Below, piece by piece: positions 1 through 64,000 of a stretch of 64,000 nucleotides of DNA. The notes below the pieces were generated by a model. It made no database searches, had not been told where the DNA came from, and was given only the letters and a program-made list of their open reading frames with translations. The position numbers and the translations under genes were made by a program. The DNA comes from an uncultured Alphaproteobacteria bacterium (GTDB taxonomy: Bacteria > Pseudomonadota > Alphaproteobacteria > Rhizobiales > Xanthobacteraceae): contig CAWKBE010000010.1 of assembly GCA_963847785.1 (NCBI GenBank), positions 66,831-130,830 of the forward strand. The letters are read 5' to 3'. How positions within the stretch are numbered: the stretch's first letter is position 1; each line of letters opens with the position of its first letter.

Positions 1-1350
1 CCGCTGGCGAAGGCAAGGGCGCCGATCCTCGGCACCTCGCCGGACGCCATCGATCTCGCCGAGGACCGCGATCGTTTCAAACAGCTGCTCGACCGGCTCA
101 AGCTGTTGCAGCCGAAAAGCGGCATCGCCACGTCGCCGGAAAAGGCGCGCACGATCGCCGAGCAAATCGGCTATCCGATCGTGATCCGCCCCTCCTACGT
201 GCTCGGCGGCCGCGCTATGGAGATCGTGCACGACGGGGCGCAGATCGATCGCTACCTTGCGCGCCTCACCACCGCTCTCGACCGGCCCTCGGAGCTCGCG
301 GTGTCGAAGCGACGGCCATTGCTGATCGATCGCTACCTGACCGACGCGATCGAGGTCGACGTCGACTGCATCGCCGACGGCAAGGGCACTTATATCGCCG
401 GCATCATGGAGCATATCGAAGAAGCGGGAATCCATTCCGGCGATTCCGCCTGCTCGCTGCCGCCGCACAATCTGCCGGCCGAGACGATCGCCGAGCTTGA
501 TCGGCAGACGCGGGCGCTGGCTTTGGCGCTCAAGGTCGGCGGCCTGATGAACGTGCAGTACGCCATCAAGGACGGCGCCATCTACGTGCTCGAAGTCAAT
601 CCGCGCGCCTCGCGCACGGTGCCGTTCGTCGCCAAGGTGACCGGCGTGCCGATAGCCAAGATCGCGGCACGGATCATGGCCGGCGAAACGCTCGCGAGCT
701 TCGCCTTGCCGCCGCAAAGCTTCGAGTTCGCCACCGCGCGCCACGTCGGCGTGAAGGAAGCGGTTTTTCCTTTCGCGCGCTTCGGCGACAAGGTCGATAC
801 CGTGCTCGGCCCGGAGATGAAATCGACCGGCGAGGTCATGGGCATCGACCGCGACTACAACGTAGCCTTCGCCAAAAGCCAGCTCGGCGGCGGCACCCGG
901 CTACCGAAAAGCGGAACCCTCTTTGTGTCGGTAAAGGACTCCGACAAGCCGCGCATTCTCGACACCGTGCGCCTCCTCGCCGGGCTGGGTTTCAAGTTGC
1001 TGGCGACGTCGGGAACCCAGCGCTTTCTCGCCCAGGAGGGAATTGCGGCGGCCAAGATCAATAAAGTCGCCGAAGGGCGACCGCACATCGTTGACGCCAT
1101 CAAAAACGGCGAAGTTCAGCTGGTTTTCAACACCACCGAAGGTGCAACCGCGCTTGCCGACAGCCGGTCGCTGCGGCGGGCAGCCCTCTTGCATAAAGTG
1201 CCATACTACACCACTCTCTCAGGGGCTGTCGCCGCAGCGCAGGGTATCAAGGCCTACCTCGGGGGCGACCTTGAGGTGTGTGCGCTGCAGAATTATTTCG
1301 CGGCCGCCTCTGATCCAAGATCGGACCGGCCAGAGCGACGGTACGTGTAG
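1..1350 (+). CDS. carB: carbamoyl-phosphate synthase large subunit, C-terminal portion (5' end upstream of window)
   Basis: Frame 1 is open from base 1 ([30 protein letters not shown]) and runs into the 414-aa track ORF. It shows the second ATP-grasp half ([40 protein letters not shown]) and the MGS-like allosteric tail ([22 protein letters not shown]). Confidence 0.93.
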
Positions 1351-1413
1351 AGACAGGGTTTCAGCCGCGGGGCCGGACAAGGCTTCGGCCCGCGACTCAA
1401 GCTTTGTCTCTAC
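1347..1413 (+). other. long imperfect inverted repeat spanning the carB stop codon (RNA hairpin / REP-like)
   Basis: GTAGAGACAGGGTTTCAGCCGCGGGGCC ... GGCCCGCGACTCAAGCTTTGTCTCTAC. The outer 9 bp are perfect and the inner arm pairs with G-U wobbles and a few mismatches. No T-run follows. Confidence 0.5.
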
Positions 1414-1434
1414 GAGTTACGGAGATAGAAAGAG

Positions 1435-1908
1435 ATGGACAAGATTCCCATGACCGCGGCGGGCTACACCGCGCTTGAGACCGAACTCAAGCACTGCCAG
1501 CAAGTGGAGCGGCCCCGCATCATCCAGCAGATCACCGACGCGCGCACGCACGGCGACCTCTCGGAGAACGCCGAGTATCATGCCGCCAAGGAATCGCAAT
1601 CGCTCAATGAGGGCCGTATCGCCGAGCTCGAGGACAAACTCGCGCGCGCCGAAATCATCGATGTGTCGAAGCTTTCCGGCGAAACCATCACGTTCGGAGC
1701 CACCGTGACCTTGATCGACGAGGATACCGACAAGAAGGCGGTGTGGCAGATCGTCGGCGAGCCTGAGGCGGACGCTAAGAAGGGCAAGATTTCCATCACC
1801 TCTCCTCTCGCCCGCGCTCTTGTCGGCAAAAAGAAGGGCGTCCAGGTCGAAGTCGTCACTCCGGGCGGCGCCAAAGCCTATGAGATCGTCAAGGTCGAGT
1901 GGAAGTAG
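1435..1908 (+). CDS. greA: transcription elongation factor GreA
   Basis: 157 aa with [14 protein letters not shown] coiled-coil tip motif and C-terminal [17 protein letters not shown] domain. GGAGA RBS upstream. Confidence 0.95.
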
Positions 1909-1987
1909 GCCCGCGTCTGATCCGCCGCGCAACGAGATGAGCGACGCGGGGTTTGCCCCACCAGATCCTCACCGCGACAACGGCCTT

Positions 1988-2021
1988 CCCGCCCCGGGGT
2001 CAGCCTGGCGGCGGTTTTTTT
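1988..2021 (+). terminator. candidate intrinsic terminator downstream of greA
   Basis: Short GC stem (CCGCC ... GGCGG) followed by a run of seven T at 2015-2021. Confidence 0.45.
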
Positions 2022-2248
2022 GCGCCTGAGCCGCGGATGGACTCGCCGTAGACTGTGCGCATCGATGGGTGCTTGGGGGATTGCATATCTTGCATAGCTG
2101 CCGGGAATCCCTACATTTCTAAAGTATGTCAATGCTGGGCTTTAGGCTTTTCTGGCACATCCGTCATGGAAGGCCAATACGCTGATTTCACGGACTTCCG
2201 GGCAGACAGACCACGACGCAAGGCCTGCCGCAACGGACGGATGAACCG

Positions 2249-3220
2249 GTGACCAATACGATCCCCGCCAAGCTCGTCATCATCGGCTCCGGTCCAGCTG
2301 GCTATACGGCTGCGATCTATGCCGCGCGCGCAATGCTCAATCCAATTCTGATCCAGGGCGTACAGCCGGGCGGACAGCTCACCGTCACCACCGACGTGGA
2401 GAATTATCCCGGCTTTGCCGACGTCATCCAGGGCCCTTGGCTCATAGAACAGATGCAGAAGCAAGCCGTCCATGTCGGCACCAAGATCGTCTCCGATCAT
2501 GTCGGCAAGGTCCACCTCGCGCGGCGGCCTTTCCGCATCGAATGCGATTCAGGCGACGTGTATTTGGCAGACGCGCTCGTTTTGGCGACGGGAGCGCAGG
2601 CGCGCTGGCTCGATCTGCCCTCGGAGCAGAAATTCCGCGGCTACGGCGTGTCAGCCTGCGCCACCTGCGACGGCTTTTTCTATCGCGGGAAGGAAGTTCT
2701 GGTGATCGGCGGCGGCAACACCGCCGTCGAGGAAGCGCTGTTCCTGACCAACTTCGCCAGCAAGGTGACGGTGGCGCACCGACGCGACAGCTTCCGCGCC
2801 GAGCGCATTTTGCAGGAGCGGCTCTACCGGAATCCGAAGATATCGGTGCTCTGGCATACCGTGCTTGAAGACATCGTCGGCAGGGATAATCCGCTCAAGG
2901 TCAAAGCGGCGCTGCTGCGCAACGTCAAAACCAATGAAATCACCCAATGGCCGGTCGACGGAATTTTTATCGCCATCGGCCACTCGCCGGCTTCCGAACT
3001 GGTCGCCGGCCAGATCGAGATGAAGCATTCCGGCTACATCAAGACCGCGCCGCATTCGACCGCAACGTCGGTCCCCGGCGTATTCGCCGCCGGCGACGTC
3101 GCCGACGACGTCTATCGCCAGGCGGTTACCGCCGCCGGCCTTGGCTGCATGGCGGCGCTCGAAGCCGAGAAATTCCTCGCGGCGCACGGCGAAGCCGAGC
3201 CGCGCGTCGCGGCCGAGTAA
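2249..3220 (+). CDS. trxB: thioredoxin-disulfide reductase
   Basis: GSGPAGYTAAIYAARA FAD motif, redox-active CATCDG, GGGNTAVEEA NADPH motif, C-terminal GDVADDVYRQAVTAAGLGCMAA. GTG start. Confidence 0.95.
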   Translation: MTNTIPAKLVIIGSGPAGYTAAIYAARAMLNPILIQGVQPGGQLTVTTDVENYPGFADVIQGPWLIEQMQKQAVHVGTKIVSDHVGKVHLARRPFRIECDSGDVYLADALVLATGAQARWLDLPSEQKFRGYGVSACATCDGFFYRGKEVLVIGGGNTAVEEALFLTNFASKVTVAHRRDSFRAERILQERLYRNPKISVLWHTVLEDIVGRDNPLKVKAALLRNVKTNEITQWPVDGIFIAIGHSPASELVAGQIEMKHSGYIKTAPHSTATSVPGVFAAGDVADDVYRQAVTAAGLGCMAALEAEKFLAAHGEAEPRVAAE

Positions 3221-3254
3221 TTCTCACCTCTCCGGCAGAGAGGCGAAAAGTACG

Positions 3255-4148
3255 ATGATGGATTGGGACAAGCTCAAGGTTTTTCATGCCGCCGCCGAGG
3301 CCGGCAGCTTTACGCACGCGGGCGAGCAGCTCGGGCTCTCGCAATCGGCTGTCTCGCGGCAGGTGAGCGCGCTCGAGCAGGAGCTCGCGGTTTCCCTGTT
3401 CCACCGGCACGCACGCGGCTTGATCCTGACCGAGCAGGGCGACCTGCTGTTTCGCACCGCGCATGATGTCTTCATGAAGCTCGAGGCGGCGCGCGCCAAG
3501 CTGACCGACAGCCGCGAGCGGCCGAACGGCGACCTGAAGGTGACGACGACACCAGGTCTCGGCGTGCATTGGCTCACCCCGCGGCTCGGAGAGTTCACCG
3601 AGCTTTATCCCGAAGTCCACATTACGCTCCTGACCACCGAAGAGGAGCTGGACCTCGCCATGCGCGAGGCGGATGTCGCCATTCGCCTGCGCCAGCCGAC
3701 GCAACCGGACCTGATCCAGCGCAAGCTGTTTTCCGTGCACTTCCATGTCTATGCGTCGCCGGAATATCTCAAGCGTTTCGGCACGCCGCGCACCTTCGAG
3801 GATCTCGACAATCACCGCGTGCTGATGCTGGGCGGCAATGTACCGCTCTACCTGCAACGCTCGCTCTATCTCACCGAAGTGGCGCGCAACGGCAAGGGGC
3901 CGCGCACGCCGCATCTCGTCATCAACAATATCCTAGGCATTCTGCGCGCCTGCCAGCGCGGCATCGGCATCGCCATGCTGCCCGACTATCTGGTCGAAGG
4001 CGACGGCGGCCTGGTGCAGCTGTTCGCCGACGGCGACCCGATCGCGCTCGACGCCTATTTCGTCTATCCGGAAGAGCTCAAAAGCGTCGCGCGCGTGCAG
4101 GCATTCCGCGATTTTCTCGTTGCCAACGCGCAACGCTGGAACTACTAG
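3255..4148 (+). CDS. LysR-family transcriptional regulator
   Basis: N-terminal HTH (MDWDKLKVFHAAAEAGSFTHAGEQLGLSQSAVSRQVSALE) and a LysR substrate-binding domain. ATG at 3255 chosen over the track start at 3141, which overlaps trxB. Confidence 0.9.
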   Translation: MMDWDKLKVFHAAAEAGSFTHAGEQLGLSQSAVSRQVSALEQELAVSLFHRHARGLILTEQGDLLFRTAHDVFMKLEAARAKLTDSRERPNGDLKVTTTPGLGVHWLTPRLGEFTELYPEVHITLLTTEEELDLAMREADVAIRLRQPTQPDLIQRKLFSVHFHVYASPEYLKRFGTPRTFEDLDNHRVLMLGGNVPLYLQRSLYLTEVARNGKGPRTPHLVINNILGILRACQRGIGIAMLPDYLVEGDGGLVQLFADGDPIALDAYFVYPEELKSVARVQAFRDFLVANAQRWNY

Positions 4149-4247
4149 AGCGCAATTGCTTCAGATTGAATCGATTGTCGCTCGATCATATTCCTGGAGA
4201 ATGATCTTTTCGAAAAACCGGTTTCCACTTTCTGGGATCGTGCTCTA
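4146..4247. repeat. dispersed ~100-bp intergenic repeat, copy 1 (MITE/REP-like, terminal inverted repeats TAGAGCGC / GTGCTCTA)
   Basis: Near-identical to 46877-46958 (TAGAGCGCAATTGCTTYAGATTGAATCGATTGTCGCTC...TTTTCGAAAAACCRGTTTCCAC). The core GAAAAACCGGTTTCCAC recurs inverted at 16654-16690. Confidence 0.85.
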
Positions 4248-4475
4248 AATTCGTATTGTTTGCGAGCGCCGCGAGGGCCACCACGTCGCTGCGCGCAATG
4301 ACGTATTGCATGGCTGGCATGTTCATCGCCGTGTTGTGCGGCGCGGAAGCGCTTTGCATAGTGTAAATTGTTGCGCGATGTGCGGTTGCCAGAGATCCTC
4401 CATCGGCGACTGGTTTCACGCAGTTCTTCCCCTCTAGAAGGTGATTGCTGGCGCCCCCACGCTGGCAACCTTGAG

Positions 4476-4503
4476 ACCGGGCCCTCGCGGGCTCGGTTTT
4501 TTT
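4476..4503 (+). terminator. orphan intrinsic terminator (no credible upstream CDS)
   Basis: ACCGGGCCC-TCGC-GGGCTCGGT stem (one mismatch) followed by T7 (4497-4503). It lies about 330 nt downstream of the LysR stop. Confidence 0.55.
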
Positions 4504-4624
4504 GCATGCGTGGATTTTGGCAGCGACATGCAAATATAGACCTGCGAAAGTTCCGGGAGATAATTTCACCATTTCACGCGACGTAAAACTGTCACGGTGC
4601 AAAACTGTTACGGTGAACGACGGG

Positions 4625-5101
4625 ATGCAGCGAGGCTTTCGCTATATCCTGTCGGCGCCGATCGGGCGGAATTTCGATCCCGGCTTCCGCCCGGACCTGA
4701 CACCCGCGGAAATGCTGCGGCTCGGGGTGTTCGGCGGCAAGTACATGACCGACTGCGCCAAGGAATTTCCGCGCAGTTGGTTCGCCGCCGCCAAGCTCAC
4801 CAAACAGCACCGCGATCGCTCGTTGAATTATTTTGGTGTCGACGCCAGCCAGCCTTTGTCGGTCTGGCGCCAGAAGGGATGGATTTATCCCGACGACCCG
4901 CGCGGCTGGTTTCAGTGGTACTGCCGCTATTATATGGGCCGCCGTATCCCGGGCGAGGATGCCCGGCAGATCAAACGCTGGAAGGCGATGCGCCGCCACG
5001 TGCGCCAAATTCAGCGCCATTGCGAGCCGGGCGACCTCGCCTGCCGGCAGCGGCAACGGCAGGCGCTTCTGCATTGGGCCTACGACAGCAGGACGATTTG
5101 A
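4625..5101 (+). CDS. conserved hypothetical protein
   Basis: Coding-like 158-aa ORF from ATG 4625 (MQRGFRYILSAPIGRNFDPGFRPDLTPAEMLRLGVFGGKYM...GWFQWYCRYYMGRR). The family looks familiar but I cannot name it. The upstream track extension was rejected. Confidence 0.6.
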   Translation: MQRGFRYILSAPIGRNFDPGFRPDLTPAEMLRLGVFGGKYMTDCAKEFPRSWFAAAKLTKQHRDRSLNYFGVDASQPLSVWRQKGWIYPDDPRGWFQWYCRYYMGRRIPGEDARQIKRWKAMRRHVRQIQRHCEPGDLACRQRQRQALLHWAYDSRTI

Positions 5102-5292
5102 CCGGACCCCGCCGGCCGAAGAGCTGGTCCAACCTGTCGTCGTCCGGAACGCACACTTCACCAAATGTTGCCGCGAACGTGACCGCTCCCCGGCGTGACG
5201 GCGCGCGCGACCTCGGTTATAGACCGAGCGTAGTGATTTATGCAGCTGGAGCATGACCTTCCCTCTCCGGTCATGCTCGTGGAGGACAGCCC

Positions 5293-5796
5293 ATGCTCAC
5301 ACGCCGAGATTTTTTTTTCGCGGGCGCGACCGGATTGGCGGCGCTCGTTGTGAGCCGGCTGACATGGCCCCATGCCGCAAAGGCGGCCGCGAACTACGAG
5401 GTCACTCACACCGACGAGGAATGGAAGAAGCTTCTGAGCCCGGACGCGTACGAGGTGCTGCGCCACGAGGGTACCGAGCGGCCGTTCACCAGTCCGCTGC
5501 TCAAGGAGCATCGGGCCGGTACGTTCACGTGCGGCGGCTGCGATTTGCCGCTCTATTCGTCGAAGACCAAGTATGACAGCGGCACCGGCTGGCCGAGCTT
5601 TTGGGCGCCGCTCGACAAAGCGGTCGACGAAACGCGAGACACCTCGTTTGGCATGACGCGGACGGCGGTCTCGTGCCACCGCTGCGGCGGTCATCTCGGT
5701 CACGTATTCAACGACGGCCCGAAGCCCACGGGCCTGCGCTATTGCATGAACGGCGTGGCGCTGAAATTCGCGCCGGCCGCCCCAAGCGCGAGCTAG
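5293..5796 (+). CDS. msrB: peptide-methionine (R)-S-oxide reductase MsrB with Tat-type signal peptide
   Basis: MLTRRDFFFAGATGLAAL twin-arginine leader. SelR domain with CGGC...CHRCGGHLGHVFNDGP and catalytic RYCMNG. Confidence 0.92.
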   Translation: MLTRRDFFFAGATGLAALVVSRLTWPHAAKAAANYEVTHTDEEWKKLLSPDAYEVLRHEGTERPFTSPLLKEHRAGTFTCGGCDLPLYSSKTKYDSGTGWPSFWAPLDKAVDETRDTSFGMTRTAVSCHRCGGHLGHVFNDGPKPTGLRYCMNGVALKFAPAAPSAS

Positions 5797-5845
5797 ACAC
5801 CGGCGCGATGGCGGCGCGCGGGCGGCGTGTTACTTTGCTGCCTGC

Positions 5846-7645
5846 ATGAGCGTGATCAATCCCAACCCGTTCACGACCCGTCCGGAAATCGAAGGCACGT
5901 TCGGTGTCGTGGCCTCAACGCACTGGATCGCGACGGCGGTCGGCATGGCGGCTCTGGAGAAGGACGGCAACGCCTTCGATGCCGCGGTCGCAACCGCATT
6001 TGCGCTCCAGGTCGTCGAGCCGCATCTCAACGGCCCGGGCGGCGACGTCCCGGTCATCGTCCATGACGTGCGGCGCGGCCGGCCGGAAGTGATCTGCGGC
6101 CAGGGTCCGGCGCCGGCCGGCGCGACCATCGCGCATTATAGGCGCGAAGGGCTCGACCTCGTGCCCGGCACCGGCCTCCTCGCCGCCTGCGTGCCCGGCA
6201 CCTTCGAGACCTGGATGCTCCTGTTGCGCGACTATGGCACCATGCCGTTGCGCGAAGTCCTTTCACCGGCGATCGGATATGCGCAAAACGGCTATCCGCT
6301 TGTTGGGCGTGCCAGCGCGACCATCGCAACGGTCGCCGAGCTTTTCCGCGAGCACTGGCCGACTTCGGCCGCGGTGTATCTGCCGAATAATGCGGTGCCC
6401 GCAACGGAAACGCTGTTCGCCAACAAGGCGCTAGCGGCGACCTATATGCGGATCCTTGCCGAAGCCGAAAGCGCCGGCGGCGACCGCATCGCGCAGATCG
6501 AACGGGCGCGCAAAGCCTGGTCGCATGAATTCGTCGCCGAGGCGATCGATCGCTTCTGCCGGACGCAGGAGGTGATGGACACCAGCGGAAAGCGGCACCG
6601 CGGCGTGCTCGCCGCCGACGATATGGCGCGGTGGACGCCGCGCGTCGAAGCGCCGCTGGCCTACGACTACGGGCGCTACACGGTTTGCAAGACCGGGCCG
6701 TGGGGCCAAGGCCCGGTGATGTTGCAGCAACTCGCGCTGCTCAAGGGCTTCGACCTCGACCGTCTCGATCTCACCAGCGCCGACTTCATACATTTGCAGG
6801 TCGAATGCGCGAAGCTCGCTTTCGCCGACCGCGAAGCATTTTACGGCGATCCCGATTTCGTCGCAGTGCCGACCGCAACGCTCCTATCCGACGCCTACAA
6901 TTCCGCGCGGCGCAAGCTCGTCGGCGACACCGCGTCGCTTGAATTGCGCCCCGGATCGATCGACGGATTTGGCGCGGCGATCGAGCTCTCCCGCCGAGGA
7001 GCCCCGGGCCCGGCCGCGGCCGCCGGCGCGGGCGAACCCACGGTCGGCAGGCTCGGCGGAACGAGAGGCGACACCGTACATTTCGATATCATCGATCATG
7101 CCGGCAACATGGTGTCGGCGACGCCCTCGGGCGGCTGGCTGCAATCGTCGCCAGTGATCCCCGAGCTCGGCTTCTGCCTCGGCACGCGCGCGCAGATGTT
7201 CTGGCTCGAAGAAGGTCACCCCGCCGCGCTCGCGCCCGGCAAAAGGCCGCGCACGACGCTGACGCCGACGCTGGCCCTGCGCGACGGCGAGCCTTATCTG
7301 ATTTGCGGCACGCCCGGCGGCGATCAGCAGGACCAGTGGATCACCCAGCTTTTCCTGCGCCACGTCCATGGCGGCCTCAATCTTCAAGAGGCGATCGACG
7401 CGCCGGCTTGGCATTCCGAGCATTTTCCCTCGTCGTTTTGGCCACGCGCGGCGCGACCGGGCGTGCTGGTCGTCGAGGGCCGCGTGCCGCGAGAAACCGT
7501 CGCCGAACTCACGCGCCGCGGTCACATCGTCGAGGTCGGTCCGGACTGGTCGGAAGGCCGCCTCACCGCCGCGGCCCGTGCCGGCGAACGCCGCCGCGCC
7601 GCCGCCAATCCGCGCGGCATGCAGGGTTACGCCGCCGGGCGTTAG
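5846..7645 (+). CDS. gamma-glutamyltransferase-family Ntn hydrolase
   Basis: 599 aa with N-terminal GVVASTHWIATAVGMAALEKDGNAFDAAVA and the autoprocessing-site region GDTVHFDIIDHAGNMVSATPSGGW typical of the GGT family. Confidence 0.85.
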   Translation: MSVINPNPFTTRPEIEGTFGVVASTHWIATAVGMAALEKDGNAFDAAVATAFALQVVEPHLNGPGGDVPVIVHDVRRGRPEVICGQGPAPAGATIAHYRREGLDLVPGTGLLAACVPGTFETWMLLLRDYGTMPLREVLSPAIGYAQNGYPLVGRASATIATVAELFREHWPTSAAVYLPNNAVPATETLFANKALAATYMRILAEAESAGGDRIAQIERARKAWSHEFVAEAIDRFCRTQEVMDTSGKRHRGVLAADDMARWTPRVEAPLAYDYGRYTVCKTGPWGQGPVMLQQLALLKGFDLDRLDLTSADFIHLQVECAKLAFADREAFYGDPDFVAVPTATLLSDAYNSARRKLVGDTASLELRPGSIDGFGAAIELSRRGAPGPAAAAGAGEPTVGRLGGTRGDTVHFDIIDHAGNMVSATPSGGWLQSSPVIPELGFCLGTRAQMFWLEEGHPAALAPGKRPRTTLTPTLALRDGEPYLICGTPGGDQQDQWITQLFLRHVHGGLNLQEAIDAPAWHSEHFPSSFWPRAARPGVLVVEGRVPRETVAELTRRGHIVEVGPDWSEGRLTAAARAGERRRAAANPRGMQGYAAGR

Positions 7646-7680
7646 AGCTTCTGAGAGGATTCGCGCGAGGAAAGCGCGGT

Positions 7681-9156
7681 CTACGCCGTCACGGTGCGCA
7701 GGAAATCTTTGACTTCGCCGCGCAGCCGGACGGTGGCGTTTTCCACCTCTTCCGAGGCCGCGAGCACCGTTTGCGCCGAGCTGCGCGTTTGCGTCACCCC
7801 GGTTGCGACATCGCCGAGCGTCGCCACGACGCCTTTGCTGCCGACCGCGGCGCTCGCGACATTGTGCGAAATTTCTCCGGTCGCCGCTTCCTGCTGCGCA
7901 ATGGCGTCGACGACCTCCGACGTGTGCGAGTTGATGTCCTGCATCCGCTCCGTGATCGCGCGGATCGCAGCTACGGCGTCGCCGGTCGAATTCTGCACCG
8001 ACAGGATCTCCTTGGTGATTTCCTCGGTCGCCTTCGCCGTCTGCACGGCAAGCGATTTCACCTCCGAAGCGACCACGGCAAAGCCGCGGCCGGCTTCGCC
8101 GGCGCGCGCCGCCTCGATCGTGGCATTGAGCGCCAGGAGGTTTGTCTGCTCGGCGATATCCTGAATGAGCTTCACCACGTCGCCGATCCGCTGCGCGACT
8201 TTGGCGAGCGCGGTGATGTCGTCGTTGGTGGCGGTAGCGTCGGCGGCGGCGCTGCGCACGATCTCGCTCGTCTGCCCGAGCCGCCGGCTGATCTCCTTGA
8301 TCGAAGCGGACAGTTCCTCGGCGGCGGCCGCCGCGGTTTCGACGTTGGCCGAGGCCTTGTTCGATCCGTGCACCGCGCCTTGGGCGCGCTGCAGCGTGTG
8401 GTCCGACGTCGTCAGCAGGCTTTTGGCCGCCACCTTCATCGACGCGGCGCTTTGTCCGACGACCTTGAGGACATTCTCGACCCGGCCGCGGAACGAAGCG
8501 ATATCCGCGTCGATCGCGACGCGACGCACCTCGCGCATGCGCAGCGAATCACGCTCCTCCTCGGCGGCGAGCTTTTCGGTGACGTCGGTATGCGTCGTGA
8601 CCCAGCCTCCGCCTGGCAGCGGCCGCTGCGTCAGCGCGACGATGCGCCCGTCGCCGAATTTGATCGTTCTCGATTCCGTGCGACCTTCGGCGACCTCGCG
8701 AAGACAGCTAGCGACATAGTCGTCCGGATCTCCGGAGAACGTGCCCCTCTGGGCACGGAGAACAAGCATCTCGCGCAGCGGCATGCCGCCGCGCAATTGT
8801 TCACGCCGCAAGCGGTGCATTTCGATGTAGCGCATGTTGCAAAGGACAAGCCGCGCCGACTTGTCGAACATGCACAAGCCCTGGGTCATGTAGTTGAGCG
8901 CAATCCTCGACATACGATTGCGCCAACGCTGCTGCGCGACGGTGATCAGCGCGCCGAAGGCGAGCGCAACAAGCGCGAAAAGCACGGACAGGATGGCGCC
9001 CGCTGCCGCGGCGGGGATGCCATTGAGCGCTTGGAAGATTCCGTCGCGGCCGAAAAAGGTGAAGCAGGCGATGCCCGCGGCAAGGCCGGCGGCGCCGGTC
9101 CAGACGAGGATACCCCACTGGCGAATGGTCTTGGTCAGGGCATGAGCGCTGAACAT
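7681..9156 (-). CDS. methyl-accepting chemotaxis protein with PAS-like input domain
   Basis: Highly conserved signalling hairpin [41 protein letters not shown]. An N-terminal TM segment is followed by a PAS-like region. Start set at ATG 9156 ([10 protein letters not shown]) rather than 9402. Confidence 0.9.
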
Positions 9157-9247
9157 GGCGGGCCCGTCCGGATCAATTTGATCGAGACTATTTGCCCGAA
9201 GGGTTGTTTTGAGGTTAACAAATGGTCGCCAACCGCATGGGGCGCGG

Positions 9248-10486
9248 TCAGCGGCGATGAATTCGGGTACGAATGCGCTTGGCGCCCGCGATTGCGGCGC
9301 AGCGCAATCCTTCCAGGCGGCGGACCAGTGCAAACGGTGCCTGCGGGCGGGCAACCACCAGGCGATTGCAGAGCGCCAGCCGCTCCCGCCAGAGATGATC
9401 AATCATCGGGTGATCGGGGATGGCGCAGGAGTCCGTGCGCGCGATGCCCGCGTCGTCGACGAGCTCGTCGGTGATCACGACGCTGAGCATGACGCCCGGC
9501 GAAAAGCGGGCAAAAGTCTCATCGTAGGCGATCTTCCAGAACCAGGCGCAACGCCCGCTGCGCAAAATGATGGTCGCGGCGATCGCGCGTCCATCGACCA
9601 ATGTGCGGTCAATCGAGACCTTGCCCTCCGCGGCGAGCCCGCTGACGGCAGTGCGGATGAAGGTGTCGAGATCGATGCTAGCGGCCGTCGCGGTGCCGGC
9701 CCTGCCTTTCCAGCCGCGCTCTTCGAGTGCGAAGAAGTCCCCCATCGCGGCGGCTACGGCCGCTGGTTCGGTCGCCGCGGTGAACAGCACGGCGCCGGTC
9801 TCGCTCAAACGCCGCCAATGCCGGCGCAGCTCCTTGTGCTGGCGCTGGGCAAGCGCACGCTCGACGTAAAGCGACCGGTCGCCGCTCGGCGCCAGCAGCG
9901 CCCGCTCATGACGATCAAAATCGGCGGTCGGCATCCGCGCGCGCGTGACGATCGTCTCGAGCACGGCGGCGAACTGACCGTCGACGGACAGATACGGCAG
10001 CAGCACCAGTCCCGGCAGCGCGGGGTCCGCGGCGAGGTGCGCAAGCCAGGCGGCCGCAATCGGTTCCGCTGCCTCGCGGTCGACCAGCGGTACGCCGAAC
10101 GGTCCGTACGGATGGGTCCAGCCGACGAGGATCGGCAGATTGGCGCCGTAGCGCCGTTTTTCGATCCGCGCCGGAAAGAAACCGAGAAGCCGACGCGGTT
10201 GTGTTCCCGACCAGACCAGAATGGCACCGGCGTCGCGCCCGAACACTGGCGCCGCCGCGAGCGCGAAGGCAGGCTCGTAGAAAACATTCGGCTCGAGCGC
10301 GTGGACCGCAAGCGCACGCCACTCACCAACAATCGGCGCAAGCTCCGCGAAATCTCGCCATTCGACGGCAAAGGTATGTGCCGCATAGCGATCGGCGAGG
10401 ACGGCCCGGCGCGCGCTGGCGATCGCCGAGGCGGCGCCATCGAGTGCAACGGCTGGCGCCTGATGGGCCGGGACCCTGACCGTCAT
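9248..10486 (-). CDS. GNAT-family acetyltransferase, CelD/BioF2-like (exopolysaccharide-associated type)
   Basis: 412 aa from ATG 10486 with [10 protein letters not shown]...[11 protein letters not shown]...[26 protein letters not shown] pattern, as in CelD-like proteins. Adjacent to a flippase. Confidence 0.65.
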
Positions 10487-10496
10487 GCGCGCGCCT

Positions 10497-11957
10497 TTAA
10501 GCTTCGGGCCCGCCGAAAATGAAGCAGTGCAGTCCCAAGCGATACTTGGCCACGATGAACAGGCTGGCCGACTCAAACACCAGCGCCACCGAACTTGCGA
10601 TCGCGGCGCCGGCCAGCCCCAGCCACGGGATCAGCACCGCGCACAGGCCGATATTGAGCGCGAACGAAGCGGCGTAAACCAGTGCGCACGACTTCCGTTC
10701 GCCGAGCATATTGAGAAGTCGCTCCGCCGGCCCGACCGAGGCCCGCGCCAGGAGTCCGACCGCGATGATAAACATCAGGTAATAGCCGGAAACGAAATCG
10801 TGGCCGAACAGCCGCAGCATCGGCCTGCCGAGAGCGAGCAGAACGGTGATCGCGCCGAGCGACGGCCAGAATGTCAACCGGACGGACTGCTTGAGAAAAG
10901 CGGCGAGCCGCGGGCGGTCGCCGCTGACGTGATGTTCGGCGAACTTGTGCGCGATTGTCTGCGCCACCGAGTAGTAGATGAAAGCGACCAGCGCCAGCGT
11001 TTTGGCGGCGGCATAGTAGATCGCGACCTCGTTCGGCGGCCGGAACTGCTTGAGCACGATGATGTCGGAATAGGTCAGCAGGAGATAAAATGCTTCGACC
11101 ACGAAGATCGGCACCGAGACGGTCAGCCAGATACGCGCCGCGTAGGCCGTGGGACCGCCTTCGACGACGCCCGACAGCCTGCGATTGAGAACCGCAATCT
11201 GGCCGACGCCGACGCTGACAAGCGCAACGACGCCGACGGCGGTCGCCGTCACGGCGTCGGTTGGCAGGCCGAGCGCATAGGCAAGGCCGATCAATCCAAG
11301 CAGCAAGAGCTGGCGCTGCACGTAAACGGGCGACAGTCCAAGATTGACCCAGTTATAGGAGCGCGCGATGCCGCTCTGTACGGACCAAACACCGAACATC
11401 GGCAGCGAGGCGCATGAAAGGTAGAGAGGAACGACGGTTGCCGGATCGATGTGTGGGGTCAGCAGCTTCACGGCAATGGCGCCGGCGACTCCGGCGATCG
11501 TCCCGAACAGCAACGCGAGCCAGCGGCTGCCGCTGAGAAATCCGCGCAGCAAGGTGAACCGCTTATATTCGATGTATTCGGGGATGAAGCGCTGTGCCGC
11601 CGAGCCGAGACCGAGGTCGACCATACCGCCGATCAAGAGCACCCAGGTCCAGGCATAGATGTAGATCCCGAATTCGAAACCGCCCATCCACCGCGCCAGC
11701 AGGACTTGCGACACGAGGGCGATCGCCGCGCTGACCACCCGGATGAGGAAAGCCGCACCCGCGAGGCGCCGCACCAGCGACGAGTCGCTGCCGTCGGTAA
11801 AGAGCGCGTGCGTCCGCGCGACCGCGCCGTTAATCTCCCCGCTCCAGGGAACGGAAGGCGGCAGGCGCAAGGCATTGCGCCCAAAGCCGCGCCAAGGAAT
11901 ATGCCAAGACGCGCGCCAGAGCGGACGCGACGCGTGCTCGGAACCGATCGATGCCAC
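10497..11957 (-). CDS. polysaccharide/oligosaccharide flippase (MOP/Wzx-like multi-pass membrane protein)
   Basis: Over 10 hydrophobic helices, e.g. LLARWMGGFEFGIYIYAWTWVLLIGGMVDLGLGSAAQRFIPEY. Start uncertain (GTG 11957 proposed). The track ORF extends to 12209 into a cyclase remnant. Confidence 0.75.
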   Translation of the reverse strand: MASIGSEHASRPLWRASWHIPWRGFGRNALRLPPSVPWSGEINGAVARTHALFTDGSDSSLVRRLAGAAFLIRVVSAAIALVSQVLLARWMGGFEFGIYIYAWTWVLLIGGMVDLGLGSAAQRFIPEYIEYKRFTLLRGFLSGSRWLALLFGTIAGVAGAIAVKLLTPHIDPATVVPLYLSCASLPMFGVWSVQSGIARSYNWVNLGLSPVYVQRQLLLLGLIGLAYALGLPTDAVTATAVGVVALVSVGVGQIAVLNRRLSGVVEGGPTAYAARIWLTVSVPIFVVEAFYLLLTYSDIIVLKQFRPPNEVAIYYAAAKTLALVAFIYYSVAQTIAHKFAEHHVSGDRPRLAAFLKQSVRLTFWPSLGAITVLLALGRPMLRLFGHDFVSGYYLMFIIAVGLLARASVGPAERLLNMLGERKSCALVYAASFALNIGLCAVLIPWLGLAGAAIASSVALVFESASLFIVAKYRLGLHCFIFGGPEA

Positions 11958-12159
11958 GAGGACCTCTACACCGCCCCTGCGAAACGCGGGCGACGCAGGC
12001 GTTGTTAGCAAGGAAGCGTTAACATTCGGTTGGAAGAAATTAACAATTGCGGCGCTTGCTGCTGGCGCGGAACCGTGAGCGCGCGATTGAAATACTCCTC
12101 GGCCGCGCCGCGAGGTTTGGCGTCTCGCCGACGAATCCGCGCTCCTGCGCTTCACCTGA

Positions 12160-12674
12160 GCCGATTCAGGGTTGCCGACCACGACCAGCCCCGGTGGCAA
12201 TGCCGACACGGGTTTGCAGTGCTGCGTGCGCCTTCAGTCCACTCACCGCGGCCAGCAACTCGAGCACCGCGCGCTCGGCCTCGTCCTCATGCGCCTCGGG
12301 ATAGCCGAAATACACCAGCACGCCGTAGCTCATATACTTCGCCACGAACCCGCCGAAGCAGCGCACCGTCTCCGCGACGCGTTTCTGATAAGCCGAAATG
12401 ACCTCGGACAAATCCTCCGGGTCATACGGGCGGAAAGGGCCGTCGAACCGACCAGGTCCGAGAACATCACCGTAACTTGGCGGCGCTCGGCGGTATCATG
12501 CGCTTGCGGGGCAATTGGCGCCGCAGCCGGAGCAGGCTTCAGGGTATCTTTATCGACGCTCGCAGTTCCGCGATCGCCCCCAGCAGCTTGCGGCGACGGC
12601 CGACCGAAATGAACGCCGATCTTTTCCAAGTCTTGATCGGTCAGATCAGGTATCCGTCGCATCGCGCCGCTCAA
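12160..12674 (-). pseudogene. class III adenylate/guanylate cyclase fragment (SAM-domain tail + partial cyclase domain), truncated at both ends and frameshifted
   Basis: LTDQDLEKIGV (SAM tail) ... ERRQVTVMFSDLVGSTALSARM. A shift near 12421-12423 follows, then DPEDLSEVISAYQKRVAETVRCFGGFVAKYMSYGVLVYFGYPEAHEDEAERAV...TRVGIATG. A second shift follows, then LVVVG. No ATPase/TPR C-terminal part. Confidence 0.75.
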
Positions 12675-15295
12675 TAATCCTTGAGCAGCCGCTCGATGTA
12701 ATCGAGCTCCTCCTGCGGGCGCAGTACGTCGCCGAAGCGGCGGCGCAGTTCTTCAATAATGCGGCGGGCGCGCTGCACGTCGATCTCGCCCGGCACTTTC
12801 ACCGTGACGTCATCGCCATAGTCGCGGCCGCGCAGCGGACGGCCGAGCGGGTCGGTGTCGCGCTGCGCGCGCGGCTGTCCGAGCCGGCCGTTCTGCCCGG
12901 GACCGGGACCCTGTCCGAGCTGTTGCTGCATCGATTGCGCCAGGCCCTGCGCGCCCTTGCGCAGCGCATCCAGCGCGCGCCCCTGGGAATCAACGGCGCC
13001 TTCGGCATTGCCGTCGCCAAGCTGGCCTTCGGCTTCGCCCATCGCTTCGCCGGCCTGGCCGAGCTGATCCATGCCGCTCTGGCCTTCGCCGTGCTGACCC
13101 TGCTGGCCTTGCCCGTTCTGGCCGACGCCGCGGTTCTTTAGTTCTTCGAGCAGCTTCTTGAGCCGGTCGCGCAATGCCTGCTGGCTCTGTTGCAGGTCGC
13201 CCATGGATTCGTCCTGCTGCCGGCCCTGCTGCCCCTGCCTTCCTTGCTGGCCGCGTTGGCCGTTTTGCCGCCGCTGGTCCTGGCCCTGGCGGAACGTGCG
13301 ATCGCGCAGGTCTTGCTGCTTGCCGATCATGTCGCCGAGCTCGTCAAGTTGCGACATCATGTCGTCCATGTCATCGCCGCCATTCTGGTCCGGCGACGCC
13401 ATTTGCAGATTCTCCATCATCTGCTGGAGTTGTTGCAACAGCTGCCGCGCGGCGTCCTTGGCGCCGTTGCGCGCTAGGTTCTCGAGCCGGTCGAGCATGC
13501 TCTTCAAATCGCGCTGGCTTAAGGTCCGCGCATTGCGGTCGAGCGGCCGCGCGAGCTGCTGATTGTTCCGCAGTTGCTCCTGCATCGACTGCATGAAGCG
13601 GTCCATCGCCGACCGCAGCTGATCCATGAGCTGCTTGATTTCCTGATCGGTGGCGCCGCGTTCGAGCGCCTGGCGCAGCGCTTCCTCGGCGTTGCGCAGA
13701 TTGGCCTGCGCGTCGGAGATGTCGCCGTCCTCGATACCGACCGCCATCTGCCACAGCCGCTTGGTCACTTCGCGCAAATCGTCGTCGGTGTTGGCGCGAA
13801 TGAGCGACCAGAAGATCGAGCGGAGCCCGAGATAGGTCCCGAGGTCGGGCGTGAAATGCTCCGGCGCCAGCGCCAAAGCGTCGATCGCGGTGGTGACCAG
13901 CGGGCGAGCGCCGGCATCGAGCGCAAGATTGCGCCGCTGTTCGACCAGCGCCCGCGCCAGCGGCTTGGTGAAAGCGCGCTCGGGCAGGCGGAACGTGGAC
14001 GACTCGCTCCTGCCTTCGTTGCCGGCCTCGTCGCGGGCGACGAGCGTCATCGTCACTTCGGCGCCGGCCCAGGGATGATCGGTGAGGTCCTTGATGGTCT
14101 GACCGGTCCCGCTCTTGGTGCGCGCCTGCGGCAGCACCAGCGCGAAGTCGGGCGGACCGAACAGCGGATGCGCGGCGGCGCCTTGCGTCTCCGGCTCTTC
14201 CTTGCGCGCAAAGGTGGCGCGCGCCTCGATGACCCCGTAATCGTCCTCGAGCCGGTAGGACAGTAAGATCGAGCCCCGCGCCTGCTGTTCGGGATCCTTG
14301 GCGAGCGAGATCGTTGGCGGCCGGTCGGGAATGACGTTGAACGCCCAGGTCAGATCCTCGCCGACGCCGCGCAGCGTCGCGGCGCCGGTCGTCGCGATCT
14401 TGAACCGGTATTCTTGCGTACCGGCGGGCGCCTGGACTTTTTCCGTTGCCGGCGTAACGCCGCCCTTGCCGGAAATATCGAGATTGAGCTTGCCGGTCGC
14501 GCGCACGACCAGCGTCGAGCCGGCGGGAACGGAAACGGGCTCGCTTGCGTCCGCGTCCTGGCGCGCGACCTCGCCGGGATGCATGCCGGCGAGGATGATC
14601 GGCGGCTTGCCGGTATAAGCGGGCGGCGTGACCCACGTATCGATGCGGAAATTCGCCGGCAGCACCACACCCTGCCAGTCGAACGCCGCGGCAACGCGCT
14701 TCCAGTGCTCGCCGCCGGCGGCGATGAAGGTGGCGATGACGGCAATGAGAACAAGACCGCGCAGCGCGTAAGGGTCGCGCAGCGAAAGCCGCGGCGAAGG
14801 CCATCCGGCCTTGAAGGCGCGGGCGGCGGCCAGCGTGCGCTCGACATGGGCCTGCCAGAGCGCGAGCGAATAGGGGTCCTGCGGAGTGACGGCGAGTTCG
14901 TCGGTGATCGTCGTTGCCGGCCGATGGCGAACGCCGCTCCCGCGATCGAGCCGGCGCAGCGCATCGGCGGCGGCGGGCAGGCGCAAGGAAACGAACGGAA
15001 CGATCGCCGCGAGCGCCAGCACCGCAAACGCGGTCAACCCGGCAGCGCGGGCGAGCGGCGGCAGCCAGAGCCACAATCCAAGCCACGACACCGTCAGGAA
15101 AAGACCGACGACGGCGGCGAGGCGCGCGAGTGCGGGCCACAGCCGCTCCCAGAAGATCGTCCAGCGGGCGCGGCGCAGAGCGGTGCCGAGCTGCGATCGG
15201 GCGACTGTCTCCGGGCTCCGATGCGAAGCGGCAGGCTGGCTCGATGCGGTTTCCGTCACCAAGGTCTCCGCGGAAAAAACTCTGCCCGACGACAC
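12671..15295 (-). CDS. TIGR02302/DUF4175-type alphaproteobacterial membrane protein with Gln/Gly-rich low-complexity region
   Basis: 874 aa with N-terminal TM helices (WPALARLAAVVGLFLTVSWLGLWLWL). Long C-terminal region with QGQDQRRQNGQRGQQGRQGQQGRQQ and GQNGQGQQGQHGEGQSG tracts, ending EELDYIERLLKDY. Confidence 0.8.
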   Translation of the reverse strand: MSSGRVFSAETLVTETASSQPAASHRSPETVARSQLGTALRRARWTIFWERLWPALARLAAVVGLFLTVSWLGLWLWLPPLARAAGLTAFAVLALAAIVPFVSLRLPAAADALRRLDRGSGVRHRPATTITDELAVTPQDPYSLALWQAHVERTLAAARAFKAGWPSPRLSLRDPYALRGLVLIAVIATFIAAGGEHWKRVAAAFDWQGVVLPANFRIDTWVTPPAYTGKPPIILAGMHPGEVARQDADASEPVSVPAGSTLVVRATGKLNLDISGKGGVTPATEKVQAPAGTQEYRFKIATTGAATLRGVGEDLTWAFNVIPDRPPTISLAKDPEQQARGSILLSYRLEDDYGVIEARATFARKEEPETQGAAAHPLFGPPDFALVLPQARTKSGTGQTIKDLTDHPWAGAEVTMTLVARDEAGNEGRSESSTFRLPERAFTKPLARALVEQRRNLALDAGARPLVTTAIDALALAPEHFTPDLGTYLGLRSIFWSLIRANTDDDLREVTKRLWQMAVGIEDGDISDAQANLRNAEEALRQALERGATDQEIKQLMDQLRSAMDRFMQSMQEQLRNNQQLARPLDRNARTLSQRDLKSMLDRLENLARNGAKDAARQLLQQLQQMMENLQMASPDQNGGDDMDDMMSQLDELGDMIGKQQDLRDRTFRQGQDQRRQNGQRGQQGRQGQQGRQQDESMGDLQQSQQALRDRLKKLLEELKNRGVGQNGQGQQGQHGEGQSGMDQLGQAGEAMGEAEGQLGDGNAEGAVDSQGRALDALRKGAQGLAQSMQQQLGQGPGPGQNGRLGQPRAQRDTDPLGRPLRGRDYGDDVTVKVPGEIDVQRARRIIEELRRRFGDVLRPQEELDYIERLLKDY

Positions 15296-15366
15296 GTTAA
15301 CAAGGCGGCGGGTTCAAGGCGCGCGCCTGTAAGGAAGCCGTGCCATGCAAAATATCACAAGCAAAT

Positions 15367-16632
15367 TCAGAGCCAGGCGGGCAGACGATCGAGCGCGATC
15401 AGTTCCTCGGCCGAGACGCGCGGCCGCACCAAAGCCCATTCGCCTTTGCGGACAAGGACTTCCGGCACGAGCGCTCGGGTATTGTAGGTTCCAGCCTCGA
15501 CCGCGCCATAGGCGCCGGCACTCATGATGGCGAGGAGGTCGCCCGCCTTCGGCTCGACCACGGAGCGGTCGAGCGCGATGAAATCGCCTGATTCGCACAC
15601 CGGTCCGACCACGTCGGCGACGACGCGCGGCGCGCCGGCAGCCGTCTCGCGGACCGGACGGATGTCGTGGTGCGCGTCATAGAGCGTCGGACGAACCAGA
15701 TCGTTCATGCCGGCATCGACGATCACGAAGGTTTTGGCTTCGCCGCGTTTGAGATAAAGCACGCGCGTCACCAGGATACCGGCATTGCCGACGATCAAAC
15801 GGCCAGGCTCGAAGATCAATCGGCAATCAAGATCACGCGTCGCGCGCTTGACGACGGCCGCATAGGCATCCGGATTGGGGGGCGGCTCGTTGTCTTCGCG
15901 GTAGGGAATGCCGAGCCCGCCGCCGAGATCGACGTGGCGGATGGTGTGACCGTCGGCTCGCAGCACGTGCACGAAGTCCGCCAACAGCGCGAACGCATCG
16001 CTGAACGGATCGAGCTCGGTGATCTGGCTGCCGATATGCATATCGACGCCGGCGACGCGCACGCCACTTAGCTTCGCGGCGCGGGCGTAAACCTCGCGCG
16101 CACGGCTGATGGGGATGCCGAATTTGTTCTCGGCCTTGCCGGTCGCGATCTTGGCGTGCGTCTTGGGATCAATGTCGGGATTGACCCTGATGGAAATATC
16201 GACGGCGCCGCCCTTGCCGGCGGCGATGCCGGCGAGAAGTTCAAGCTCCGCTTCGGATTCGACGTTGACGCAGAGAATGCCGTGCTCGACCGCGAGTGCG
16301 AGTTCGCGCGCGGTCTTGCCCACCCCGGAAAACATGATCTTTTGCGCCGGGACGCCGGCTTTTCGCGCGCGCAGGAGTTCGCCCTCGGAGACGACGTCGA
16401 CGCCGGCGCCGAGCCGGGCGAGCGTCGCGATCACGGCCTGATTGGAATTGGCCTTCATCGCGTAGCAGATGAGCGCATCGACGTCGGCGAAGGCTTGCGC
16501 GAATACCCGGTAGTGCCGCTCCAGCGTCGCGCTCGCATAGCAATAGAACGGCGTGCCGACGGCGTTGGCCAAGGCGATAAGATCGATATCCTCGGCGTGC
16601 AGCACGCCGTGGCGATAGGCAAAATGATGCAT
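15367..16632 (-). CDS. lysA: diaminopimelate decarboxylase
   Basis: 421 aa with PLP-binding YAMKANSN, GGGLGIPY, and CESGD near the C-terminus. Confidence 0.95.
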   Translation of the reverse strand: MHHFAYRHGVLHAEDIDLIALANAVGTPFYCYASATLERHYRVFAQAFADVDALICYAMKANSNQAVIATLARLGAGVDVVSEGELLRARKAGVPAQKIMFSGVGKTARELALAVEHGILCVNVESEAELELLAGIAAGKGGAVDISIRVNPDIDPKTHAKIATGKAENKFGIPISRAREVYARAAKLSGVRVAGVDMHIGSQITELDPFSDAFALLADFVHVLRADGHTIRHVDLGGGLGIPYREDNEPPPNPDAYAAVVKRATRDLDCRLIFEPGRLIVGNAGILVTRVLYLKRGEAKTFVIVDAGMNDLVRPTLYDAHHDIRPVRETAAGAPRVVADVVGPVCESGDFIALDRSVVEPKAGDLLAIMSAGAYGAVEAGTYNTRALVPEVLVRKGEWALVRPRVSAEELIALDRLPAWL

Positions 16633-16653
16633 GGCGGGTGTTTAAAGCATGCT

Positions 16654-16690
16654 CCGGAAAAGTGGAAACCGGTTTTCCGAACAAGATCAT
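16654..16690. repeat. inverted partial copy of the dispersed repeat core
   Basis: CCGGAAAAGTGGAAACCGGTTTTCCGAACAAGATCAT is the reverse complement (few mismatches) of 4199-4235. Confidence 0.75.
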
Positions 16691-16793
16691 GCGCCGGTAA
16701 AAAGCATGAACCGGAATGAATGAGGCGGTTCGCGAATATTTGTCCCATCATCCTGAGGCGGTCGCCAAACGGGATGACGGAAACAGAGCCGAG

Positions 16794-17126
16794 CTATTGC
16801 AGCAGGAAATCGAGCAAGAACGGCTTTTTCTGACCGGCAGGAGCGACCGGATTGCCATAGGCGTCGAAGCCGTTCTTCTGCGCCGCTTCCTGCGTCAATG
16901 GGCCGTTGGCGACTGGAGCGCCTAGGCTTGCCGCCGGCGCCGCCGACGCGGTCGGCGATGCGCCAACAGCCGGTCCTGGCGGCAGCTCCAGCGGTCCCGC
17001 GCGCCCGCACGCCGTCAGGCCGAAGGCGGCCGCGCCCAGCAAAACAAGCGCAAAACCGGCACTGAGACGATCAAGGCCCAAAAACCACTCCCCACACCCG
17101 CAAAGATCCCGCGACTGCGACACCAT
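16794..17126 (-). CDS. small lipoprotein (between argH and lysA)
   Basis: Signal peptide plus lipobox LLGAAAFGLTAC, then a Pro/Ala-rich mature part. The start codon is uncertain. Confidence 0.6.
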   Translation of the reverse strand: MVSQSRDLCGCGEWFLGLDRLSAGFALVLLGAAAFGLTACGRAGPLELPPGPAVGASPTASAAPAASLGAPVANGPLTQEAAQKNGFDAYGNPVAPAGQKKPFLLDFLLQ

Positions 17127-17198
17127 AGCAGATCGCACGGCCGCGGCGAGATTTTGGCGGCAACACCTTGCCAGGGCGTTTATTCGCCGGCCGCACCC

Positions 17199-18581
17199 TC
17201 AATCCTTAAGGCGTCTGAGCCAGCGTTTGGCCTGCGCGCGGACGTTCTTCGGCGCGGTTCCGCCGAAGACACCGCGGCTTTTCACCGATTGATCGACCGA
17301 AAGCACGCCGAAAACCGCCTTGCCGATGCGCGACTCGATGGCCTGCATAGTCTTCAGCGGCAATTTGTCGAGCGGGACGCCGATCTCCGCTGCCCTGGCG
17401 ACAATCCGGCCCGTCACGTGATGAGCATCACGGAACGGCAGCTTGAGCGCGCGCACCAGCCAGTCGGCAAGATCGGTTGCGGTCGAATAGCCGTCACCGG
17501 CGGCCTGCCGCATGCGGATCACATCGGGTTCCATGTCGCGCACCATCCCGGTCATGGCGGCGATGGACTGCGCGAGCGCGGTGAACGCGTCGATGGTGCC
17601 TTCCTTGTCTTCCTGCATGTCCTTCTGATAGGCGAGCGGCAATCCCTTGAGCACCATCAAAAGCCCCGCAAGGGCGCCGACCACGCGGCCGGTTTTGGCG
17701 CGCACGAGCTCGGCTGCGTCAGGGTTGCGCTTCTGCGGCATCATCGACGAGCCGGTGGTGAAAGCATCGGAGAGCCTGATGAACCCGACCAGCGGCGACG
17801 ACCAGATCACGATCTCCTCGGCGAACCGCGACAGATGCACGGCGGCGATGGCGCAGGCCGACAAAGTCTCCAGCACGAAATCGCGGTCGGCGACGGCATC
17901 GAGCGAGTTCGCCGTCGGGCGCGCAAAGCCGAGCGCTTTCGCGGTCATCGCGCGATCGAGCGGAAACGACGTGCCGGCCAGCGCCCCCGAGCCGAGCGGG
18001 CTTTCGTTGAGGCGGGCGCGCGCGTCGGCAAAGCGGCCGCGATCGCGCGCTGCCATCTCGACATAGGCAAGCAAATGGTGGCCGAGCGTAACCGGCTGCG
18101 CCGTTTGCAGATGGGTGAATCCCGGCATCACATTTGCCGCGTGTTCGAGAGCCTTCTCGGCGAGCGCGCGCTGATAGGCGGCGAGCGTCGCATCAACGCC
18201 GTCAATCCAGTCGCGGATCCAAAGCCGCAAGTCAGTCGCGACCTGATCGTTGCGCGAGCGCGCGGTATGCAGCCGTCCGGCCGCCGGCCCAATCAGCTCG
18301 GTCAGCCGGCTTTCGACGTTCATGTGAATGTCTTCGAGCGCGCGCTTGAACTTGAACTTGCCCGCTTCGATCTCTGACAGGATCGTGTCTAGACCGTGGG
18401 CGATGCGCTTTGCATCCCGCGCCGTAATGATGTCGGTTTTCGCCAGCATTGCCGCATGGGCCTTGCTTGCGGCGATGTCCTGCCGGTACAGGTGGCGGTC
18501 GAAATCGATCGAGGCGTTGATCTCCTCCATGATCGGATCGGGCCCGGACCCAAAGCGTCCGCCCCACATTTTGTTGCTCAT
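17199..18581 (-). CDS. argH: argininosuccinate lyase
   Basis: Starts [28 protein letters not shown] (ATG 18581). Fumarate-lyase signature [12 protein letters not shown]. The track ORF extension to 19361 was rejected. Confidence 0.95.
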
Positions 18582-18611
18582 GATGCGTTCGCCGCCGAGG
18601 TTCTTCCGCCG

Positions 18612-19295
18612 ATGACCGAGCCGTCCGCCGAGCCATACTACAAGCTGCGCCGCCGCCGCTTCATCGCCATTGCTTCTGGTTGCGGACTGGCGGCCGTGGC
18701 CGTGCTTGCGGGGGTATACGGGATGGGACACCTGCGAAGCAATCCGGCGGCCGCGACCTGCGAGCCGGCGGTCGTGACCGCGGCGCGGATCGCGCCGCTG
18801 GTGCGCGGGGAGGTCGCGGCGCTGGCGACCGCAAAAAAGCCTTTCCTGATGCCCGATCTCGCCTTCAAGGACGCGCAAGGGCATGACCGGAAGCTGAGCG
18901 ATTGGCGCGGCCGCACCGTCCTGCTCAACCTCTGGGCTACCTGGTGCGTGCCCTGCCGCAAGGAGATGCCGGCGCTCGACGCGCTCGAAGGCCAGCTGGG
19001 CGGGCCTAAATTCCAGGTCGTCGCCATCGATATCGACACCCGCGATGCGGAAAAGCCGCTGGCCTTTCTCAAGGATGTCGGCGCGACGCATCTTGCCTAT
19101 TACGCCGACCAAAGCGCGAAGGTGTTTCAGGAGCTGAAACTTGCCGGCAAAGCCTTCGGCATGCCGACGACGCTCATTGTCGACCGGTCCGGCTGCGAGA
19201 TCGGCGAAATGGCCGGGCCCGCCGAATGGGCGAGCGCCGATGGCGTGCGCCTGATAAGCGCCGTCGCCGACAACGGCGGCACCGTCAAACAATAA
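18612..19295 (+). CDS. tlpA: thiol:disulfide interchange protein TlpA (membrane-anchored thioredoxin-like)
   Basis: N-terminal anchor, then the TlpA-like thioredoxin fold with active site [13 protein letters not shown]. Divergent from argH, as I recall for Bradyrhizobium. Confidence 0.85.
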
Positions 19296-19565
19296 CGTCG
19301 AGGTTCGTTCCGATGCCGGCTGCGATATTGGCAAGCGGGTCGAAATTCTGCTGCGCGGCATCGACCAGCTCTGCGACCGCTCATCTGCGCGAGTCGCGCC
19401 GCGACGGCAAGCTGCAACATTCCGGTCTGGGCGCTCATCGTTGCGCCGATGAGGCTTGCGTCCGTGATGCGGGCTTGACTAGCGCTCCAAGCTTAAGAGC
19501 ACGTTGACGCGGCCTAATAGTTGACGTGCGTTAACCTGCGGCCTCCGTCCGGCTACACTGCGCCG

Positions 19566-20501
19566 ATGAACCCCGTGCTCCTGCGCACCCTCACTTGCGC
19601 CTGCCTCGTTGTGCTCGTCGCGCTCGCACCGGCGCGCGCGCAGACCGGTGCGCCGCGCGCCGAAGAGGACTGCGGCGAAATCGAGCGCAACTACGAACTG
19701 GTCAAGGCCGAGGCCGTCTCGGTGCAGACCAACATCGCGCTGTTCGCAGCATCCGACCGCGGTTGCGAGGCGCTGGCGCAGACGCTTCTCGATGCCGGCG
19801 CTTCATTGCTCGCGCGCGACCGCCGCGGCGCCATGCCGCTCGCCCACGCCGCGCGCGGCGGCCATCCGACGCTCGTCGAACTCTTCCTCGCCAAGGGCGC
19901 GCCGATCGATGCCCGCAATGTCGACGGCGGCACCGCGTTGCTGGGGGCCGCCGAAGCCGAGAAACATTCGACGGTCGCACTATTGCTGGCCAAGGGCGCC
20001 GATCCGAACCTCACCGGCCGTTCCGGTCTCACGCCGCTCATCGCCGCGGCCTTCAAGGGCAATGACCGTATCGTCGAAGCGCTGCTCGCAAAGGGCGCCG
20101 ATCCGAAAGTGCGTGATACAACCGGTAAGACCGCGATGGTCTATGCCGCGGCACGCGGCTTCGACGACATTGTACGACGGCTGCTCGATGCCGGTATCGA
20201 TGCACGGGAGCGTTACGGCAACGACCTCACCGCGCTGATGTGGATCGCGGGACACGACGAGGGCGTGGGCGCAGGCGGCGTCGAACGCATCGTCGATCTT
20301 CTCGTCGCGCACGATGCCGTGCTCGATGCCGCCGACAATCGCGGCCGCACCGCGCTGATGATCGCCGCATCGCTCGGGGATGCGGCGACCGTCGGCGTCC
20401 TCCTCCAGCGCGGCGCCGATCGCTCGCTCAAGGACAAAGAGGGCAAGACGGCCGCTGATCTGGCGGCGAACACCGAAGTGCGGGCCCAGCTCGACCGCTA
20501 G
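19566..20501 (+). CDS. secreted/periplasmic ankyrin-repeat protein
   Basis: Sec leader MNPVLLRTLTCACLVVLVALAPARA. About 7 ankyrin repeats (G.TPL..AA..GH...V..LL..GAD). Confidence 0.85.
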   Translation: MNPVLLRTLTCACLVVLVALAPARAQTGAPRAEEDCGEIERNYELVKAEAVSVQTNIALFAASDRGCEALAQTLLDAGASLLARDRRGAMPLAHAARGGHPTLVELFLAKGAPIDARNVDGGTALLGAAEAEKHSTVALLLAKGADPNLTGRSGLTPLIAAAFKGNDRIVEALLAKGADPKVRDTTGKTAMVYAAARGFDDIVRRLLDAGIDARERYGNDLTALMWIAGHDEGVGAGGVERIVDLLVAHDAVLDAADNRGRTALMIAASLGDAATVGVLLQRGADRSLKDKEGKTAADLAANTEVRAQLDR

Positions 20502-20503
20502 TT

Positions 20504-20641
20504 GTCATTCCGGAACGCCGCAAAGGGGCGAGCCCGGAATCTGTAACCACGAATCGCGAATATGGATTCCGGGTTCCTCGCAAGGCCCGTCATCGGGCCG
20601 GCCAATTGAGGCCGGACCCGGTGGCTCGCCCCCGGAGTGAC
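20504..20641. repeat. REP/MITE-like intergenic element bounded by inverted repeats GTCATTCCGG ... CCGGAGTGAC
   Basis: Nested hairpins (ATTCCGG/CCGGAAT; CGGGCCGGCC...GGCCGGACCCG). It fills the whole ankyrin/cytochrome c spacer and resembles repeats common in Bradyrhizobium-type genomes. Confidence 0.65.
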
Positions 20642-20652
20642 GAAGTATCGTC

Positions 20653-21225
20653 TCACAACCCCCCGAGCCAGGTCGCCAGCGCCGCGATATCCTTTTCCGA
20701 GATTGCCAACATGAGATCGTGCATGCCAGGATTGTTGCCGCGGGCGCCGCTGCGGAAATCGGTCATCGTCTTGTCCAGATAGCCGCGGGCCTGGCCGGCG
20801 AGCCGCGGTTGCGTGCCCGCGCCTACGAATCCCTCCTGATGGCAGCTGGTGCAAACGACGGACGCATTGGCGCGCTGCGCCAATGCCGCCTCGTCGGCCG
20901 TCGCGTGCGGCTGTTGCAAATTGGGCCAGGCTTTTTTGGCGAAATATTGCGCCAGCAGCATCAGGTCTTCGCGCTCAAGTCCTTCCGCAATCGGCGTCAT
21001 TTGCTCGTTCTTGCGGCTGCCCGACTTGAAATCCCGCAGCTGGAAGAAGAGGTAACCCAGATTTTGACCCCAGATGACCGGCACCGGAATGACCTGCTGC
21101 GGCGGCACACCGTTGTCGCCGTGGCAGGCCGCGCAGATCTGCGCTTTCTCCTCGATGCTTTCGGCGTGCGCTGCCAAAGACAGAATGGATAGCGCGAGCG
21201 CCAGCGGGATCGACCGAGTTCTCAT
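20653..21225 (-). CDS. dihaem c-type cytochrome (c4/c-553-like), probable electron acceptor of the adjacent PQQ dehydrogenase
   Basis: Signal peptide MRTRSIPLALALSILSLAAHA and two CXXCH motifs (CAACH, CTSCH). Lies 85 bp downstream of the PQQ-ADH on the same strand. Confidence 0.85.
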   Translation of the reverse strand: MRTRSIPLALALSILSLAAHAESIEEKAQICAACHGDNGVPPQQVIPVPVIWGQNLGYLFFQLRDFKSGSRKNEQMTPIAEGLEREDLMLLAQYFAKKAWPNLQQPHATADEAALAQRANASVVCTSCHQEGFVGAGTQPRLAGQARGYLDKTMTDFRSGARGNNPGMHDLMLAISEKDIAALATWLGGL

Positions 21226-21309
21226 TTGACTACGGGCGCCTCTCCACAAAAATCGGACGGGGCCGTTTCCGGTCCCGTCCGCGCAATCGTCCGAGCTGTG
21301 CAGGTTTCG

Positions 21310-23040
21310 TCAGTCCAGCGTAAAGGCGACGATGCTGTTACCGCGCTTGGAATCGACCTGCACGTTGCCGCCGGCCGCCACAGCGACGAATTGCTTGCCG
21401 CCGACCGTATAGGACGACGGTGGCGCATTGACCCCGGCACCCGCCTGGAACTTCCACAGGATGCTGCCGTTCTTCGCGTCGTAGGCCTTGAACCAGCCGT
21501 TGCTCTCGCCGGCGAACACCACGCCGCCGGCGGTGGCGAGGATGCCGCCGATCATCGGCTGCGGCGTCTTCACCTGCCATTTGATCTTGCCTGTGTCGTA
21601 GTCGACCGCGGTCACGTTGCCGGCCTGGACGCCGCCGGGAACGTTGGTGAACGCGCCGCCGAGCCAGAGCTTGCCCTCGGGATAGGGCGCACTCGCGACG
21701 GTGTAGGTCATTTCCTGCTCGAGGTTGATCGCGTAAGCGAGGCTGAGACCGGGATTGGTCGCGATCGGCGACCATTCCACGCCGCCGTTGGCGCCGGGGA
21801 ACATCCGCGCCGACTTCGCATCGAGCGGCTGGGTCGGAGTCGGCAGCACCCATCGATCCTTCTGCGACACCATCGGCTCGGAGAAGCGGATCAGGCTGCA
21901 ATCCTTGCGGTCGTGCACGTAGATGTATCCGGTCTTGCCGGCGTGCAGGACGGCGGGGACAGTCTTGCCGTGTTCATCCTTGGAGTTGACCAGGACCGTC
22001 GGGCTCACTGCGTCGAGATCCCATATGTCGTGCGCGACGTATTGGAAATAGCAGGCGAGCTTGCCGGTATCGAGATCGAGCGAAACCAGCGAGTCCGTAT
22101 AGAGGTTGTCGCCGGGCCGTATGGCGCCATCGAGATCGGGCGACGGATTACCGACCACGAAATAGATGCGCCTGGTGGCGAGGTCGATTGATGGATTCTG
22201 CCACACGCCGCCGCCGAGCGTTTTGTACGGATCGCCGTTCTTGGCGAGCGCGTCCTTCTCAGCGGCGATGTCGCGATGCATGTCGCGGCCGGTGGCATCT
22301 TTGGTCGCCCACACGCCGACCGAGTTTTCCGGAATGGTATTGAAGGTCCACATCAGGTGGCCGTCGTTGGCGTCGAACGCCTTGACGAAGCCGCGGATGC
22401 CGTACTCGCCGCCGTTGGTGCCGACCAGAATTTTTCCGTCCACGGCCGTCGGCGCCATGGTCTCACTGTAGCCGAGCGATGGATCGGCGATCTGCTGCGA
22501 CCACACCGGCTTTCCAGTCTTGGCATCGAGCGCGACGAGCTTCGCGTCGAGGGTGGCGAGATACACCTTGTCGCCGAGCGCCGCGACGCCGCGATTGTTC
22601 GGCCCGCAGCAATAGACCGTGATCGGTCCCATGTCGTGCTTGTAGTGCCAGAGCTGCTCGCCGGTCTGCGCGTTCAACGCATAGACGTGGTCGAACGAGG
22701 TGGTAACATACATCACGCCGTTGACGACGATCGGCGAGGTTTCCGTCGATTCCCTGACGTCAGTCTGGAAAATCCAGGCGACGTGAAGATTCTTGACGTT
22801 CTTCGTGTTGATCTGACTCGCCGGGTGGAAGCGGGTTTGATTGTAGTTGCCGTTGGTGAGGAGGAAGTTCTTGCTGTCGCTCGCGGCGTTGTTGAGCATC
22901 GCCTGGCCGACAGTCGGTATCTGTACATTTGCCGCGGCTCCGCCGCCACCACCCCCGCCCGTCTCCTGCGCGGCAGCCACACATCCGAGCGGAAGCGCCA
23001 TCGCCCCCGCAAGCAGCATCGTTTTCCCGATTCGCGTCAT
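21310..23040 (-). CDS. PQQ-dependent alcohol/methanol dehydrogenase family protein (quinoprotein, 8-bladed propeller)
   Basis: Signal peptide, then W-motif repeats and the vicinal disulfide [10 protein letters not shown]. Active-site region HDIWDLDAV (D-x-D), GGVEWSP. Start ATG 23040. Confidence 0.9.
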
Positions 23041-23217
23041 GAATATCCTCCCGGTGCGACCGAAGCGCTGGATAGCGACCTTATTGCAGCCGCTCCTTAT
23101 GCGCCCGGAGCGTGACAACTGGACCGCTGGCTGTCAACGGAGGAGCAGCGACGCGACGAGCGACGGTGGGCCAAAGCCCCTAAGCCGGTATCGCTTGACA
23201 GCGAGCGGCTCCGGGCT

Positions 23218-23661
23218 ATGCTTAACTATATGGTTAAGTATGATGGCAGCCCACTCGATCGCACCTTTGCCGCGCTCGCCGATCCGACGCGGCGGGCGCT
23301 GCTGGCGCGGCTCGCCGAACAACGGACCCTTTCGGTCAGCGCGCTGGCGGAACCGTTCGCGGTGTCTTTGCCGGCGATCATGAAACATCTCGACGTGCTG
23401 TCCGGCGCCGGACTGGTGGCGCGTACTAAATCGGGCCGCATCGTCACCTGCCGTCTAGAGGCGGCGCCCATGCAGGAGGCGATCGCCTGGCTCAATCGCT
23501 ACGAACGGTTCTGGTCCGAGGCGCTGTCGCGCCTGGCCGATTTTCTGGAGGAGGAGTCATGTCCGTCGATACCGCCGTCAAACCGAGCCTCACAATCAAA
23601 CGGCACTTCAAAGCGTCCCCCGCCAAAGTCTTCGAAGCCTGGACCGACCCGGAAAAGATAA
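23218..23661 (+). CDS. ArsR/SmtB-family transcriptional regulator
   Basis: FAALADPTRRALLARLAEQRTLSVSALAEPFAVSLPAIMKHLDVLSGAGLV wHTH. The reading frame runs about 100 nt into the next gene, so both start and true stop are uncertain. Confidence 0.8.
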   Translation: MLNYMVKYDGSPLDRTFAALADPTRRALLARLAEQRTLSVSALAEPFAVSLPAIMKHLDVLSGAGLVARTKSGRIVTCRLEAAPMQEAIAWLNRYERFWSEALSRLADFLEEESCPSIPPSNRASQSNGTSKRPPPKSSKPGPTRKR

Positions 23662-23999
23662 AGCGGTGGATGGGACCGGGCGAAATCGTCACCGTGCGGG
23701 CCGAGAGCGACCTGCGTCCGGGCGGCCGCTATCTGATCATGATGCGCTCGCCGAGTGGCGAACCGCACGATGTCGGCGGCGTTTATCGCGAAATCGTCGC
23801 CGACGAAAAGCTGGTTTTCACTTGGGCCTGGAAATCCACACCGGAGCGGGAATCGCTGGTCACCGTGCTGCTCAAACTGGACGGCGACGGCACGCTGCTG
23901 ACCCTGACGCACGAGCAATTCGCCGACGAAGCGGTCCGCGACGGCCACCGCCAAGGCTGGAACGGCGCATTCGACAAGCTGGAAAAGCTGTTCGCATGA
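23559..23999 (+). CDS. SRPBCC-superfamily protein (Aha1/activator of Hsp90 ATPase homologue-like)
   Basis: 146 aa with FKASPAKVFEAWTDPEKIKRWMGP...VGGVYREIVADEKLVFTW...GWNGAFDKL, the typical partner of ArsR regulators. Confidence 0.8.
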   Translation: MSVDTAVKPSLTIKRHFKASPAKVFEAWTDPEKIKRWMGPGEIVTVRAESDLRPGGRYLIMMRSPSGEPHDVGGVYREIVADEKLVFTWAWKSTPERESLVTVLLKLDGDGTLLTLTHEQFADEAVRDGHRQGWNGAFDKLEKLFA

Positions 24000-24066
24000 G
24001 CGACACGATGGCGAGGGATACTGGATTCGAAACACCTGGTGCAGTCGCCAATACAGGAGCTATCCG

Positions 24067-24447
24067 ATGACCTGGTCACACGGTCACTTCCACTGGAACG
24101 AACTGATGACGCGCGACGTTGCGCGCGCCAAGAACTTCTATGCCGACGCAATGGGCTGGACTTTCGACTCGATGCCGATGCCGGACGGCGGCACATATTG
24201 GCTGGCCAATGCCGGTGATGCGGCGGTCGCCGGCATTTTCGACATCAGTGGCGCCGAATACAACGGCACGCCCGAAGGCTGGATGCCCTACATCGCCGTC
24301 GACGACGTCGATGCGCGCGTGAAGAAGGCGACGAAGGCGGGCGCCAAGGTCATGAAGCCGGCATTCGATGTTCCCGGCGTCGGCCGCATCGTCATCCTGA
24401 CCGAGCCTGGCGGCGCCGGAATCGGCTGGATGACGCCGGCATCCTGA
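24067..24447 (+). CDS. VOC-family (glyoxalase/bleomycin-resistance fold) protein
   Basis: 126 aa with HFHWNELMTRDVARAKNFYADAMGW...GRIVILTEPGGAGIGW. Confidence 0.8.
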   Translation: MTWSHGHFHWNELMTRDVARAKNFYADAMGWTFDSMPMPDGGTYWLANAGDAAVAGIFDISGAEYNGTPEGWMPYIAVDDVDARVKKATKAGAKVMKPAFDVPGVGRIVILTEPGGAGIGWMTPAS

Positions 24448-24459
24448 ACAGCCGCCGCC

Positions 24460-24843
24460 ATGCCGAAGAGCTCACGCGCGCGCAAGCCATCGGAGCAGCC
24501 AAAGTCGAGCGCCAAAGTCGCCCACGACCGCCAGCTGTTCGACACCTTGGTCACGCACGTGCGGAGCATCGAGCCCAAAATAAGGATCGGCTCGATGTTC
24601 GGCAGTCCGGCGGTATTCATGGGAAGGCGCATGGCGTTCTGCGTATTCAAGTCGGGCGTCGGCGCAAAGGTCCCGGCAGCGGACGCAGCGCGTCTGATCG
24701 CGTCCGGAGCGGCGACCTCGTTCCGGCCTTATGGCAAACCGGCAATGAAGGAGTGGATCGAACTTCAGGCCAGCCAAGCGGACGTGCCGAAGCTGGCGCC
24801 GGTCCTGTCGCTCGCGCTGCGATACGCAAAAAGTTCCGCTTGA
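24460..24843 (+). CDS. hypothetical protein, TfoX N-terminal-domain-like
   Basis: MFGSPAVFMGRRMAFCVFKSGVGAKV...FRPYGKPAMKEWIEL resembles the TfoX_N pattern. Weak, motif only. Confidence 0.45.
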   Translation: MPKSSRARKPSEQPKSSAKVAHDRQLFDTLVTHVRSIEPKIRIGSMFGSPAVFMGRRMAFCVFKSGVGAKVPAADAARLIASGAATSFRPYGKPAMKEWIELQASQADVPKLAPVLSLALRYAKSSA

Positions 24844-24847
24844 GACG

Positions 24848-25654
24848 ATGGAGGAAGCAATGACAACCGTCACAGAGCACAAGGTTGTGTCCCACGACGA
24901 ATGGCTCGCCGAACGAAAGGCGCACCTGGCGGAAGAAAAGGCGTTTACGCGCGCCCGCGATGCATTGAGCCGTAAACGGCGCGAGCTTCCCTGGGAGAAG
25001 GTCGAGAAAAATTACGTGTTCGACGGTCCGAACGGCAAGGTAACTCTGGCCGACCTCTTCGGCGGCAAAAGCCAGCTGATCATCTATCACTTCATGCTCG
25101 GTCCCCACTGGGAAGAGGGCTGCCCCAGCTGTTCGCTGCTTGCCGATCACTTCGACGGCGCGGTCGTGCATCTCGCGCAGCGCGACGTCGCCTTCGTCGT
25201 GGTGTCGCGCGCCCCGCTGCAAAATATCGAGAAGTTCAAAAACCGGATGGGCTGGCGCTTCAAATGGGTGTCGTCGTTTGGCAACGACTTCAATTTCGAC
25301 TATCAGGTGTCGGCGTCGCCGGAAGAGAAAACCACGGGCGTTACCATCTACAATTATGAGAAGACCGAATTCCCCAGCGACGAACGGCCGGGCACTAGCG
25401 TGTTCTACAAGGACGCCGCCGGCGAGGTGTTCCACACCTATTCGAGCTACGGACGCGGTCTCGATATGCTGATCGGCGCGTACAACTTCCTCGACATCGC
25501 CCCCAAGGGCCGCGACGAAGCTGGCCTGAAGTATGGTATGGCGTGGGTACGCCACCACGACAAGTATGAGGGCACGGTCGTCGATCCCAAGGCGAGTTAT
25601 CAGGAGCCCAAATCTTCCAAAGGATCGGCTTCCTCGGCATCGTGCTGCGATTGA
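24848..25654 (+). CDS. DUF899 thioredoxin-like family protein
   Basis: SHDEWLAERKAHLAEEKAFTRARDALSRKRRELPW, QLIIYHFMLGPHWEEGCPSCS and VFHTYSSYGRGLD are hallmarks of DUF899. Confidence 0.8.
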   Translation: MEEAMTTVTEHKVVSHDEWLAERKAHLAEEKAFTRARDALSRKRRELPWEKVEKNYVFDGPNGKVTLADLFGGKSQLIIYHFMLGPHWEEGCPSCSLLADHFDGAVVHLAQRDVAFVVVSRAPLQNIEKFKNRMGWRFKWVSSFGNDFNFDYQVSASPEEKTTGVTIYNYEKTEFPSDERPGTSVFYKDAAGEVFHTYSSYGRGLDMLIGAYNFLDIAPKGRDEAGLKYGMAWVRHHDKYEGTVVDPKASYQEPKSSKGSASSASCCD

Positions 25655-25791
25655 GACGGGAATATCCGGGTTCGCGCGAGAGCGGGGATTTTAATTTAGC
25701 TCGATTGGCAATCGGGATGTGGCGTTCGCTCCATCCCGGCAACCGGGTTCTGCTGACGTAATTGAAACCAAATCACAGGGAGGAAAATATA

Positions 25792-26184
25792 ATGTCGCCC
25801 GAACTGAAATATCTTGCACTGACGGCCATGCTCACGGCATCATTGTGGATTCCGTATATCGTCGCGCAAGTCGTCACCAACGGATTTCTGAGCCCACAGA
25901 ATTACGTCGATCCGACGCCGCGTCCGGTGCCGCTTTGGGGCAAACGTGCAGAACGCGCCTACATGAACGCCGTTGAGACGTTTGCGCCTTTCGCCGCGCT
26001 CGTGGTCCTGATTCAGCTCACCGGAAAAGCCAATTCGATGACAGCCTTCTGGGCCATGAGCTACTTCTGGCTGCGCGTCGCTCACGCCATCGTCTTTTGG
26101 GCCGCCATCCCCTATATCCGCACGATCGCTTTCGTGCTCGCTTATGTGTGCATCATCGGCCTCTTCGTCGAACTGATGAAGTAA
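25792..26184 (+). CDS. MAPEG-family membrane protein
   Basis: 130 aa from ATG 25792 with AGGGAGG RBS and four helices. ERAYMNAVETFAPFAALVVL and FWLRVAHAIVFW are typical of MAPEG. Confidence 0.75.
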   Translation: MSPELKYLALTAMLTASLWIPYIVAQVVTNGFLSPQNYVDPTPRPVPLWGKRAERAYMNAVETFAPFAALVVLIQLTGKANSMTAFWAMSYFWLRVAHAIVFWAAIPYIRTIAFVLAYVCIIGLFVELMK

Positions 26185-26193
26185 CTGCGCACC

Positions 26194-26272
26194 CGTCATT
26201 GCGAGGGGCAAACGACGACACAATCCAGGAAAAAGTCCCGGATTGCTTGGCAGTACGCGCCTCGCAATAACG
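26194..26272. repeat. REP-like nested hairpin element
   Basis: CGTCATTGCGAGG ... CCTCGCAATAACG outer stem enclosing CAATCCAGG...CCGGATTG. Belongs to the GTCATTGCGAG-type repeats seen in this bacterial group. Confidence 0.65.
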
Positions 26273-26291
26273 TATTGAAGGAACCGGCCGC

Positions 26292-27224
26292 TTACCGCGT
26301 CGGGACGGGCTTTTCGCCTCGATAATCGTAGAAGCCGCGCTGGGTTTTGCGGCCGAGCCAGCCGGCTTCGACGTATTTCACCAATAGCGGGCACGGGCGG
26401 TATTTCGAATCCGCCAGCCCCTCGTGCAGCACCTGCATCACCGAGAGGCAGACATCGAGCCCGATGAAATCGGCAAGCTCGAGCGGGCCCATCGGATGGT
26501 GCGCGCCGAGCCGTAACGCCGTGTCGATCGCCTCGACATTGCCGACGCCCTCGTAGAGCGTGTAGATCGCCTCGTTGATCATCGGCAGCAGGATGCGGTT
26601 GACGATGAAGGCGGGGAAATCCTCCGAGACCGCGATTTGCTTGCCGAGCTTGCTGACGAACTGCTTGGTGGTCTCGAACGTCTCGTCGTCAGTGGCAATG
26701 CCGCGGATGATCTCGACCAGTTCCATCAGCGGCACCGGATTCATGAAGTGAATGCCGATGAAGCGTTCCGGCCGGTCGGTCGAGGCGGCGAGCCGCGTGA
26801 TCGAGATCGAAGAGGTGTTGGTGCCGACGATGGCCTCGGGCTTGAGCGAAGGACATAGCGCGCTGAAAATCTTGCGCTTGACCTCTTCCTTCTCGGCCGC
26901 CGCCTCGATCACCATATCGCAGTCGGCAAGCTCGGCGAGCGTCTTCGCCGGACTGATGCGCTTGATGGCGGCTTCGCGCTGCTCGTCGGTGATGCGCTGG
27001 CGGCTGACCTGACGCGCGAGATTGCCGCTGATGACCGCGATCCCTTCGTTAATGCGTTCGGCGACCACGTCGTTGAGCAGCACATGAAGACCGGAGAGCG
27101 CGCAGACGTGAGCGATGCCGTTGCCCATCTGGCCGGCGCCGATGATGCCAACCTTGCGGATGGCGTGCGCCGTCCCTCCGCCATGGTCGCCGCGCGTTTT
27201 CGGCCGCTCTTTCACTTCGACCAT
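26292..27224 (-). CDS. hbd: 3-hydroxybutyryl-CoA / 3-hydroxyacyl-CoA dehydrogenase (NAD-binding)
   Basis: KVGIIGAGQMGNGIAHV Rossmann motif, IGIHFMNPVPLMELVEIIRG and C-terminal GRKTQRGFYDY. Confidence 0.9.
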   Translation of the reverse strand: MVEVKERPKTRGDHGGGTAHAIRKVGIIGAGQMGNGIAHVCALSGLHVLLNDVVAERINEGIAVISGNLARQVSRQRITDEQREAAIKRISPAKTLAELADCDMVIEAAAEKEEVKRKIFSALCPSLKPEAIVGTNTSSISITRLAASTDRPERFIGIHFMNPVPLMELVEIIRGIATDDETFETTKQFVSKLGKQIAVSEDFPAFIVNRILLPMINEAIYTLYEGVGNVEAIDTALRLGAHHPMGPLELADFIGLDVCLSVMQVLHEGLADSKYRPCPLLVKYVEAGWLGRKTQRGFYDYRGEKPVPTR

Positions 27225-27261
27225 CTTCGCTTACCTTCTTCGCGGGCGCTGCTACCAATCG

Positions 27262-28206
27262 TCAACGACCGCGCTTTTCGAGCTCCTGGGCCAGTTCCGG
27301 CAAGGCCTGATAAAGGTCCGCCACCAAGCCGTAGTCGGCGACCTGAAAGATGGGTGCTTCCTCATCCTTGTTGATAGCAACAATGACCTTCGAATCCTTC
27401 ATTCCGGCGAGATGCTGAATAGCACCTGAAATGCCGACCGCGATATAGAGGTCCGGCGCTACCACTTTGCCGGTCTGGCCGACCTGCCAGTCGTTGGGTG
27501 CATAGCCGGCGTCTACCGCGGCGCGTGAGGCGCCGACTGCCGCGCCGAGCTTGTCGGCGACCGGCTCTATATATTTGGTGAAGTTGTCCCGGCTTTGCAT
27601 CGCCCGGCCGCCGGAAATGATGATCTTCGCCGAGGTCAGTTCCGGGCGCTCCGACTTCGAGAGTTCCTCGCCGACGAAGCCGGAAATGCCGGGGTCGGCC
27701 GCAATTGCGGCCGGCTCGATCGGGGCCGCGCCGCCCTCGCCGGTTGCCTGGAACGCCGCCGTGCGCACGGTGATGACTTTCTTCGGGTCGAGCGAGCGCA
27801 CCGTTTGGATGGCGTTTCCGGCGTAAACCGGCCGCTCGAAGGTATCCGGCGCCACGACTTTGCTGATCTCGGAAATCTGCATGACGTCGAGCAAAGCGGC
27901 GACGCGGGGCATGATGTTCTTTCCGCTCGTGGTCGCCGGCGCCATGATCGTTTCGTAGGGCCCGGCGAGCGACACGATCAGTGCCGCGGTCGGCTCGGCC
28001 AGCATGTGCTCGTAGGCGGGCGCGTCCGCCAGCAGGACTTTCTTGACGCCATCGAGCTTGGCCGCGGCGTCGGCGGCCGGCTTGCAGTCATGACCGGCGA
28101 CTAGGATGTGGACGTCGGCGCCGATCGCCTTGGCGGCGGTCAACGCCTTGGCGGTCGAATCCTTCAGTGACTTGTTGTCGTGCTCGGCGACAAGAAGGGT
28201 CGGCAT
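27262..28206 (-). CDS. etfA: electron transfer flavoprotein alpha subunit
   Basis: 314 aa with FAD-binding PDLYIAVGISGAIQHLAGMKDSKVIVAINKDEEAPIF. Confidence 0.95.
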   Translation of the reverse strand: MPTLLVAEHDNKSLKDSTAKALTAAKAIGADVHILVAGHDCKPAADAAAKLDGVKKVLLADAPAYEHMLAEPTAALIVSLAGPYETIMAPATTSGKNIMPRVAALLDVMQISEISKVVAPDTFERPVYAGNAIQTVRSLDPKKVITVRTAAFQATGEGGAAPIEPAAIAADPGISGFVGEELSKSERPELTSAKIIISGGRAMQSRDNFTKYIEPVADKLGAAVGASRAAVDAGYAPNDWQVGQTGKVVAPDLYIAVGISGAIQHLAGMKDSKVIVAINKDEEAPIFQVADYGLVADLYQALPELAQELEKRGR

Positions 28207-28955
28207 CAGATCGCCCCCGCCTCGTTCTTGAGCTTGTCGACGAGCTCGCTGACGGTCTTGACCTTGACGCCGGCCTTGCGCACCGGCGGCTCGGCGGTCT
28301 TGACGATTTCCAGATGCGGCTTGGTGTCGACACCGAAATCGGCGGCGGTCTTCTCGTCGATCGGCTTCTTTTTCGCCTTCATGATGTTGGGCAGCGATGC
28401 GTAGCGCGGCTCATTCAACCGCAGATCGGTGGTGACGATCGCCGGCATTTTGAGCTCCACGGTTTGCAGGCCGCCATCGACCTCGCGCGTGACCAGGAGC
28501 GCCTCGCCATCGATCGCCACCTTGGAAGCGAATGTGCCCTGCGGCCAGCCGAGCAGCGCGGCCAGCATCTGGCCGGTCTGATTGGAGTCGTCGTCGATCG
28601 CCTGCTTGCCCATGATGATGAGGCGGGGCTGTTCGGCCGCGGCGATTGCCTTGAGTATCTTCGCCACCGCCAGCGGCTCGGTGTTGCCTTCGCTCTTCAC
28701 CAGGATGCCGCGGTCGGCGCCCATGGCCAGAGCGGTGCGGATCGTCTCGGCTGCTTGCGCCGGCCCAATCGAGACGGCGACGATCTCGGTCGCCTTACCG
28801 GCTTCCTTGAGCCGGATCGCCTCCTCGACCGCGATCTCGTCGAAGGGATTCATCGACATCTTGACGTTGGAAAGCTCGACGCCGGAGCCGTCTGACTTGA
28901 CGCGTATCTTTACATCCTTGTCGACCGCCCGTTTGACGGGCACGAGAATCTTCAT
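28206..28955 (-). CDS. etfB: electron transfer flavoprotein beta subunit
   Basis: [26 protein letters not shown]...[12 protein letters not shown]. Its stop overlaps the etfA start. Confidence 0.95.
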
Positions 28956-29092
28956 GGCGTGGTTCGACTGTCCCGGTCTCATCGGCAGCCTCAGCCGCGC
29001 TGCGGGGCACGGCGATGCTGCGGTGCGGGAACGTACCGGCGGGCGCGCTTTTGGTCAACGCCAGGCCTCGGAATGGGTGAAAGGAGCGGCCG

Positions 29093-29876
29093 TCAGTGGA
29101 TCGGCCGCGTGAACGGCAGCGAGCTGGAAAGGCCGCCATCAACCGGGAAAGCCTGACCGTTGACGTAGGACAACTCGTCGCTTGCCAGGAACAGCGCCAT
29201 GGTGGCGATTTCCTCCGGCGCGCCGGCGCGTTGCAGCGGGTTGAGCTGCCCGATCTTGTCTTGCGTACCACGCTCGCGCGCAGCCTCGAAGATCGGCTGG
29301 GTCATACCGGTTTCGATCAGGCCCGGACAGATCGCGTTGACGCGCACGCCGGTGCCGAACAGCGCGGTGGCCGCGGTCTGCGCGAGGCTGATGACGCCCG
29401 CCTTGCTCGCGCTGTAGGGCGCGCCGCCCGCATTCGCGCGCAATCCCGCAACCGACGCGGTGAGGATGATCGAATCGCGGCCTTGTTTGCAGGCATGCCG
29501 GCATGTTTGACCGCAAGAAACGGCCCGATCAGATTGGTCTGCAGAATTCGCAGCCAGTGATCTGCGGTCTGCTCGAAGATCGAAACGAGACCGCCGCTGA
29601 TCCCGGCATTGGCATAGACGATATCGAGGCCGCCGAAGGCCGCCAGCGTGCTGTCGATGACGGCTTGACCTGATCCTCGTTGCCGACATCCGCGCCGAAG
29701 CTCTGCGCGGCGCCGCTATCGCCGCTGATGGTGCGCACGGTATCGCGCAGTCCCGTCGAATTCTGGTCGACGACGGCGACGCGTGCGCCCTCGCGCGCGA
29801 ACAGAATCGACGTAGCGCGGCCGATGCCGCTCGCGGCGCCGGTGATGATCGCAACCTTGCCATCGAGCCGGCCCAT
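29093..29876 (-). pseudogene. short-chain dehydrogenase/reductase (SDR) with two frameshifts
   Basis: N-terminus [21 protein letters not shown]...[11 protein letters not shown]. After a shift near 29663: [25 protein letters not shown]...[13 protein letters not shown]. After a shift at palindrome 29494-29505: [33 protein letters not shown]...NAICPG. Confidence 0.8.
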
Positions 29877-29968
29877 GAATTCCTCCCCGGTTTCGCGCGT
29901 TCGTCGCTTAGCGGCTCTGCCCCGGCACTGGAACAGATTGCGGCGGCACGCGGTCTTGTTCGCCCGTC

Positions 29969-30547
29969 TCAGCGATTCTGGCCCGGCTGCCACAGCACAT
30001 CGCGCGCGCCCTTGTCGTTGGCATAGCGGGCGGCGACGAACAGATAATCGGACAACCGATTGACGTATTTGAGCACCTCGGGCGTGATGCTTTCGTCGGC
30101 TTGGTCCTGAAGTTCGGCGATCAACCGCTCGGCACGCCGGCATATGGTGCGGGCGAGATGCAGATAGGCCGCCGCCGCAAAGCCGCCCGGCAGGATGAAA
30201 GATCGCAGCGGCTCAAGTTCGGCGTTGAGCCGGTCGATCTCGCTTTCGAGCCACGTCACCTGCGTCGCAGTGACCGTGAGCCGCGCGCCGCCCGGCCCTT
30301 TGCCCTTGTGGGGCGTGCACAGATCGGCCCCGACGTCGAACAGATCGTTCTGGATGCGGGAAAGCGAGCGATCGAGGGCGGCCACGTCCGCGGTATGCAG
30401 GCGTGCAATCCCGATCGCGGCGTTGGTCTCGTCGAGCGTGCCGTAGGCTGCGATCCGCAAATCGTATTTCTTGCGGCGCTCGCCGGTGCCCAAAGCCGTC
30501 GTGCCGTCGTCGCCGGTGCGCGTATAGATCTTGTTGAGGACGACCAT
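29969..30547 (-). CDS. PduO-type ATP:cob(I)alamin adenosyltransferase
   Basis: MVVLNKIYTRTGDDGTTALGTGERRKKYDLRIAAYGTLDETNAAIG, typical of the N-terminus of the PduO/MMAB family. Confidence 0.9.
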   Translation of the reverse strand: MVVLNKIYTRTGDDGTTALGTGERRKKYDLRIAAYGTLDETNAAIGIARLHTADVAALDRSLSRIQNDLFDVGADLCTPHKGKGPGGARLTVTATQVTWLESEIDRLNAELEPLRSFILPGGFAAAAYLHLARTICRRAERLIAELQDQADESITPEVLKYVNRLSDYLFVAARYANDKGARDVLWQPGQNR

Positions 30548-30577
30548 GGTTCGCCGCCGATACTTATTTGCCAAAGC

Positions 30578-30772
30578 CTATTTGGCCATCACCCAGATCG
30601 TGGCCATGATGATGACGATGGCGATGAATTGCAGGAGCACCCGCAACCGCATCAGCTTCTGCGAGGTGTTGCCGGAGCCGCCGCGCATCATGTTGACGAG
30701 ACCGAGCAGCAGCACCAGCGCGACGGCGCCAATGGCGATCGGAACGAGAGCGTGAGACAGGAAAGTGGCCAT
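30578..30772 (-). CDS. twin-transmembrane-helix small protein (HIG1-domain-like)
   Basis: 64 aa with two helices separated by MMRGGSGNTSQKLMRLRV. Confidence 0.7.
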   Translation of the reverse strand: MATFLSHALVPIAIGAVALVLLLGLVNMMRGGSGNTSQKLMRLRVLLQFIAIVIIMATIWVMAK

Positions 30773-30874
30773 GCCGCACCTTGTAGCCCGGATTGAGCGG
30801 GAGCGAAATCCGGGGCGGCATTGTGCGCATCCTTCGAGGCGCGCCTTCGGCGCGCACCTCAGGATGACGAAAGC

Positions 30875-32551
30875 TCAGTTCGACCCGTCCAGCAGGCGCC
30901 GCGCGATCACGTGCGCCTGAATTTCGGCGGCGCCCTCGAAAATGTTGAGAATGCGCGCATCGCAGAGAATCCGCGACACCGGGAACTCGACCGCAAAGCC
31001 GTTGCCGCCGTGAATCTGCACGGCATTGTCGGCGGCGGCCCAGGCGACCCGCGCCGCCAAAAGCTTCGCCATGCCGGCCTCGAGATCGCAACGGCGGCCG
31101 GAATCCTTCTGCCGGGCGGCGTAATAGGTGAGCTGGCGCGCGATCGTGATTTCGACCGCCATCATCGCGAGCTTGTCGGCGACGCGCGGGAAATTGGCGA
31201 TCGGCTCGCCGAACTGCACGCGCGTCGTCGCATAGCTCATCGCCTGCTCCAGCGCCGATTGCGCCACGCCGACGGCGCGCGCCGCGGTCTGGATGCGCGC
31301 CAACTCGAACGTCGCCATGAGCTGCTTGAAGCCCAGGCCCTCGACACCGCCGAGGAGATTTTCGGCTTTCACCGCAAAGCCGTCGAAGGCGATCTCGTAT
31401 TCCTTCATGCCGCGATAGCCGAGCACTTCGATTTCGGTGCCCGACATGCCGGCGGCCGGGAACGGCCGCTCGTCGCTGCCGCGCGGCTTTTCCGCAAGCA
31501 GCATGGAGAGGCCGCGATAGCCTTTTTCGGCCGGATTGCTGCGCACCAAGAGCGTCATCAGATCGGCGCGCACCGGATGGGTGATCCAGGTCTTGTTGCC
31601 GTAGACTTTGTAGGCGTTGCCCTCGCGCACCGCGCGCGTCTTCAGCGAGGCCAGATCGGAGCCGGTATTCGGCTCGGTGAACACCGCCGTCGGCAGCACT
31701 TCGCCGGACGCGATCTTCGGCAGCCATTTGCGCTTCTGCTCTTCGGTGCCGCTGCCAAGGATAAGCTCGGCAGCGATCTCGGAGCGGGTGCCGAGGCTGC
31801 CGACGCCGATATAGCCGCGAGAGAGCTCCTCGGAGACGACGCACATCGATTCCTTGCCAAGCCCCATGCCGCCGTAATCCTCGGGGATGGTAAGACCGAA
31901 AACGCCGAGCTCGGACATCTGCGCGATGATGTCGAGCGGGATGTATTCGTTGCGCAGGTGCCATTCCTGCGCATGCGGCACGACCTGGCCGTCGGCGAAC
32001 TTGCGCATTTCCTCGCGGATCGAATCGAGCGTTTCCTCAAGCCCGGTCGCGCCGACGGTCGCCTCGCCGCGTTCGCGCATCAATTCGGCAAGCCGTGCCC
32101 GGCGCTGCGCCGTGTTGCCGTGGGTGATCAGACGCTCGACCGCGGAATTCATCCGCGCCGCCACCGCCGCCGGTCCAAGCCCCAAGTCGGCGAGACGCAC
32201 AATCTCGCCCTGGCTCATCGGAATGCCGCCGACGATCTGCGCGAGGTATTCACCGGCACCGATGCGCACCAAAAGCTCTTCGACCTCGCCGAAATTCCCG
32301 GTCGCCGCAAGCCGCTGCACATAGGCGGTCAGCTGACGCAGCGCCTCCACATAGGTGGCGAACCAGGCAAGCCCGTGCGCCGCGCGCTGCTCGCGATTGA
32401 GCGCGCGGGCAACCGCTCGGCCCTCGCGCACGATGCGCTCGGCGACCGCCCGGCGCGCATCCGCGAACAAGGCTTCGACGGCGTCGACCGCCTGGCTCAG
32501 CGTTCCGATCAATTCCTTCTCGGGGGACGTCGTGGATGCAGCAAGCGACAT
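30875..32551 (-). CDS. long-form acyl-CoA dehydrogenase; probable (2S)-methylsuccinyl-CoA dehydrogenase of the ethylmalonyl-CoA pathway
   Basis: 558 aa with an ACAD core (TEPNTGSDLASLKT, GGNGFAVEFPVSRILCDARILNIFEGAAEI) and an N-terminal extension of about 170 aa, as described for Mcd. Neighbours are etfBA, ccr and ecm. Confidence 0.6.
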   Translation of the reverse strand: MSLAASTTSPEKELIGTLSQAVDAVEALFADARRAVAERIVREGRAVARALNREQRAAHGLAWFATYVEALRQLTAYVQRLAATGNFGEVEELLVRIGAGEYLAQIVGGIPMSQGEIVRLADLGLGPAAVAARMNSAVERLITHGNTAQRRARLAELMRERGEATVGATGLEETLDSIREEMRKFADGQVVPHAQEWHLRNEYIPLDIIAQMSELGVFGLTIPEDYGGMGLGKESMCVVSEELSRGYIGVGSLGTRSEIAAELILGSGTEEQKRKWLPKIASGEVLPTAVFTEPNTGSDLASLKTRAVREGNAYKVYGNKTWITHPVRADLMTLLVRSNPAEKGYRGLSMLLAEKPRGSDERPFPAAGMSGTEIEVLGYRGMKEYEIAFDGFAVKAENLLGGVEGLGFKQLMATFELARIQTAARAVGVAQSALEQAMSYATTRVQFGEPIANFPRVADKLAMMAVEITIARQLTYYAARQKDSGRRCDLEAGMAKLLAARVAWAAADNAVQIHGGNGFAVEFPVSRILCDARILNIFEGAAEIQAHVIARRLLDGSN

Positions 32552-32750
32552 GAAATGGCTCCGATGAATCTCGGTTTTTGACGACCCCGGGACGGCCCGC
32601 CAAGCTTACGCGTGCAGTGCACAAAAGCCACATCTTCGGTCCTCCCCACTTCATGGAGGGAGGCTAGGACACCCCGCGTTGACAGGCTTCGTCGCCTGCC
32701 CTTGTCTGGCGCTGCCCTACAGACGCGACCGCTTAAGTCAGGAGACGCAA

Positions 32751-33896
32751 TTGGCCCGGGATGTTATCGACCACGCAATCATCCACCAAGACCGGCGGTC
32801 GACCAATCCGGTGTTCAACAGCCGCAAGCTCAAGCTCGGGACTTTCCAGACCAATCTCGACTACGGCTGCCTGATGGCCGACGTCGAAGGCCGATTGAAA
32901 ATCAGCTGGCCGAATACGGTGGCGTTGGCCAGGCTCGCCGACGAGATGGAGTTCGAGGCGCTGGTGCCGGTGGCGCGCTGGCGCGGCTTCGGCGGCAAGC
33001 TCAATCCGGCGGGACCCGGTTTCGAGACCTACACCTGGGCCTCGGGGATCGCCGCCTCGACCAACGCCGCCGGCGTCGTCGCCACCTCGCATTGTTCGAT
33101 CAACCATCCCATCGTCGCGGCGAAACAGGGAGCGGTGATCGACCACATCTCCAACGGCCGCATGATCCTCAACATCGTCACCGGCTGGAACAAACCGGAG
33201 ATCGACATGTTCGGGGTCGAAATGCTGCCGCACGACGAACGCTACGACATGGCCGAGGAATGGCTCGCCATCGTCAAGCGGCTTTGGACCGAGGACGACG
33301 AATTCGACCATGAGGGCAAGTACTACAAGATCGTGAAAGGCTACCTGCAGCCGAAACCGATTCAGCGGCCCTTTCCGGCCATCATGAATGCCGGCGGCTC
33401 GGAGCGCGGGCGTCACTTCGCCGGCAAATATTGCGATCTCGTCTTCACCGCGCTCGGCTCGCCGGACTTTGAGAAAAACAAGGCGCAGGTGGACGCCTAT
33501 CGCAAGCTCGCGCGCGAGGAATACAGCCGCGAGATCGCGGTCTGGACATCGGCGAATATCGTTCAAGCCGAAACGGAAGCAGAAGCGCGGCGCTTCGACA
33601 AATACATCGTCAGCGAAAAAGGCGACTGGGAAGCGGTGACGTTCGCGCTGGCGACGCTCGGCCTCAACGCCAAGACGTTCTCCGCCGAAGCGTTAAAACA
33701 TCTCAAGGAACTCTTCATTGCCGGCTGGGGCGGCTATCCACTGATCGGCACCAAGGAGCAGGTGGTCGACGGTCTCAAGATGCTTTCGGCCATGGGACTC
33801 GACGGCGTGCTGTTGTCCTGGCCGCGCTTCGAGGCGGGGATGCGGGAATTCAAGTACGTCACCTATCCGCTGCTCGTGCAAGCCGGATTGCGCTGA
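32751..33896 (+). CDS. LLM-class flavin-dependent oxidoreductase (luciferase-like monooxygenase)
   Basis: FEALVPVARWRGFGG, ILNIVTGWNKPEIDMFG and MNAGGSERGRHFAGKYCDLVFT. TTG 32751 preceded by AGGAGA was chosen as start (uncertain). Confidence 0.8.
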   Translation: MARDVIDHAIIHQDRRSTNPVFNSRKLKLGTFQTNLDYGCLMADVEGRLKISWPNTVALARLADEMEFEALVPVARWRGFGGKLNPAGPGFETYTWASGIAASTNAAGVVATSHCSINHPIVAAKQGAVIDHISNGRMILNIVTGWNKPEIDMFGVEMLPHDERYDMAEEWLAIVKRLWTEDDEFDHEGKYYKIVKGYLQPKPIQRPFPAIMNAGGSERGRHFAGKYCDLVFTALGSPDFEKNKAQVDAYRKLAREEYSREIAVWTSANIVQAETEAEARRFDKYIVSEKGDWEAVTFALATLGLNAKTFSAEALKHLKELFIAGWGGYPLIGTKEQVVDGLKMLSAMGLDGVLLSWPRFEAGMREFKYVTYPLLVQAGLR

Positions 33897-33930
33897 AAAA
33901 AATCCAAAGCAAAGCCAAAAAGGAAAACCG

Positions 33931-34701
33931 ATGCCACGTCTGCACGGGAAGGTCGCCATCGTCACCGGCGCGGCGGCGGGTCAGAAGGCCGCGCTCGGAT
34001 CGGTATTCGCCAGGGCGCTGGCCGCCGAGGGCGCCAAAGTCGTACTCGCCGACACCAAGGATTGCAGCCCGGTCGCAGCCGAGATCACGGCTGCGGGCGG
34101 CACGGCGCTTCCCATCCTTGCCGATGTCCGCGAGGCCAAATCGGTCGCGGCGATGATCGCGGAAACGGAGAGCAACTTCGGCAGGCTCGACATCCTCGTC
34201 AACAACGCCGCGGTCGGTTCGAACATCCCGCCGGTGGCCATCGAAGACATCGACGTCGTGCAATGGGACGAGTTCATGGCGGTCAATGTCAGGGGCACGT
34301 TCCTCTGCACCAGGGCCGCCATTCCGGCGATGCACCGGAACAATTACGGAAAAATCATCAATCTCTCTTCGACGACGATGCTCTCGGGCCTGTCGCATCG
34401 TTTGCACTACGTCACCAGCAAGGGCGCGATCGCCGCGATGACGCGGTCAATGGCGCGGGAGCTCGGGCCGTCCGGCATCCGCGTGAATACGCTGGCGCCG
34501 GGCCTGGTGATGAACGATTCCGTCGCCGCGGCGATGGCCGGACGCCCGGGGCTGCATGATTTTGTTTTGAGCACGCGGGCGATCGGGAAGGACGTTTTCG
34601 CCGACGAACTCGTCGGCACTTTGATCTATCTGGCGGCGCCCGACAGCGATGCGGTGACCGGCCAGTTCCTGATTGTCGACAATGGCGGCGACTACACGTG
34701 A
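33931..34701 (+). CDS. SDR-family oxidoreductase
   Basis: GKVAIVTGAAAG Rossmann motif, NNAA, and catalytic YVTSK. Confidence 0.88.
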   Translation: MPRLHGKVAIVTGAAAGQKAALGSVFARALAAEGAKVVLADTKDCSPVAAEITAAGGTALPILADVREAKSVAAMIAETESNFGRLDILVNNAAVGSNIPPVAIEDIDVVQWDEFMAVNVRGTFLCTRAAIPAMHRNNYGKIINLSSTTMLSGLSHRLHYVTSKGAIAAMTRSMARELGPSGIRVNTLAPGLVMNDSVAAAMAGRPGLHDFVLSTRAIGKDVFADELVGTLIYLAAPDSDAVTGQFLIVDNGGDYT

Positions 34702-34754
34702 CGCGACCGAGCCTTTCGCGGGCCGTCGTGGTCGCGATGGAATGACATGTTGGA

Positions 34755-35636
34755 ATGACATATCTGTTGGGTCAAACGTCCCGCCAAGGCAGCCTCGCAT
34801 TGCATACGATCAACCTGTGCTTTCGCATCGTCATTGAAGCCTTCTATCGCTTCAACCGCGATGACGGCTGGGCTATCGCCAGCCACATCGCGCTGTCGAT
34901 CTTGATGGCGGTATTCCCGTTTCTGATCGTGGTGACCGCTATCGCCGGCTTCATCGGCTCCGGCAATCTCGCGGACGAAGTCGCGCGGCTGATGTTCGCG
35001 GCGTGGCCCAAACAGGTGGCCGGCCCGATCGCCAGCGAGATCCACAACGTGCTCACGACCACACGCGGCGGCGTTTTGACGCTCGGCGCGGTGTTCGCCG
35101 TCTATTTCGCTTCGAGTGGCATCGAAAGCCTGCGCATCGGCCTCAATCGCGCTTACGGATTGCGGGAAGAGCGCAGCTTTTGGCTGCTGCGGCTGGAATC
35201 GATCGGCTACGTGCTCGTCAGCGCGATCGCGCTTTTGGCGCTGGCGTTTCTGGTCGTACTCGGGCCGCTGATCTTCAAGGCCGCCGTCCGTTACGCGCCG
35301 TGGATCGAGCCGCTGCAATCCCATTTCAATTTCGCGCGCTTCGGCATCGGCGGCCTGGTGCTGGCCGTGGCTTTATTCATTTTGCATATGTGGCTGCCGG
35401 CCGGACGGCGGCGGCTCGGCGGCGTATGGCCCGGCATCGCGGCGACTTTGGTGCTCTGGCTCGCGTGCGGCTACGCCTTCGGCCACTACCTCGCGGATTT
35501 CGCCTATACCTACGTGACCTATTATGCCGGTCTCGCCTCGGCGATGATCGCGCTGGTATTTCTCTATTACAGCGCCTGGATTTTCGTCTACGGCGGCGAG
35601 CTCAATGCCGCGATCGCGCGCGAGAAAGCCGCGTAG
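34755..35636 (+). CDS. YihY/BrkB-family inner-membrane protein
   Basis: Six helices, with RDDGWAIASHIALSILMAVFPFL and GIESLRIGLNRAYG motifs. Confidence 0.8.
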   Translation: MTYLLGQTSRQGSLALHTINLCFRIVIEAFYRFNRDDGWAIASHIALSILMAVFPFLIVVTAIAGFIGSGNLADEVARLMFAAWPKQVAGPIASEIHNVLTTTRGGVLTLGAVFAVYFASSGIESLRIGLNRAYGLREERSFWLLRLESIGYVLVSAIALLALAFLVVLGPLIFKAAVRYAPWIEPLQSHFNFARFGIGGLVLAVALFILHMWLPAGRRRLGGVWPGIAATLVLWLACGYAFGHYLADFAYTYVTYYAGLASAMIALVFLYYSAWIFVYGGELNAAIAREKAA

Positions 35637-35645
35637 CCTTTACCG

Positions 35646-36959
35646 TCAACCCCGGGCGTTGTTCGATTGCCGGGTCAGCTCCGGCAGCGACGCCGCTTCG
35701 AGCACGTCTTCGAAATTCCGCAAGCCGGGGCGCGTGGCGTTGACCAGCACCGCCATGTTGCCGGGCTTGTGCCGGTTGGTGCGCATCAATTCGTGCGCGT
35801 ACGGAATCTTCTCCCAGGGAAACACATCGCTCATGCACGGATCGATGCGGCGATCGATGACGAAGCGATTGGCGGCGCTGGCCTGCTTCAAATGCGCGAA
35901 GTGCGAGCCCTGCACGCGCTTCTGCCGCATCCACACATAACGCGCGTCGAACGTGATGTTGTAGCCCGAGGTGCCGGCGCAGAACACGACCATGCCGCCG
36001 CGCTTCACCACCAGGCAGGACACCGGGAACGTCGCCTCGCCGGGATGCTCGAAGACGATATCGACGTCGCGCTTGCCGGTAATGTCCCAGATCGCCTTGC
36101 CGAAGCGGCGAGCCTCTTTGGCCCAGGCATCGTATTCGGGCGTGCCCACTTTCGGCATCGCACCCCAGCACTTGAATTCCTTGCGGTTGATGGCGCCCTT
36201 GGCGCCGAGATTGAACACGTATTCCATCTTCAACTCGTCGGACACGACAGCGATGGCATTGGCGCCGGAGGCGGCGACAAGCTGCAGGCCGAACACGCCG
36301 AGCCCGCCCGAGGCGCCCCATACCAGCACGTTGTCGCCCGGCTTGAGCGTGTGCGGCGGATGGCCGAACAGCATGCGGTAGGCGGTGGCGAGCGTGAGCG
36401 TGTAGCAGGCCGCCTCTTCCCAGGTCAGATGCGCCGGCTTCTGCATGAGCTGGCGCGACTGCACGCGGCAGAATTGCGCGAACGAGCCGTCCGGCGTCTC
36501 GTAGCCCCAGATGCGCTGGGACGGCGACAATAGCGGATCGCCGCCGTTGCATTCCTCGTCGTCGCCGTCGTCCTGATTGCAGTGAACGATCACTTCGTCG
36601 CCGACGCTCCAGCGCCGGACCTTCGCACCTACCGCCCATACGACGCCGGACGCGTCCGAGCCGGCGACATGAAACGGGTTTTTATGCACGTCGAGCGGCG
36701 AGATCGGCTGGCCGAGCCCGGCCCACACGCCGTTGTAGTTGACGCCGCCGGCCATCACGTAGACCAGCACCTCGTCATCGCCGATCGGCCAGGTCGGCAA
36801 CACTTCGTGCTGCATCGCCGTTTCAGGCGGGCCATGACGTTCCTTGCGGATCGCCCAACCATGCATGTTCGCCGGCACATGACCGAGCGGCGGCACTTCA
36901 CCGATGTCGTAGAGGTCCTTCAGCGGCGCCGCTGACGGTTTCTTCTGCGCAACGGCCAT
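35646..36959 (-). CDS. ccr: crotonyl-CoA carboxylase/reductase
   Basis: 437 aa from ATG 36959 with LYDIGEVPPLGHVP, AGGVNYNGVWA, CNQDDGDDEECNGGDP, IWGYETPDGSFAQF, VWGASGGLG and GNMAVLV. These are hallmarks of Ccr rather than generic MDR reductases. Confidence 0.9.
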   Translation of the reverse strand: MAVAQKKPSAAPLKDLYDIGEVPPLGHVPANMHGWAIRKERHGPPETAMQHEVLPTWPIGDDEVLVYVMAGGVNYNGVWAGLGQPISPLDVHKNPFHVAGSDASGVVWAVGAKVRRWSVGDEVIVHCNQDDGDDEECNGGDPLLSPSQRIWGYETPDGSFAQFCRVQSRQLMQKPAHLTWEEAACYTLTLATAYRMLFGHPPHTLKPGDNVLVWGASGGLGVFGLQLVAASGANAIAVVSDELKMEYVFNLGAKGAINRKEFKCWGAMPKVGTPEYDAWAKEARRFGKAIWDITGKRDVDIVFEHPGEATFPVSCLVVKRGGMVVFCAGTSGYNITFDARYVWMRQKRVQGSHFAHLKQASAANRFVIDRRIDPCMSDVFPWEKIPYAHELMRTNRHKPGNMAVLVNATRPGLRNFEDVLEAASLPELTRQSNNARG

Positions 36960-37168
36960 GTGCCTGACTCCGGTTAATCGGCCAACTTTGCAAACATCAG
37001 TGTGCCGCAGTTGATGTTGCAGCGCAATAAGCACTTCGGGCGTGACGCGGTTCCCTGCGAACGCAATTACTGACAGAGGGTTTCCGCAGCCGTATGCTCC
37101 GTGGGCGAAGGAAGTGCCCTGCATGCAGGGCGCTGGCCTTGCGGAAACGGGGAAATTCGGGGGGATTC

Positions 37169-37423
37169 ATGGAAGTTGAGAGCATTGTCGTCTGGCTGGT
37201 CATCGGCGCGGTGGCCGGCTGGCTTGCCGGCGTGATCGTCAAGGGTGGCGGCTTCGGGCTGATCGGCGATATCGTGGTCGGCATCATCGGCGCCGTCATT
37301 GCCGGATGGCTGCTGCCGTATCTGCATATCAATATCGGCAGCGGGATCGTCGCCTCAATCATCGACGCCGTCATTGGCGCGGTGATTTTGCTTGTGATCC
37401 TTCGGCTGATCAAACGGGCTTAA
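37169..37423 (+). CDS. GlsB/YeaQ/YmgE-family (transglycosylase-associated) stress membrane protein
   Basis: 84 aa with WLVIGAVAGWLAGVIVKGGGFGLIGDIVVGIIGAVIAGWL. Confidence 0.85.
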   Translation: MEVESIVVWLVIGAVAGWLAGVIVKGGGFGLIGDIVVGIIGAVIAGWLLPYLHINIGSGIVASIIDAVIGAVILLVILRLIKRA

Positions 37424-37467
37424 TGCTTCTTCAACGCCGCGTGCCTAGCCTCGCCGGGGCGCGGCCT

Positions 37468-38495
37468 ATGGCCCTGTTCGCATTATCTTCCGGGCGAAGC
37501 GCTGGATCACGGCTGCCGCGGCTTGTGGAGTCCATCTGCCTCGCCGTCCTCATCGCGGACGTCGTGTTCCTCGCAGGCTCGTACTTCACCGGCATGTGGC
37601 TCGTTGCGCAGGGCGGCGGTCGCGACCGACTTCGTCAATGTCTGGGCCGCCGGCCGGTTGGTGCTCGGCGGCCATGCGGCCGCGGCCTACGATTGGCCGA
37701 CCCACAAACTCGCCGAAGACGGCCCGTTGGGCCATACCTTCGACGGCTATTGCGGCTGGCATTACCCGCCGCCATTTTGTTCGTCGCGGCCGCTCTCGCC
37801 TCGCTGCCCTAGACTTTCACTTTTCTAGCCTGGACCGCCGGAACTTTCCTGACGTATCTCGTGGCGATACGCACCATCGTCGGTGATCGCGTCGGTGATC
37901 TTCTCGCCGCGGCCTTTCCCCCGGTGCTGGCGAATTTTTTCGTCGGCCAAAACGGATTTCTCAGCGCGGCGTTGTTTCGGCGGCACGCTCATTCTCATCG
38001 ACCGCCGCCAAGCTCGCCTTTCTCGGCAACGTCGGCCAATCCTCGCAGGCCGTCTTCGCCGGAGGCAAAGCGGACTGGAGCAAGCTGCAAACCGCATTCG
38101 GTCTCGTGCGTACGCTCGGCGGCGGAGAGGCGCTGGCGTGGACCGCACAGGCTGCGGTGGCGGTGACCGCGGCGGCGGTCGTTGCCTACGTCTGGCGGAG
38201 CCGCGCCGCGTACGAGATCAAGGCGGCGGCGCTCGGGACCGGAGCTATGCTGGCGACGCCCTATCTCTACACCTATGACCTCGAGGTTCTCGCCGTTGCG
38301 CTTGCTTTCCTTTTCCGGCTTGGCCGCACGCAAGGCTTCTTGGCCAATGAACTCGCTGCCATCGGCGTAGCGTGCCTCTTGATCCTGAGCTTCATCCTGC
38401 CGTTCGTGAAGGTGCAGGTGGGGCTTGTCGCCGTCGTCATCGTGGCGGCGCTGATCGCGCGCCGCGCGTTGGCGCCGCGGAGCCTCTCAGCGTGA
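37468..38495 (+). pseudogene. GT87/DUF2029-like membrane glycosyltransferase, tandem copy 1 (at least 3 frameshifts, one nonsense codon, internal deletion)
   Basis: Pieces in three frames: MALFALSS...FTGMW / ATDFVNVWAAGRLVLGGHAAAAYDWPTHKLAE...GWHYPPPF / LFVAAALASLP-TAG(37810)-TFTFLAW...GQNGFLSAALF / ...ADWSKLQTAFGLVRTLGGGEALAWTAQ...PYLYTYDLEVLAV. About 80 aa are missing relative to copy 2. Confidence 0.7.
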
Positions 38496-39696
38496 GCACC
38501 CAGGCAACGCTGCAGGCGCCGGCGGCATTAAAGCCGCCGGCCACGCGCCTCATCCGCCTGATCGGCCTGACGCTCGCGCTCGGCTATCTGATCGTTCTCG
38601 CTGGTGCCTATCTCAAAGGCGAATTTCCGATCGACCCGCAGGGCCGGCTGATCGCCAACGACTTCGTCAATGTCATGGCTGCCGGACGGCTCACGCTCGC
38701 GAGCGAACCGGTCGCGCGTACGACTGGCCGCTGCACAAACAAGCCGAAGTCCGCGCCATCGGCCACGACTTCGAGGATTATTACGGCTGGCACTATCCGC
38801 CGACTTCCCTCTTCGTTGCCGCGGCGCTGGCGACGCTGCCTTATCTGACCGCCGCCATCGGCTGGCTCGCGGCGACCATATGCGCCTACGCGGCTGCGAT
38901 CGCCGGCATTCTCGGCCGCCGCACCGGCGTCCTGGTCGCGCTCGGATTTCCCGCCGCGCTCTGGAACATCACCGCCGGGCAAAACGGCTTCCTCACCGCC
39001 GCGCTGATCGGCTGCACGTTGTCGCTCCTGCAAAGCGGCCGGCTTTGGCCGGCGTCTGTCTCGGGCTCCTCACCTACAAGCCGCAATTCGGCTTGCTGTT
39101 TCCGCTGGTGCTGATCGCGGATCGGCGCTGGCTGACTATTGCGGTGGCGGCTTTGGTTGCAGTCGGTCTTGCTGCGGCGTCCTGGCTCGCCTTCGGCAGC
39201 GCCAGCTGGGAGACCTTCCTACATTGGATGCCGATCACCAGCCGCGTCGTGCTGACCGAGGGCCACGCCGACTGGAACCGCTTGCAAAGCCTGTTCGGCT
39301 TGGTGCGCCCGCTCGGCGGCAGTGAACAACTGGCGTGGACGGTGCAAGCGGTTGGCAGCCTTGCAGCCGCCGTTGCGGTCATCGGCTTGTGGCGCAGCCG
39401 TGCGTCGTTCGATCTCAAGGCGGCCGCGCTCGCCGCCGGCACGCTCGTCATAACGCCGTACCTTTATATGTACGATCTCGTCGTACTCGCCGTCGCCGTC
39501 GCGTTTTTTGCTGCGCTTCGCGCCGGAACGGGGCTTTCACACCAGCGAGATCGCCGGACTTGGCGTCGCCGGAACGCTCATCCTGATCTTCCCCTACGTC
39601 AAGACCCAGGTCGGGCTCGCCGCGGTGTCGATCGTGCTGGCGTTGGTGATCGGGCGCGCGCGCACAGTGGCGCGGTTCACTCCGCAGGCACCATAA
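38492..39696 (+). pseudogene. GT87/DUF2029-like membrane glycosyltransferase, tandem copy 2 (at least 3 frameshifts)
   Basis: GTG 38492 overlaps the copy-1 stop. ANDFVNVMAAGRLTLA (shift near 38705), YDWPLHKQAEVRAIGHDFEDYYGWHYPP...GQNGFLTAALIG (shift near 39040), GVCLGLLTYKPQFGLLFPLVLI...PYLYMYDLVVLAVAVAF (shift near 39505), LRFAPERGFHTSEIAGLGVAG. Confidence 0.7.
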
Positions 39697-40669
39697 CGGG
39701 CGTCGGCGCGGCAACAGCGAAACCAGCTTGCCGGGGCGCGATGATCTGTCCAATTCGGCGCGCCGCAACGATCGCCAACGCGGCAATCGCCACGCCGGCG
39801 ATGACGTCGATGAAATAGTGGCCGCCGTTGAGCGGCGTCGCCGCCAGCATCGCGCCGTTTACCAGCAGCGCCAACGGGCGGACCCAGCGCACCGCCCACA
39901 ACGCCCAGGCGAACAGCACGGCCGACGCCGCGTGAAAGCTCGGAAAGGTCACGATGCCGCCGAGACCGAGAAGCTCGAGATGACGCAGCACGCCCTCACG
40001 CGTCGGCGGAAGATCGCGCAACTGGTCGAGATAAGCTCCCGGATTTATATTTTTGACGCTGCCGGGATCGAGCCCGATCTGCTGATAGACGCCGATCGCC
40101 GGCACCAGCGCCGATATAATTGTCGTGGCGGCAAGAGCAATTCCGAAGGCAAAAGTGAATTCTTCGATGCGCCGATAGCGGTGCTTCGCCGCCAGCATCA
40201 CCGGAATGGCGAAAAGCGGCCAGCCGATCATGCCGTAACCGACATTCAGCCAGCTCGCGAGCCCCGGGCGACCGTCGACGAAATGCACGTAGGCCGCCCA
40301 ATCGAAGCCCAGCGCCCGATCGGCGGCGAGCAAGGCCGAGTCCTGCATGGGAAAATCGATCGCCGCCGCGACATAGGTCATCGGCGCCATGACCGCGGTG
40401 ATCAGGGCGATCTGTGCGGTTGAGCCCAAGACGAACATGACTTGCGGATCGCGCCGGGTCGGCGAGCGCGCGTTGGCATGCGCAAAGCCGGCGTAAATTC
40501 CGACATAGCCGACGGCGATCAACATACCGAGCGGTGCGATGGTGAAATCGGAGACCAGAAGGCTGAACGCCAGCGTCAGTGCCAAAGCGCCGACGACGAT
40601 CCAGTTGAACAGGAAGAAGCGCCAGACCGCTTCGATCTCGTCCGGCATTGTCGCGGGACTCGTTTGCAT
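39677..40669 (-). CDS. PAP2-superfamily membrane phosphatase/transferase
   Basis: 330 aa, multi-pass, with C-terminal PAP2 motifs FPSFHAASAV and GGHYFIDVIAG. Confidence 0.75.
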   Translation of the reverse strand: MQTSPATMPDEIEAVWRFFLFNWIVVGALALTLAFSLLVSDFTIAPLGMLIAVGYVGIYAGFAHANARSPTRRDPQVMFVLGSTAQIALITAVMAPMTYVAAAIDFPMQDSALLAADRALGFDWAAYVHFVDGRPGLASWLNVGYGMIGWPLFAIPVMLAAKHRYRRIEEFTFAFGIALAATTIISALVPAIGVYQQIGLDPGSVKNINPGAYLDQLRDLPPTREGVLRHLELLGLGGIVTFPSFHAASAVLFAWALWAVRWVRPLALLVNGAMLAATPLNGGHYFIDVIAGVAIAALAIVAARRIGQIIAPRQAGFAVAAPTPVMVPAE

Positions 40670-40828
40670 ACCGGCAAACTGACCCGGCAGCGGTTAAAGC
40701 CTGGAGAATCCCGATGGTTAAAGTCCGGCCCAACGATTGACTATGCTTAATGTTGCGTCGCAACAAAATCCGCGTCACATTAGCCACGCCGGAACAGTGG
40801 TGAGCCGCGCAGAAACACATCGAAAACG

Positions 40829-42826
40829 ATGGACGAAGAACCGCACCGCGACAAAAGACGAGGCGACAAGCCTTGGATTTTCCGGACCTATGCCGGGCAT
40901 TCGACCGCCAAGGCCTCGAATGAGCTTTACCGCAAGAACCTGAGCAAAGGGCAGACCGGTCTCTCGGTCGCCTTCGACCTGCCGACGCAGACCGGATACG
41001 ACGCCGACCATCCGCTCGCCAAGGGCGAGGTCGGCAAGGTCGGCGTGCCAATCTCGCATATCGGCGACATCCGCGTGTTGTTCGACGGCATCCCGCTCGG
41101 CGCGATGAACACGTCGATGACCATCAACGCCACTGCCGCCTGGCTGCTGGCGCTCTATGTCGCGCTTGCCGACGAGCAAGGCGTGCCGCGCACCAAGCTC
41201 AGCGGCACCACCCAAAACGACATCATCAAGGAATATCTGGCACGCGGCACCTATGTGTTCCCGCCGGCGCCATCGATGCGGCTCACCAAGGACGTGATCC
41301 TGTTCACGACCAAGGAGATGCCGAAGTGGAACCCGATTAATGTCTGTTCGTATCACCTTCAGGAGGCGGGCGCGACGCCGGTGCAGGAGCTTGCGTTTGC
41401 GCTCGCCACCGCCATCGGCGTGCTCGACGCGGTGAAGGCCTCGGGCGAATGCGCCGATGAAGAATTCGACGAAGTGGTCGGGCGCATTTCGTTCTTCGTC
41501 AATGCCGGGCTGCGCTTTGTCACCGAAATCTGCAAGCTGCGCGCTTTCACCGAACTGTGGGACGAGATCACCCGGGATCGCTACGGCGTCACCGATCTCA
41601 AGCACCGCCGCTTCCGCTACGGCGTGCAGGTCAACTCGCTCGGCCTGACCGAGCAACAGCCGGAGAACAACGTCGCCCGCATTCTCCTCGAAATGCTCGC
41701 GGTAACGCTGTCGAAGAACGCGCGCGCGCGCGCCGTGCAGCTTCCGGCCTGGAACGAGGCGCTCGGTCTGCCGCGGCCGTGGGACCAGCAATGGTCGCTG
41801 CGCATGCAGCAAATCCTCGCCTACGAGACCGACCTCCTGGAATACGGCGACATCTTCGACGGCTCGCCGGTCATCGCCGCAAAGGTCGCGGAACTGAAAA
41901 AGGCGGCTGAGGAAGAGCTCAAGCAGATCGAGGACATGGGCGGCACCGTCGCCGCCGTCGAATCCGGTTATCTCAAACAGCAGCTCGTCGAATCCAATTC
42001 GCGCCGCGTCGAAGCGATCGAACGCGGCGAGCAGACCGTCGTCGGCGTCAACCGCTTCGTCGAAACCGAGCCGTCGCCGCTGGCGGACGCCGCCGACGCG
42101 GTGCTTACCGTTTCCGCGGACGCCGAGATCGGCCAGATCGCGCGGCTCGACGCCTGGCGCGCCGCGCGCGACAACGAAGCGGTGGCCGCGGCGCTTGCGG
42201 CCCTGCGCCAGGCGGCGCGGACCGGCGACAACATCATGCCGCCGTCGATCGCCTGTGCGAAAGCCGGCGTCACCACCGGCGAGTGGAGTTTTGCGCTGCG
42301 CTCCGCCTTCGGCGAATATCGGGCGTCGACCGGCGTCGGCGCCGCCATGCGTAACGACGCCGAGGGGCTCGACGACATCCGCGCCGAAGTCGATCGCGTT
42401 TCCCGCAAGCTCGGCCGGCGCCTGAAGTTTTTGATCGGCAAGCCCGGACTCGACGGCCATTCCAACGGGGCTGAGCAAATCGCCGCTCGCGCCCGCGACG
42501 CCGGCATGGACGTGGTCTATGACGGCATCCGCCTAACCGCGGAGGCAATCGCCGCCGCGGCGACGGAAAAGAGCGTGCACGTCGTCGGCCTCTCGATCCT
42601 GTCCGGCTCGCACCTGCCGCTGGTCGCGGACGTCATGGCGCGGATGAAGGAGGCCGGCATCGACGACGTGCCCGTCGTCGTCGGCGGCATTATACCGCCG
42701 CAAGATGCCAGCGCCTTGAAGGACGCCGGCGTCGCCGAGGTCTACACACCGAAGGATTTTGAATTGAACCGCATCATCGCCGACGTGGTGCGCATCGTCG
42801 AAGGCGCTGCGCCGAGCCGCGATTGA
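40829..42826 (+). CDS. ecm: ethylmalonyl-CoA mutase (MeaA-type fused B12-dependent acyl-CoA mutase)
   Basis: 665 aa with PWIFRTYAGHSTAKASNELYRKNLSKGQTGLSVAFDLPTQTGYD (MeaA-like rather than Mcm-like RQYAGFS). C-terminal B12 domain GKPGLDGHSNGAEQIA. Close to ccr. Confidence 0.85.
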   Translation: MDEEPHRDKRRGDKPWIFRTYAGHSTAKASNELYRKNLSKGQTGLSVAFDLPTQTGYDADHPLAKGEVGKVGVPISHIGDIRVLFDGIPLGAMNTSMTINATAAWLLALYVALADEQGVPRTKLSGTTQNDIIKEYLARGTYVFPPAPSMRLTKDVILFTTKEMPKWNPINVCSYHLQEAGATPVQELAFALATAIGVLDAVKASGECADEEFDEVVGRISFFVNAGLRFVTEICKLRAFTELWDEITRDRYGVTDLKHRRFRYGVQVNSLGLTEQQPENNVARILLEMLAVTLSKNARARAVQLPAWNEALGLPRPWDQQWSLRMQQILAYETDLLEYGDIFDGSPVIAAKVAELKKAAEEELKQIEDMGGTVAAVESGYLKQQLVESNSRRVEAIERGEQTVVGVNRFVETEPSPLADAADAVLTVSADAEIGQIARLDAWRAARDNEAVAAALAALRQAARTGDNIMPPSIACAKAGVTTGEWSFALRSAFGEYRASTGVGAAMRNDAEGLDDIRAEVDRVSRKLGRRLKFLIGKPGLDGHSNGAEQIAARARDAGMDVVYDGIRLTAEAIAAAATEKSVHVVGLSILSGSHLPLVADVMARMKEAGIDDVPVVVGGIIPPQDASALKDAGVAEVYTPKDFELNRIIADVVRIVEGAAPSRD

Positions 42827-42849
42827 GCTGCTTCCATTGCGCGGCCGGC

Positions 42850-43582
42850 GCGATAGCCGGTTGCGGCCCTTCGCTGAGTTCAGCCGCCAAGTCGCGGTTC
42901 ATGGTCGCTTCGACGTCGCGGACGACGCGAAACGCCTCGAAACCGTCCATGATGCGATGGTTGTAGAAAAATTTGAATCTGCGCGTCTAAGTTCGGCTCG
43001 ACGAGCCCGTAACAGAGGACAAACGAGGCCGGCATCGCCGATTGGGTGATGACGCCGCCGGTCGGAAACGAATTCAGCGCAAAAGGTGCCGGTGCATTTC
43101 GTTCGCGGCCATCCCCACCAATACAGCATCCCGCCCCACAAGAGCCGCCGCACCCAGCACCGGCGGCCGGAAGTAGCGGATAAGCCGCCGAGAACTGTCA
43201 TTTTCCTCGATCGGCACATTCTTGAGCTTGCGCATCACGCGGTCGAGCTCCGCGAGCGATCATTGCTCCGGCGCGGTGATCTGCTCGAAGAACAATGCCT
43301 GCACGCCCTGCCAGGTGCGGCTCGACAACGACCGAGCACACGCATTCGGGTGCTCGTAAAGGCGCGCCAGGGGAAAGGCAGATACGCCGTCCGCAGCTCC
43401 GGCCGGCGCTGGCCGACCAGCGCCAAAGCCTTCATCCACAGCGCACCCCACCCGATAAGCGGCGGACGAACCGCGCGCGCCGCAACGAGCGGCGCCGGGT
43501 TGACCTGCCACGTCGAGCCCACGACGTGCGATTTCTTGCCGAAATGGATAACGTCGTTGATCCACCGCCGATGCAGAGGCAC
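42850..43582 (-). pseudogene. 2-oxoacid dehydrogenase E2/CAT-like acyltransferase-domain gene, degraded
   Basis: MPLHRRWINDVIHFGKKSHVVGSTWQVNPAPL...RRPELRTAYLPFPW (shift near 43375), ARLYEHPN...FFEQITAPEQ-TGA(43260)-SLAELDRVMRKLK. The catalytic-type FFYNHRIMDGFEAFRVVRDVEATMN follows in yet another frame near 42900-43000. Confidence 0.6.
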
Positions 43583-43805
43583 CGACCGGTAAACGCGGCG
43601 GAACTCATCCGATGCTCACGCCGGAGCCGTATTGGGCCTGCACAGTCTCACTCTTGCCGTTGGACGGTTGGCGGATTGTAAGGCATCGCCGCGCGAAGTT
43701 CACCGCCGCGCCGAAATCAGTGAAGCCGTTCGTGCTGACCGAAGACATCGATGCGACCAAGGTGCCGCTATTATTCGAACGCCCCGCGGCGAAAGCGGCC
43801 CCGGG

Positions 43806-45017
43806 CTAACGCATCCCCGCTTTCGATTTCCGCACCACCGTCGCCAGCGATTCGCTCAGCGCACTCGGGCTCAGCGGCTTGCGCAGATAAAAATCCATCC
43901 CCGCCGCGCGCGCGGCATCCTCGTCACCGGCTTCGGTCCGCCCGGAAATGCCGACGATCGCCGTTTGCCCGGAGCCGCCTGCGAGCGCGCGGATTCGGCG
44001 CGTCGTCTCGAGGCCGTCGATCCCGGGAAGCGTCACGTCCATCAGCACCGCATCGTAACCGTGCGTCACCGCCGCGACCGCTTCCTCGCCCGAGCCGGCG
44101 AAATCGGCACGGTGGCCAAGCTCGGTGAGGATCGTGTTGAGAATGACCCGTCCGTAAGCGTTATCCTCGACGCACAGGACCGCGAGGCGCCGCGGCGGAG
44201 CCACCGCGCGCCGCTCCGGCGCGGTGCCGGTAACGTCAGAGGGGGCGATGGAAAACACGGCCGAAAAACGAAACAATGAACCACGGCCGCGCGCGCTGGC
44301 GATGGTAAGGTTGCCGCCCATCAGCGTCGCCAGCGCCTTGGCCACGGCGAGGCCGAGCCCTGTGCCGCCGTAGCGGCGGGCAATATCCGCATTCGCCTGC
44401 GTGAACGGACGGAATAGCCGCTTGATCTCGGTTGGGTTCAGCCCAATGCCGCTGTCGGTAACGGCAAAGACGAGCTTCGCGCGTCCGCGCGGCAGGCGCG
44501 CGGAGCGGACGTCGATCCGCACAGCGCCGCGCTCGGTGAACTTCACCGCATTGTCGATGAGATTCTCCAGTACCGCCCGCAATCGCACCGCGTCGCCGAC
44601 GAGGCGCTCGGGCAAATCCTCCCCCATTGTCACCTCGGCAACAAGGCCCTTCGTTTCCGCGCGCCCGGAAAGCGAATCAGCCAGCAACTCGACAAGACGG
44701 CGTGGAGCGAAAACCTGTTGCCTGAGTTTGAGAGAGCCCGCGTCCGCTTCCACCGCGTCGATCATCAACGTCGTCAGCGCCGCGAGATGCTCGGCGCTGC
44801 CAATGATGCCGGAAGCCCAACGCCGCTCGCGTTCGCCGAGATTGGAGCTGGCCAGAAGTTCGCCGAGCGCAAGGATGCCGGTGAGCGCGGTGCGGATGTC
44901 GTGCGCGTAGGCCACGAGTGACGCTTCGGTCGCCTGCGCGACCGGCGCCCGCCGCCGCGCCCGGCGACGCACCGTCTTCGCCGCGCACTTTTTTTGGCTC
45001 GATTTTAGACGCGCCAT
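43806..45017 (-). CDS. hybrid sensor histidine kinase/response regulator without recognisable input domain
   Basis: HisKA H-box AYAHDIRTALTGI, HATPase N/G boxes (NLIDNAVKFT, DSGIGL, GGTGLGLAV), and a C-terminal receiver (VLCVEDN...LMDVTLPGIDG...KP). Confidence 0.88.
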   Translation of the reverse strand: MARLKSSQKKCAAKTVRRRARRRAPVAQATEASLVAYAHDIRTALTGILALGELLASSNLGERERRWASGIIGSAEHLAALTTLMIDAVEADAGSLKLRQQVFAPRRLVELLADSLSGRAETKGLVAEVTMGEDLPERLVGDAVRLRAVLENLIDNAVKFTERGAVRIDVRSARLPRGRAKLVFAVTDSGIGLNPTEIKRLFRPFTQANADIARRYGGTGLGLAVAKALATLMGGNLTIASARGRGSLFRFSAVFSIAPSDVTGTAPERRAVAPPRRLAVLCVEDNAYGRVILNTILTELGHRADFAGSGEEAVAAVTHGYDAVLMDVTLPGIDGLETTRRIRALAGGSGQTAIVGISGRTEAGDEDAARAAGMDFYLRKPLSPSALSESLATVVRKSKAGMR

Positions 45018-45107
45018 GGCAGCCCCGCCGGCTCAGCATGCCATGCGGATCAAACAAAACAAGCTCGGCATCACGTGTTGGCGCCCCGATCCTCAGCGCC
45101 CGAATCC

Positions 45108-45983
45108 TCAACGCCCAAGCCCAACTATGCGCCTGATATCGGCCGCCGTCGCTCCGGCGGCGCGCAACTCGCGCAAGCTCGTCGCCAAAGTGGATTTCGA
45201 CAGCTTGCGGCCGCCGGCGTCCAGGATGACTTTGTGATGATGGTAGATCGGCTCCGGCAGGCCGAGCAGCGCCTGCAACAGCCGATGAATGCTGGTGGAC
45301 CAGAACAGGTCCTGCCCGCGCACGACCTCGGTCACCCCCTGAAGCGCGTCGTCGATGGCGACCGCGAGGTGATAGCTTGTCGGCAACCCCTTGCGCGCGA
45401 GCACGACGTCGCCCCACAGCTGCGGCGCCGCGGCGACGATGCCGGACTGGCCCTGCGGACCGGTGCCGGTTTCGGTCCAGGTGAGCACGCCGGCGCGCGC
45501 CACTGCGGCGTCCATGGCGAGCCGCAACGCGAAGTGCTCGCCGTCGCGGCGCCGGCGCTCGCGTTCGGCCCGGGGCATTTTGCGTGCGCGGCCCGGATAA
45601 AGCGGAACGCCGTCGGGATCGCGCGGCCGATGCCCCCGCCGATCGTGCTCGGCGGCAAGCGCTCTGATCTCGCTGCGGCTCTCGAAACTCGGATAGATGA
45701 GCCCGGGGGCTTCGAGCTTGGCCACCGCAGATTCGTAGTCGTCGAAATGCTCGCTCTGCCGCCGCACAGCGGGCTGCCAGGAGAGGCCGAGCCATGCGAG
45801 ATCCTGATAGATCGCCGACTCATATTCTGGCCGGCAGCGCGAAGCGTCGATGTCCTCAATTCGCAGCAGAAGCCGTCCGCCGACCTCGCGCGCCATGTCA
45901 TGGTTCAGCAATGCCGAGTAAGAATGGCCGAGGTGCAGATACCCGTTCGGGCTCGGCGCGAAACGAAAGGTGCGCGTGTACAT
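45108..45983 (-). CDS. gluQ: tRNA glutamyl-Q(34) synthetase
   Basis: 291 aa from ATG 45983 with FAPSPNGYLHLGH (HIGH), truncated GluRS catalytic domain, and KLSKS. Confidence 0.88.
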   Translation of the reverse strand: MYTRTFRFAPSPNGYLHLGHSYSALLNHDMAREVGGRLLLRIEDIDASRCRPEYESAIYQDLAWLGLSWQPAVRRQSEHFDDYESAVAKLEAPGLIYPSFESRSEIRALAAEHDRRGHRPRDPDGVPLYPGRARKMPRAERERRRRDGEHFALRLAMDAAVARAGVLTWTETGTGPQGQSGIVAAAPQLWGDVVLARKGLPTSYHLAVAIDDALQGVTEVVRGQDLFWSTSIHRLLQALLGLPEPIYHHHKVILDAGGRKLSKSTLATSLRELRAAGATAADIRRIVGLGR

Positions 45984-46087
45984 CGCCGCTTTGCTTTCAT
46001 GACCGGTAGGATTGACCGATGCGCCGCTTAATCCATCAGCTAAGCTCACGGCACGAGTTTCGCACACCGCCGGCGAGGCAAGCGGAC

Positions 46088-46783
46088 ATGACGAAGCACT
46101 CCCATATCCACACCGAAGCCGATCTCGAGGCCGCGCTCGCTGCGCTCGGCAAAGCCGAGCCGCGGTTTGTCGCACTGACCGCCGAAAACGGACGGCCGCC
46201 GCTGCGGCGACGGCAGGATGGCTTCACCGGTCTCGCCGCCATTATTGTGGCACAGCAGCTTTCGACCGCGAGCGCCAACGCAATCTGGGGACGGCTGGCC
46301 GCCGCCTTCGATCCGTTCAAACCCGCAGCCATCCTGCGCGCGCGGCCGGCGCGGCTGGCGCGGCTCGGCTTGTCGGCACCAAAGATTCGCGCGCTCAAGG
46401 CGATCGCACGGGCCGTAACGCGGGAACAGCTTGCGCTTCACGCCCTCGGCGACCTTGCCCCCGAGGAGGCGCACGCGGCGCTCACTGCCGTGCACGGCAT
46501 CGGCCCGTGGACCGCCGACATTTATCTTTTGTCTTGCCTCGGTCACGCCGATGCGTGGCCGGCCGGCGACCTGGCGCTCCAGGAGGCCGCGCGCGTGGCT
46601 TTCGGGCTGCGCGCAAGGCCGACCGCCAAGGAGATGCAGGCATTGGCTGAGCCATGGCGGCCATGGCGCGCGGTCGCGGCGAGAATTCTGTGGACCTATT
46701 ACCGCACGGCGGCCGAGGCCGCGAAGGCATCGGCAAAACGACCGGCCCGGCCGAAGCCGTCCCCCAAGCCGCGGCGCCGGTAA
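46088..46783 (+). CDS. DNA-3-methyladenine glycosylase II family (HhH-GPD) protein
   Basis: IIVAQQLSTASANAIWGRL, helix-hairpin-helix LTAVHGIGPWTADIYLL, and catalytic WPAGDLAL. Confidence 0.85.
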   Translation: MTKHSHIHTEADLEAALAALGKAEPRFVALTAENGRPPLRRRQDGFTGLAAIIVAQQLSTASANAIWGRLAAAFDPFKPAAILRARPARLARLGLSAPKIRALKAIARAVTREQLALHALGDLAPEEAHAALTAVHGIGPWTADIYLLSCLGHADAWPAGDLALQEAARVAFGLRARPTAKEMQALAEPWRPWRAVAARILWTYYRTAAEAAKASAKRPARPKPSPKPRRR

Positions 46784-46876
46784 GACGAAACGTGATGCAG
46801 AAACCGGAGTTTTTTCTGCTCATGCCCGCCGTGCGATTTTATCCGCTGACATCTTGAGCGCATGCGCGTGCATCCC

Positions 46877-46995
46877 TAGAGCGCAATTGCTTTAGATTGA
46901 ATCGATTGTCGCTCCAACATATTACTGGAACATGATTTTTCGAAAAACCAGTTTCCACCCTCGAATCAAGTCCGGGAGCAGGCTTTTTCGGATCG
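46877..46995. repeat. dispersed intergenic repeat, copy 2
   Basis: About 80 bp near-identical to 4146-4228, followed by a second module (TCGAATCAAGTCCGGGAGCAGGCTTTTTCGGATCG). Confidence 0.85.
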
Positions 46996-47182
46996 GGTTA
47001 CCGCATGGCTCGCTGGCGACTGAACTCATCGTCCCGCAATTGATTGTTGTCACAGTAATGACGCGCACGATCTACTTTCCAGATTAGGGTCGCCAACTCC
47101 ACTTGCAGTAATTCTAAAACCTTAAAGTTGACGCTGCTGATAGGATGCTTGCATTTGTGGCTGGCGGGGGCCGGGGCAAAAG

Positions 47183-47579
47183 ATGTCGCGCAGCTTTTTA
47201 GATACGGTGCTTTCGCGCGCGCCTTGGTTGGCGGCCTCAATCATCGTCATCGCGTCCGCCGCGGCTGACGACATCGTAGTGATAAAGGCACCGGCGATTC
47301 CGTACGGCACGTCCTCCGGCTACGTCGAGGTGCCGCCGATCGAGACGCCGAGGGATTGACGGCGGGGCCCGGCATCAACGGCTCGACCAATCTGTTTCAG
47401 TCGGCGACGGACAATTGCCAAGTCCCGATCTGGAGCAGACCATCGAGGCTTATTACAGCTACGCTCTGACCTCCTCGGTGAAGCTCACCGCGGACTACCA
47501 GCTCATCGTCAATCCCGGCTACGCTAGCGAACGCGGCCCCGTAAATGTTTTCGCCGGCCGCTTCCACGCCGCATTCTGA
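47183..47579 (+). pseudogene. OprB-family carbohydrate porin remnant (signal-peptide stub + C-terminal strand, interior deleted)
   Basis: ATG 47183 MSRSFLDTVLSRAPWLAASIIVIASAAADD... stops at 47357. In a different frame comes the family-typical C-terminus LEQTIEAYYSYALTSSVKLTADYQLIVNPGYASERGPVNVFAGRFHAAF-stop (47577-47579). Confidence 0.6.
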
Positions 47580-47665
47580 CATAGACAGCCGCTCGCCGAC
47601 CCGGCTAAAGCGAAGCGCGCGCATGACGCCCGCGATGAACGACGCCAGGGCGGACGGGAAGATGC

Positions 47666-48340
47666 ATGGCCGCAGAGCTTGACGGTCCGCGGCTTTCGCC
47701 GCAATCGGGGACGGCGCGACAGCTTGTCGTGTTCCTTCACGGCTACGGCGCCGACGGCAACGACCTCATCGAGATCGGCCGGGTCTGGCAACAATTCCTG
47801 CCGCATGCGGCGTTCGTCTCCCCGCACGCTCCCGAGCCGTGCGGGCAGGCGCCGATTGGACGGCAATGGTTCGCACTGACCTTCCGCGATCCCAATGAGC
47901 GCTGGGTCGGCGTGAACCATGCAGCACCCGTGCTGGAACGCTTCATCGACGCGGAGCTCGCCCGTCACCGTTTGCCGCCCTCGGCGCTAGCGCTGGTCGG
48001 CTTCAGCCAGGGCACCATGATGTCCTTGCATGTCGGCCTGCGCCGGGCGGCAGCGCCGGCGGCGATCGTCGGTTATTCGGGGCTGTTGGTGCTGCCGCCC
48101 GACGGCAAGCCGGAAACCTTGGCCGCGGAAATCCGGTCGCGTCCGCCGGTGCTGCTGGTGCACGGCGACCGCGATGAGCTTATTCCGCCGCAGGCGCTGT
48201 TTGCGGCAACGCAAGGGCTCGCGGCACTCGGCGTGCCGGTCGAATGGCACTTGTCCACCGGCGTCGGCCACGGCATCGATCCCGAGGGTCTGCGCCACGG
48301 CGGCGAATTCCTTGCGCGAAGCTTCAAGAACAGCAGCTGA
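47666..48340 (+). CDS. phospholipase/carboxylesterase-family alpha/beta hydrolase
   Basis: VVFLHGYGADGNDL, nucleophile elbow GFSQGTMM, and HGDRDELIP...GHGI triad context. Confidence 0.85.
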   Translation: MAAELDGPRLSPQSGTARQLVVFLHGYGADGNDLIEIGRVWQQFLPHAAFVSPHAPEPCGQAPIGRQWFALTFRDPNERWVGVNHAAPVLERFIDAELARHRLPPSALALVGFSQGTMMSLHVGLRRAAAPAAIVGYSGLLVLPPDGKPETLAAEIRSRPPVLLVHGDRDELIPPQALFAATQGLAALGVPVEWHLSTGVGHGIDPEGLRHGGEFLARSFKNSS

Positions 48341-48364
48341 CGCAATGCCGGCCCGTTGATTGCG

Positions 48365-48684
48365 TCATTTGGCGACCGATATCCGACCCGTCATGTTGGG
48401 GTGGAACTTGCAGTAATAGTCGACCATTCCCCCGGCCGTGAGAACCAAATTCTTGGTGGATCGGCAGGGATCATGACGTCCCAGTCGCCGTTGCGCGCCG
48501 TCGCCGTGTGCGTGACGAAATCCGCATTGACCCATTGGATCGTGTCGCCGACATGAGCCGAAACCTGCGGCGGCGTGAAGGCAAGCTTCTCGATGCTGAC
48601 TCGGATGCCGTCGGCGCGCGTTGGACCCGCAACGATGGCGAGAAGAAGCACGCCGAGCGTTTGGACGGCCAATCTACGGTTCAT
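48365..48684 (-). pseudogene. small blue-copper (cupredoxin, amicyanin/pseudoazurin-like) protein with one frameshift
   Basis: MNRRLAVQTLGVLLLAIVAGPTRADG...GDTIQWVNADFVTHTATARNGDWDVMIPA. After a shift near 48460: STKNLVLTAGGMVDYYCKFHPNMTGRISVAK-stop. His/Cys/His/Met ligands are split across frames. Confidence 0.7.
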
Positions 48685-48692
48685 TACGCGGC

Positions 48693-48905
48693 CTATTTGA
48701 ATTCCGCCACCACGTGATCGGCGTGTTGCTCGTGCCCCTGAAAGATTTTCAGGCCGGTCGTGAGCAAATCCTTGAGCTCCGGATTGCTGGCCGACGGAAT
48801 GAGCGTGTTCTGGAGCGCGCCGTTGACGGTTTTGTGATACGCCACCTCGTTGTCGATGTAGGCCTCGTCGAACGCAGCGCCGCTGAGGCTGGCGGGTTCG
48901 GCGCG
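48693..48905 (-). pseudogene. DUF4142-family protein, C-terminal remnant
   Basis: SLSGAAFDEAYIDNEVAYHKTVNGALQNTLIPSASNPELKDLLTTGLKIFQGHEQHADHVVAEFK-stop. The N-terminal half is missing. Confidence 0.6.
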
Positions 48906-49499
48906 TCACGGCATTCGCCATTTGTTCGCAACGGACGCCGTCGAACGGAAAGGCAGTGGTCAGCACGGGGCCGACTTGCCGTTCAAGGTCGTCGCGCAAC
49001 AACAGCCGCGCGCGATGCAAGCGGGTCTTTACGGTTTCGGGGCGCAAGCTGAGCAGTTGGGCGGTTTCCTCGATGCTCATCTCCTCAACGAGGCGCGCCA
49101 CCAAGACGACACGAAATGGCTCAGGCAGCGCGTCGATCGCGCGTTCGAGTATCCGGTGGATTTGGCGCCGGACCATGGCGCGTTCAGGATCGGGTGGAGC
49201 GGACGAGGTTGGAAACGGAATGATCAGCGCTTGCCTCGTGTACGTCGCTTCGACTCCCAATCCACCCTCGTGCGCCGGCGGCGCAGCCGGCCGAAAGCTT
49301 CATTGATGACGATGCGTGTCAGCCAGGTAGCGAGACGCAACTCGCCACGAAACTCGGCAAGTCGCGTGCGGGCTAGGCGGAACAGCCGGCAGTTGTTCTG
49401 GCGGATAATGGTTCTAACCGCCGCCTCCTCGCCACGCTGTGCCCGGGCGACGAGGTCATCTTCGCCTGCAGGCGCAACCTTGATCTGTTCTTTCGGCAT
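48905..49499 (-). pseudogene. ECF-type sigma-70 factor, degraded (internal deletion in region 2, frameshift near 49255, lost stop)
   Basis: MPKEQIKV...DDLVARAQRGEEAAVRTIIRQNNCRLFRLARTRLAEFRGELRLATWLTRIVINEAFGRLRRR lacks about 25 aa of region 2.1-2.2. Region 4 (LPEPFRVVLVARLVEEMSIEETAQLLSLRPETVKTRLHRAR) is in another frame and reads on into the DUF4142 remnant. Confidence 0.7.
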
Positions 49500-49649
49500 T
49501 TCGAACGCTCATGACACGCGGTCTGCAGTAGATGCCGAGCCATAACGAAGGTTCCCGCAAGGCCGCAGATAGCCAGCGTCCGGCCCCAGGGGGGTCCGCC
49601 CCCTTAGTCTTAAGCCCCGGGACAGGCTTCACAATCCTTATATTCTCCT

Positions 49650-49678
49650 TTGACATCGTTGGATAATTTGCCTATTGT
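49650..49678 (+). promoter_or_regulatory. sigma-70-like promoter upstream of the integrase gene
   Basis: TTGACA (49650-49655), 17-bp spacer, TATTGT (49673-49678); 35 bp upstream of the integrase ATG. Confidence 0.5.
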
Positions 49679-49712
49679 CGCGTCAATTGTTGCATTTTGT
49701 CGCGAGGATCGG

Positions 49713-50807
49713 ATGTCAATCAGAAAGCGCAGTTGGGAGGGCGGTGGCGAGCAGAAAACCGCATGGGTCGTCGATTATGTTGATCAGCACGGCAAGCGCC
49801 GGCTGAAGACGTTCGATCTGAAAAAGGATGCCGATGCGTGGGCGACGAATGCTCTGCACGAAGTCGCGCAGGGCATTCACGCGCGCGATGTTAAGACCGC
49901 TATCACCGACATTGTTGATGCGTGGATCAGCCATTGCATTGACGAGGGCCTGGAACGCAGCACCATCGAGCAGCGGAAGCGGCATCTGAAATTGCACATC
50001 GCCCCATTCATCGGGCGAGTGAAATTGAGTGAGCTGACGACGCCGATGGTCAACCACTACATGGATCGGCTCCGCGACGCCGGGCGCTCAGTTGCCATGC
50101 GCCGGAAGATCCTGACAAGCCTCAGCACCGCGCTATCGTTCGCCCGCGGCCGCGGACTTGTCGCGCAGAATGTTGCCCTAGGCATTAAGGTCCGGTCGGA
50201 TGATAGGCACAAGGCCACCGGCCCGCTCAAGGCCGGGCGGGATTTTCCAACCAAGGCAGAATTAAAACTCCTGATCGATCGCGCGCCGGAACGCTGGCGC
50301 CCCTTCATCGTCACCGCGATTTTCACCGGCATGCGCGCCAGTGAGCTGCGCGGGCTGCGTTGGTGCGATGTCGATCTCGACGCCGGAACTATCCACGTGG
50401 CGCAGCGCGCGGATACGTGGGGCAAAATGGGGTCCCCGAAGTCGGCTGCGGGGACTAGGGATATTCCGCTGACACCGATGGTCGTCAATACGCTCCGGCA
50501 ATTGGAATCCGGGGGCGAGCTGGTATTCATGAATAACGCCGGCCGGGTTATCGCCTATAGCAATTTTCACACGTATGTTTGGCAGCCGCTGATCAAGCAC
50601 TGCGGACTGAGTCACGAATTTCACAGCCTTAGACATGCAGCAGCGAGCCTGTTTATCGAGCAGTTGGGCTGGTCGCCGAAGCGTATCCAAGCTGTGCTGG
50701 GTCATTCGTCCATCACCATGACTTACGACAGGTACGGGCATCTGTTCGAGAGCAAGGATGATGGCACCGCGATGAAGCGGCTGGAAGCTGCGATCATCGC
50801 CGCCTGA
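49713..50807 (+). CDS. tyrosine-type site-specific recombinase (phage integrase family)
   Basis: 364 aa with an N-terminal SAM-like/arm-binding part and a catalytic domain with TGMRASELRGLRW (Arg I), HSLRHAAAS (H-x-x-R) and GHSSITMTYDRYGH (His/Tyr). Confidence 0.92.
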   Translation: MSIRKRSWEGGGEQKTAWVVDYVDQHGKRRLKTFDLKKDADAWATNALHEVAQGIHARDVKTAITDIVDAWISHCIDEGLERSTIEQRKRHLKLHIAPFIGRVKLSELTTPMVNHYMDRLRDAGRSVAMRRKILTSLSTALSFARGRGLVAQNVALGIKVRSDDRHKATGPLKAGRDFPTKAELKLLIDRAPERWRPFIVTAIFTGMRASELRGLRWCDVDLDAGTIHVAQRADTWGKMGSPKSAAGTRDIPLTPMVVNTLRQLESGGELVFMNNAGRVIAYSNFHTYVWQPLIKHCGLSHEFHSLRHAAASLFIEQLGWSPKRIQAVLGHSSITMTYDRYGHLFESKDDGTAMKRLEAAIIAA

Positions 50808-50879
50808 CCGCCGTTGCCCAACGTGTCATGCACTCTCTAAATTGGTTTATTTGCTTCCGTGGACGCACCTCACCCATCT

Positions 50880-50911
50880 TAAGTAAGTAAGTAAGTAAGT
50901 AAGACAGTAAG
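50880..50911. repeat. tetranucleotide microsatellite (TAAG)6 + ACAG + TAAG
   Basis: Six perfect tandem TAAG units at 50880-50903 and one more at 50908-50911, 73 bp after the integrase stop. Gives stop codons in all three forward frames. Confidence 0.95.
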
Positions 50912-51313
50912 ATAAACCCGAGCCGTGTCCGGTGGTGAGATCGGAGTGACTCGGAAAAGCAAGACTTAGGCACAGTGAAGCGCCTTTATCTGCTTTCCGA
51001 GGGACTGTCTGTCCGTATGGAGCCGACCGTCGCTTATCGGAAGCCGCCCGCTTTCTGGCTTGCGCGGACAAACTAGGGCGTCTTCTTCAAACAAGCCGTT
51101 TGCCAGTGGTGGGCACGCCCTCATCTTTCGATGAGCAAGACCCACGGCGCCTATCACTAGTCTCACCTAAGCGCCTCTCGGCCCGCAACTGCACGCCTTT
51201 TATAACGAGTAACGTCATTTTACAGGTGGGGCCCAAGATCAAAACCGATCATCGCGGCTCTGCTCGATTCGCGCCGCACCGTATGATCAACAAACGCCCG
51301 CGCGCGGCGCGCA

Positions 51314-51349
51314 ATGAAGCGGCTGGAAGCGGCAATTGTTGCGGCCTAG
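51314..51349 (+). pseudogene. orphan copy of an integrase gene 3' end (last 11 codons)
   Basis: ATGAAGCGGCTGGAAGCGGCAATTGTTGCGGCCTAG (MKRLEAAIVAA-stop) versus integrase 50772-50807 ATGAAGCGGCTGGAAGCTGCGATCATCGCCGCCTGA (MKRLEAAIIAA-stop). A stop lies 10 codons upstream, so only the tail survives. Confidence 0.7.
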
Positions 51350-51656
51350 AAATTTGCATTCGGTGCGATGCCGTGGTACCAAATTGGAGTCGGCATCCAC
51401 GCAAAGGGTGCCGGTCGGATGAACCTCGAGGACCGAAAGACGGATCGGGGCGAACGACAGTGCGGCACTCCAACGCCGCAAGGTAGGCTCCCGCCGACAG
51501 AAGGGGAGATCGGATGGTCGAGCCCGGACTAACCCAGCCGGAGCCATCCCAGCGAAAATCGGGTTAGCGATCGTCGTCCAAAGGCGGTCGGGCCATCCCA
51601 GCCTAGCGGGAATTGCGAAGCAGCAATTCATCACGCTTCCGGCCTGGGAGAATGTC

Positions 51657-51902
51657 ATGTCGCCGACCGTTGACCGCGAGCGAGATCGCGGGGAAACCCA
51701 ACTAAAGATGGTGTGGGGCGCCGCAGCCATCGGCGCCGTCATTAGCCGCGATCCCCGTCAAACCTATTACCTGCTGGAAAACGGCCTGATCCAAAGCGCC
51801 AAGCGGATCGGCAGGCAGTGGGTCGCCAACGAAGACGATCTGCGGCGCGAATTTTCAAACGCCCGCGACGAGACATGCGCGCCGGCGACGGTGCGGTCAT
51901 GA
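51657..51902 (+). CDS. excisionase/AlpA-like helix-turn-helix DNA-binding protein
   Basis: 81 aa with GGGAGA RBS. MVWGAAAIGAVISRDPRQTYYLLENGLIQSAKRIGRQWVANEDDLRREF fits the HTH_17/Xis pattern. Confidence 0.65.
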   Translation: MSPTVDRERDRGETQLKMVWGAAAIGAVISRDPRQTYYLLENGLIQSAKRIGRQWVANEDDLRREFSNARDETCAPATVRS

Positions 51903-52135
51903 GCGACGCTGTAGAGGTGGACGGCGAGCATACGGCTGTATTCTTCGGGCCCGGCGAGCAGCCGCTAATCGCCATCGAATATTACCCGGAAGCTGGAGTG
52001 TGGGGCTGGCATCTGGTGCAGCATCCAGACCTTGGCGCAGTTCCGTTCGACTCGAAAGAGGAGGCTATGGCGGACGCTAGCGCCGTCTTCGCCCGCTTCG
52101 GATGGCGCTGTGCCAGTTGGGGGTCGGCGCAATGA
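51899..52135 (+). CDS. hypothetical protein
   Basis: 78 aa. Its ATG overlaps the previous stop (ATGA). No recognisable domain. Confidence 0.5.
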   Translation: MSDAVEVDGEHTAVFFGPGEQPLIAIEYYPEAGVWGWHLVQHPDLGAVPFDSKEEAMADASAVFARFGWRCASWGSAQ

Positions 52136-52236
52136 GCGACGAGCGGTTCACCCAGATCGTCAGCGATCTTGTCGCGCGTGCCGCGGCGGGTTCTCTTTTT
52201 CAGCGCGTGACCCCGTCGGTAAACGCGAGGCGTTGA
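52132..52236 (+). CDS. hypothetical small protein (34 aa)
   Basis: ATGA overlap with the preceding ORF (MSDERFTQIVSDLVARAAAGSLFQRVTPSVNARR). Below the track threshold. Supported only by translational coupling. Confidence 0.3.
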   Translation: MSDERFTQIVSDLVARAAAGSLFQRVTPSVNARR

Positions 52237-52269
52237 TGCGCTGAAATCTATAAACCCTTGGTGCTCTTA

Positions 52270-53718
52270 ATGTTTCCAGAGCACGACGACCCGCTGACTT
52301 ACGAGGACCTGCAGGCGCTCGCCGCCGATCTCGGCCGGCCGTTGAAGACGCTATTTGCCCAGGCCGACTCCACTGACCCCTGGATGGCCGGAGTGCCGGC
52401 GCGCAAAGCCAAGGCGGAATGGCTCGCCGCTCTCTGGCGGCAATATGGCGCCGCTCCAGGAACGCACATCCGGCGCTTCCATTATTTGCTGGTCTCGCAA
52501 CCGGACGTGCGGATGCCGGAAGGCGAGCGCTACCTCAACACCGACGAGTGCTACAAATTTCTCACCGCTGCCTCAATCGCCGCGCGGCACCTCGACCTTA
52601 TCGACGCGCGCGACGTCGCCGACCAGCGCAACGAACCGGCAAAAATCAATTACGACGCCGAGGAGAAGGAGGCCGCGGTCGACGTCGATGGTGACCTTGA
52701 TCGATACGCGGCGCCGGAGTTCGAGCTCCCGACGCTCACAGTCACCGCGCCGAAGATCCCACAGCCCTATGTCGTCTCAATCTGGATCGAGAAGTCCACC
52801 ATGAACGACGTCATCGATCCGCTGGCCGCGCGCTACGGCGTCAACGTGCTCCCCGGTACCGGCGAGACCTCGATCACGCGCTGTATCGAACTCGCCGATC
52901 GTGCCGACGCGGTCGGGCGCCCTGTGCGCGTCCTCTACGTCACCGACTTTGATCCGGCCGGTCGGTCCATGCCGCTCGCGGCCGCGCGTAAGATCGAGTT
53001 TGAACTGCGCAAGAACATGCCCCACCTCGACGTCCAAGTACGCGATATCGCGCTGACGCTTGAGCAGTGTCGCCGATATCGTCTACCGCGGACGCCGATC
53101 AAGAAAGGCGAGAGCCGCGGTGCCAAATTCGAAGCGCGCTTCGGCGAGGGCGCAACCGAGCTCGACGCGCTCGAAGCACTACATCCCGGTGAACTGGCGC
53201 GGATTCTGGAACGCGAGATACTTCGCTATTACGACACCGATCTTGCCACCGAGGTTGAGAGCGTCAGGAGCGAAGCCCAGACCGAGCTCGGCCGCATCAC
53301 TACCGAGGTTCACGATCAGCACGTCGATCAGATCCAGGAATTGCGCGACGAGCACGAAAGGGTGCTGGCGGCGGTCAACGCCTACAGGGTAAAGGCGCGG
53401 CCGATCTTCGAGCTGATCCGGACCGACCTTGAGAGCGCGGCGCCGAGCTTCGATTGGCCCGATGGCAGTTTTGCGGCCGCCGAGGACGAAGACCCGCTGT
53501 TTGATTCAACGCGTGATTACATCGAGCAGATCGATCGTTACAAAGAACACAAGAACGAGCCGACCGAGCGCTGGTCCGAAACGCGCGTCTGCGCGCACTG
53601 CAAAGCAAAGTTCACCGCGCTCAAGAGCCACGCGCGGTTCTGCAGCAAAAAATGCGGCAATGATTGGCATTATCAGCAGCAGCCGTTAAAGCGGCAACGG
53701 AAGGCAGCGCGGCCATGA
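52270..53718 (+). CDS. Top6A/Spo11-like protein: putative 5Y-CAP + Toprim domains, coiled coil and C-terminal zinc ribbon
   Basis: HIRRFHYLLV (R-x-x-x-Y as in the Top6A/Spo11 catalytic Tyr motif, Tyr at 52483-52485). About 100 aa later comes VSIWIEKSTMNDV (Toprim Glu), LPGTGETSITRCIEL and VLYVTDFDPAGRSM (DxDPxG, 52945-52962). C-terminal CAHCKAKF...RFCSKKCGNDWHY. Start ATG 52270 (TTG 52258/GTG 52261 also possible). Confidence 0.55.
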   Translation: MFPEHDDPLTYEDLQALAADLGRPLKTLFAQADSTDPWMAGVPARKAKAEWLAALWRQYGAAPGTHIRRFHYLLVSQPDVRMPEGERYLNTDECYKFLTAASIAARHLDLIDARDVADQRNEPAKINYDAEEKEAAVDVDGDLDRYAAPEFELPTLTVTAPKIPQPYVVSIWIEKSTMNDVIDPLAARYGVNVLPGTGETSITRCIELADRADAVGRPVRVLYVTDFDPAGRSMPLAAARKIEFELRKNMPHLDVQVRDIALTLEQCRRYRLPRTPIKKGESRGAKFEARFGEGATELDALEALHPGELARILEREILRYYDTDLATEVESVRSEAQTELGRITTEVHDQHVDQIQELRDEHERVLAAVNAYRVKARPIFELIRTDLESAAPSFDWPDGSFAAAEDEDPLFDSTRDYIEQIDRYKEHKNEPTERWSETRVCAHCKAKFTALKSHARFCSKKCGNDWHYQQQPLKRQRKAARP

Positions 53719-54065
53719 CCCGGCGGCGCTCCCTGATCAACAAAACAGAGAGAACCATGACTAAAAAAGATGACCAACACATTTTGACCTATCGGGTGGG
53801 AAAATGGCCGATAGCTAAAAAAGATGACGTGTGGACCTATCGGCGGGTGAACCTAGCGCGCGAGAACCCCGAGAAGCCTGTCGTTGACGAGGATACCGGC
53901 GCGCGGATACCCGATCGCGAGTGCGTGACAGCTTCCGGGGCACTGCTGGCAACAGCACCTTGGCGGATGCGGGTGATTGCATTTTTCTACCTCAACTTTC
54001 TTCGGCTGCGCGGTCACGGCCTGAACCCCTTTTATTGGTGGTGGATTTTCAGGGGTAAACCGTGA
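53715..54065 (+). CDS. hypothetical protein with C-terminal hydrophobic helix
   Basis: ATGA overlap with the previous gene. 116 aa with an APWRMRVIAFFYLNFLRL helix. No known domain. Confidence 0.45.
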   Translation: MTRRRSLINKTERTMTKKDDQHILTYRVGKWPIAKKDDVWTYRRVNLARENPEKPVVDEDTGARIPDRECVTASGALLATAPWRMRVIAFFYLNFLRLRGHGLNPFYWWWIFRGKP

Positions 54066-54084
54066 AGACGTTTCGCGCTGCATA

Positions 54085-54288
54085 ATGACTAGTTTCAAAA
54101 TAGTGCCGCGGCCATGGCTGAGCCCGGAGTTACTAGCGGCCTACGCCGCCTTTGATGACGCCGAGACGCCGGCGGAGCTCGACGCCGCCTATGATGCACA
54201 TTGGTCCCGCATCACGATCCCCGAGGAGCAACTTAGCTTCGAACTTCAGTACATCTTCGAGGTCGAGCGCATGGGTTACATATTATGA
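54085..54288 (+). CDS. hypothetical small acidic protein
   Basis: 67 aa, Asp/Glu-rich (AAFDDAETPAELDAAYDAH...IPEEQLSFELQYIFEVE), immediately upstream of the RNAP gene. Confidence 0.45.
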   Translation: MTSFKIVPRPWLSPELLAAYAAFDDAETPAELDAAYDAHWSRITIPEEQLSFELQYIFEVERMGYIL

Positions 54289-54376
54289 CCCGGCGGCTGC
54301 GGAGGGCGCTGCGGGAGCGGGTGTCGTGACCTGGCGACTGTGGGTACATTTTCCACTAGAGTAGAGAGAAAGCGTC

Positions 54377-56722
54377 GTGCCTGGTAAGGGCCATATTCGG
54401 GGCTGGAATCGTAAGCGGAAACAGCGCCGCCTAGCCGCCGACGTACGACTTTCCGTTGAGCTGTTCGGCCAGTACTTGGCCGACTTCCTCTCCCAGCCGC
54501 CAGTGGATGACGTGGAGGCACAACGGGACGAATGGCGGCCCACACGGCCGCCTGGAGATTTGGGTGCGTTGGTGTCCAAGTTAGAGCCGTCTGACCTAGC
54601 GCAGGCGGTATTGGCACCACTTTTACACCGTATTCATTCGGGTTGGGCGGGCGGCAAAATCAAGAAAGGCCAGCGCGACCGTCACCGCGCCGAACTGTGT
54701 GAGATCGTTGGGCGCCATGTCCACCGGCTTTTATTGTATCGGCATTTGATCGAGACCGGCACGCACCGACCCCTATTGGCCGCAATCACCAAACCCAAGC
54801 GCCGCAAGTATCCCAAGGGTGCGCCGCGGCCACCGCGCGGGCGACCGAAGAAGGTTCGAACGGCCTTTCAATTTGATGATTGGGTTGACATTGACTTCGT
54901 CTATGTCGGCGACTGGTTGGTTGACTGCGCCACGAGTCTCGACTGCTTTGACTTCAACGAATACGGGCTTCCTTGCATTGCCGAGCATTGGAAGGCGGAA
55001 ATTCGCGACCTGTACCGTGAGGCGCTTCGCGGGCCTATCACCGTACTGCCGAGGCGGGAGCCGCCACCGTTACGTACTGGGTGGTACAACGACCGAGGTG
55101 TGGCGTTCTGCAACCGCCTTGAGGCACGCGAGGCTATTGATGACGCCTTCAAGAAGACCATCACCATACTCGACGAGAGCAGGATTACGTTTAACGAGAA
55201 CCTGGAAGCGAACAAGGAAAGCATGGTTGAGACCGAAGTCCCCGGCGATTTCGTTAGGCAGCACGTTGCCGGCATCCACGCCTTGGAGTGCGTGCCGCTG
55301 CGTATCGATCCGCTAATGCGCGATCTGGTAGAGCAGTTTGGCACCGATGCTAAGAAGCGTCGAAAGATTGGCTGGAAGCTGGAGCGTGACCGCTTCGCCG
55401 TTCGCGGCGATCTTGACCATGCCGATGCGCTCGGCGAAGAAACCTTTCATATCGAATATGGGGTTGACTACCGCGGCCGGCTTGATCCCGTGACACATCT
55501 CCACTTCGCTCGCGACGATCGCATCCGCAGCCTGTTCCGGTTTGCCAACGGCAAGCGGTTAGGTGGGCGTCTCGCCGGGCGAGCAGGTGGTTTCACCGAT
55601 CTAGAAATGTTGGAGTTCAACATCGCTAACCGTTATGGCGTCGTCGACAAGAAGCCGTGGGCTGATCGACTAGCGTGGGTACGCGAGCACGCCGGCATGA
55701 TCGAGGAGGTCGCGGCGCGGCCATTCAGTTCGTCCAGTTTGTGGTCGAAGGCAGACGAGCCGTTTCAGTTCGTCAGTGCGTGCCGTGAGTGGATGGCGGC
55801 GCGCGAGGACCCTAACTTTGAGACAACACTGCCACTCTGTTGGGACGGAAGTTCTAATGGTTTTCAGCACAAAGTTATGCTCTCCCGCGATCACGAGGGT
55901 GCTGTTTACGTCAACCTGGTTAACGCCCCGTCTGGCCAACCGCAGGATATTTACCTGCACGTTGCCAAAGGCGTCATCGAGAAACTGCATGAGACCACCG
56001 ACAAGGAGGCGGCGTGGTGGCGCGAGCGTATTGGCAATTGGTCGCAACAGGATTTGCGAAAACTATTTAAGCAGCCGGTCATGACGATTCCCTACAACGC
56101 CGACCGCAGTATCCCTTCAGGCATATCGAAGGCGCTTCAGTCCATAGACCGGGGTGAGAAGCCACCGGACGGTCATGCGGGATATCTACAACGGATGATG
56201 ATGGGTGTTGTTCAAGATTTGATGCCGCGCGCCATGGAGCTGCGGTCGTGGATAACAAAACTCGCCACCCAGTGCAGTATTGAGGGGCGCTATGTCAAAT
56301 GGGTTAGTCCCAGCGGATTTCCGGTTGAGAACCACCACGAGACGCTCTCAATTGGATGCGTCTACGGTATAGATGGCACAAAATTCAACGTCACCAAGCC
56401 CGGTGGACTTGATACCGTAGGCTGCGTGAATGGCCTCGTTCCTAACTTTATTCACTCGCTGGAAGTTGCACATTTAGTTCGGGTTGCGTGTGCCACAAAG
56501 GCGGAGGGTATCGAAACGCTACCACTCCACGACTGCTACGCCGCCCTGGCGCCAGACGGCAGCGCCCTGCACCGGATTATTCGGCGCGAGTTGTTTCTGA
56601 TGTACCGTGAAAGAGACTACATCCACGAGCTGCGCGCCGCCAACGGTGTGGTGATGCCACTGCCACCATACGGGGATCTGAACCTCGAACTCATACCTGA
56701 CGCAGAATACAGTTTTGCTTGA
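54377..56722 (+). CDS. single-subunit DNA-dependent RNA polymerase, T7/T3/SP6 (phage-type) family
   Basis: 781 aa. LPLCWDGSSNGFQHKVMLSRD...VNLV...QDIYLHVAKGV (motif A). RKLFKQPVMTIPYN (motif B). KWVSPSGFPVENHHE, VPNFIHSLEVAHL, LPLHDCYA (motif C), and tail PLPPYGDLNLELIPDAEYSFA versus T7 ...PALPAKGNLNLRDILESDFAFA (T7 sequence from memory). Confidence 0.93.
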   Translation: MPGKGHIRGWNRKRKQRRLAADVRLSVELFGQYLADFLSQPPVDDVEAQRDEWRPTRPPGDLGALVSKLEPSDLAQAVLAPLLHRIHSGWAGGKIKKGQRDRHRAELCEIVGRHVHRLLLYRHLIETGTHRPLLAAITKPKRRKYPKGAPRPPRGRPKKVRTAFQFDDWVDIDFVYVGDWLVDCATSLDCFDFNEYGLPCIAEHWKAEIRDLYREALRGPITVLPRREPPPLRTGWYNDRGVAFCNRLEAREAIDDAFKKTITILDESRITFNENLEANKESMVETEVPGDFVRQHVAGIHALECVPLRIDPLMRDLVEQFGTDAKKRRKIGWKLERDRFAVRGDLDHADALGEETFHIEYGVDYRGRLDPVTHLHFARDDRIRSLFRFANGKRLGGRLAGRAGGFTDLEMLEFNIANRYGVVDKKPWADRLAWVREHAGMIEEVAARPFSSSSLWSKADEPFQFVSACREWMAAREDPNFETTLPLCWDGSSNGFQHKVMLSRDHEGAVYVNLVNAPSGQPQDIYLHVAKGVIEKLHETTDKEAAWWRERIGNWSQQDLRKLFKQPVMTIPYNADRSIPSGISKALQSIDRGEKPPDGHAGYLQRMMMGVVQDLMPRAMELRSWITKLATQCSIEGRYVKWVSPSGFPVENHHETLSIGCVYGIDGTKFNVTKPGGLDTVGCVNGLVPNFIHSLEVAHLVRVACATKAEGIETLPLHDCYAALAPDGSALHRIIRRELFLMYRERDYIHELRAANGVVMPLPPYGDLNLELIPDAEYSFA

Positions 56723-56730
56723 GGAATCGC

Positions 56731-56946
56731 ATGACAAGAGTTCAACAAATAATCGATCAGCTCGAAGAGTTGCATCGGCAAGCGCACGAAATCTTCGACG
56801 CGCGCGTTGAGGTTATTTTAGCCGGACAACCCTATGGTACGAGTCTCGGCGCAACCAAGGTGAATTGCATCTTTGCGCCGGCTGGACGGACGCTCGACTA
56901 CATCAAGGCGTTGAAGAACTTGCGGGACGGAAAGACCGCAAAGTAG
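56731..56946 (+). CDS. hypothetical protein
   Basis: 71 aa from ATG 56731, just after the RNAP stop (MTRVQQIIDQLEELHRQAHEIF...). Followed by a strong hairpin. Confidence 0.45.
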   Translation: MTRVQQIIDQLEELHRQAHEIFDARVEVILAGQPYGTSLGATKVNCIFAPAGRTLDYIKALKNLRDGKTAK

Positions 56947-56972
56947 CCGCCTACAATAGTTCATCCAGTAAC

Positions 56973-56995
56973 AAGGCCCGCCTCGCGCGGGCCTT
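56973..56995 (+). terminator. stem-loop terminator candidate
   Basis: AAGGCCCGC-CTCGC-GCGGGCCTT, a perfect 9-bp stem 27 nt after the stop at 56946. Only a weak T tract follows (CGCATTTCTG). Confidence 0.5.
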
Positions 56996-57086
56996 CGCAT
57001 TTCTGCGTCAACCGACGCGGAAACACGCCGGCATTGTGTCGGCATTCTAAATCAACGGCCCTGCAGCACGGGGCGATGGTGGACCT

Positions 57087-57251
57087 ATGCATTACATCAA
57101 TCTTAGCAGTGGGCGCTGTCTGCATTGCGAAGCCACTGCGTTCCGATCAACGAAAACCCTGGCTTATTGCTTGGTGTGCGGCGTTCTCTTTAGGCGCTCG
57201 CACGAGCCGAGCCAGCTTGCATTCAATCTAACCTCTTTGGCCTCTACCTGA
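57087..57251 (+). CDS. possible small zinc-ribbon protein (54 aa)
   Basis: MHYINLSSGRCLHCEATAFRSTKTLAYCLVCGVLFRR... with CxxC-x13-CxxC. Not in the track (<60 aa) and no clear RBS. Confidence 0.25.
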   Translation: MHYINLSSGRCLHCEATAFRSTKTLAYCLVCGVLFRRSHEPSQLAFNLTSLAST

Positions 57252-57324
57252 GGCGAAACGTTGTCGCGCGCCCGGTGCCGCTCGACGATGCGTTTAATGC
57301 ACCGAATCACGAAAGCAGAAAACC

Positions 57325-57972
57325 ATGTCAACTAATGAAGAAGCTATGCCTTGGGCCTTAACCGAGGTTCAATCTAAAGCAATAACGGATCGTCAGATCG
57401 CGAAAGCACTCGCAAAGTTTGCCGAAGATGACGGTGGTGGTCCCGGTGGACCGTTGCTCAAGTTCAAGAAGGACGAACATTTTATTCTCGGCGCCGACAA
57501 GATTGCGGAGGGCACCGAGTACATTGCCCATCCGCAAGAAGTCCGTAAGGGCTGGAGTAAGTTCGAGAACAAAAAGCTCGTCGACGAAAAGACCGGCAAG
57601 CCGGTTCTCGGGTTTGTCGTTCCCGAGCGCGAGGAGTTGGGCGATCTCGACCCCAAGAAATGGCCGAAGAACGACGCGGGCCAACCTGCTGATCCGTGGG
57701 TGAAGCAGTCGTTCTTGCCATTGGAAAACGTTACGACCGGACAACTGGTTGTGTTCGTGACGAGTTCCCATGGCGCTCGCAGTGCGATCGCGACCTTGTG
57801 CGGAGCGGCCGCGCGGAATGTCCATCGCGGCAATCCGCGCATTCGCCTTCGCGTCGGTTCCTACAAACACTCGAAATTCGGGCGTGTTCAGGTGCCGGAA
57901 TTCACGGTGATTGGTTGGGACGATCCGCCCATCTCTGCGGACGAGCCGTTCAACGACCAATTGTCTCTGTAA
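57325..57972 (+). CDS. hypothetical protein (positional candidate for a phage ssDNA-binding protein)
   Basis: 215 aa, coding-like, with an acidic/aromatic C-terminal tail ISADEPFNDQLSL. Lies between RNAP and DNAP where T7-like phages carry gp2.5. No motif-level support. Confidence 0.5.
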   Translation: MSTNEEAMPWALTEVQSKAITDRQIAKALAKFAEDDGGGPGGPLLKFKKDEHFILGADKIAEGTEYIAHPQEVRKGWSKFENKKLVDEKTGKPVLGFVVPEREELGDLDPKKWPKNDAGQPADPWVKQSFLPLENVTTGQLVVFVTSSHGARSAIATLCGAAARNVHRGNPRIRLRVGSYKHSKFGRVQVPEFTVIGWDDPPISADEPFNDQLSL

Positions 57973-58006
57973 CTAACTAATCTATCTTTGTTCAACAGCG
58001 TGCGCG

Positions 58007-58025
58007 GGGAGTTTAGGAAACTCCC
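58007..58025 (+). terminator. short stem-loop after ORF 57325-57972
   Basis: GGGAGTTT-AGG-AAACTCCC, preceded by the all-frame stop string TAACTAACTAA (57970-57980). Confidence 0.35.
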
Positions 58026-58052
58026 TTCGCCGCCAACCATGTGAGCTTTGAA

Positions 58053-58661
58053 ATGTCGATAATTACCTCAACATCCTCATCCACCGCAGCGCCGATTAAC
58101 GTATTCGATTTCGAGGCGATCAGATTACCGCCGAACTTTGAACGCGAAGCCGGTGTGCGCAAGCAACTCACGCTGGTGCGGGTCCGCCAGCCGCGAAAGC
58201 AGGAATGGGTTCGAGTTCATCCGGAGCATCGCGCCGAAGTGGCCACGATTGTCTTCAAGGAGAACGAAGAAGCCAAGCCGGAGATCTACCTGGTCGCACC
58301 GGACGTCGCGATGCAACTGAGCGACGAAATTACCTATCAGACGATTTACCTCGCAATCAATCGGCAGGGTGAACCGTTCCTCTGGCCATGCCGCAAACCG
58401 AAATTAGAAAGCCGAAGCGGCGATATCGCTGCGACGTCAAGGATCGAAGCCGCCGAGACGGCCATGACGCGCCAAGTGCGGGTGCAGTGGCGATCGCCGG
58501 CTTTCGAGATGTCATTCCGCGATGGCCACATCCCCGATGTCGATCCGATTTGGCCAGACAAGCCTTTCGGTGAGCTGGTCGAGATCGCGTTTCATCGTAC
58601 CGGAATGTTCATCCACGACCCTAATCATCAGGTGATCAAGATTTTGCAGGGGAGAAACTAA
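58053..58661 (+). CDS. hypothetical protein
   Basis: About 202 aa (ATG 58053; GTG 58041 possible). Its stop is 1 nt before the DNAP start. No recognisable domain. Confidence 0.5.
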   Translation: MSIITSTSSSTAAPINVFDFEAIRLPPNFEREAGVRKQLTLVRVRQPRKQEWVRVHPEHRAEVATIVFKENEEAKPEIYLVAPDVAMQLSDEITYQTIYLAINRQGEPFLWPCRKPKLESRSGDIAATSRIEAAETAMTRQVRVQWRSPAFEMSFRDGHIPDVDPIWPDKPFGELVEIAFHRTGMFIHDPNHQVIKILQGRN

Positions 58662-58662
58662 T

Positions 58663-60390
58663 ATGATTCTCCCTTACAAACACATCATTGCAGTCGACTT
58701 CGAGTTTGAATTTGGCGGCCATGAAGGCAATCCGCCGCGACCGGTCTGCATGGTCGCGAAGGAGCTACGTACGGGCCAAGAATGGCGGGTGTAGCGCGGG
58801 GACTTCGGGCCCTCGCCTCCGTTCCCTACCGGGCCGGACAGCTTGTTTGTAGCGTACTACGCTAGCGCGGAGTTAGGTTGCTTCCACGCACTCGGCTGGC
58901 AACCGCCGGCGAACGTGCTCGATCTCTTCACCGAATTCCGGGCACGCACTAATGGCACCGATTGGCTGGAGGGCCGCAGTCTGATCGCCGCCCTACAGTA
59001 TTTTAACGTCGACGGCATCGGCGCCACCGAGAAGCAAGGCATGCGCGAGCTAGTCCTTAGAGGGCCACCATGGACCGAACAGCAGCGCGCCGACATTCTG
59101 GATTACTGCGCCAGCGATGTTTACGCTCTCGAACGTCTACTGCCGCGGATGCTGCCCGAGATTGATCTGCCCCGTGCGCTCCAGCGTGGGCGCTATATGC
59201 GAGCGGCGGCGGCGATGGAATATGCCGGCGTGCCGATCGACGTCGATACGCTTAAGGAGCTACGCGATCATTGGGAGGATATAAAGGAACAACTGATCGC
59301 CGATGTTGATCGGGACTACGGCGTGTTCGACGGTACCACTTTTAAGACGACGCTATTCGAGGAATATCTAATAAGACAGGGCATCCCGTGGCCGCGATTG
59401 CCGTCTGGGCGTTTAGCTCTTGACCGCGACACCTTCAAAGAAATGGGCCGCGGCTATCCAATCATCGGCCCATTAAGGGAGCTAAAGCATGCGCTGAGCG
59501 AAATGCGATTGAACGCACTCCAAGTCGGCGAGGATGGCAGGAATCGGTGTTTGCTCAGCGCGTTTGGCACAAAGACTGGAAGAAATAGTCCGAGCAATAC
59601 GAAATTCATTTTTGGTCCCAGCGTATGGCTGCGTGGGTTGGTTAAACCGGAGCTCGGGCACGCAGTCGCCTATATCGATTGGAGTTCACAAGAGGTCGGC
59701 ATCGCCGCGGCGGTGTCTGGCGATTTGGCGATGCAATCCGATTACCAAAGCGGCGATGTTTATCTCGCGTTCGGTAAGAGTGCCGGAATCCTGCCACTGG
59801 ATGCCACCAAGGAGTCACATGGCGCGCAACGTGATGCATTAAAGGCGTGCGTACTGGGGCTTCAATACGGCATGGGCGAGGAAACATTGGCGGAACGGAT
59901 CGGCAAGCCGCGCATCGTTGCCCGCGAATTAATACGCGCGCATCAGCAGCGTTACCGGAAATTCTGGGACATGGCTGACAGCGTGATTTCGATCGCGATG
60001 GATCACCGTCCCGTGCAGACGGTAGGCGGTTGGCCCCTACAGGTCTGCTCTGATCCGAGCCCGAACTCGGTGATGAATTTTCCCATGCAAGCCAATGGTG
60101 CCGAGATGCTCCGGCTGGCCTGCTCCATGGCGACAGAGCGCGGTGTCGAGGTGCATGCCCCCGTCCACGACGCGGTGCTGATCGGCAGTTCGATTGAGCA
60201 CATTGATCGCGACGTCGAGGCCATGCGCGGGATTATGGAGGAGGCGTCCCGGCTGGTATTGGGCGGCTTCACCATTCCGACCGAAGCCAAGATCATCCGC
60301 TATCCCGATCGCTACATGGACAAGCGCGGTGTGGTGATGTGGGAGCGCGTGATGCGGTTACTTGCCGATCTGCGCAAGGCGGTGGCGTGA
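58663..60390 (+). pseudogene. family-A DNA polymerase with 3'-5' exonuclease domain, interrupted by one in-frame amber codon (58792-58794)
   Basis: ATG 58663 MILPYKHIIAVDFEFEFGG (Exo I) ...QEWRV-TAG-RGDFG...FVAYYASAELGCF (Exo II), YCASDVYAL (Exo III). Pol motif A AYIDWSSQEVGIAA, motif B RDALKACVLGLQYGMG, motif C VHAPVHDAVL. Same frame on both sides of the TAG. Confidence 0.85.
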
Positions 60391-60770
60391 TGGCCGCAGA
60401 TTGGGAAATCACGCCGGACATGGCGAAGGATATCCGGCGGAGCCGCCGACCTAAGCACAAGGAGGAGCTGTTTGCGAAGCTATGGCGCTGGCATTTGCAC
60501 TTGTTGCTAGAGAAGCGCGCCGGCGGCCGGATGCTTCGGCTTTTCCTTGTGCTTGTGGATGAGGACTTCAATCATTTCGGAAAGCCGTTCACGGTCACTA
60601 CCGATATGGCCGAGAGGGCGGGCGTGGATCGCCACTTGAAGGCAAAAATCCTGCTCGCCTTAGAGCAGTGGGGTCTCATTTTTCTAGAGCGTCTGGGGGC
60701 TCCCAAGAACCCGAGAGTGTCCCTGCGACAACGGGAAGGGAGGGGGCAAAACCCGTTTCAATGTGGATGA
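60390..60770 (+). CDS. hypothetical protein, possibly winged-helix DNA-binding
   Basis: 126 aa. Its ATG overlaps the DNAP stop (TGATG). TTDMAERAGVDRHLKAKILLALEQWGLIFLER looks wHTH-like. It precedes the iteron-like repeats. Confidence 0.45.
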   Translation: MAADWEITPDMAKDIRRSRRPKHKEELFAKLWRWHLHLLLEKRAGGRMLRLFLVLVDEDFNHFGKPFTVTTDMAERAGVDRHLKAKILLALEQWGLIFLERLGAPKNPRVSLRQREGRGQNPFQCG

Positions 60771-60783
60771 AACAACACCAGTA

Positions 60784-60850
60784 ATGTGGTCATTCCAAAC
60801 CACCTATGTGGTCATTCCAAACCACCTATGTGGTCGAAACACTACCACCC
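60784..60850 (+). repeat. tandem direct repeats (2 perfect 22-bp units + 1 degenerate unit), iteron-like
   Basis: ATGTGGTCATTCCAAACCACCT at 60784-60805 and 60806-60827, then ATGTGGTCGAAACACTACCACCC at 60828-60850. Confidence 0.9.
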
Positions 60851-60914
60851 GTAAGAGGTGGTTCCGGTTGTCTGAACAGATTTTCCGCGTCGATAAGTGG
60901 AGTCTCTGCCGGGG

Positions 60915-61742
60915 TTAGGCTGCCAAGCGGACTGGCAGTTCGTTGAAGTAGGCTTGATCGGGTGTGGTGCCGTCAAGGCTCGAATGCGGTCTCCGGCCGT
61001 TGTAGAAGTCCAGGTATTTGCCGATAGAAGAGCGGGCCTCGCTGACACTGTCGTAGGCCTTCAGATACACCTCCTCATATTTGACGCTGCGCCACAGCCG
61101 CTCGACGAAGACGTTGTCTCGCCAAGCTCCTTTCCCGTCCATGCTGATCGCAATGTCGTTGTTGGCGAGCACGCCGGTGAACGCCGAGCCCGTGAACTGC
61201 GAACCCTGATCGGTATTGAAGATGTCCGGCTTGCCGTGACGAGCCAGAGCATCCTCCAGCGTCTCGACGCAGAATGCCGCCTCCATCGTGATCGACAGCC
61301 GCCATGACAGCACGCGACGGCTGAACCAGTCGAGCACCACGGCCAGGTAGACGAAGCCCCGCGCCATCGGGATGTAGGTGATGTCCATCGCCCACACCTG
61401 GTTCGGCCGCGTGACCGCCGTGGCGCGCAACAGATACGGATAGATCTTGTGGCCGGGCCCGGGCTTCGTGGTGCGCGGACGGCGATAGAGCGCCTCTATC
61501 CCCATCCGTTTCATCAGCGTTTTGACATGCCGACGGCCGATCTTGCACCCCTCAGCGACCAGCAAGCCTCTCAACATCCGCGAGCCGGCGAAAGGGGACT
61601 CCAAATGCAGCCGGTCGAGACGCCGCATGATTGCGAGGTCGGCTTCCGGTACTGGGCGCGGCAGGTAGTAGACGCTGCCACGGCTGATGCACAGAACGTC
61701 CGCCTGCTTGGTGATCGGCAAATTGTGCTCACGGTCGATCAT
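60915..61742 (-). CDS. IS3-family transposase OrfB (DDE integrase-like catalytic domain)
   Basis: WAMDITYI (D), FNTDQGSQFTG (D), DNVFVERLWRSVKYEE (E), and RPHSSLDGTTP. Confidence 0.92.
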   Translation of the reverse strand: MIDREHNLPITKQADVLCISRGSVYYLPRPVPEADLAIMRRLDRLHLESPFAGSRMLRGLLVAEGCKIGRRHVKTLMKRMGIEALYRRPRTTKPGPGHKIYPYLLRATAVTRPNQVWAMDITYIPMARGFVYLAVVLDWFSRRVLSWRLSITMEAAFCVETLEDALARHGKPDIFNTDQGSQFTGSAFTGVLANNDIAISMDGKGAWRDNVFVERLWRSVKYEEVYLKAYDSVSEARSSIGKYLDFYNGRRPHSSLDGTTPDQAYFNELPVRLAA

Positions 61743-62050
61743 CGCTTTGCGCTCAGCAATCCCGCCTTGCTGAGCGCTCCTTCCAAAAAATCGTTCTCCA
61801 GCGTCAGCGCTCCGATCTTGGCGTGCAACGACTTCACGTCAACGGCCGGTTGCGCTGCTCCGTTGCCGCCGCCGGGACCAAAAACATCGGCAGCCCCACC
61901 CTCAAGCTGCGCCTTCCACGATGTGATCTGGTTGGGGTGGACGTCGAACTGCTCTGCCAGCTGAGTCAATGTTCGATCGCCCTTGACGGCGGCAAGCGCC
62001 ACCTTTGCTTTGAAGGCCGGTGTGTGGTTCCGGCGCGGTCGTCTTGTCAT
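61739..62050 (-). CDS. IS3-family transposase OrfA (HTH)
   Basis: MTRRPRRNHTPAFKAKVALAAVKGDRTLTQLAEQFDVHPNQITSWKAQL. ATG 62050 chosen over the track start at 62104. Confidence 0.9.
   Translation of the reverse strand: MTRRPRRNHTPAFKAKVALAAVKGDRTLTQLAEQFDVHPNQITSWKAQLEGGAADVFGPGGGNGAAQPAVDVKSLHAKIGALTLENDFLEGALSKAGLLSAKR
61749..61790 (-). promoter_or_regulatory. programmed -1 ribosomal frameshift signal of the IS (slippery T TTT TTG + hairpin)
   Basis: On the minus strand, GAT TTT TTG is followed 6 nt later by GCGCTCAGCAA-GGCGGGA-TTGCTGAGCGC (perfect 11-bp stem, 61749-61777). The -1 frame reads without stops into the OrfB ATG (..FFGRSAQQGGIAERKAMIDREH). Confidence 0.7.
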
Positions 62051-62334
62051 GGTCTCTCCTGATTCGCGGCGCACAGCGTGCCCGCCGTCAGGCAGAAACT
62101 CCACTTAGCGTCTTGTGCAGATTTCCGAGGCCACCTCTGTATCCCTGTCTTATGTCTTGGGTCTTAGCTTATGTCTTTTGTCAAACAAACCGCGCGGCGA
62201 AGTGCGCTGGCTTACTGCTTCCAGAATTCTTATTGGACCACCCGCGAGACGAACCGCCGGGCTACTCACGACCGCGGGATCAAGCCCGGCGGCATTCGGG
62301 ATCGGGCGCGCCGGCGAATAAGCAGGAGGCGCCC

Positions 62335-62775
62335 GTGAACGTCATCGAGGCCTACAGGCTGCGAATGCGCCTCGTGGCTGCCGGCCACATCCCAGCCCCG
62401 ATGCACAATGGCAGGGCCGTGGAGATCCCGCACCAGATGCCCGGCAAATCCTGTGTGCGCGGCTGGGCGACGCTGCATGAGAACGCCACCGAGACCGGCA
62501 TTGTTGATCTTGAGACGCGCCGGGTGACCTTGGTTACCGCAGTACCCGCATCTGCGGCCGAACTACAGGCCATGCGCGCCATCCGGCAGCGGACCAAGAA
62601 CCAGCAGAGGCTGGAGGCCCGGCGCCGGCAAAAAGGCATTCCTGAGCGCGCTGCGTGGCTCCAAGCCCATAGCCAGGACCGGGGCGAACCTTGGAAGAAA
62701 CTCAATATGAGCCGACCCAAATGGTATCGGCTGGGGAAGCCGGATCCGGGTGAGACGGGTGCAACCACACTCTAA
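62335..62775 (+). CDS. hypothetical protein
   Basis: 146 aa from GTG 62335 preceded by AGGAGG. The C-terminal ...PWKKLNMSRPKWYRLGKPDPGETGATTL resembles tails seen in Rhizobiales prophage/island proteins. The track start at 62020 lies inside the IS. Confidence 0.5.
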   Translation: MNVIEAYRLRMRLVAAGHIPAPMHNGRAVEIPHQMPGKSCVRGWATLHENATETGIVDLETRRVTLVTAVPASAAELQAMRAIRQRTKNQQRLEARRRQKGIPERAAWLQAHSQDRGEPWKKLNMSRPKWYRLGKPDPGETGATTL

Positions 62776-62822
62776 ATACCCCGCCCCGCCCTCCCTAGAC
62801 AGCCTGTTCAAACCACCAAAAC

Positions 62823-62838
62823 AGTTTCCAAGGAAACT
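62823..62838. promoter_or_regulatory. palindromic operator-like site
   Basis: AGTTTCC-AA-GGAAACT (7-bp arms), 6 bp upstream of ATG 62844. Confidence 0.35.
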
Positions 62839-62843
62839 ATTAC

Positions 62844-63338
62844 ATGGCACGAGATGAAAACGCGGTGATCATCCGCAGTGCGTTGAGGTTCTTGTATGGA
62901 CCTGCCCGCCGATCTGGCGGCCGGACGCCGTATCGATCACACCGCGCGCGAGAAACGGCGCTGAAACATCGGCCGTGGGAGCGCGGCAGAATTGGCGCCA
63001 TTGAACAGGCCGTGCATCGGGAGCTGGTATTGCACGGGGATATGCTAACCGGCGCGCTGGCGAGGGCGGTTTACATCGAGCGGTGGAGGGCTCCAGGCGA
63101 GCCGGCACCCACACTAAAACCATGGATGCGGGACCGCATAAAGATTGCCGCGCGCACCTTTGCGGATCCCGTCGCCCGATCGCGCGGCCCCGGCAGACCC
63201 TGGCTCTGGCGACTTCGATCGGATCAGAATTATTTCCATGAGGTCCGCAAGCGTAAGGGTGAGCGTGACACAGCCTGCCGCGAGGAAATTCGTAGCCGGA
63301 CGCAACAAGCACGCAACACGGCTTTAAAATCCGATTAA
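62844..63338 (+). CDS. hypothetical protein
   Basis: 164 aa, Arg-rich, no recognisable domain. Followed by hairpin GGTGTT-GCAG-AACACC. Confidence 0.45.
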   Translation: MARDENAVIIRSALRFLYGPARRSGGRTPYRSHRARETALKHRPWERGRIGAIEQAVHRELVLHGDMLTGALARAVYIERWRAPGEPAPTLKPWMRDRIKIAARTFADPVARSRGPGRPWLWRLRSDQNYFHEVRKRKGERDTACREEIRSRTQQARNTALKSD

Positions 63339-63576
63339 TTTCAAGGTGTTGCAGAACACCACTGGATACTAAATCCCGTTACTAGCGATCGTGTGTGTCC
63401 GAATCCACGGTTTTGGGCTCGAGCGGCTCAGGGTAACCAGAACGCGGGGAATGGTCCCGAAACCCTTATTTTACGGGCCCCAAAACCAGCCCTTTAGAGC
63501 TGACAATACCTCTTGCCGATTTTAACGCACATGGACCCCGTCCCTGGGGGTCTGGCGCCATTCAAGGAAAATATAG

Positions 63577-63798
63577 ATGTCTATCGACAGTAAGAATTTG
63601 GTCTGGGACGGCCTCGAGCTGCGCCTAGGCACCCAGCGCGGCCGGATCGTCGCCACCGTCATTTCCGACGCCAAATGGCCCGGCATGTGGCGGGTTCAAA
63701 TCGACGGCAAGCTCACCGATGTGGTTAATATAACGCGTGCCAAGGATGCGGCGATCGCGCTCGCGCTTGCCGATCTGAAGCAACGTAGGGCGGCGTAG
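63577..63798 (+). CDS. hypothetical small protein
   Basis: 73 aa. The motif AKWPGMWRVQIDGKLTDVVNITRAKDAA resembles small proteins I recall from Rhizobiales mobile regions. AAGGAAAA RBS-like sequence upstream. Confidence 0.5.
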   Translation: MSIDSKNLVWDGLELRLGTQRGRIVATVISDAKWPGMWRVQIDGKLTDVVNITRAKDAAIALALADLKQRRAA

Positions 63799-64000
63799 GA
63801 TAGCAGTCGATCGCCTGACAGACCAACCTATACCGCAACCTTTCAACCCCTGCCGGGTGTCGATGGCATAAAGGCGATCCGGACTCTTATTGAAAGCAGC
63901 CCAACGTCACTATCGCCTACGCTGCGTGTCGGTTGTCGAGACACCATCAGCCCAATCCACGTCAACTTGAAGTAGTCGCCTACGGCATGATTGATCGACG

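Follow-up and report, generated by a model that had tools for sequence, protein, structure and literature searches.

A small, mobile integrative element predicted to encode its own RNA polymerase, DNA polymerase and SSB beside a putative repeat-type replication origin

Among described systems, the Caulobacter phage S2B is an integrase-bearing, T7-like phage typical of those infecting Alphaproteobacteria. Replication primed by a transcript has precedents in the primary origin of T7 and in mitochondrial DNA, and primase-helicase modules of the AAA_25 and RepB-primase/DUF5906 kind are known from P4-like and PICI-type islands. In phages TG1 and phiC31 the RDF also works as an SSB (PMC11795197). 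Here we describe an element from a 64,000-nucleotide stretch of an uncultured member of the Xanthobacteraceae (the window) whose co-oriented gene order superficially resembles that of S2B, but which has no match to its core proteins. It is of a kind not described before, being small, integrating and mobile, and is predicted to encode its own RNA polymerase (RNAP), DNA polymerase and SSB together with a putative repeat-type replication origin, without virion genes. We consider it likely that the block in the window represents a family of small, capsid-less integrative replicons, of which this copy measures about 13 kb when its IS elements are discounted.

GC content drops from 0.643 before position 49638 to 0.586 after it, and + strand ORFs cover ~82% of the non-IS DNA in the block, in agreement with the initial annotation, which had described a lower-GC region with all genes except the IS on the + strand. 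The stop-start overlaps it reported were found at 53715 (ATGA) and 60390 (TGATG). From 49639 the gene order is tyrosine integrase, Top6A-like Toprim protein, single-subunit RNAP, exo+ family-A DNA polymerase (PolA), a small ORF and 22-bp tandem repeats, and Pfam and PHROG matches upheld the four protein identifications made earlier. The data support a block that is foreign and integrase-linked. Its left end and early region comprise the following features (window coordinates, strand):

49639..49652, no strand, left end (junction interval), from element-free contigs L026, L027 and L029 and the L014 copy in another context
49650..49678, +, sigma-70-like promoter candidate TTGACA-17-TATTGT 5' of the integrase (10/12 consensus match)
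49713..50807, +, tyrosine integrase, 364 aa (PF00589 76 bits; Phage_int_SAM_3; phrog_1 E 1e-71)
51310..51347, +, orphan copy of the integrase 3' end, AMKRLEAAIVAA plus stop (direct repeat and tblastn)
51657..51902, +, 81-aa ORF, possible Xis/AlpA-like HTH (HTH_17 E 0.022, below the Pfam cut-off)
51875..52135, +, 86-aa ORF of the variable early region (gene call; family searches without a match)
52270..53718, +, Top6A-like Toprim protein with C-terminal Zn-ribbon, 482 aa (phrog_6247 E 3e-26)
53715..54065, +, 116-aa ORF (gene call; ATGA overlap with the Toprim gene)
54085..54288, +, 67-aa ORF (gene call)

Comparison with relatives lacking the element, a check proposed beforehand, placed the left junction at 49639-52. 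Element-free contigs align to the window with 99.6-99.7% identity as far as 49638 (L026), 49636 (L027) and 49598 (L029); past the junction L026 diverges, and the other two contigs stop there. In L014 the same element sits in a different context, with homology to the window beginning at 49653. With its left junction mapped against element-free contigs and a second copy elsewhere, the element is mobile. On the other side, no match to the right flank of L026 occurs within 20 kb of the occupied locus. After two IS copies come cyclase, PhyH and AsnC genes (either host or cargo), and the DNA stays low in GC for ~4 kb beyond the second IS. Neither the block, as had been noted before, nor the ~10 kb that follow the window contain a helicase-primase, portal, capsid or terminase gene. 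Att repeats were not found, nor was any circular or excised form of the element seen.

By reading, the integrase translation shows the R...HxxR...Y residues; gene calling puts its start at 49713 and not at the TTG of 49650 given previously. The number of sigma-70-like sites overall is not above chance, so the candidate at 49650..49678, the best consensus match in the region and kept in L014, is a lead only. The orphan integrase piece is a 38-nt direct repeat of 50768-50805 with 82% identity (11/12 aa by tblastn). The 81-aa ORF is a gene call in all assemblies, and its earlier label of Xis-like HTH has a sub-threshold HTH_17 match behind it. The early region between integrase and conserved core differs among family members. 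The Toprim protein, which displays IEKST and DFDPAG motifs and an HNH/NinG-like C-terminal Zn-ribbon, has as its sole match phrog_6247 ('DNA topoisomerase', residues 169-354) and none in Pfam; it is confined to window-type copies, being absent from L012, L015 and L017, and is accessory, not core. A 67-aa ORF stands directly 5' of the RNAP gene both in the window and in L012, the likeness being one of size and position.

The conserved core runs from the RNAP and a 71-aa partner through a terminator-like hairpin to the SSB, a 202-aa protein (p202), exo+ PolA, a small fast-evolving winged-helix-like protein and repeats of 21-23 bp:

54377..56722, +, single-subunit (T7-superfamily) RNAP, 781 aa (PF00940 207 bits, cut-off 22; phrog_414 E 7e-94)
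56731..56946, +, 71-aa protein, RNAP partner (paired with RNAP across elements)
56975..56993, +, terminator-like GC hairpin GGCCCGC..GCGGGCC with T-rich tail (invariant columns, 6-element alignment)
57159..57172, +, motif CTGKCTTAYKKCTT copy 1, candidate element-specific promoter or binding site (post hoc pattern)
57325..57972, +, predicted 215-aa SSB of phiC31 gp3 / TG1 gp25 type (structure model and PDB match)
58053..58661, +, p202, 202-aa predicted PolA partner (gene adjacency to PolA)
58663..60390, +, PolA with 3'-5' exonuclease domain, 575 codons, TAG-interrupted (PF00476 63 bits, cut-off 34)
60390..60770, +, 126-aa putative winged-helix origin-binding protein (profile weakly matches MarR/SlyA wHTH, E 0.009)
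60784..60835, +, iteron-like array, 22 bp x 2.4 (TRF, 100% matches)

A compact module of RNAP, 71-aa, ~215-aa and ~202-aa proteins, PolA, ~126-aa protein and 21-23-bp repeats is shared by at least six metagenomic loci that are independent of one another (L012 to L017), and structural genes are present in none of these copies. The integrase type is swapped between copies (SAM_3 versus Arm-DNA-bind_3), and the L012 element spans ~11 kb between an integrase that opens the contig and a YkuD gene assigned here to the host. With a dS between copies of about 1 or higher and a dN/dS of 0.06-0.17, the module appears to be under long-term purifying selection. Nearly all of this evidence comes from noisy metagenome assemblies, whose differences cluster in the core genes and suggest consensus chimerism.

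The RNAP translation carries motifs A, B and C and a C-terminal ...YSFA (by reading), is identical on 5 contigs, and has a dN/dS of 0.12-0.17. From its alignment scores it appears very divergent: it reaches 100 bits against T7, versus 417 bits for S2B, and 138 bits against POLRMT, versus 283-322 bits for an ordinary T7-like phage RNAP against mitochondrial enzymes. A rough NJ tree groups it with other short metagenomic RNAPs, apart from T7 and from the mitochondrial enzymes, and it seems equally distant from POLRMT and T7. The bearing on a prophage origin of the mitochondrial machinery, put forward earlier, is thus not borne out, and no special link of the element to mitochondria was found. 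The 71-aa protein has a mean column identity of 90% over 5 elements (dN/dS 0.06-0.09), with a homologue 3' of the RNAP in L183 (45% identity). The CTGKCTTAYKKCTT pattern, although derived post hoc, has 3 matches in the 64 kb (copies 2 and 3 at 62145 and 62207), all on the + strand, intergenic and within the element, where 0.06 are expected by chance; the 14-nt motif is not conserved in other elements, and apart from it the search for a repeated element promoter established none.

The 215-aa protein resembles phiC31 gp3 and TG1 gp25, the RDF that is also an SSB, and is predicted to be an SSB of this type. In the PDB its model (pLDDT 85) has 9teh_I, a phiC31 integrase-gp3 fusion, as best match (prob 0.99) and OB-fold SSBs as the next ones, and its family consensus ends in DEIPF. 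The p202 protein is represented by 398 clusters and lies directly 5' of PolA in 42/45 metagenomic loci, so that it appears to be an obligate PolA partner; the pairing occurs in 471 stretches of JGI metagenomes. Against the PDB its model (pLDDT 88) had no match, and its likeness is to uncharacterised phage proteins only. The PolA frame opens at 58663 (MILPYKHIIAVDFEFEF, ExoI motif), and an in-frame TAG interrupts it at 58792-58794 (codon 44), where relatives have TGG. The 515-aa polymerase ORF of the initial annotation, correct as to family, therefore represents the 3' part of a gene of 575 aa. Intact orthologues of 574-575 aa exist in L012, L015 and L016, and dN/dS is 0.06. The best phage matches are actinophage Pol I (22-25% identity) and a Silvanigrella phage, and by its sequence PolA does not look T7-like. 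By reading, motif C is HDA and not the canonical HDE, given which full polymerase activity is putative.

Downstream of the iterons an IS and three small conserved ORFs make up the distal end:

60854..62138, -, IS3-family element with orfA 61739-62104 and orfB 60915-61742 (Pfam HTH_Tnp_1 and rve)
62142..62182, +, conserved post-iteron block CCCTGTCTTATGTCTTGGGTCTT... with TGTCTTA heptamers, holding CTGKCTTAYKKCTT copy 2 (same block in relatives)
62335..62775, +, 146-aa conserved element protein (homologues 3' of the 126-aa gene in L012 (56%), L013 and L016)
62844..63338, +, 164-aa conserved element protein (homologues in L012 (43%) and L013)
63577..63798, +, 73-aa conserved element protein (homologue in L016 (49%); weaker in L019, L176 and L181)

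The ORFs after PolA had been taken for generic island genes; instead they have homologues at the same position in other copies. Among the core proteins the 126-aa one diverges most (22-60% identity, dN/dS 0.12-0.34), and tandem repeats always lie 3' of its gene. Copy number is 2.4 in the window versus 5.4 in the sister assembly L005, and arrays of different sequence occupy the equivalent position in L012, L015, L016 and L183. Because the repeat sequence differs per copy, tracking the fast-evolving protein, the two form a candidate pair and would fit an initiator and its origin. The IS3 element has terminal inverted repeats and a 3-bp target duplication (GTA) at both ends. Its excision in silico yields the sequence as in L012 and L016, in which the CCCTGTCTTATGTCTTGGGTCTT block is directly 3' of the iterons. 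Since the IS3 parts the iterons from this adjoining block, and PolA has an amber codon 44, the window copy is probably inactive.

In an active copy, host RNAP would express the integrase, the early genes and the operon of RNAP and 71-aa protein, after which the element's RNAP would transcribe the replication and distal operons from its own promoters. The 126-aa protein may bind its cognate iterons and so mark the origin. Because the element is without primase or helicase, we infer that an RNAP transcript beside the iterons could prime leading-strand synthesis by PolA and p202. The SSB would coat the displaced strand, and its tail, which is like an SSB C-terminus, may recruit host factors.

The initial annotation had read the gene order as that of a T7-like podovirus, and a decayed temperate T7-like (Autographiviridae) prophage, left with its early and DNA-metabolism region after deletion of structural genes, would account for the superficial likeness of co-oriented integrase, RNAP and replication genes to S2B and for the decay marks at the window locus (two IS elements, the PolA stop and the orphan integrase fragment). 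We reject this identity and regard such a remnant as very improbable: tblastn with nine T7/S2B core proteins found no match in the element or six relatives, leaving no SSB, primase-helicase, DNA polymerase, exonuclease, portal, capsid, tail or terminase homologue; PolA is closest to actinophage and Silvanigrella phage enzymes, not Autographiviridae; the RNAP is as divergent as described; and random decay would not yield the same gene set in independent loci under purifying selection. Just as improbable is a domesticated or defence island, in which the host would keep the polymerases to counter phages or stress, for instance by abortive synthesis, and not for propagation of the element. At this locus every assembly checked has a damaged PolA 5' end, whereas RNAP, SSB and p202 remain intact; the PADLOC model RTasPolA matches PolA (E 3e-20), and the Toprim protein is similar to nuclease modules of defence systems. 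However, the RTasPolA match reflects generic PolA homology and the other proteins had no PADLOC match; integrases, iterons and several genomic contexts point to a selfish replicon, and recent inactivation better accounts for the lesions.

A phage satellite would be an integrated island that a helper phage induces and packages. We rate this possibility as rather unlikely, though it bears on how the element is transferred and does not conflict with the replicon model. Its own RNAP, DNA polymerase and SSB would let such an island function when a virulent or T7-like helper stops host RNAP and degrades host DNA. The 11-16 kb size, integrase with Xis-like HTH, co-oriented operons and lack of virion genes all suit it, as do relatives with primase-helicase modules, and helpers would be available, T7-like prophages being frequent among related taxa of soil and freshwater. 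Yet genes for capsid-size redirection, small terminase, cos/pac or helper sensing were not recognised in the element, six small conserved ORFs had no PHROG or Pfam match, IMG/VR viral contigs held no relative of the RNAP, and no helper was identified. The capsid-less integrative replicon, close to the fallback of a non-viral integrative replicon named at the outset, is upheld by the recurrent gene set and the lack of T7/S2B core homologues.

Relatives extend beyond the six loci. Two minimal ones have no RNAP: L172, between host genes, reads 486 aa, p202, PolA, 140 aa, Xis, Int, and L141 reads Int ... p202, PolA. As most p202-PolA loci are without RNAP, the latter may be dispensable for replication. 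In the wider RNAP clade, L032 carries Int, RepB-primase/DUF5906, resolvase and RNAP, and P0225 has RNAP, a 70-aa gene 3' of it, AAA_25 and Int; related RNAPs thus appear to reside in other small integrative elements, where the replication module would be a primase-helicase. Such RNAP loci had been thought uncommon in chromosomes, but one motif scan of species-representative genomes confirmed 128 single-subunit RNAP loci, and at 36 of the 80 that were kept, many in Alphaproteobacteria, T7/S2B-like core genes lie within 10 kb.

From about 49.64 kb to the end of the window, open reading frames on the + strand cover ~82% of the DNA outside a single IS, which is the sole exception to this orientation, and GC content drops from 0.643 before the element to 0.586 inside it. 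Both observations bear out the initial annotation, as do the ATGA and TGATG start/stop overlaps it described, which are present in the sequence. Profile searches likewise confirmed its tyrosine integrase, Toprim protein (on PHROG alone), single-subunit RNA polymerase (RNAP), family-A DNA polymerase (PolA) and IS. For the exo+ DNA polymerase the identity stood and the start did not, as the gene begins at 58663 and is interrupted by a TAG. The principal features are:

49650-49678, upstream of the integrase: candidate near-consensus sigma-70 promoter
49713-50807, + strand: tyrosine integrase (profile searches)
52270-53718, + strand: Toprim protein (PHROG only: phrog_6247 'DNA topoisomerase', E 3e-26), with a Zn-ribbon/HNH-like C-terminus
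54377-56722, + strand: single-subunit RNAP (PF00940, 207 bits against a threshold of 22; phrog_414, E 7e-94)
58663 (start), + strand: PolA (PF00476, 63 bits against a threshold of 34)
60784-60835: tandem repeat, 22 bp x 2.4, unit ATGTGGTCATTCCAAACCACCT (5.4 copies in the sister assembly L005)

The left end of the element is well defined: three element-free contigs match the window at 99.6-99.7% beside the junction. L026 does so up to 49638 and then runs into different genes, while the matches of L027 and L029 stop at 49636 and 49598 because these contigs end there. L014 carries this element too, in unrelated surroundings, and its homology to the window begins at 49653. The comparison with element-free relatives that had been proposed initially thus mapped the left junction, and the integrase starts 60-75 nt from it, placing a tyrosine recombinase at the end of the element. 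Extension to the right, also proposed initially, made use of exact-protein look-ups to ENA soil-type metagenome assemblies sharing the window's proteins; it brought to light no gene for capsid, portal, terminase, tail or lysis functions among those called to 10 kb past the window, and did not yield an attR. To the right of the 73-aa ORF lies a second IS3-family copy, inverted and only 85% identical to the first, and beyond it GAF-guanylate cyclase, PhyH, AsnC, AraC and metabolic genes. No att-like direct repeat of at least 13 nt joins the left end to 11 kb of right flank, and short-word BLAST and fuzzy k-mer searches returned only chance-level matches both between the left end (48-51 kb) and L005 at 9-20 kb, and between the L026 DNA past the junction and the occupied locus. 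The right flank of L026 differs from that of the occupied locus, its genes being absent from 20 kb there, and no tRNA, tmRNA or Rfam element was found within the window as an integration target. On L005 the GAF-guanylate cyclase, PhyH and AsnC genes (12504-16400) all fall in DNA of 0.53-0.60 GC, with a recovery only after ~16.4 kb; since low GC thus continues for ~4 kb past the second IS, the foreign island may be larger than the conserved element.

Close relatives of the RNAP are rare, only about ten proteins at 67-86% identity among 5.8 billion clustered proteins, and the contigs of RNAP relatives display a conserved order: integrase, variable early ORFs, RNAP (~780 aa), 71 aa, ~215 aa, ~202 aa, PolA (574-575 aa), ~126 aa, tandem repeats and finally homologues of the window's 146-, 164- and 73-aa ORFs. 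Some copies have an extra 61- or 77-aa ORF between the 71-aa and ~215-aa genes. The three ORFs after the IS, which had been taken for generic island genes, are instead conserved parts of the element. The L012 copy is ~11 kb long, counted from its integrase, with which the contig begins, to a YkuD gene presumed to belong to the host. Synonymous sites are close to saturated between copies, and dN/dS ranges from 0.06 (PolA) to 0.17 (RNAP), with 0.12-0.34 for the 126-aa protein; ratios this low are not expected from independent prophage decay, which argues that the compact module is a selected unit. The fallback reading of the initial annotation, a non-viral integrative replicon, therefore finds support, and the replicon can be treated as one of a family. 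A literature search returned no description of such elements, which does not prove that none exists.

The early region is variable in content. The integrase is a 364-aa SAM_3 type in the window and L014, a 419-462-aa Arm-DNA-bind_3 type in L012 and L015, and a 391-aa type in L017, so that integrases are swapped from one copy of the element to another. The Toprim gene, whose product had no significant match among PDB sequences, is restricted to window-type copies, and L012 carries a ParB-like protein in that slot. In the window the last 12 codons and stop of the integrase (50768-50805) recur 542 nt downstream at 51310-51347 (82% identical in nucleotides, 11/12 in amino acids), which may have been left behind by related elements that were in tandem or recombined; between the integrase 3' end and its duplicate is a (TAAG)8 microsatellite (50880-50911).

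In bacteria, a single-subunit RNAP is usually read as the mark of a T7-like or N4-like phage, and a T7-like prophage was among the interpretations offered initially for this block. Features in common with integrase-bearing Autographiviridae such as Caulobacter phage S2B and Pseudomonas phage LUZ100 are a terminal tyrosine integrase, an early promoter-specific single-subunit RNAP, a terminator after the early operon, and co-oriented downstream replication genes with an SSB and a family-A DNA polymerase among them. However, tblastn (E 1e-4) with the T7 and S2B SSB, primase-helicase, DNA polymerase, exonuclease, portal, capsid, tail tube A/B and large terminase found no match in the window, its extension or six related loci (contigs L001, L005, L012 and L014-L017). 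These queries did find T7-like genes beside the RNAP in 36 of 80 genomic single-subunit RNAP loci, including those of Sphingomonas, Brevundimonas, Bradyrhizobium, Caulobacter and Ralstonia, with at least one member of the replication set (gp4, gp5, gp2.5, gp6) detected in 26 of the 80. Unlike Autographiviridae, the element has no gp4 primase-helicase, gp6 exonuclease, portal, capsid, tail or terminase; its DNA polymerase is not of the T7 gp5 type, its putative SSB resembles gp3/gp25 and not gp2.5, its origin appears to be iteron-type, and it spans ~13 kb as opposed to 40-45 kb. Its RNAP is ~100 aa shorter, has no RPOL_N match and is far more divergent. A T7-like prophage is therefore not supported: the single-subunit RNAP is present, yet the T7 replication set, portal, capsid, tail tube A/B and terminase are absent. 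For annotation, the pairing of a chromosomal single-subunit RNAP with an integrase is no ground for an automatic T7-like prophage label.

The RNAP itself retains catalytic motifs A (D), B (K, Y) and C (HD) in its translation (CWDGSSNGFQH, RKLFKQPVMTIPYN and LHDCY), which the alignment to POLRMT spans, and its identity to phage RNAPs is 23-33%, in alignments that cover no more than 79% of its length. Against T7 RNAP it reaches 100 bits and against human POLRMT 138 bits; for the S2B enzyme the corresponding values are 417 bits (T7) and 283-322 bits (mitochondrial enzymes). The low scores of the window enzyme mark a remote lineage and not a mitochondrion-like one. In a rough neighbor-joining tree (386 columns; deep nodes weak at 52-54% support, and entry L065, which came from a wrong ORF, to be disregarded) it groups with short metagenomic RNAPs and L032, apart from both T7/S2B and POLRMT. 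For the RNAP, the phylogeny called for initially thus delivered a separate placement, with the deep branching left weak. A mitochondrial affinity, at first suggested by the score to POLRMT exceeding that to T7, was dropped after the S2B comparison and the tree, and with it the proposed bearing of the element on mitochondrial origins, to which our data add one more deep single-subunit RNAP lineage and nothing further.

The close RNAP alignment (A1) gave no confirmed match when run against genome, viral and metagenome collections; a broader one (A9) recovered loci in genome collections. An exhaustive HMMER search revealed ~50 representative RNAPs of 710-830 aa at 33-40% identity and nearly end-to-end alignment, for two of which the genomic context was seen, both of them in small integrative elements with replication modules of other kinds: L032, from an uncultured alphaproteobacterial MAG, with the order Int, RepB-primase/DUF5906, resolvase, RNAP; and P0225, with RNAP, 70 aa, AAA_25, Int. 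The 71-aa protein accompanies the RNAP, with 90% mean column identity in the family and 45% in the distant locus L183, and the 70-aa gene sits directly after the P0225 RNAP (38% identical to that of the window). In L183 the order is reversed, the PolA module preceding the RNAP-71 aa pair. The pair thus seems to behave as a cassette shared across capsid-less integrative elements. Separately, 44 of the 80 chromosomal or MAG single-subunit RNAP loci from GTDB species representatives (L032-L111) have no T7/S2B-like gene within 10 kb, among them MAGs of Obscuribacterales, Planctomycetales and Acidobacteriota, with some on short contigs; others of the 44 may be further non-phage RNAP-bearing elements.

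PolA shows polymerase motifs A, B and C and the exonuclease motifs Exo I and III in translation (DWSSQE, RDALKACVLGLQYG, VHDA, DFEFE and YCASD), and its best phage matches are actinophage Pol I enzymes at 22-25% identity. Motif C (window 60160-60185) reads VHDA in the window, L005 and L012 orthologues, where the canonical form is VHDE. The sole phage record with a notable local match to the PolA clade is a Silvanigrella phage (CP017838.1), 44% identical over 151 aa, the match being split over 42814-43266 and 9-329, the two ends of an unannotated 43-kb 'partial genome'. The 202-aa protein (p202) forms a family of 398 clusters with 471 confirmed stretches in JGI metagenomes, and PolA directly follows it in 42 of the 45 loci with enough sequence, a pattern that points to p202 as an obligate partner of PolA. 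A predicted structure of p202 (pLDDT 88) had no match among PDB folds, and in BFVD matched only uncharacterised or unnamed phage proteins; sequence searches of the PDB returned nothing significant for the 215-, 202- or 126-aa proteins. Soil and other metagenomes are rich in the p202-PolA module (L114-L193, JGI contigs), which mostly occurs without an RNAP or the 215-aa protein. In L172, for instance, 486-aa, p202, PolA, 140-aa, Xis and Int genes are flanked by host genes with no RNAP, and L141 is another RNAP-free p202-PolA element.

The 215-aa family (72 clusters) has no Pfam domain. Its AlphaFold model (pLDDT 85) gave as top Foldseek match the phiC31 integrase-gp3 fusion 9teh_I (prob 0.99, E 0.012, TM 0.34), followed by bacterial OB-fold SSBs, and the last residues of the family consensus, DEIPF, resemble the C-terminal tip of SSBs (the window protein ends in ...DQLSL). 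The gp3/TG1 gp25 family of recombination directionality factors (RDFs) are functional SSBs that moonlight as directionality factors, and TG1 gp25 binds ssDNA (PMC11795197). In a separate small island (L019/L020, 10001-14800) a 235-aa homologue, 38% identical to the 215-aa protein, lies directly upstream of a Toprim_3/AAA_25 primase-helicase. On the strength of the structure match, the DEIPF tip, the published gp3/gp25 function and this context, we call the 215-aa protein the element's predicted SSB, of phiC31 gp3 / TG1 gp25 type. The L019/L020 island also holds PDDEXK, 57-aa and integrase genes and a weak homologue of the window's 73-aa protein.

A wHTH-like ORF followed by iteron-like repeats had been noted initially, and this arrangement is right and general across copies, with the wHTH match itself weak: the profile of the 126-aa protein matches MarR/SlyA winged helices at E 0.009, and it has no Rep_3 or other Rep-family, Pfam, PHROG or NCBIfam match. 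It is the fastest-evolving of the core proteins. The corresponding repeats of the other copies are:

L012: unit TTAGTGGGTGAAATACCCCTCT, 3.6 copies, overlapping the last 11 nt of the small ORF
L016: 23-mer, 4.3 copies
L015: 21-mer, 2 copies
L183 (distant): 21-mer, 2.5 copies

In the window, L005, L012, L015, L016 and L183 the arrays begin from at most 10 bp (L012, L016) to 21 bp (L183) from the end of the small ORF, and the array sequence differs in every copy (window/L005, L012, L015, L016, L183). Repeats adjoining a fast-evolving protein are the signature of an iteron/initiator pair, which we putatively assign here. Directly after the iterons, L012 and L016 have a block in common (…CACCCGTACCCCGTCTTATGTCTTGGGTCTT…), and in the window an IS3 element (60854-62138) sits exactly between the iterons and that block with a GTA target duplication on both sides, its assignment resting on orfA (HTH_Tnp_1), orfB (rve), terminal inverted repeats and the 3-bp duplication. 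Tandem repeats of 16-23 bp occur at other p202-PolA loci as well, directly after the small ORF following PolA in L183, a few hundred nt past PolA in L130, and ~0.8 kb past it in L140/L141. With iteron theta plasmids (R6K, pPS10, RK2, P1/F type) the element shares a small, putatively DNA-binding protein adjoining 21-23-bp direct repeats, the joint divergence of protein and repeat, and a variable repeat copy number. Unlike them, it brings its own DNA polymerase, SSB and RNAP in place of host DnaA, DnaB, DnaG and Pol III, its 126-aa protein has no Rep-family match, and it is integrated by a tyrosine recombinase.

Although speculative, a scheme of expression and replication can be drawn from these parts. 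An invariant GC hairpin with a T-rich tail follows the 71-aa gene, and with the sigma-70-like promoter at 49650-49678 it suggests an early unit, from the integrase through the RNAP-71 aa pair, that the host RNAP would transcribe. Transcription of the SSB-p202-PolA-126 aa operon and of the distal ORFs would then fall to the element's own RNAP. At the origin, marked by the 126-aa protein, an RNAP transcript beside the iterons might serve as primer, to be extended by PolA with p202 while the SSB covers the displaced strand. Priming by an RNAP transcript, with precedents in the T7 primary origin and mitochondrial DNA, is proposed as the simplest model because the element lacks a primase and a helicase. 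It is weakened by the RNAP promoter, for which no convincing shared motif was repeated within the element, by the many RNAP-free p202-PolA elements, and by the HDA of PolA motif C in place of HDE. One 14-nt motif, CTGKCTTAYKKCTT, occurs three times, only in the element and in + strand intergenic positions, a post hoc pattern that is absent from the other element copies. That the element represents an unrecognised self-transcribing and self-replicating class, in which a single-subunit RNAP both expresses and primes at iterons, a PolA/202-aa/SSB holoenzyme extends without a primase or helicase of its own, and the RNAP-71 aa pair is a mobile cassette, is a tentative and on balance rather improbable reading. 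If true, it would provide a free-living bacterial counterpart of POLRMT/POLG logic. The resemblance to POLRMT/POLG/mtSSB (a single-subunit RNAP, a family-A polymerase with accessory subunit, an SSB and likely RNAP-made primers) is one of functional analogy only; unlike the mitochondrial system the element has no Twinkle-like helicase, and its RNAP shows no specific sequence affinity and separates in the tree.

As to transfer, the element may be a satellite of a helper or may have a plasmid-like life cycle. Satellites and mobilizable islands (P4-like, PICI) share with it their size, an integrase with Xis/AlpA-like HTH, a replication module and the lack of virion genes, and relatives of its RNAP and SSB sit in satellite-like islands beside AAA_25 or RepB-primase/DUF5906. 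Unlike satellites, the element has no recognised packaging or capsid-remodelling genes: searches of the PHROG, Pfam and PADLOC libraries gave no match to markers of known satellite families (P4-like, PICI, cfPICI, PLE, PICMI) such as psu/delta/sid, terS-like, capsid-redirection or alpA plus primase genes, and no satellite family with a single-subunit RNAP or family-A polymerase was found in the literature searched. Pipolins, casposons and the linear plasmids of fungal and plant mitochondria are also small selfish elements encoding their own DNA polymerase, and mitochondrial linear plasmids encode a T7-superfamily RNAP as well, a minimal replicon with its own polymerases for both DNA and RNA. 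Their polymerases are protein-primed or primer-independent family-B enzymes, whereas the bacterial element described here has a family-A enzyme with a 202-aa partner, iterons and a tyrosine integrase; the mitochondrial plasmids, moreover, are linear, organellar and equipped with terminal proteins.

To our knowledge, every small integrative element described with a DNA polymerase of its own encodes a family-B enzyme (pipolins, casposons). Described here is a recurrent, apparently selected, capsid-less family joining a single-subunit RNAP, a family-A polymerase with a probable obligate partner, a predicted gp3-type SSB and a putative iteron origin. Together with the RNAPs in other small islands, it points to a wider range of elements carrying phage-type polymerases. 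PolA/p202, with its 471 matches in soil and other metagenomes, is a large uncharacterised module open to biochemistry, and the short divergent RNAPs, presumably with new promoter specificities, are possible orthogonal expression tools.

The window copy is probably inactive: its origin region is split by the IS, codon 44 of PolA is amber, another IS lies beyond the final conserved ORF, and an orphan integrase 3' end is present. The TAG (58792-58794, after codon 43) cuts the PolA frame where relatives have TGG; it is common to the window and sister assemblies L002, L003 and L006, while L001 and L005 have TGG and a frameshift at codon 1. Compared with window 54377-60390, four further assemblies (L004, L007, L014, L024), ~100% identical in the integrase/Toprim regions, differ by 50-250 substitutions plus indels, patchily, inside RNAP, the 215-aa gene, p202 or PolA, which suggests either that the long-read consensus is a chimera with paralogous elements or that co-resident elements have undergone gene conversion. 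Since differences cluster in core-gene patches, reading gene breaks in sister assemblies as independent pseudogenisation was rejected as unsafe, and the TAG and the IS insertion alone were retained as lesions in that comparison.

The chromosomal site is an integration or rearrangement hotspot. At this same site L026 carries an HNH gene and a branched-chain ABC transporter, and L025, from another strain (11789-13200, corresponding to the window from ~49041 onward), has a different integrase fragment of 206 aa followed by ABC_sub_bind genes. On L016 (8547-8681), ~480 nt past the 73-aa-like ORF of a diverged element copy, a fragment matches the C-terminal ~50 residues of the guanylate cyclase flanking the window-type element at 73% identity, which could reflect a shared target gene, shared cargo or coincidence. 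The window lacks ~405 nt at 48902-48906, in the DUF4142 / ECF-sigma cluster, relative to the near-identical contigs L025, L026, L027 and L029, and 648 nt of it (37995-38642) have no counterpart in L025 and L026; these two indels account for the 'belt of decayed host genes' that the initial annotation had placed beside the element.

Follow-up and report, generated by a model that had tools for sequence, protein, structure and literature searches.

Can a stand-alone protein akin to Spo11 and to the subunit of topoisomerase VI (Topo VI) that cuts DNA serve a mobile element without an ATPase partner? This question is raised by one gene in the window analyzed here, the whole stretch of 64,000 nt from contig CAWKBE010000010.1 of an uncultured member of the Xanthobacteraceae. 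The initial annotation took the product for a "Mini-A," a Top6A/Spo11-like protein consisting of an A subunit only, and fold, profile comparisons, and conservation of the tyrosine all back that reading. We show here the homology, fold, residue conservation, architecture, and distribution of what is a longer, previously undescribed branch of the known virus-borne Mini-A family. As for function, we lean toward the view that this long-form Mini-A of type IIB topoisomerase A subunits acts as an accessory DNA breakage and rejoining factor without an ATPase partner.

Kinship with the A subunit of topoisomerase VI

The coding sequence starts from the ATG also chosen in public gene calls, which place the identical protein on four public contigs; an alternative TTG start would give 486 aa (Table 1). 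Residues are numbered here from the ATG, and the Tyr76, Glu178, and Asp230/232 of the initial annotation, counted from the TTG, are thus Tyr72, Glu174, and Asp226/228. Each of the motifs quoted there (RRFHY, IWIEKS, GTGETS..R, VTDFDPAG, and CAHC...CSKKC) was found in the ORF, with a tyrosine-to-glutamate spacing of 102 residues versus 96 in one Top6A representative (alignment A5).

Table 1. Positions in the window of the long-form Mini-A gene, its predicted regions and residues, and neighboring genes of the element
Feature	Residues	Position	Strand	Basis or details
Tyrosine integrase of the element		49650..50807	+	phrog_1 (E = 1e-71); PF00589
81-aa ORF with excisionase-like helix-turn-helix pattern		51657..51902	+	Judged by eye
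Alternative start codon (TTG)		52258	+	
Complete CDS, predicted long-form Mini-A (Top6A-like)	482 aa	52270..53718	+	ORF list; ATG at 52270
N-terminal extension	1-60	52270..52449	+	Helices 11-21, 25-28, 43-58
5Y-CAP-like region	61-135	52450..52674	+	R68-R-F-H-Y72, aligned with RQLYY of classic Mini-A
Arg68 codon	68	52471-52473	+	
Tyr72 codon (predicted catalytic tyrosine)	72	52483-52485	+	
Linker, predicted beta-hairpin	136-165	52675..52764	+	Strands 136-140 and 155-159; lower confidence
Toprim domain	166-262	52765..53055	+	Foldseek Top6A matches; profile comparison; conservation; includes G198-E-T-S201..T203-R204
Toprim motif E174-K175	174-175	52789-52794	+	Glu174 codon 52789-52791
Toprim motif D226-F-D228-P-A-G231	226-231	52945-52962	+	Asp226 codon 52945-52947; Asp228 codon 52951-52953
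Post-Toprim segment	263-320	53056..53229	+	L-P-R-T-P-I-K..R283 and T2BI-type box
E-L-D of T2BI-type box G294-A-T-E297-L-D-A-L	297-299	53158-53166	+	
Helical, coiled-coil-like segment	325-390	53242..53439	+	AF2 helices 325-350, 352-365, 369-390
Acidic motif module	396-430	53455..53559	+	W-P...DEDPLFDSTRDYIEQIDRYKEH; conservation; pLDDT 85-94
C-terminal zinc ribbon	438-465	53581..53664	+	C441-x2-C444 ... C458-x3-C462
Cys441/444/458/462 codons		within 53590-53655	+	
Stop codon		53716-53718	+	
T7-type single-subunit RNA polymerase, downstream		54377..56722	+	phrog_414 (E = 7e-94); PF00940
Family-A DNA polymerase		58843..60390	+	phrog_17 (E = 5e-41); PF00476

Comparison of an AlphaFold (AF2) model of the full protein (pLDDT 88.8, pTM 0.80) with the PDB by Foldseek revealed that ranks 1 to 8 were all Top6A (chains of 1d3y, 9o0g, 2q2e, 9o7o, 9o8p, and 2zbk), with E-values from 2.4e-6 to 1.3e-3, a probability of 1.0, and ~300 aligned columns; the TM-scores of the full-length model were modest (0.37 to 0.47 on the target; rmsd, 12 to 15 Å). 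The match ranked next had an E-value of 0.018, leaving the Top6A structures as the sole significant ones, and Toprim domains of DnaG primase and of type IIA enzymes came up only at E ≥ 0.037. Neither JetD nor OLD entries were present among the 50 best fold matches, and an OLD-like nuclease was rejected as a candidate. The Foldseek check that the initial annotation proposed thus ranked Top6A first and found no kinship with DnaG, OLD, or JetD. The viral BFVD library yielded no significant Foldseek match.

At the profile level, the protein matched phrog_6247, annotated as "DNA topoisomerase" (E = 2.9e-26), the family that is also matched by the Mini-As of Nipunavirus phage JG054 (E = 1e-136) and Listeria phage LWP01 (E = 3e-126); the exemplars of Mini-A described previously are from Pseudomonas phage NP1 and Listeria monocytogenes (PMC7671362). 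Specifically, hhalign aligned the long family with 34 classic Mini-As at a probability of 99.8% (E = 1.1e-27; 253 columns, residues 66 to 346), and classic Mini-A with 40 Top6A representatives at 93.3% (E = 2.7e-7). A merged Mini-A profile matched Top6A at 94.6% (E = 6.5e-8) over residues 167 to 282, i.e., the Toprim domain. Direct comparison of the long form with Top6A was weak (2.8%, E = 0.016) and left the register unchanged; hhalign against one yeast Spo11 sequence (PDB chain 8urq_A) was likewise weak. In this register, R68 and Y72 correspond to R39 and Y43 of Mini-A and to the R and Y of Top6A, E174 to Mini-A E123, D226 and D228 to Mini-A D176 and D178, and E297 to Mini-A E244 and the T2BI glutamate of Top6A.

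The N-terminal region matched Top6A at a probability of 73 to 90% for classic Mini-A alone and 1 to 4% for the long form directly, and an isolated N-terminal domain model (residues 1 to 165) had no significant fold neighbor in the PDB (best E = 1.4). Since the direct profile match is weak and the isolated domain lacks a PDB match, the 5Y-CAP assignment is putative and draws on transitive evidence at the sequence level: the RRFHY segment aligns with RQLYY of classic Mini-A, which in turn aligns with R-x-L-Y-Y of Top6A. The residue preceding Tyr72 is a histidine, as it is in the Mini-A of Elizabethkingia phage TCUEAP2; Top6A and Mini-A proteins usually carry tyrosine or phenylalanine there.

Scans of the protein against Pfam, NCBIfam, and PADLOC assigned it to no family. 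Even at E ≤ 10, it did not match PF04406 (TP6A_N), PF21180 (Toprim), or PF20768 (Topo_VI_alpha), the curated models that genuine Top6A fragments do match, and phmmer and hmmsearch runs against PDB sequences, started from the protein itself and from profiles of the long form and of classic Mini-A, did not reach Top6A. Overall, the fold and profile results indicate that the protein is truly related to the Topo VI/Spo11 subunit that cuts DNA.

Conserved residues and domain architecture

Conservation was analyzed among 216 family homologues, with 204 sequences aligned in the Tyr72 column. Tyr72, the predicted catalytic residue judging from the sequence, was retained in 203 of these 204, and Arg68 in 191 of ~204. 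Among the Toprim residues, which are predicted to form a Mg2+ site, Glu174 was retained in 214/214, Asp226 in 215/216, and Asp228 in 214/216 sequences. The tyrosine, the glutamate, and the aspartate pair that the initial annotation had singled out for such a check are therefore each present in at least 99% of sequences, and the motif pattern is not a product of chance, because it is near invariant across the 216 members. In the T2BI-type box, which aligns with WELDAL of Mini-A and with the conserved glutamate of Top6A (for the role of the motif, see PMC7671362), E297, L298, and D299 were each found in all 216 sequences and the following alanine in 215. The tryptophan of xWELDAL is replaced in 213 of the 216 sequences, by threonine in 161 and by valine in 52. 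P273, P276, K278, and R283 are common to the long form and classic Mini-A.

Outside this core, the N-terminal extension, with conserved D36, P37, and W51, has no counterpart in the aligned region of classic Mini-A (the hhalign alignment starts at residue 66), and part of the linker (residues 136 to 165) is extra sequence compared with classic Mini-A. As the alignment with classic Mini-A ends at residue 346, most of the helical segment (~65 residues) is an addition. This segment, described earlier as a coiled coil, indeed comprises three long predicted helices (Table 1); its sequence is variable, and pLDDT drops to 60 to 68 at residues 361 to 380. It is followed by the acidic module with the motif DPLFDSxRDY (S413 in 193/216 and R415 in 199/216 sequences), retained also in haloarchaeal plasmid homologues (alignment A7). 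The zinc ribbon is accessory, being aligned in ~90 of the 216 family members (~40%). It weakly matched two treble-clef families, NinG and DUF2116, and also matched PHROG families annotated as "HNH endonuclease" in their ribbon region (E = 7e-6). The "HNH" matches are confined to the ribbon (residues 422 to 473), and an HNH nuclease identity was rejected.

Genomic context and candidate functions

At 90% identity, the long-form branch falls into more than 1,400 clusters, and neither Pfam nor NCBIfam has a model for it; one is deserved, because all members are now labelled "hypothetical protein." We found the long form on 20 IMG/VR contigs and on haloarchaeal plasmids, including pR1SE, and in none of 50,697 phage records; a tyrosine recombinase or integrase lies within 10 kb of it in 32 other loci. 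The hosts include Alphaproteobacteria, Chloroflexota/Ktedonobacteria, Acidobacteriota, Bacillota, and Bacteroidota, and the branch occurs widely among mobile elements that have integrated into genomes of soil bacteria and archaea. Cultivable carriers include Mesorhizobium sangaii DSM 100039, Phyllobacterium trifolii CECT 7015, Dictyobacter alpinus Uno16, and Halorubrum lacusprofundi, the last with pR1SE.

The initial annotation assigned the gene to an element encoding an RNA polymerase (RNAP). The polymerase and integrase context stands (Table 1), but the link between Mini-A and RNAP is incidental: neither a T7-like RNAP nor this DNA polymerase was found near homologues in any of 100 other loci. 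Replication genes on the same strand vary, from the T7-type RNA and DNA polymerases in the window to a RepSA-like rolling-circle Rep, an AEP primase, a D5-type primase-helicase, or a DnaB-type helicase elsewhere, and classic Mini-A has ligase, RecA-like, RecB-like, SSB, and helicase genes as neighbors. The 81-aa ORF upstream matched no Pfam or PHROG family; a homologue precedes the Mini-A gene at one other locus (L013). The absence of a nearby GHKL gene, noted earlier, was borne out among the ORFs of the element, and no GHKL gene occurred among the conserved neighbors of 80 genomic long-form loci. Nor did a universal partner ("Mini-B") emerge around these 80 loci and 83 classic ones. The sole HATPase_c gene within 10 kb is that of a host hybrid histidine kinase (43806-45017, [−] strand), outside the element. 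Near the gene, no tRNA, Rfam family, promoter, or terminator signal stood out, and no informative repeats or iterons adjoin it. Because no neighbor is conserved family-wide, context does not fix the biological role.

For dimerization, cleavage chemistry, and expression timing, we infer the following. Most likely, the protein is a dimeric, Mg-dependent, ATP-independent enzyme that cleaves and rejoins DNA via Tyr72. Two copies would pair via the conserved ELDAL (T2BI) box, probably aided by the added C-terminal helices, and pairing would create two hybrid active sites. Tyr72 of one subunit, positioned by Arg68, would attack a DNA phosphodiester held at the putative Mg2+ site of the other subunit (Glu174, Asp226, and Asp228), and the outcome, reached without ATP, would be a reversible break with the protein covalently attached to the 5′ end. 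The zinc ribbon and the acidic module most likely provide contacts with DNA or a partner. The host polymerase should express the gene early, because it lies upstream of the element's own RNAP gene, and the product is likely an accessory factor of the replication-recombination module rather than the replication initiator.

A more far-reaching version, possible but in our judgment doubtful, sees the protein as a prokaryotic equivalent of Spo11 that is constitutively dimeric and self-sufficient and makes the breaks that start recombination-dependent replication or recombination of its own element. The C-terminal helices would then hold the dimer together and allow protein-linked double-strand breaks or resealable nicks without an ATPase, to the benefit of bacterial and archaeal integrative elements, plasmids, and proviruses. 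If true, a stand-alone type IIB A subunit would for the first time be assigned an enzymatic and biological function, and it would offer a living model of the ancestral Topo VI/Spo11 state. The family also bears on the purpose that programmed, protein-linked breaks in DNA serve for mobile elements.

Four other explanations were weighed against the accessory-factor reading. The protein might be a weapon of conflict, either an early nuclease that cuts host or foreign DNA, for host takeover or against competitors, or a JetD-related defense or anti-defense factor of a prophage. The gene sits between the integrase and the RNAP gene, a position that in T7-like phages holds host-takeover and anti-restriction genes; its neighborhood varies in a cassette-like manner; and the Toprim domain of one classic Mini-A gives a sub-threshold match to DUF2399 (JetD-type; 21.3 bits versus a cut-off of 23.4). 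However, the long-form protein matches neither DUF2399 nor any PADLOC model, no JetD structure ranks among its 50 best fold matches, JetABC and other defense genes are missing from the conserved neighbors, and classic Mini-As reside within replication/recombination modules of lytic phages, all of which makes this explanation unlikely.

We consider it quite unlikely that the protein is the element's replication initiator, nicking or cutting the origin and attaching covalently in the manner of an HUH rolling-circle endonuclease. Such a role was proposed for the Topo mini-A of Asgard skuldviruses, which, as restated in 2026, encode no other recognizable replication protein; a catalytic tyrosine and a metal site are formally suitable, and the gene here belongs to an early/replication region. 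Yet nine loci encode a RepSA/REP_ORF2-type rolling-circle Rep alongside the long form, which also co-occurs with AEP primases, with D5-type and DnaB-type helicases, and, in the present element, with RNA and DNA polymerases. Iterons or distinctive repeats are lacking next to the gene.

A non-catalytic protein that binds or scaffolds DNA with a retained Top6A-like fold is very unlikely. In its favor, the papers searched, which extend to 2026, report no biochemical activity for any Mini-A, in agreement with the earlier description of the group as functionally uncharacterized, and cleavage by the A subunit of Topo VI depends on the B subunit and ATP. Against it, the tyrosine, the three acidic ligands, and the T2BI glutamate are conserved at ≥99% in bacteria and archaea alike, with Arg68 nearly as constant, a pattern typical of an active enzyme. 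Finally, a DnaG-type Toprim primase replacing the missing T7 gp4-like primase-helicase has next to no chance of being correct: no primase-helicase was recognized between the RNA and DNA polymerase genes, and the protein contains both Toprim and zinc-ribbon modules, but this identity was rejected because structures of the DnaG polymerase domain matched weakly (E ≥ 0.039, probability ≤ 0.47, versus 2.4e-6 for Top6A), no Pfam Toprim or primase model was matched, the ribbon is C-terminal and confined to ~40% of the family, and primases have no use for the conserved Tyr/Arg and ELDAL motifs.

Comparison with known systems

JetD, the Wadjet nuclease (DUF3322 plus DUF2399), has a Top6A-type Toprim domain without an ATPase domain of its own. 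The long form differs by the strictly conserved tyrosine of its predicted CAP region, and a JetD-like identity was rejected, given that neither DUF2399 nor DUF3322, a PADLOC match, a JetABC or SMC-like neighbor, nor a JetD structure among the 50 best was found. With Topo VIII, the plasmid-borne fusion of B and A subunits, the long form shares a predicted A-type CAP plus Toprim unit on a mobile element and a T2BI-type box; the GHKL ATPase, the transducer, the RVELNAM box, and the conserved arginine three residues past the tyrosine of Topo VIII are absent.

The likeness to Top6A and Spo11 extends to the catalytic Tyr/Arg pair, the metal ligands, the G..TR motif, and the T2BI glutamate, all in register, but the long form has no Top6B or TOP6BL partner, and Top6A and Spo11 lack its C-terminal modules. 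These built-in modules could supply the dimerization and DNA targeting that Spo11 obtains from partner proteins. Once dimerized, mouse SPO11 cleaves DNA by itself, remains on the 5′ ends, and is able to reseal nicks (PMC11922746). Because dimerization alone activates SPO11 cleavage, the long form is an attractive and tractable family in which to study self-sufficiency of the A subunit.

The closest relative is Mini-A (Takahashi et al. 2020, PMC7671362; PHROG 6247), the third branch of type IIB topoisomerases, to which the protein is homologous over residues 66 to 346. Both share the R-x-x-aromatic-Y motif, E...DxDPxG, the ELDAL box, and the P-x-x-P-x-K...R segment, as well as the lack of a B subunit and carriage by mobile elements. 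The T2BI boxes reported are xWELDAL for Mini-A, RVELNAM for Topo VIII, and R/KxExxA/S for Topo VI (PMC7671362), and A-T-E-L-D-A-L (residues 295 to 301) is of the Mini-A type, in a variant without the tryptophan. In contrast, core identity between the two groups is ~24% (range, 17 to 31%) versus ≥31% inside either, and the tyrosine motif reads RRxHY rather than RQxYY. The long form is 482 aa here (family median, 474) compared with ~300 aa of a partial CAP plus Toprim in classic Mini-A, owing in part to insertions of ~9 and ~11 residues within and after the CAP region and to a ~135-residue C-terminal addition (helices, acidic module, and optional zinc ribbon). Its carriers, too, are distinct, namely proviruses, integrative elements, and haloarchaeal plasmids. 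The Mini-A label of the initial annotation is right as to kinship; that the protein belongs to a distinct long subfamily and is not a typical Mini-A went unnoticed there. We file it as a variant subfamily because of its 482-aa length and its extra conserved N- and C-terminal modules.

The gene, its product and the surrounding element

The initial annotation had reported an ORF for a Top6A-like protein, and both the ORF list and public gene calls confirmed that it is real and correctly placed, with the identical 482-aa product called on four metagenomic contigs. The motifs described for it are all present, although the earlier residue numbering starts at an in-frame TTG (52258) and ours at the ATG. 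The surroundings also agreed with that description: an integrase, a T7-type RNA polymerase and a family-A DNA polymerase were all found on an element with a G+C content of 0.55–0.61, versus ~0.62–0.68 in the flanking chromosome. In the AlphaFold model, the acidic stretch at residues 396–430 has a pLDDT of 85–94, a confidence at which packing on the core is probable; we take this stretch to resemble the SSB C-terminal tip DDDIPF.

Features of the long-form Mini-A gene, its protein and its element, with two plasmid homologues (L189 and L190 are loci)
Feature	Position	Strand	Remark
Tyrosine integrase	49650–50807		element
Small ORFs	between integrase and long-form Mini-A		one with an excisionase-like pattern (by eye); zero database matches
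Long-form Mini-A CDS	ATG 52270, stop 53716–53718	+	482 aa (ORF list)
Predicted catalytic-Tyr motif	R68-R-F-H-Y72		long-form protein
Toprim Glu motif	I-W-I-E174-K-S		long-form protein
Glycine-rich motif	G196-T-G-E-T-S201..T-R204		long-form protein
Toprim DxD motif	V-T-D226-F-D228-P-A-G231		long-form protein
Conserved acidic module	53455–53559 (residues 396–430)		family consensus EGDEDDDPLFDSTRDY
Zinc ribbon	C441-A-H-C444 ... C458-S-K-K-C462		long-form protein
T7-type single-subunit RNA polymerase	54377–56722		downstream of long-form Mini-A
Family-A DNA polymerase	58843–60390		element
IS3-family transposase pair	60915–61742 and 61739–62104	−	rve/HTH_21 + HTH_Tnp_1 (public gene calls)
pR1SE long-form homologue	L189, 5983–7563		NZ_KX687704.1
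Natrinema sp. DC36 plasmid long-form homologue	L190, 5977–7470		

The 4-nt overlap of a 116-aa ORF (53715–54065) with the Mini-A stop codon suggests that the two are coupled; the ORF had zero Pfam or PHROG matches and a homologue in 0 of 100 other Mini-A loci. The 3′ 38 nt of the integrase gene (50768–50805, encoding AMKRLEAAIIAA-stop) recur with 82% identity 540 bp downstream, at 51310–51347, where they encode AMKRLEAAIVAA-stop; this repeat could be what remains of a second integrase, or else an att-like duplication. In the interval 56722–58843, flanked by the RNA polymerase and DNA polymerase genes, no T7 gp4-like primase-helicase was recognised, and the ORFs at 57325–57972 (215 aa) and 58041–58661 (206 aa) had zero PHROG or Pfam matches. 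The IS3-family pair is inserted in the element directly after the DNA polymerase gene and a 126-aa ORF. Related contigs differ in this region, their gene calls giving the DNA polymerase itself a length of 546, 515, 310 or 88 aa; decay or variability of the element is therefore possible. Neither a tRNA or tmRNA (ARAGORN) nor an Rfam family at gathering score was found anywhere in the 64-kb window, and the integration site is therefore no recognisable RNA gene.

Relationship to Mini-A and Top6A

Pfam, NCBIfam and PADLOC gave zero matches for the protein, and PHROG 6247 ('DNA topoisomerase') matched residues 165–350 (E = 2.9e-26). This PHROG was also matched by a ~296-aa protein of Nipunavirus phage JG054 (E = 1.6e-136) and a ~301-aa protein of Listeria phage LWP01 (E = 2.6e-126); judged by sequence, it is the classic Mini-A family, whose exemplars in the defining paper come from Pseudomonas phage NP1 and Listeria monocytogenes (PMC7671362). 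Profile–profile alignment of the long family to 34 classic Mini-As gave a probability of 99.8% (E = 1.1e-27, residues 66–346), pairing R68/Y72 with R39/Y43, E174 with E123, D226/D228 with D176/D178, and E297-L-D with the E-L-D of WELDAL. When the whole-protein AlphaFold model (pLDDT 88.8, pTM 0.80) was searched against the PDB, the best eight matches were all Top6A chains (1d3y, 9o0g, 2q2e, 9o7o, 9o8p and 2zbk; E = 2.4e-6 to 1.3e-3, probability 1.0, ~300 columns). Other structures had E ≥ 0.018, with DnaG primase and type IIA Toprim domains at ~0.04–0.1, and no JetD or OLD structure appeared among the best 50. This supports the Mini-A/Top6A-like identification made initially, which had named DnaG- and OLD-type folds as refuting alternatives.

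For Top6A, we aligned 40 full-length representatives that an exhaustive search had retrieved from a starting fragment verified as Top6A by Pfam. The match of classic Mini-A to this alignment (probability 93.3%, E = 2.7e-7) takes in R-x-L-Y-Y, both Toprim motifs (E and DxD) and the T2BI Glu (that of the ELDAL-type motif); a merged long-plus-classic profile reached 94.6% (E = 6.5e-8) in the Toprim domain. The long form alone was not significant (2.8%), its 190-column alignment keeping the same register; for the N-terminal region alone, classic Mini-A reached 73–90% and the long form was not significant. A separate model of residues 1–165 (pLDDT 84.6) had no significant fold neighbour. The Toprim assignment is therefore firm, whereas the 5Y-CAP assignment is a predicted one, based on transitive homology and the register of the motifs.

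More than 1,474 relatives were present in the 90%-clustered metagenome/genome collection, almost entirely unannotated (a Pfam domain in just one among the matches listed). In a 50-sequence alignment (43–88% identity), Y72, E174, K175, D226, D228 and E297-L-D299 are invariant. A 216-member long-form set, drawn from the search of that collection plus genomic and viral loci, showed conservation of the catalytic residues proposed initially: Y72 was found in 203 of 204 aligned sequences, E174 in 214/214, D226 in 215/216 and D228 in 214/216. ELD, present in all 216, is the most conserved element. Because the four ribbon cysteines align in just ~90 of the 216, the zinc ribbon is an accessory, and the remaining architecture up to ~residue 430 is the family core.

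Distribution and gene neighbourhoods

Species-representative genomes contain 80+ long-form loci. Carriers include Bradyrhizobium, Mesorhizobium, Phyllobacterium, Roseiarcus, Microvirga, Methylocella and Roseovarius; Acidobacteriota, Bacillota, Bacteroidota, Verrucomicrobiota, Armatimonadota and Planctomycetota; and two archaeal MAGs. Many Ktedonobacteria and other Chloroflexota carry it, often in at least two copies per genome or MAG (Dictyobacter alpinus loci L036 and L038; Ktedonobacterales MAG pairs L019/L030, L022/L053, L025/L063 and L020/L035). In Ktedonobacteria loci with enough flank, the elements combine a RepSA/REP_ORF2-like rolling-circle Rep with a CHC2-finger AEP primase and a tyrosine integrase, and in this they resemble actinomycete integrative elements. 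Twenty IMG/VR contigs carry the long form, as do haloarchaeal plasmids, including Halorubrum lacusprofundi pR1SE, at full length. The plasmid homologues (27–30% identity over residues 3–441) keep the N-terminal module, R68, H71, Y72, E174, D226, D228, E297 and the DP(L/I)xDSxR motif, and are without the zinc ribbon. The gene adjoining the Natrinema plasmid homologue carries the annotation of a Cdc46/MCM-type replication protein.

Clustering of flanking ORFs revealed no universal partner gene. Thirty-two loci have a tyrosine recombinase no more than 10 kb away, and same-strand replication genes vary widely (RepSA/REP_ORF2-type rolling-circle Rep, AEP primase with CHC2 finger, D5_N primase-helicase, DnaB/AAA_25 helicase). 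In 11 alphaproteobacterial loci (L015, L017, L021, L023, L028, L037, L039, L046, L047, L057 and L065), an HTH_23-domain ORF of ~200–290 aa, with a ParB-N-like DGxHR motif (by eye), overlaps or abuts the long Mini-A start, which suggests translational coupling. The GHKL (Top6B-like) gene noted initially as missing nearby was absent from every long-form context examined. The RNA polymerase-encoding setting, also noted initially, holds for the window but does not generalise: the T7-like RNA polymerase or family-A DNA polymerase was found in 0 of 100 other long-form loci, so the association is specific to the window's lineage. Classic Mini-A neighbours comprised ligase, ThyX, RNase H, SSB-like, RecA-like, RecB-like and helicase genes, with no fixed partner among the surveyed neighbourhoods.

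Possible mechanism and comparison with classic Mini-A

It is established that the long form has a Top6A-like fold, is homologous to Mini-A, retains the full catalytic set, carries added modules and resides on mobile elements. Following the type IIB paradigm, two subunits would form hybrid active sites in which one subunit's Tyr72, together with its Arg68, attacks DNA at the partner's Mg2+ site (Glu174, Asp226, Asp228), yielding a 5′-phosphotyrosyl link. The T2BI box of Top6A is located at the interface of the dimer, where its Glu bonds the partner's Arg and Tyr (PMC7671362). Mouse SPO11, once dimerised, cleaves DNA without partners, stays 5′-end-bound and can reseal nicks (PMC11922746), a precedent by which an A subunit may act alone. 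The additional C-terminal helices could plausibly serve as a built-in dimerisation device, and the ribbon and acidic module could contact DNA or a partner. Because the element's RNA polymerase is encoded downstream of the gene, early transcription by the host polymerase would be expected by analogy with T7.

We favour an accessory role in breakage and rejoining during replication, recombination or topological change of the excised element, because the long form co-occurs with dedicated initiators, primases and helicases. That co-occurrence also ranks lower the reading of the protein as a replication initiator, as proposed for skuldvirus Mini-A. A host-takeover or inter-element weapon is possible. 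Were the protein a self-sufficient Spo11-like DNA-breaking enzyme, the interest of the finding would rise sharply.

The first description of Mini-A dates from 2019/2020, and the literature searched, up to 2026, contains no functional characterisation of it; the initial identification is thus correct yet not a new kind of system. The novelty lies in the long-form subfamily, with its conserved extra modules, its size, its spread over both bacteria and archaea, and the fact that neither curated family libraries nor sequenced phage isolates contain it: 0 of 50,697 phage genome records held a full-length long form, the best matches being classic Mini-As (23–33% identity, ≤59% of the query). Core identity between the groups is ~24% (17–31%), versus ≥31% within either. 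Unlike classic Mini-A, the long form has a conserved N-terminal extension (D36, P37, W51), short insertions within and after the CAP region, three additional residues after ELDAL and a C-terminal addition of ~135 residues, made up of long helices (325–390), an acidic module that is strongly conserved (W-P...D-P-L-F-D-S-x-R-D-Y...R-Y-K) and a variable tail, which in many cases contains the zinc ribbon. The signatures also differ, RRxHY and (T/V)ELDAL in the long form versus RQxYY and WELDAL in classic Mini-A.

Follow-up and report, generated by a model that had tools for sequence, protein, structure and literature searches.

A T7-type RNA polymerase of a metagenome-only lineage, linked to a conserved small gene, in an integrated element of an alphaproteobacterium

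Single-subunit RNA polymerases are widely used in biotechnology and serve as a model in the study of promoter recognition. Is the product of a gene for such an enzyme, found beside a broken DNA polymerase gene in a soil alphaproteobacterium (Xanthobacteraceae), a complete polymerase, and to what kind of element does it belong? We addressed these questions in a window of 64,000 nucleotides (the whole stretch of DNA analysed; features lie on the + strand unless stated). The RNA polymerase (RNAP) gene (54377-56722) starts with GTG and consists of 781 codons and a stop, with zero internal stops. Residues 407-754 match the Pfam family RNA_pol (PF00940; E 5.2e-61, 207 bits with a cutoff of 22), residues 345-781 match the PHROG 414 ‘RNA polymerase’ profile (phrog_414, E 7e-94) and residues 361-781 share 27% identity with T7 gp1 (BLASTP). 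In the BLASTP alignment, the catalytic Asp490 of motif A (55844-55846) falls on T7 D537 (LPLCWDGSSNG vs LPLAFDGSCSG), K565 and Y573 fall on K631 and Y639, and His718-Asp719 of motif C (56528-56533) fall on H811-D812, while PNFIHS corresponds to PNFVHS, WVSPSGFPV to WVTPDGFPV and the C-terminal YSFA to FAFA. D490, D719, K565, Y573 and H718 are each invariant or nearly so in the whole clade to which the enzyme belongs (see below); D490 is invariant in the family as well as the clade alignment; in the latter, H718 does not vary and D719 hardly varies. A first-pass annotation of this DNA had named a T7-family RNAP with a full catalytic core and had listed the same landmarks, all of which map onto T7 RNAP. 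It had also put the protein at about 100 aa shorter than T7 RNAP, which is accurate (102 aa); the compactness that it pointed out is not unusual beside the cultured Autographiviridae RNAPs that we fetched (794-841 aa).

The AlphaFold2 (AF2) model of RNAP has a pLDDT of 80-90 across residues 300-781 and shows the right-hand fold (thumb, palm, fingers and a specificity-loop hairpin, 655-678). Foldseek matches this model to T7 RNAP, POLRMT and yeast Rpo41 (E ~1e-27, TMq 0.55-0.61). The equivalent of the specificity loop (residues ~652-684, 56330-56428) aligns to T7 739-770 with an 8-aa deletion (BLASTP) and is predicted to form a beta-hairpin with strands 655-663 and 669-678. This loop and an insert at 263-291 are the two most variable segments of RNAP within the family; the mean pairwise identity of the loop segment is 0.65 vs 0.79 for RNAP overall. 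Judged by its open reading frame, profile matches, predicted structure, dN/dS and position in the tree, the ORF encodes a complete T7-type single-subunit DNA-dependent RNA polymerase whose palm, fingers and thumb have kept all catalytic residues, along with the C-terminal foot.

Residues 1 to ~450 had been called unrecognisable, a claim that did not hold. Near-full-length relatives of RNAP at 33-40% identity were found in a search of 1.84 billion representative proteins, and hhalign, run on RNAP residues 1-224 and the N-terminal portion of T7-like RNAPs, places residues 19-223 on T7 63-268 (97.5%, E 5.9e-12); with RNAP 1-320 and T7 1-345 the probability is 99.4% (E 4e-21). Matches to the catalytic-family HMMs begin only at residues 339-346, tblastn alignments with phage RNAPs extend back to residues 168-224, and PF14700, the T7-type N-terminal domain, gives no HMM match in RNAP even at E 10. 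On profile comparison, the N-terminal half appears to be a diverged T7-type promoter-binding domain that lies outside the Pfam PF14700 model. AF2 confidence is low over the N-terminal 290 residues. The domain has no equivalent of T7 residues 1-62, and the segment corresponding to the T7 intercalating beta-hairpin (residues 188-202, 54938-54982; aligned by hhalign to T7 ~225-250) is ~9 residues shorter, with predicted strands 191-193 and 199-201 between helices 171-187 and 203-217 (AF2). A Pro-rich motif (PPPGxLG in the clade) is conserved at the position of the T7 AT-rich recognition loop. Within a basic insertion (139-163) whose pLDDT is below 50, we read an AT-hook-like PRGRPKK (residues 153-159, 54833-54853); RGRPKK is invariant in all five family members with sequence there, and RGRP also occurs in P0021, the nearest clade member. 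The motif is a candidate for DNA binding. Both halves of RNAP are under purifying selection, with dN/dS of 0.13-0.16 in the N-terminal and 0.11-0.16 in the catalytic half and no consistent difference between them.

Nine nucleotides after the RNAP stop codon lies p71 (56731-56946), which encodes a 71-aa protein predicted to consist of three helices (AF2, pLDDT 83). Between family elements its identity is 80-92%, compared with ~75% for their RNAPs. Homologues of p71 stand directly 3' of the RNAP genes of the clade (L170, L171, L284-286, L287-289 and the P0180 contig); wherever a clade locus includes sequence 3' of the RNAP gene, p71 adjoins that gene, over three diverged p71 subgroups, and a scan of ~190 loci around classical T7-like RNAP genes found no homologue. 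The fold has no match in the PDB. p71 is thus linked to the RNAP genes of this clade and, from gene linkage, appears to be their conserved partner gene. The RNAP-p71 unit is closed by a terminator-like, GC-rich hairpin (56975-57003; GGCCCGCCTCGCGCGGGCC followed by a T-rich tail) that is kept in 5/5 aligned elements, and a GGGTTTTTAT element stands at the equivalent place after p72 in L284.

The clade enzymes, of 710-890 aa, are recorded only in metagenomes, and RNAP is only 23-33% identical to any cultured phage enzyme. RNAP falls in this metagenome-only clade with a bootstrap of 99/100 in a neighbour-joining (NJ) tree of 382 columns, one mitochondrial sequence fragment included. A second word-indexed search of proteins, based on the clade alignment, yielded only 16 proteins, all of them found before. 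No family member was found in 185,579 GTDB species representatives, in IMG/VR, or in the JGI metagenome contigs, cultured phages and plasmids searched, and our literature search did not find the clade described. On these alignments and this tree, RNAP belongs to a distinct single-subunit lineage, and its homology to T7 RNAP extends over practically the entire protein. Among family copies the dN/dS of RNAP is 0.11-0.17 over the whole gene.

Without IS insertions the element measures ~11 kb, and host-like genes bound it within ~11-17 kb. Its genes are arranged in the order integrase, variable genes, RNAP-p71, p215, p202, PolA, a small protein, iterons and a few small ORFs, and the core keeps this order in L167, L168, L005 and L282, where the integrases and flanks are different. 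On the left side lies a tyrosine integrase with a SAM_3-type N-domain (49713-50807; Pfam Phage_integrase 3e-21, Phage_int_SAM_3), a called gene in L001-L003; other family elements have a different integrase type (Arm-DNA-bind_3/P4-type). The 482-aa accessory protein p482 (52270-53718), which resembles a topoisomerase over residues 169-354 (phrog_6247, 3e-26) and carries C-terminal matches to HNH-like phrogs (1e-5), is outside the conserved core and present only in window-type elements and L281. Two core proteins follow the RNAP-p71 unit: p215 (57325-57972), with an acidic C-terminal tail and 73-80% identity across elements, and p202 (58053-58661), with 67-74% identity in the family, which always precedes PolA, as its homologue does in L284 (E 2e-35). 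A hairpin between p215 and p202 has weak covariation support. PolA (58663-60390; Pfam DNA_pol_A 3e-17, phrog_17 5e-41) is a family-A DNA polymerase with 3'-5' exonuclease and polymerase domains, 575 aa when intact and a pseudogene here. The small protein p126 (60390-60770) is 55-58% identical in L005 and L168, has a weak homologue after PolA in L284 and is replaced by a non-homologous 126-aa protein in L167. Apart from the PHROG matches of p482, nothing significant was found for p215, p202, p126, p71, p482 or the small ORFs in Pfam, PHROGs, PADLOC, PDB sequence profiles and Rfam, and no primase or helicase gene was recognised in the conserved core. Terminase, capsid, portal and tail genes had no PHROG or Pfam match in the window element, L005, L167, L168, L281 or L282. 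As the element ends (att sites) were not found (neither tRNA genes nor a flanking direct repeat of at least 10 nt), ‘no virion genes’ rests on contigs of 9-22 kb and on the host-like flanks. More distant members of the clade are encoded on L170, a contig that resembles a phage and has scaffold/capsid-like and TerS-like genes as well as TerL.

The right part of the element resembles a replication origin. The first-pass annotation had found no intergenic repeat of 15 nt or more; there is in fact a perfect 22-bp tandem repeat at 60784-60835, part of an iteron-like array at 60759-60835 (unit ATGTGGTCATTCCAAACCACCT, 2.4 perfect plus degenerate copies, TRF score 104). The near-identical element L001 has ~6 copies, and arrays of 21-23 bp units with element-specific sequence occupy the same position in L167, L168, L005 and L284. 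The units are confined to their arrays and absent elsewhere in the elements, and the 22-bp array looks like origin iterons rather than promoters; the neighbouring p126 may be a candidate iteron-binding initiator. A conserved single-copy block, CTGTATCCCTGTCTTATGTCTTGGGTCTTAG, with short TGTCTTA repeats (62137-62167 in the window; TRF 62146-62182), aligns with sequence immediately behind the iterons of L168, L005 and L167. A position weight matrix (PWM) of this block finds one copy per element and no dispersed copies, and the block is a candidate origin core or unwinding element, or a promoter. A further conserved non-coding block, GGTACATTTTCC (54343-54354), is kept ~25 nt upstream of the RNAP start codon in the window, L167 and L168; it has no second copy in the window and is possibly part of a host-type promoter or a 5' leader. 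A comparison of five elements for promoters of RNAP brought out no exact k-mer of 10-14 nt that they share or repeat, and no dispersed repeated motif was found in the elements by exact k-mer, mismatch or PWM searches. Scans with sigma-70 and terminator consensus sequences performed no better than on shuffles.

The copy in the window is decaying, with its RNAP and p71 genes intact. As the first-pass annotation had noted of the neighbouring DNA polymerase, PolA is broken: codon 44 is an amber codon (W44amber, TGG to TAG, 58792-58794; the window reads ...GQEWRV*), and other copies of PolA in the same population are broken differently, while L167, L168 and L005 have an intact PolA of 574-575 aa. 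An IS3-family insertion (60870-62125 with approximate ends, - strand; ORFs 60915-61742 and 61739-62104) parts the iterons from the CTGTATCCCTGTCTTATGTCTTGGGTCTTAG block. Its ORFs correspond to the L001 genes 16606-17433 and 17430-17741 (-), the products of which match rve/HTH_21 and HTH_Tnp_1; it is missing at this site in L167, L168 and L005. Another IS3 copy is present further to the right. Deletions are found in L002 and L004, and some of the apparent frameshifts in related contigs are possible long-read assembly errors. Mosaicism shows in L281, which is ~100% identical to the window from the integrase to p67 but differs by 258 substitutions in the RNAP gene.

We consider it probable that a T7-type RNAP of a metagenome-only lineage acts with p71 in a phage-derived, integrated element of ~11 kb that has no virion genes, by a mechanism in which the host RNA polymerase would express the RNAP-p71 unit, the element RNAP, probably with p71, would transcribe the replication genes of the element, and the same enzyme may also prime PolA at the iteron origin, like T7 RNAP at the T7 primary origin. 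More speculatively, and with considerable doubt, RNAP and p71 might form a two-component transcription system in which p71 is an obligate initiation, specificity or regulatory factor that offsets the reduced N-terminal promoter-opening elements. The elements would then define an undescribed class of virion-less integrative elements (satellites or mini-replicons) that use their own RNAP for expression and for replication priming at an iteron origin.

Other explanations have to be set against this proposal. The element could be a phage satellite with its own integration, replication and transcription that takes capsids from a helper of the same lineage, the RNAP-p71 unit providing expression independent of, or competing with, the helper; we regard this as a realistic possibility, if clearly short of even chances. 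An integrase and an autonomous replication module (PolA, iterons) within ~11 kb, with virion genes not detected, are what a satellite would have, and known satellites share a plan in which an integrase is combined with a primase or DNA polymerase and with TerS (PMC9618062). Some relatives come closer still: L287-289 place a Toprim primase, AAA_25, an integrase, RNAP, p83 and a TerS-like phrog_8771 protein in ~8 kb between host genes, L284 carries TerS-like and TerL genes, and in the phage-like contigs L170 and L171 phrog_8771 proteins stand just before TerL. However, neither a TerS-like nor any other packaging gene was detected in window-type elements, nor was a cos/pac site or a capsid-size factor found in them, no helper phage was identified and the family has no member in IMG/VR; moreover, our literature search found no satellite reported to have its own single-subunit RNAP, so that this explanation rests on analogy. 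Were the element instead a dead remnant of a T7-like prophage, its RNAP ORF would be open by chance and serve no present function. The PolA amber codon, the IS3 in the origin-like region with the second copy to its right, the differing PolA lesions of sister contigs, the deletions in L002 and L004 and the lack of virion genes all fit such a remnant, yet we judge it unlikely: the same reduced architecture is found, with other integrases and flanks and an intact 575-aa PolA, where RNAPs differ by ~25% in protein (dS ~1). The recurrent architecture, the low dN/dS of RNAP (0.11-0.17), the conservation of p71 (80-92%) and the mosaic recombination between elements argue that the family is a maintained entity, of which only this copy may be dead.

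Domestication of RNAP by the Xanthobacteraceae host for a cellular function, with the rest of the element decaying, would account for the single chromosomal site in the host population and for a 781-aa RNAP that is intact in at least 6 contigs with varied PolA lesions. These copies, however, differ by a handful of substitutions over 12 kb, so that the intact RNAP says little on selection, and the absence of the family from the 185,579 GTDB species representatives argues against a fixed host gene; since family elements also occupy different sites and carry different integrases, we hold domestication to be very improbable. Least credible of all is the idea that an alphaproteobacterial cryptic-prophage lineage of this kind was the source of the mitochondrial RNA polymerase. 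It is suggested by the alphaproteobacterial host and by the best PDB sequence match of RNAP, which is human POLRMT (E 2.7e-39), ahead of T7 RNAP (E 6.8e-28). Nevertheless, all 150 metagenomic RNAPs among the matches listed outscore the 138 bits of POLRMT (168-404 bits outside the family), and RNAP has neither PPR nor N-terminal extension. The NJ tree rejects the idea: POLRMT sits with classical T7-like RNAPs and groups with the RNAP family or its clade in 0/100 bootstraps.

What is new here is the p71 gene linked to the clade RNAPs; the N-terminal half itself is not novel, being on profile comparison a diverged T7 domain. The clade is deep, its N-terminal domain is remodelled and p71 is strictly linked to its RNAPs; it could bring to light a factor-dependent mode of initiation in bacteria that parallels mitochondrial transcription, and it could yield new orthogonal polymerase/promoter pairs. 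Integrative elements with their own RNAP and DNA polymerase and no virion genes would widen the repertoire of satellite-like mobile elements. To the origin of mitochondrial RNAP the lineage adds nothing, as it is not close to POLRMT.

Compared with T7 gp1 and other Autographiviridae RNAPs (Burkholderia Bp-AMP, Ralstonia Anchaing, Xylella Prado and Agrobacterium Atu_ph02), RNAP shares the fold, the equivalents of D537/D812, K631, Y639 and H811, the DxRGR motif, the specificity-loop hairpin, the FAFA-type C-terminus and, on profile comparison, a homologous N-terminal domain, but it belongs to a separate clade and lacks a PF14700 match. It departs from T7 RNAP in the missing residues 1-62, the shorter intercalating hairpin, the Pro-rich motif that replaces the AT-rich loop and the basic RGRP insertion. 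In the clade loci examined p71 follows RNAP, whereas classical phages are without p71; and the RNAP gene of Autographiviridae belongs to a genome of ~40 kb that also encodes portal, capsid, tail-tube, internal-core and terminase proteins, a setting that the window element does not share. Human POLRMT and yeast Rpo41, the top PDB sequence and fold matches, have the same catalytic domain as RNAP, which differs from them in having no PPR domain, no N-terminal extension and no phylogenetic affinity. To open promoters POLRMT needs accessory factors (TFB2M/Mtf1), and it has a second task in the priming of DNA replication; these two roles, factor-aided initiation and replication priming, are those that RNAP with p71 may play, although p71 has no detectable similarity to TFB2M, Mtf1 or any other PDB entry.

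At the T7 primary origin, transcription by T7 RNAP from tandem promoters by an AT-rich region primes a family-A polymerase. The conserved core of the element likewise brings together an RNAP and a family-A polymerase, with a T-rich conserved block next to its repeat array; in contrast to the T7 origin, its 21-23-bp iterons are element-specific and lie by a small protein gene, an arrangement more like that of plasmid origins. Temperate or integrase-carrying T7-like phages have been described, namely the Pseudomonas phage LUZ100 (PMC10134795) and T7-like cyanophages (PMC8776855). Like the window element, they unite an integrase and a single-subunit RNAP in one element that is integrated or able to integrate; they are, however, complete podoviruses of ~40 kb with a full structural module, whereas the window element has ~11 kb and no virion genes were seen in it. 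The window-type element, in which no packaging gene was detected, has relatives whose TerS-like genes recall satellites, and like the P4-like, PICI, PLE, PICMI and marine VEIME satellites (PMC9618062, PMC10803314) it is small, has an integrase and a replication module of its own and is free of capsid genes.

The RNAP gene (54377-56722, + strand) is an uninterrupted ORF of 781 codons with a GTG start. Residues 407-754 of its product match the Pfam RNA_pol model PF00940 (E 5e-61), residues 345-781 match PHROG 414 'RNA polymerase' (E 7e-94), and BLASTP alignment with T7 gp1 (reference sequence from NC_001604) gave 27% identity across residues 361-781. This alignment pairs D490 with T7 D537, K565 with K631, Y573 with Y639, H718-D719 with H811-D812, PNFIHS with PNFVHS and the C-terminal YSFA with FAFA; the catalytic landmarks and coordinates proposed in the first-pass annotation are thus correct. 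The DxRGR motif (D364, R366-G367-R368) is invariant in the alignments of the family (RNAPs close to that of the window) and of the clade (the wider group of compact T7-type RNAPs). The size, described as compact at first, is not exceptional, the cultured phage RNAPs that we fetched being 794-841 aa long. Within the family (overall mean identity 0.79) the most variable segments are the insert at 263-291 (0.62) and the specificity-loop region (0.65). Among three family members with ~75% identical RNAPs dN/dS is 0.11-0.17, with no consistent difference between the N-terminal (0.13-0.16) and C-terminal (0.11-0.16) parts, hence the whole RNAP is under purifying selection.

The N-terminal half had been described as unrecognisable. 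HMM matches start at residues 339-346 and the Pfam RPOL_N model does not match the window RNAP; tblastn alignments with some phage RNAPs extend back to residues 168-224. Searching 1.84 billion representative proteins with HMMER retrieved 5859 relatives; one set of them, 710-820 aa long and 33-40% identical, is alignable from about residue 12-57 onward, as far as the C-terminus. Alignment A6, made from 23 members of this set, shows the common N-terminal motifs PPPGxLG, LAxxALxPLL and AGxWLxxCA...F..D..G.P.I, as well as RDPVxLPxxxPPPDWTGW, the counterpart of T7 PPKPWTG, and GVNALQRVPLRID, the counterpart of T7 AINIAQNTAWKIN. When A6, trimmed to query residues 1-224 (the part preceding the similarity visible by eye), was compared by hhalign to the same part of T7 and 20 T7-like RNAPs, residues 19-223 aligned with T7 63-268 (97.5% probability, E 5.9e-12); query 1-320 against T7 1-345 gave 99.4% (E 3.6e-21). 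An RNAP with an orphan N-terminus is therefore rejected, as this part is homologous to that of T7 and is kept in full-length clade relatives. According to the hhalign alignment, the window RNAP differs from T7 RNAP in having no counterpart of T7 residues 1-62 and an intercalating-hairpin counterpart about nine residues shorter, modelled by AF2 as a pair of short strands (191-193, 199-201) flanked by helices; the AT-rich recognition loop has a Pro-rich motif in its place. Residues 139-163 form a basic, disordered insertion containing PRGRPKK, a motif kept in the family that looks like an AT-hook and may bind DNA. The encoded T7-type RNAP is intact and under selection, and it retains every catalytic and DNA-recognition scaffold; the original observation is real and its interpretation was half right.

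The AF2 model, built from a shallow alignment, reaches a pLDDT of 80-90 over residues 300-781, against 30-60 over residues 1-290. Foldseek against the PDB returned human POLRMT, yeast Rpo41 and T7 RNAP, each with E ~1e-27 and TMq 0.55-0.61. The best PDB match by sequence is also POLRMT, which could be taken to suggest a mitochondrial ancestor; this is no sign of special kinship, since all 150 metagenomic RNAPs listed score higher. In a neighbor-joining tree (60 sequences, 382 columns from the catalytic region) POLRMT clusters with the classical T7-like enzymes and joins the family or its clade in 0/100 bootstraps, which leads us to reject that ancestry, and the family groups with the compact clade, two IMG/VR contigs included, in 99/100. 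Searches of cultured phages and plasmids found no clade member. The window RNAP belongs to an undescribed, metagenome-only T7-type clade that always travels with a 71-aa partner.

The gene of this partner, p71 (56731-56946), starts 9 nt past the RNAP stop. A GC hairpin with a T-rich tail, conserved and terminator-like, comes next and closes the two-gene unit of RNAP and p71. p71 is 80-92% identical between elements whose RNAPs are ~75% identical. In the IMG/VR contig L170 a p71 homologue (39% identity, tblastn) lies right after the clade RNAP gene, and in L171 one was spotted after the RNAP gene by sequence inspection and confirmed by the profile scan of loci given below. A profile search of proteins retrieved ~70 clusters, none annotated; in 3/3 distant clusters looked up, an RNAP gene (787, 890 or 790 aa) is directly upstream, the 890-aa protein being a full-length clade member (BLASTP, PHROG). 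Scanning 289 loci, ~190 of them with classical T7-like RNAP genes, the profile matched clade loci only, always at that position. The linkage of the two genes is solid, and p71 would function together with the RNAP; AF2 models it confidently (pLDDT 83) as three helices, a fold for which the PDB gave no match.

The window RNAP resides in an integrative element that is small and virion-less and has partly decayed; no protein of the family elements matches head, tail or terminase families. The core order in family contigs is RNAP, the 71-aa gene, genes for ~215-aa (p215) and ~202-aa (p202) proteins, PolA (a 575-aa family-A polymerase with a DxE exonuclease motif at its N-terminal side), a ~126-144-aa protein (p126) and a tandem array of 21-23-bp repeats. 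Upstream of the core lie an integrase and variable genes. Different integrases (SAM_3-type in the window, Arm-DNA-bind_3/P4-type in L005 and L167, another in L282; two or three types), different right-flank host genes (a GAF-cyclase gene in L001, a near-identical copy, and a YkuD gene in L005) and mosaicism are evidence that the family contigs are independent elements and not one locus. The mosaic contig, L281, is ~100% identical (4333-8908) to window 49713-54288, from the integrase to the small gene p67, and strongly diverged from the RNAP gene (258 substitutions) onward, which implies recombination between co-circulating family elements; genes left of its integrase (resolvase and others) also differ.

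Directly left of the window integrase a sigma-70 region-4 domain protein is encoded (48391-49260, -), and just 3' of the integrase gene is a (TAAG)x8 repeat (50880-50911). A DUF4142 gene left of the integrase in the sister contig L002 is missing in L001, thus the left junction region is polymorphic. A 482-aa protein (52270-53718), present only in window-type elements, matches PHROG 'DNA topoisomerase' at residues 169-354, has an HNH-like C-terminal match and no Pfam or PADLOC match; it may be accessory cargo. Between p215 and p202 the hairpin GGGAGTTT-AGG-AAACTCCC (58007-58025) is kept in other elements with changes on both sides and weak covariation support (term 0.04 kcal/mol). At the p202 position the element L169 encodes (6164-6769) a non-homologous 201-aa protein ending in ...EPDDAIPF; such acidic tails are typical of bacterial SSBs, which hints at a single-stranded-DNA-binding function for this slot.

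The remaining window is chromosomal DNA (62-68% G+C) with genes for DUF4175, argininosuccinate lyase, a B12-dependent acyl-CoA mutase and a PQQ dehydrogenase (21310-23115). ArgH is 86% identical to that of Xanthobacteraceae MAGs, therefore the host is an uncultured member of this family (Hyphomicrobiales, Alphaproteobacteria). The mutase (665 aa; MM_CoA_mutase and B12-binding) and a zinc-ADH-family protein (ADH_N and ADH_zinc_N), encoded at the two loci 35646-37121 (-) and 40829-42823 (+), are by domain content and size probably the ethylmalonyl-CoA mutase and crotonyl-CoA carboxylase/reductase of the ethylmalonyl-CoA pathway. Close relatives of the RNAP (at least 65% identity in the family alignment) are few, about eleven protein clusters, and every one of these stems from an ENA or JGI metagenome assembly; none was found in 185,579 GTDB species representatives, IMG/VR or the JGI contig collection.

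A replication module with iterons is present in the family element. Its array is an intergenic repeat of 15 nt or more, of which the first-pass annotation had found none. The iteron-like arrays (window 60759-60835; L001 16380-16548; family elements L167 9131-9171, L168 6661-6757 and L005 9197-9276; the more distant L284 4526-4609) have a fixed position, directly after the small gene 3' of PolA, and an element-specific sequence (window ATGTGGTCATTCCAAACCACCT, L167 AGGTGCACGCTATAGCTACGG, L168 CACCCATGTCATGGGGTGTTTGG, L005 TTAGTGGGTGAAATACCCCTCT); near-identical copies of the element differ in the number of repeats (window 2.4 vs L001 ~6), and no unit occurs elsewhere in the elements. Together these features are the hallmark of origin iterons recognised by a protein specific to each element, for which the adjacent small protein, non-homologous in L167, is the obvious candidate. 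Just past the iterons all elements share a T-rich single-copy block, CCCGTAnCCCnGTCTTATGTCTTGGGTCTT (62137-62167 in the window).

In the window this block is separated from the iterons by an IS3-family element (~60870-62125); a second copy in opposite orientation lies further right (L001 20017-21152), the two bracketing the right arm of the element. The neighbouring DNA polymerase is broken, as first noticed: codon 44 of PolA, TGG (W) in intact relatives, is an amber TAG (58792-58794). In sister contigs of the same population PolA is damaged differently (L001 has a 1-nt indel, L283 two indels and L002 deletions); the single-base indels may be assembly errors of these long-read-style contigs. 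Given the amber codon and the IS3 insertion, the window copy looks replication-defective, with the RNAP and p71 genes intact.

We propose that host RNAP would transcribe the RNAP-p71 unit, and that the element RNAP, probably with p71, would transcribe p215-p202-PolA-p126 and the right-arm genes. The conserved core has no recognisable primase or helicase, so transcripts made at the iteron/T-rich region may serve as primers for PolA, in analogy to mitochondria and the T7 primary origin. No promoters were found in any of the searches run on the elements, a failure that is common for non-T7 groups and is no argument against function.

Clade members occur in real phages as well as in reduced integrative elements of several kinds. 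L170 is phage-like, encoding a scaffold/capsid-like protein, a TerS-like phrog_8771 protein, TerL and a PolA-primase fusion. L284-L286 carry a p202 homologue, PolA, a p126-like protein followed by repeats, a TerS-like protein, RNAP, p72 and TerL, then a host gene. L287-L289 (ENA ERZ272572xx) are ~8-kb islands between host genes with a Toprim primase, an AAA_25 protein, an integrase, RNAP, p83 and a TerS-like protein, and contain no DNA polymerase or capsid genes. Of the index blocks of the contig collection, many list these two kinds of small integrated element (84 for L287-L289, 59 for L284-L286; 24 contigs read for each). A literature search found no report of a satellite encoding a single-subunit RNAP, and it is mostly the RNAP-p71 module and these satellite-like elements with an RNAP, both accessible to bench work, that make the system interesting. 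In its spread over phages and reduced elements, the clade is reminiscent of the phage satellites.
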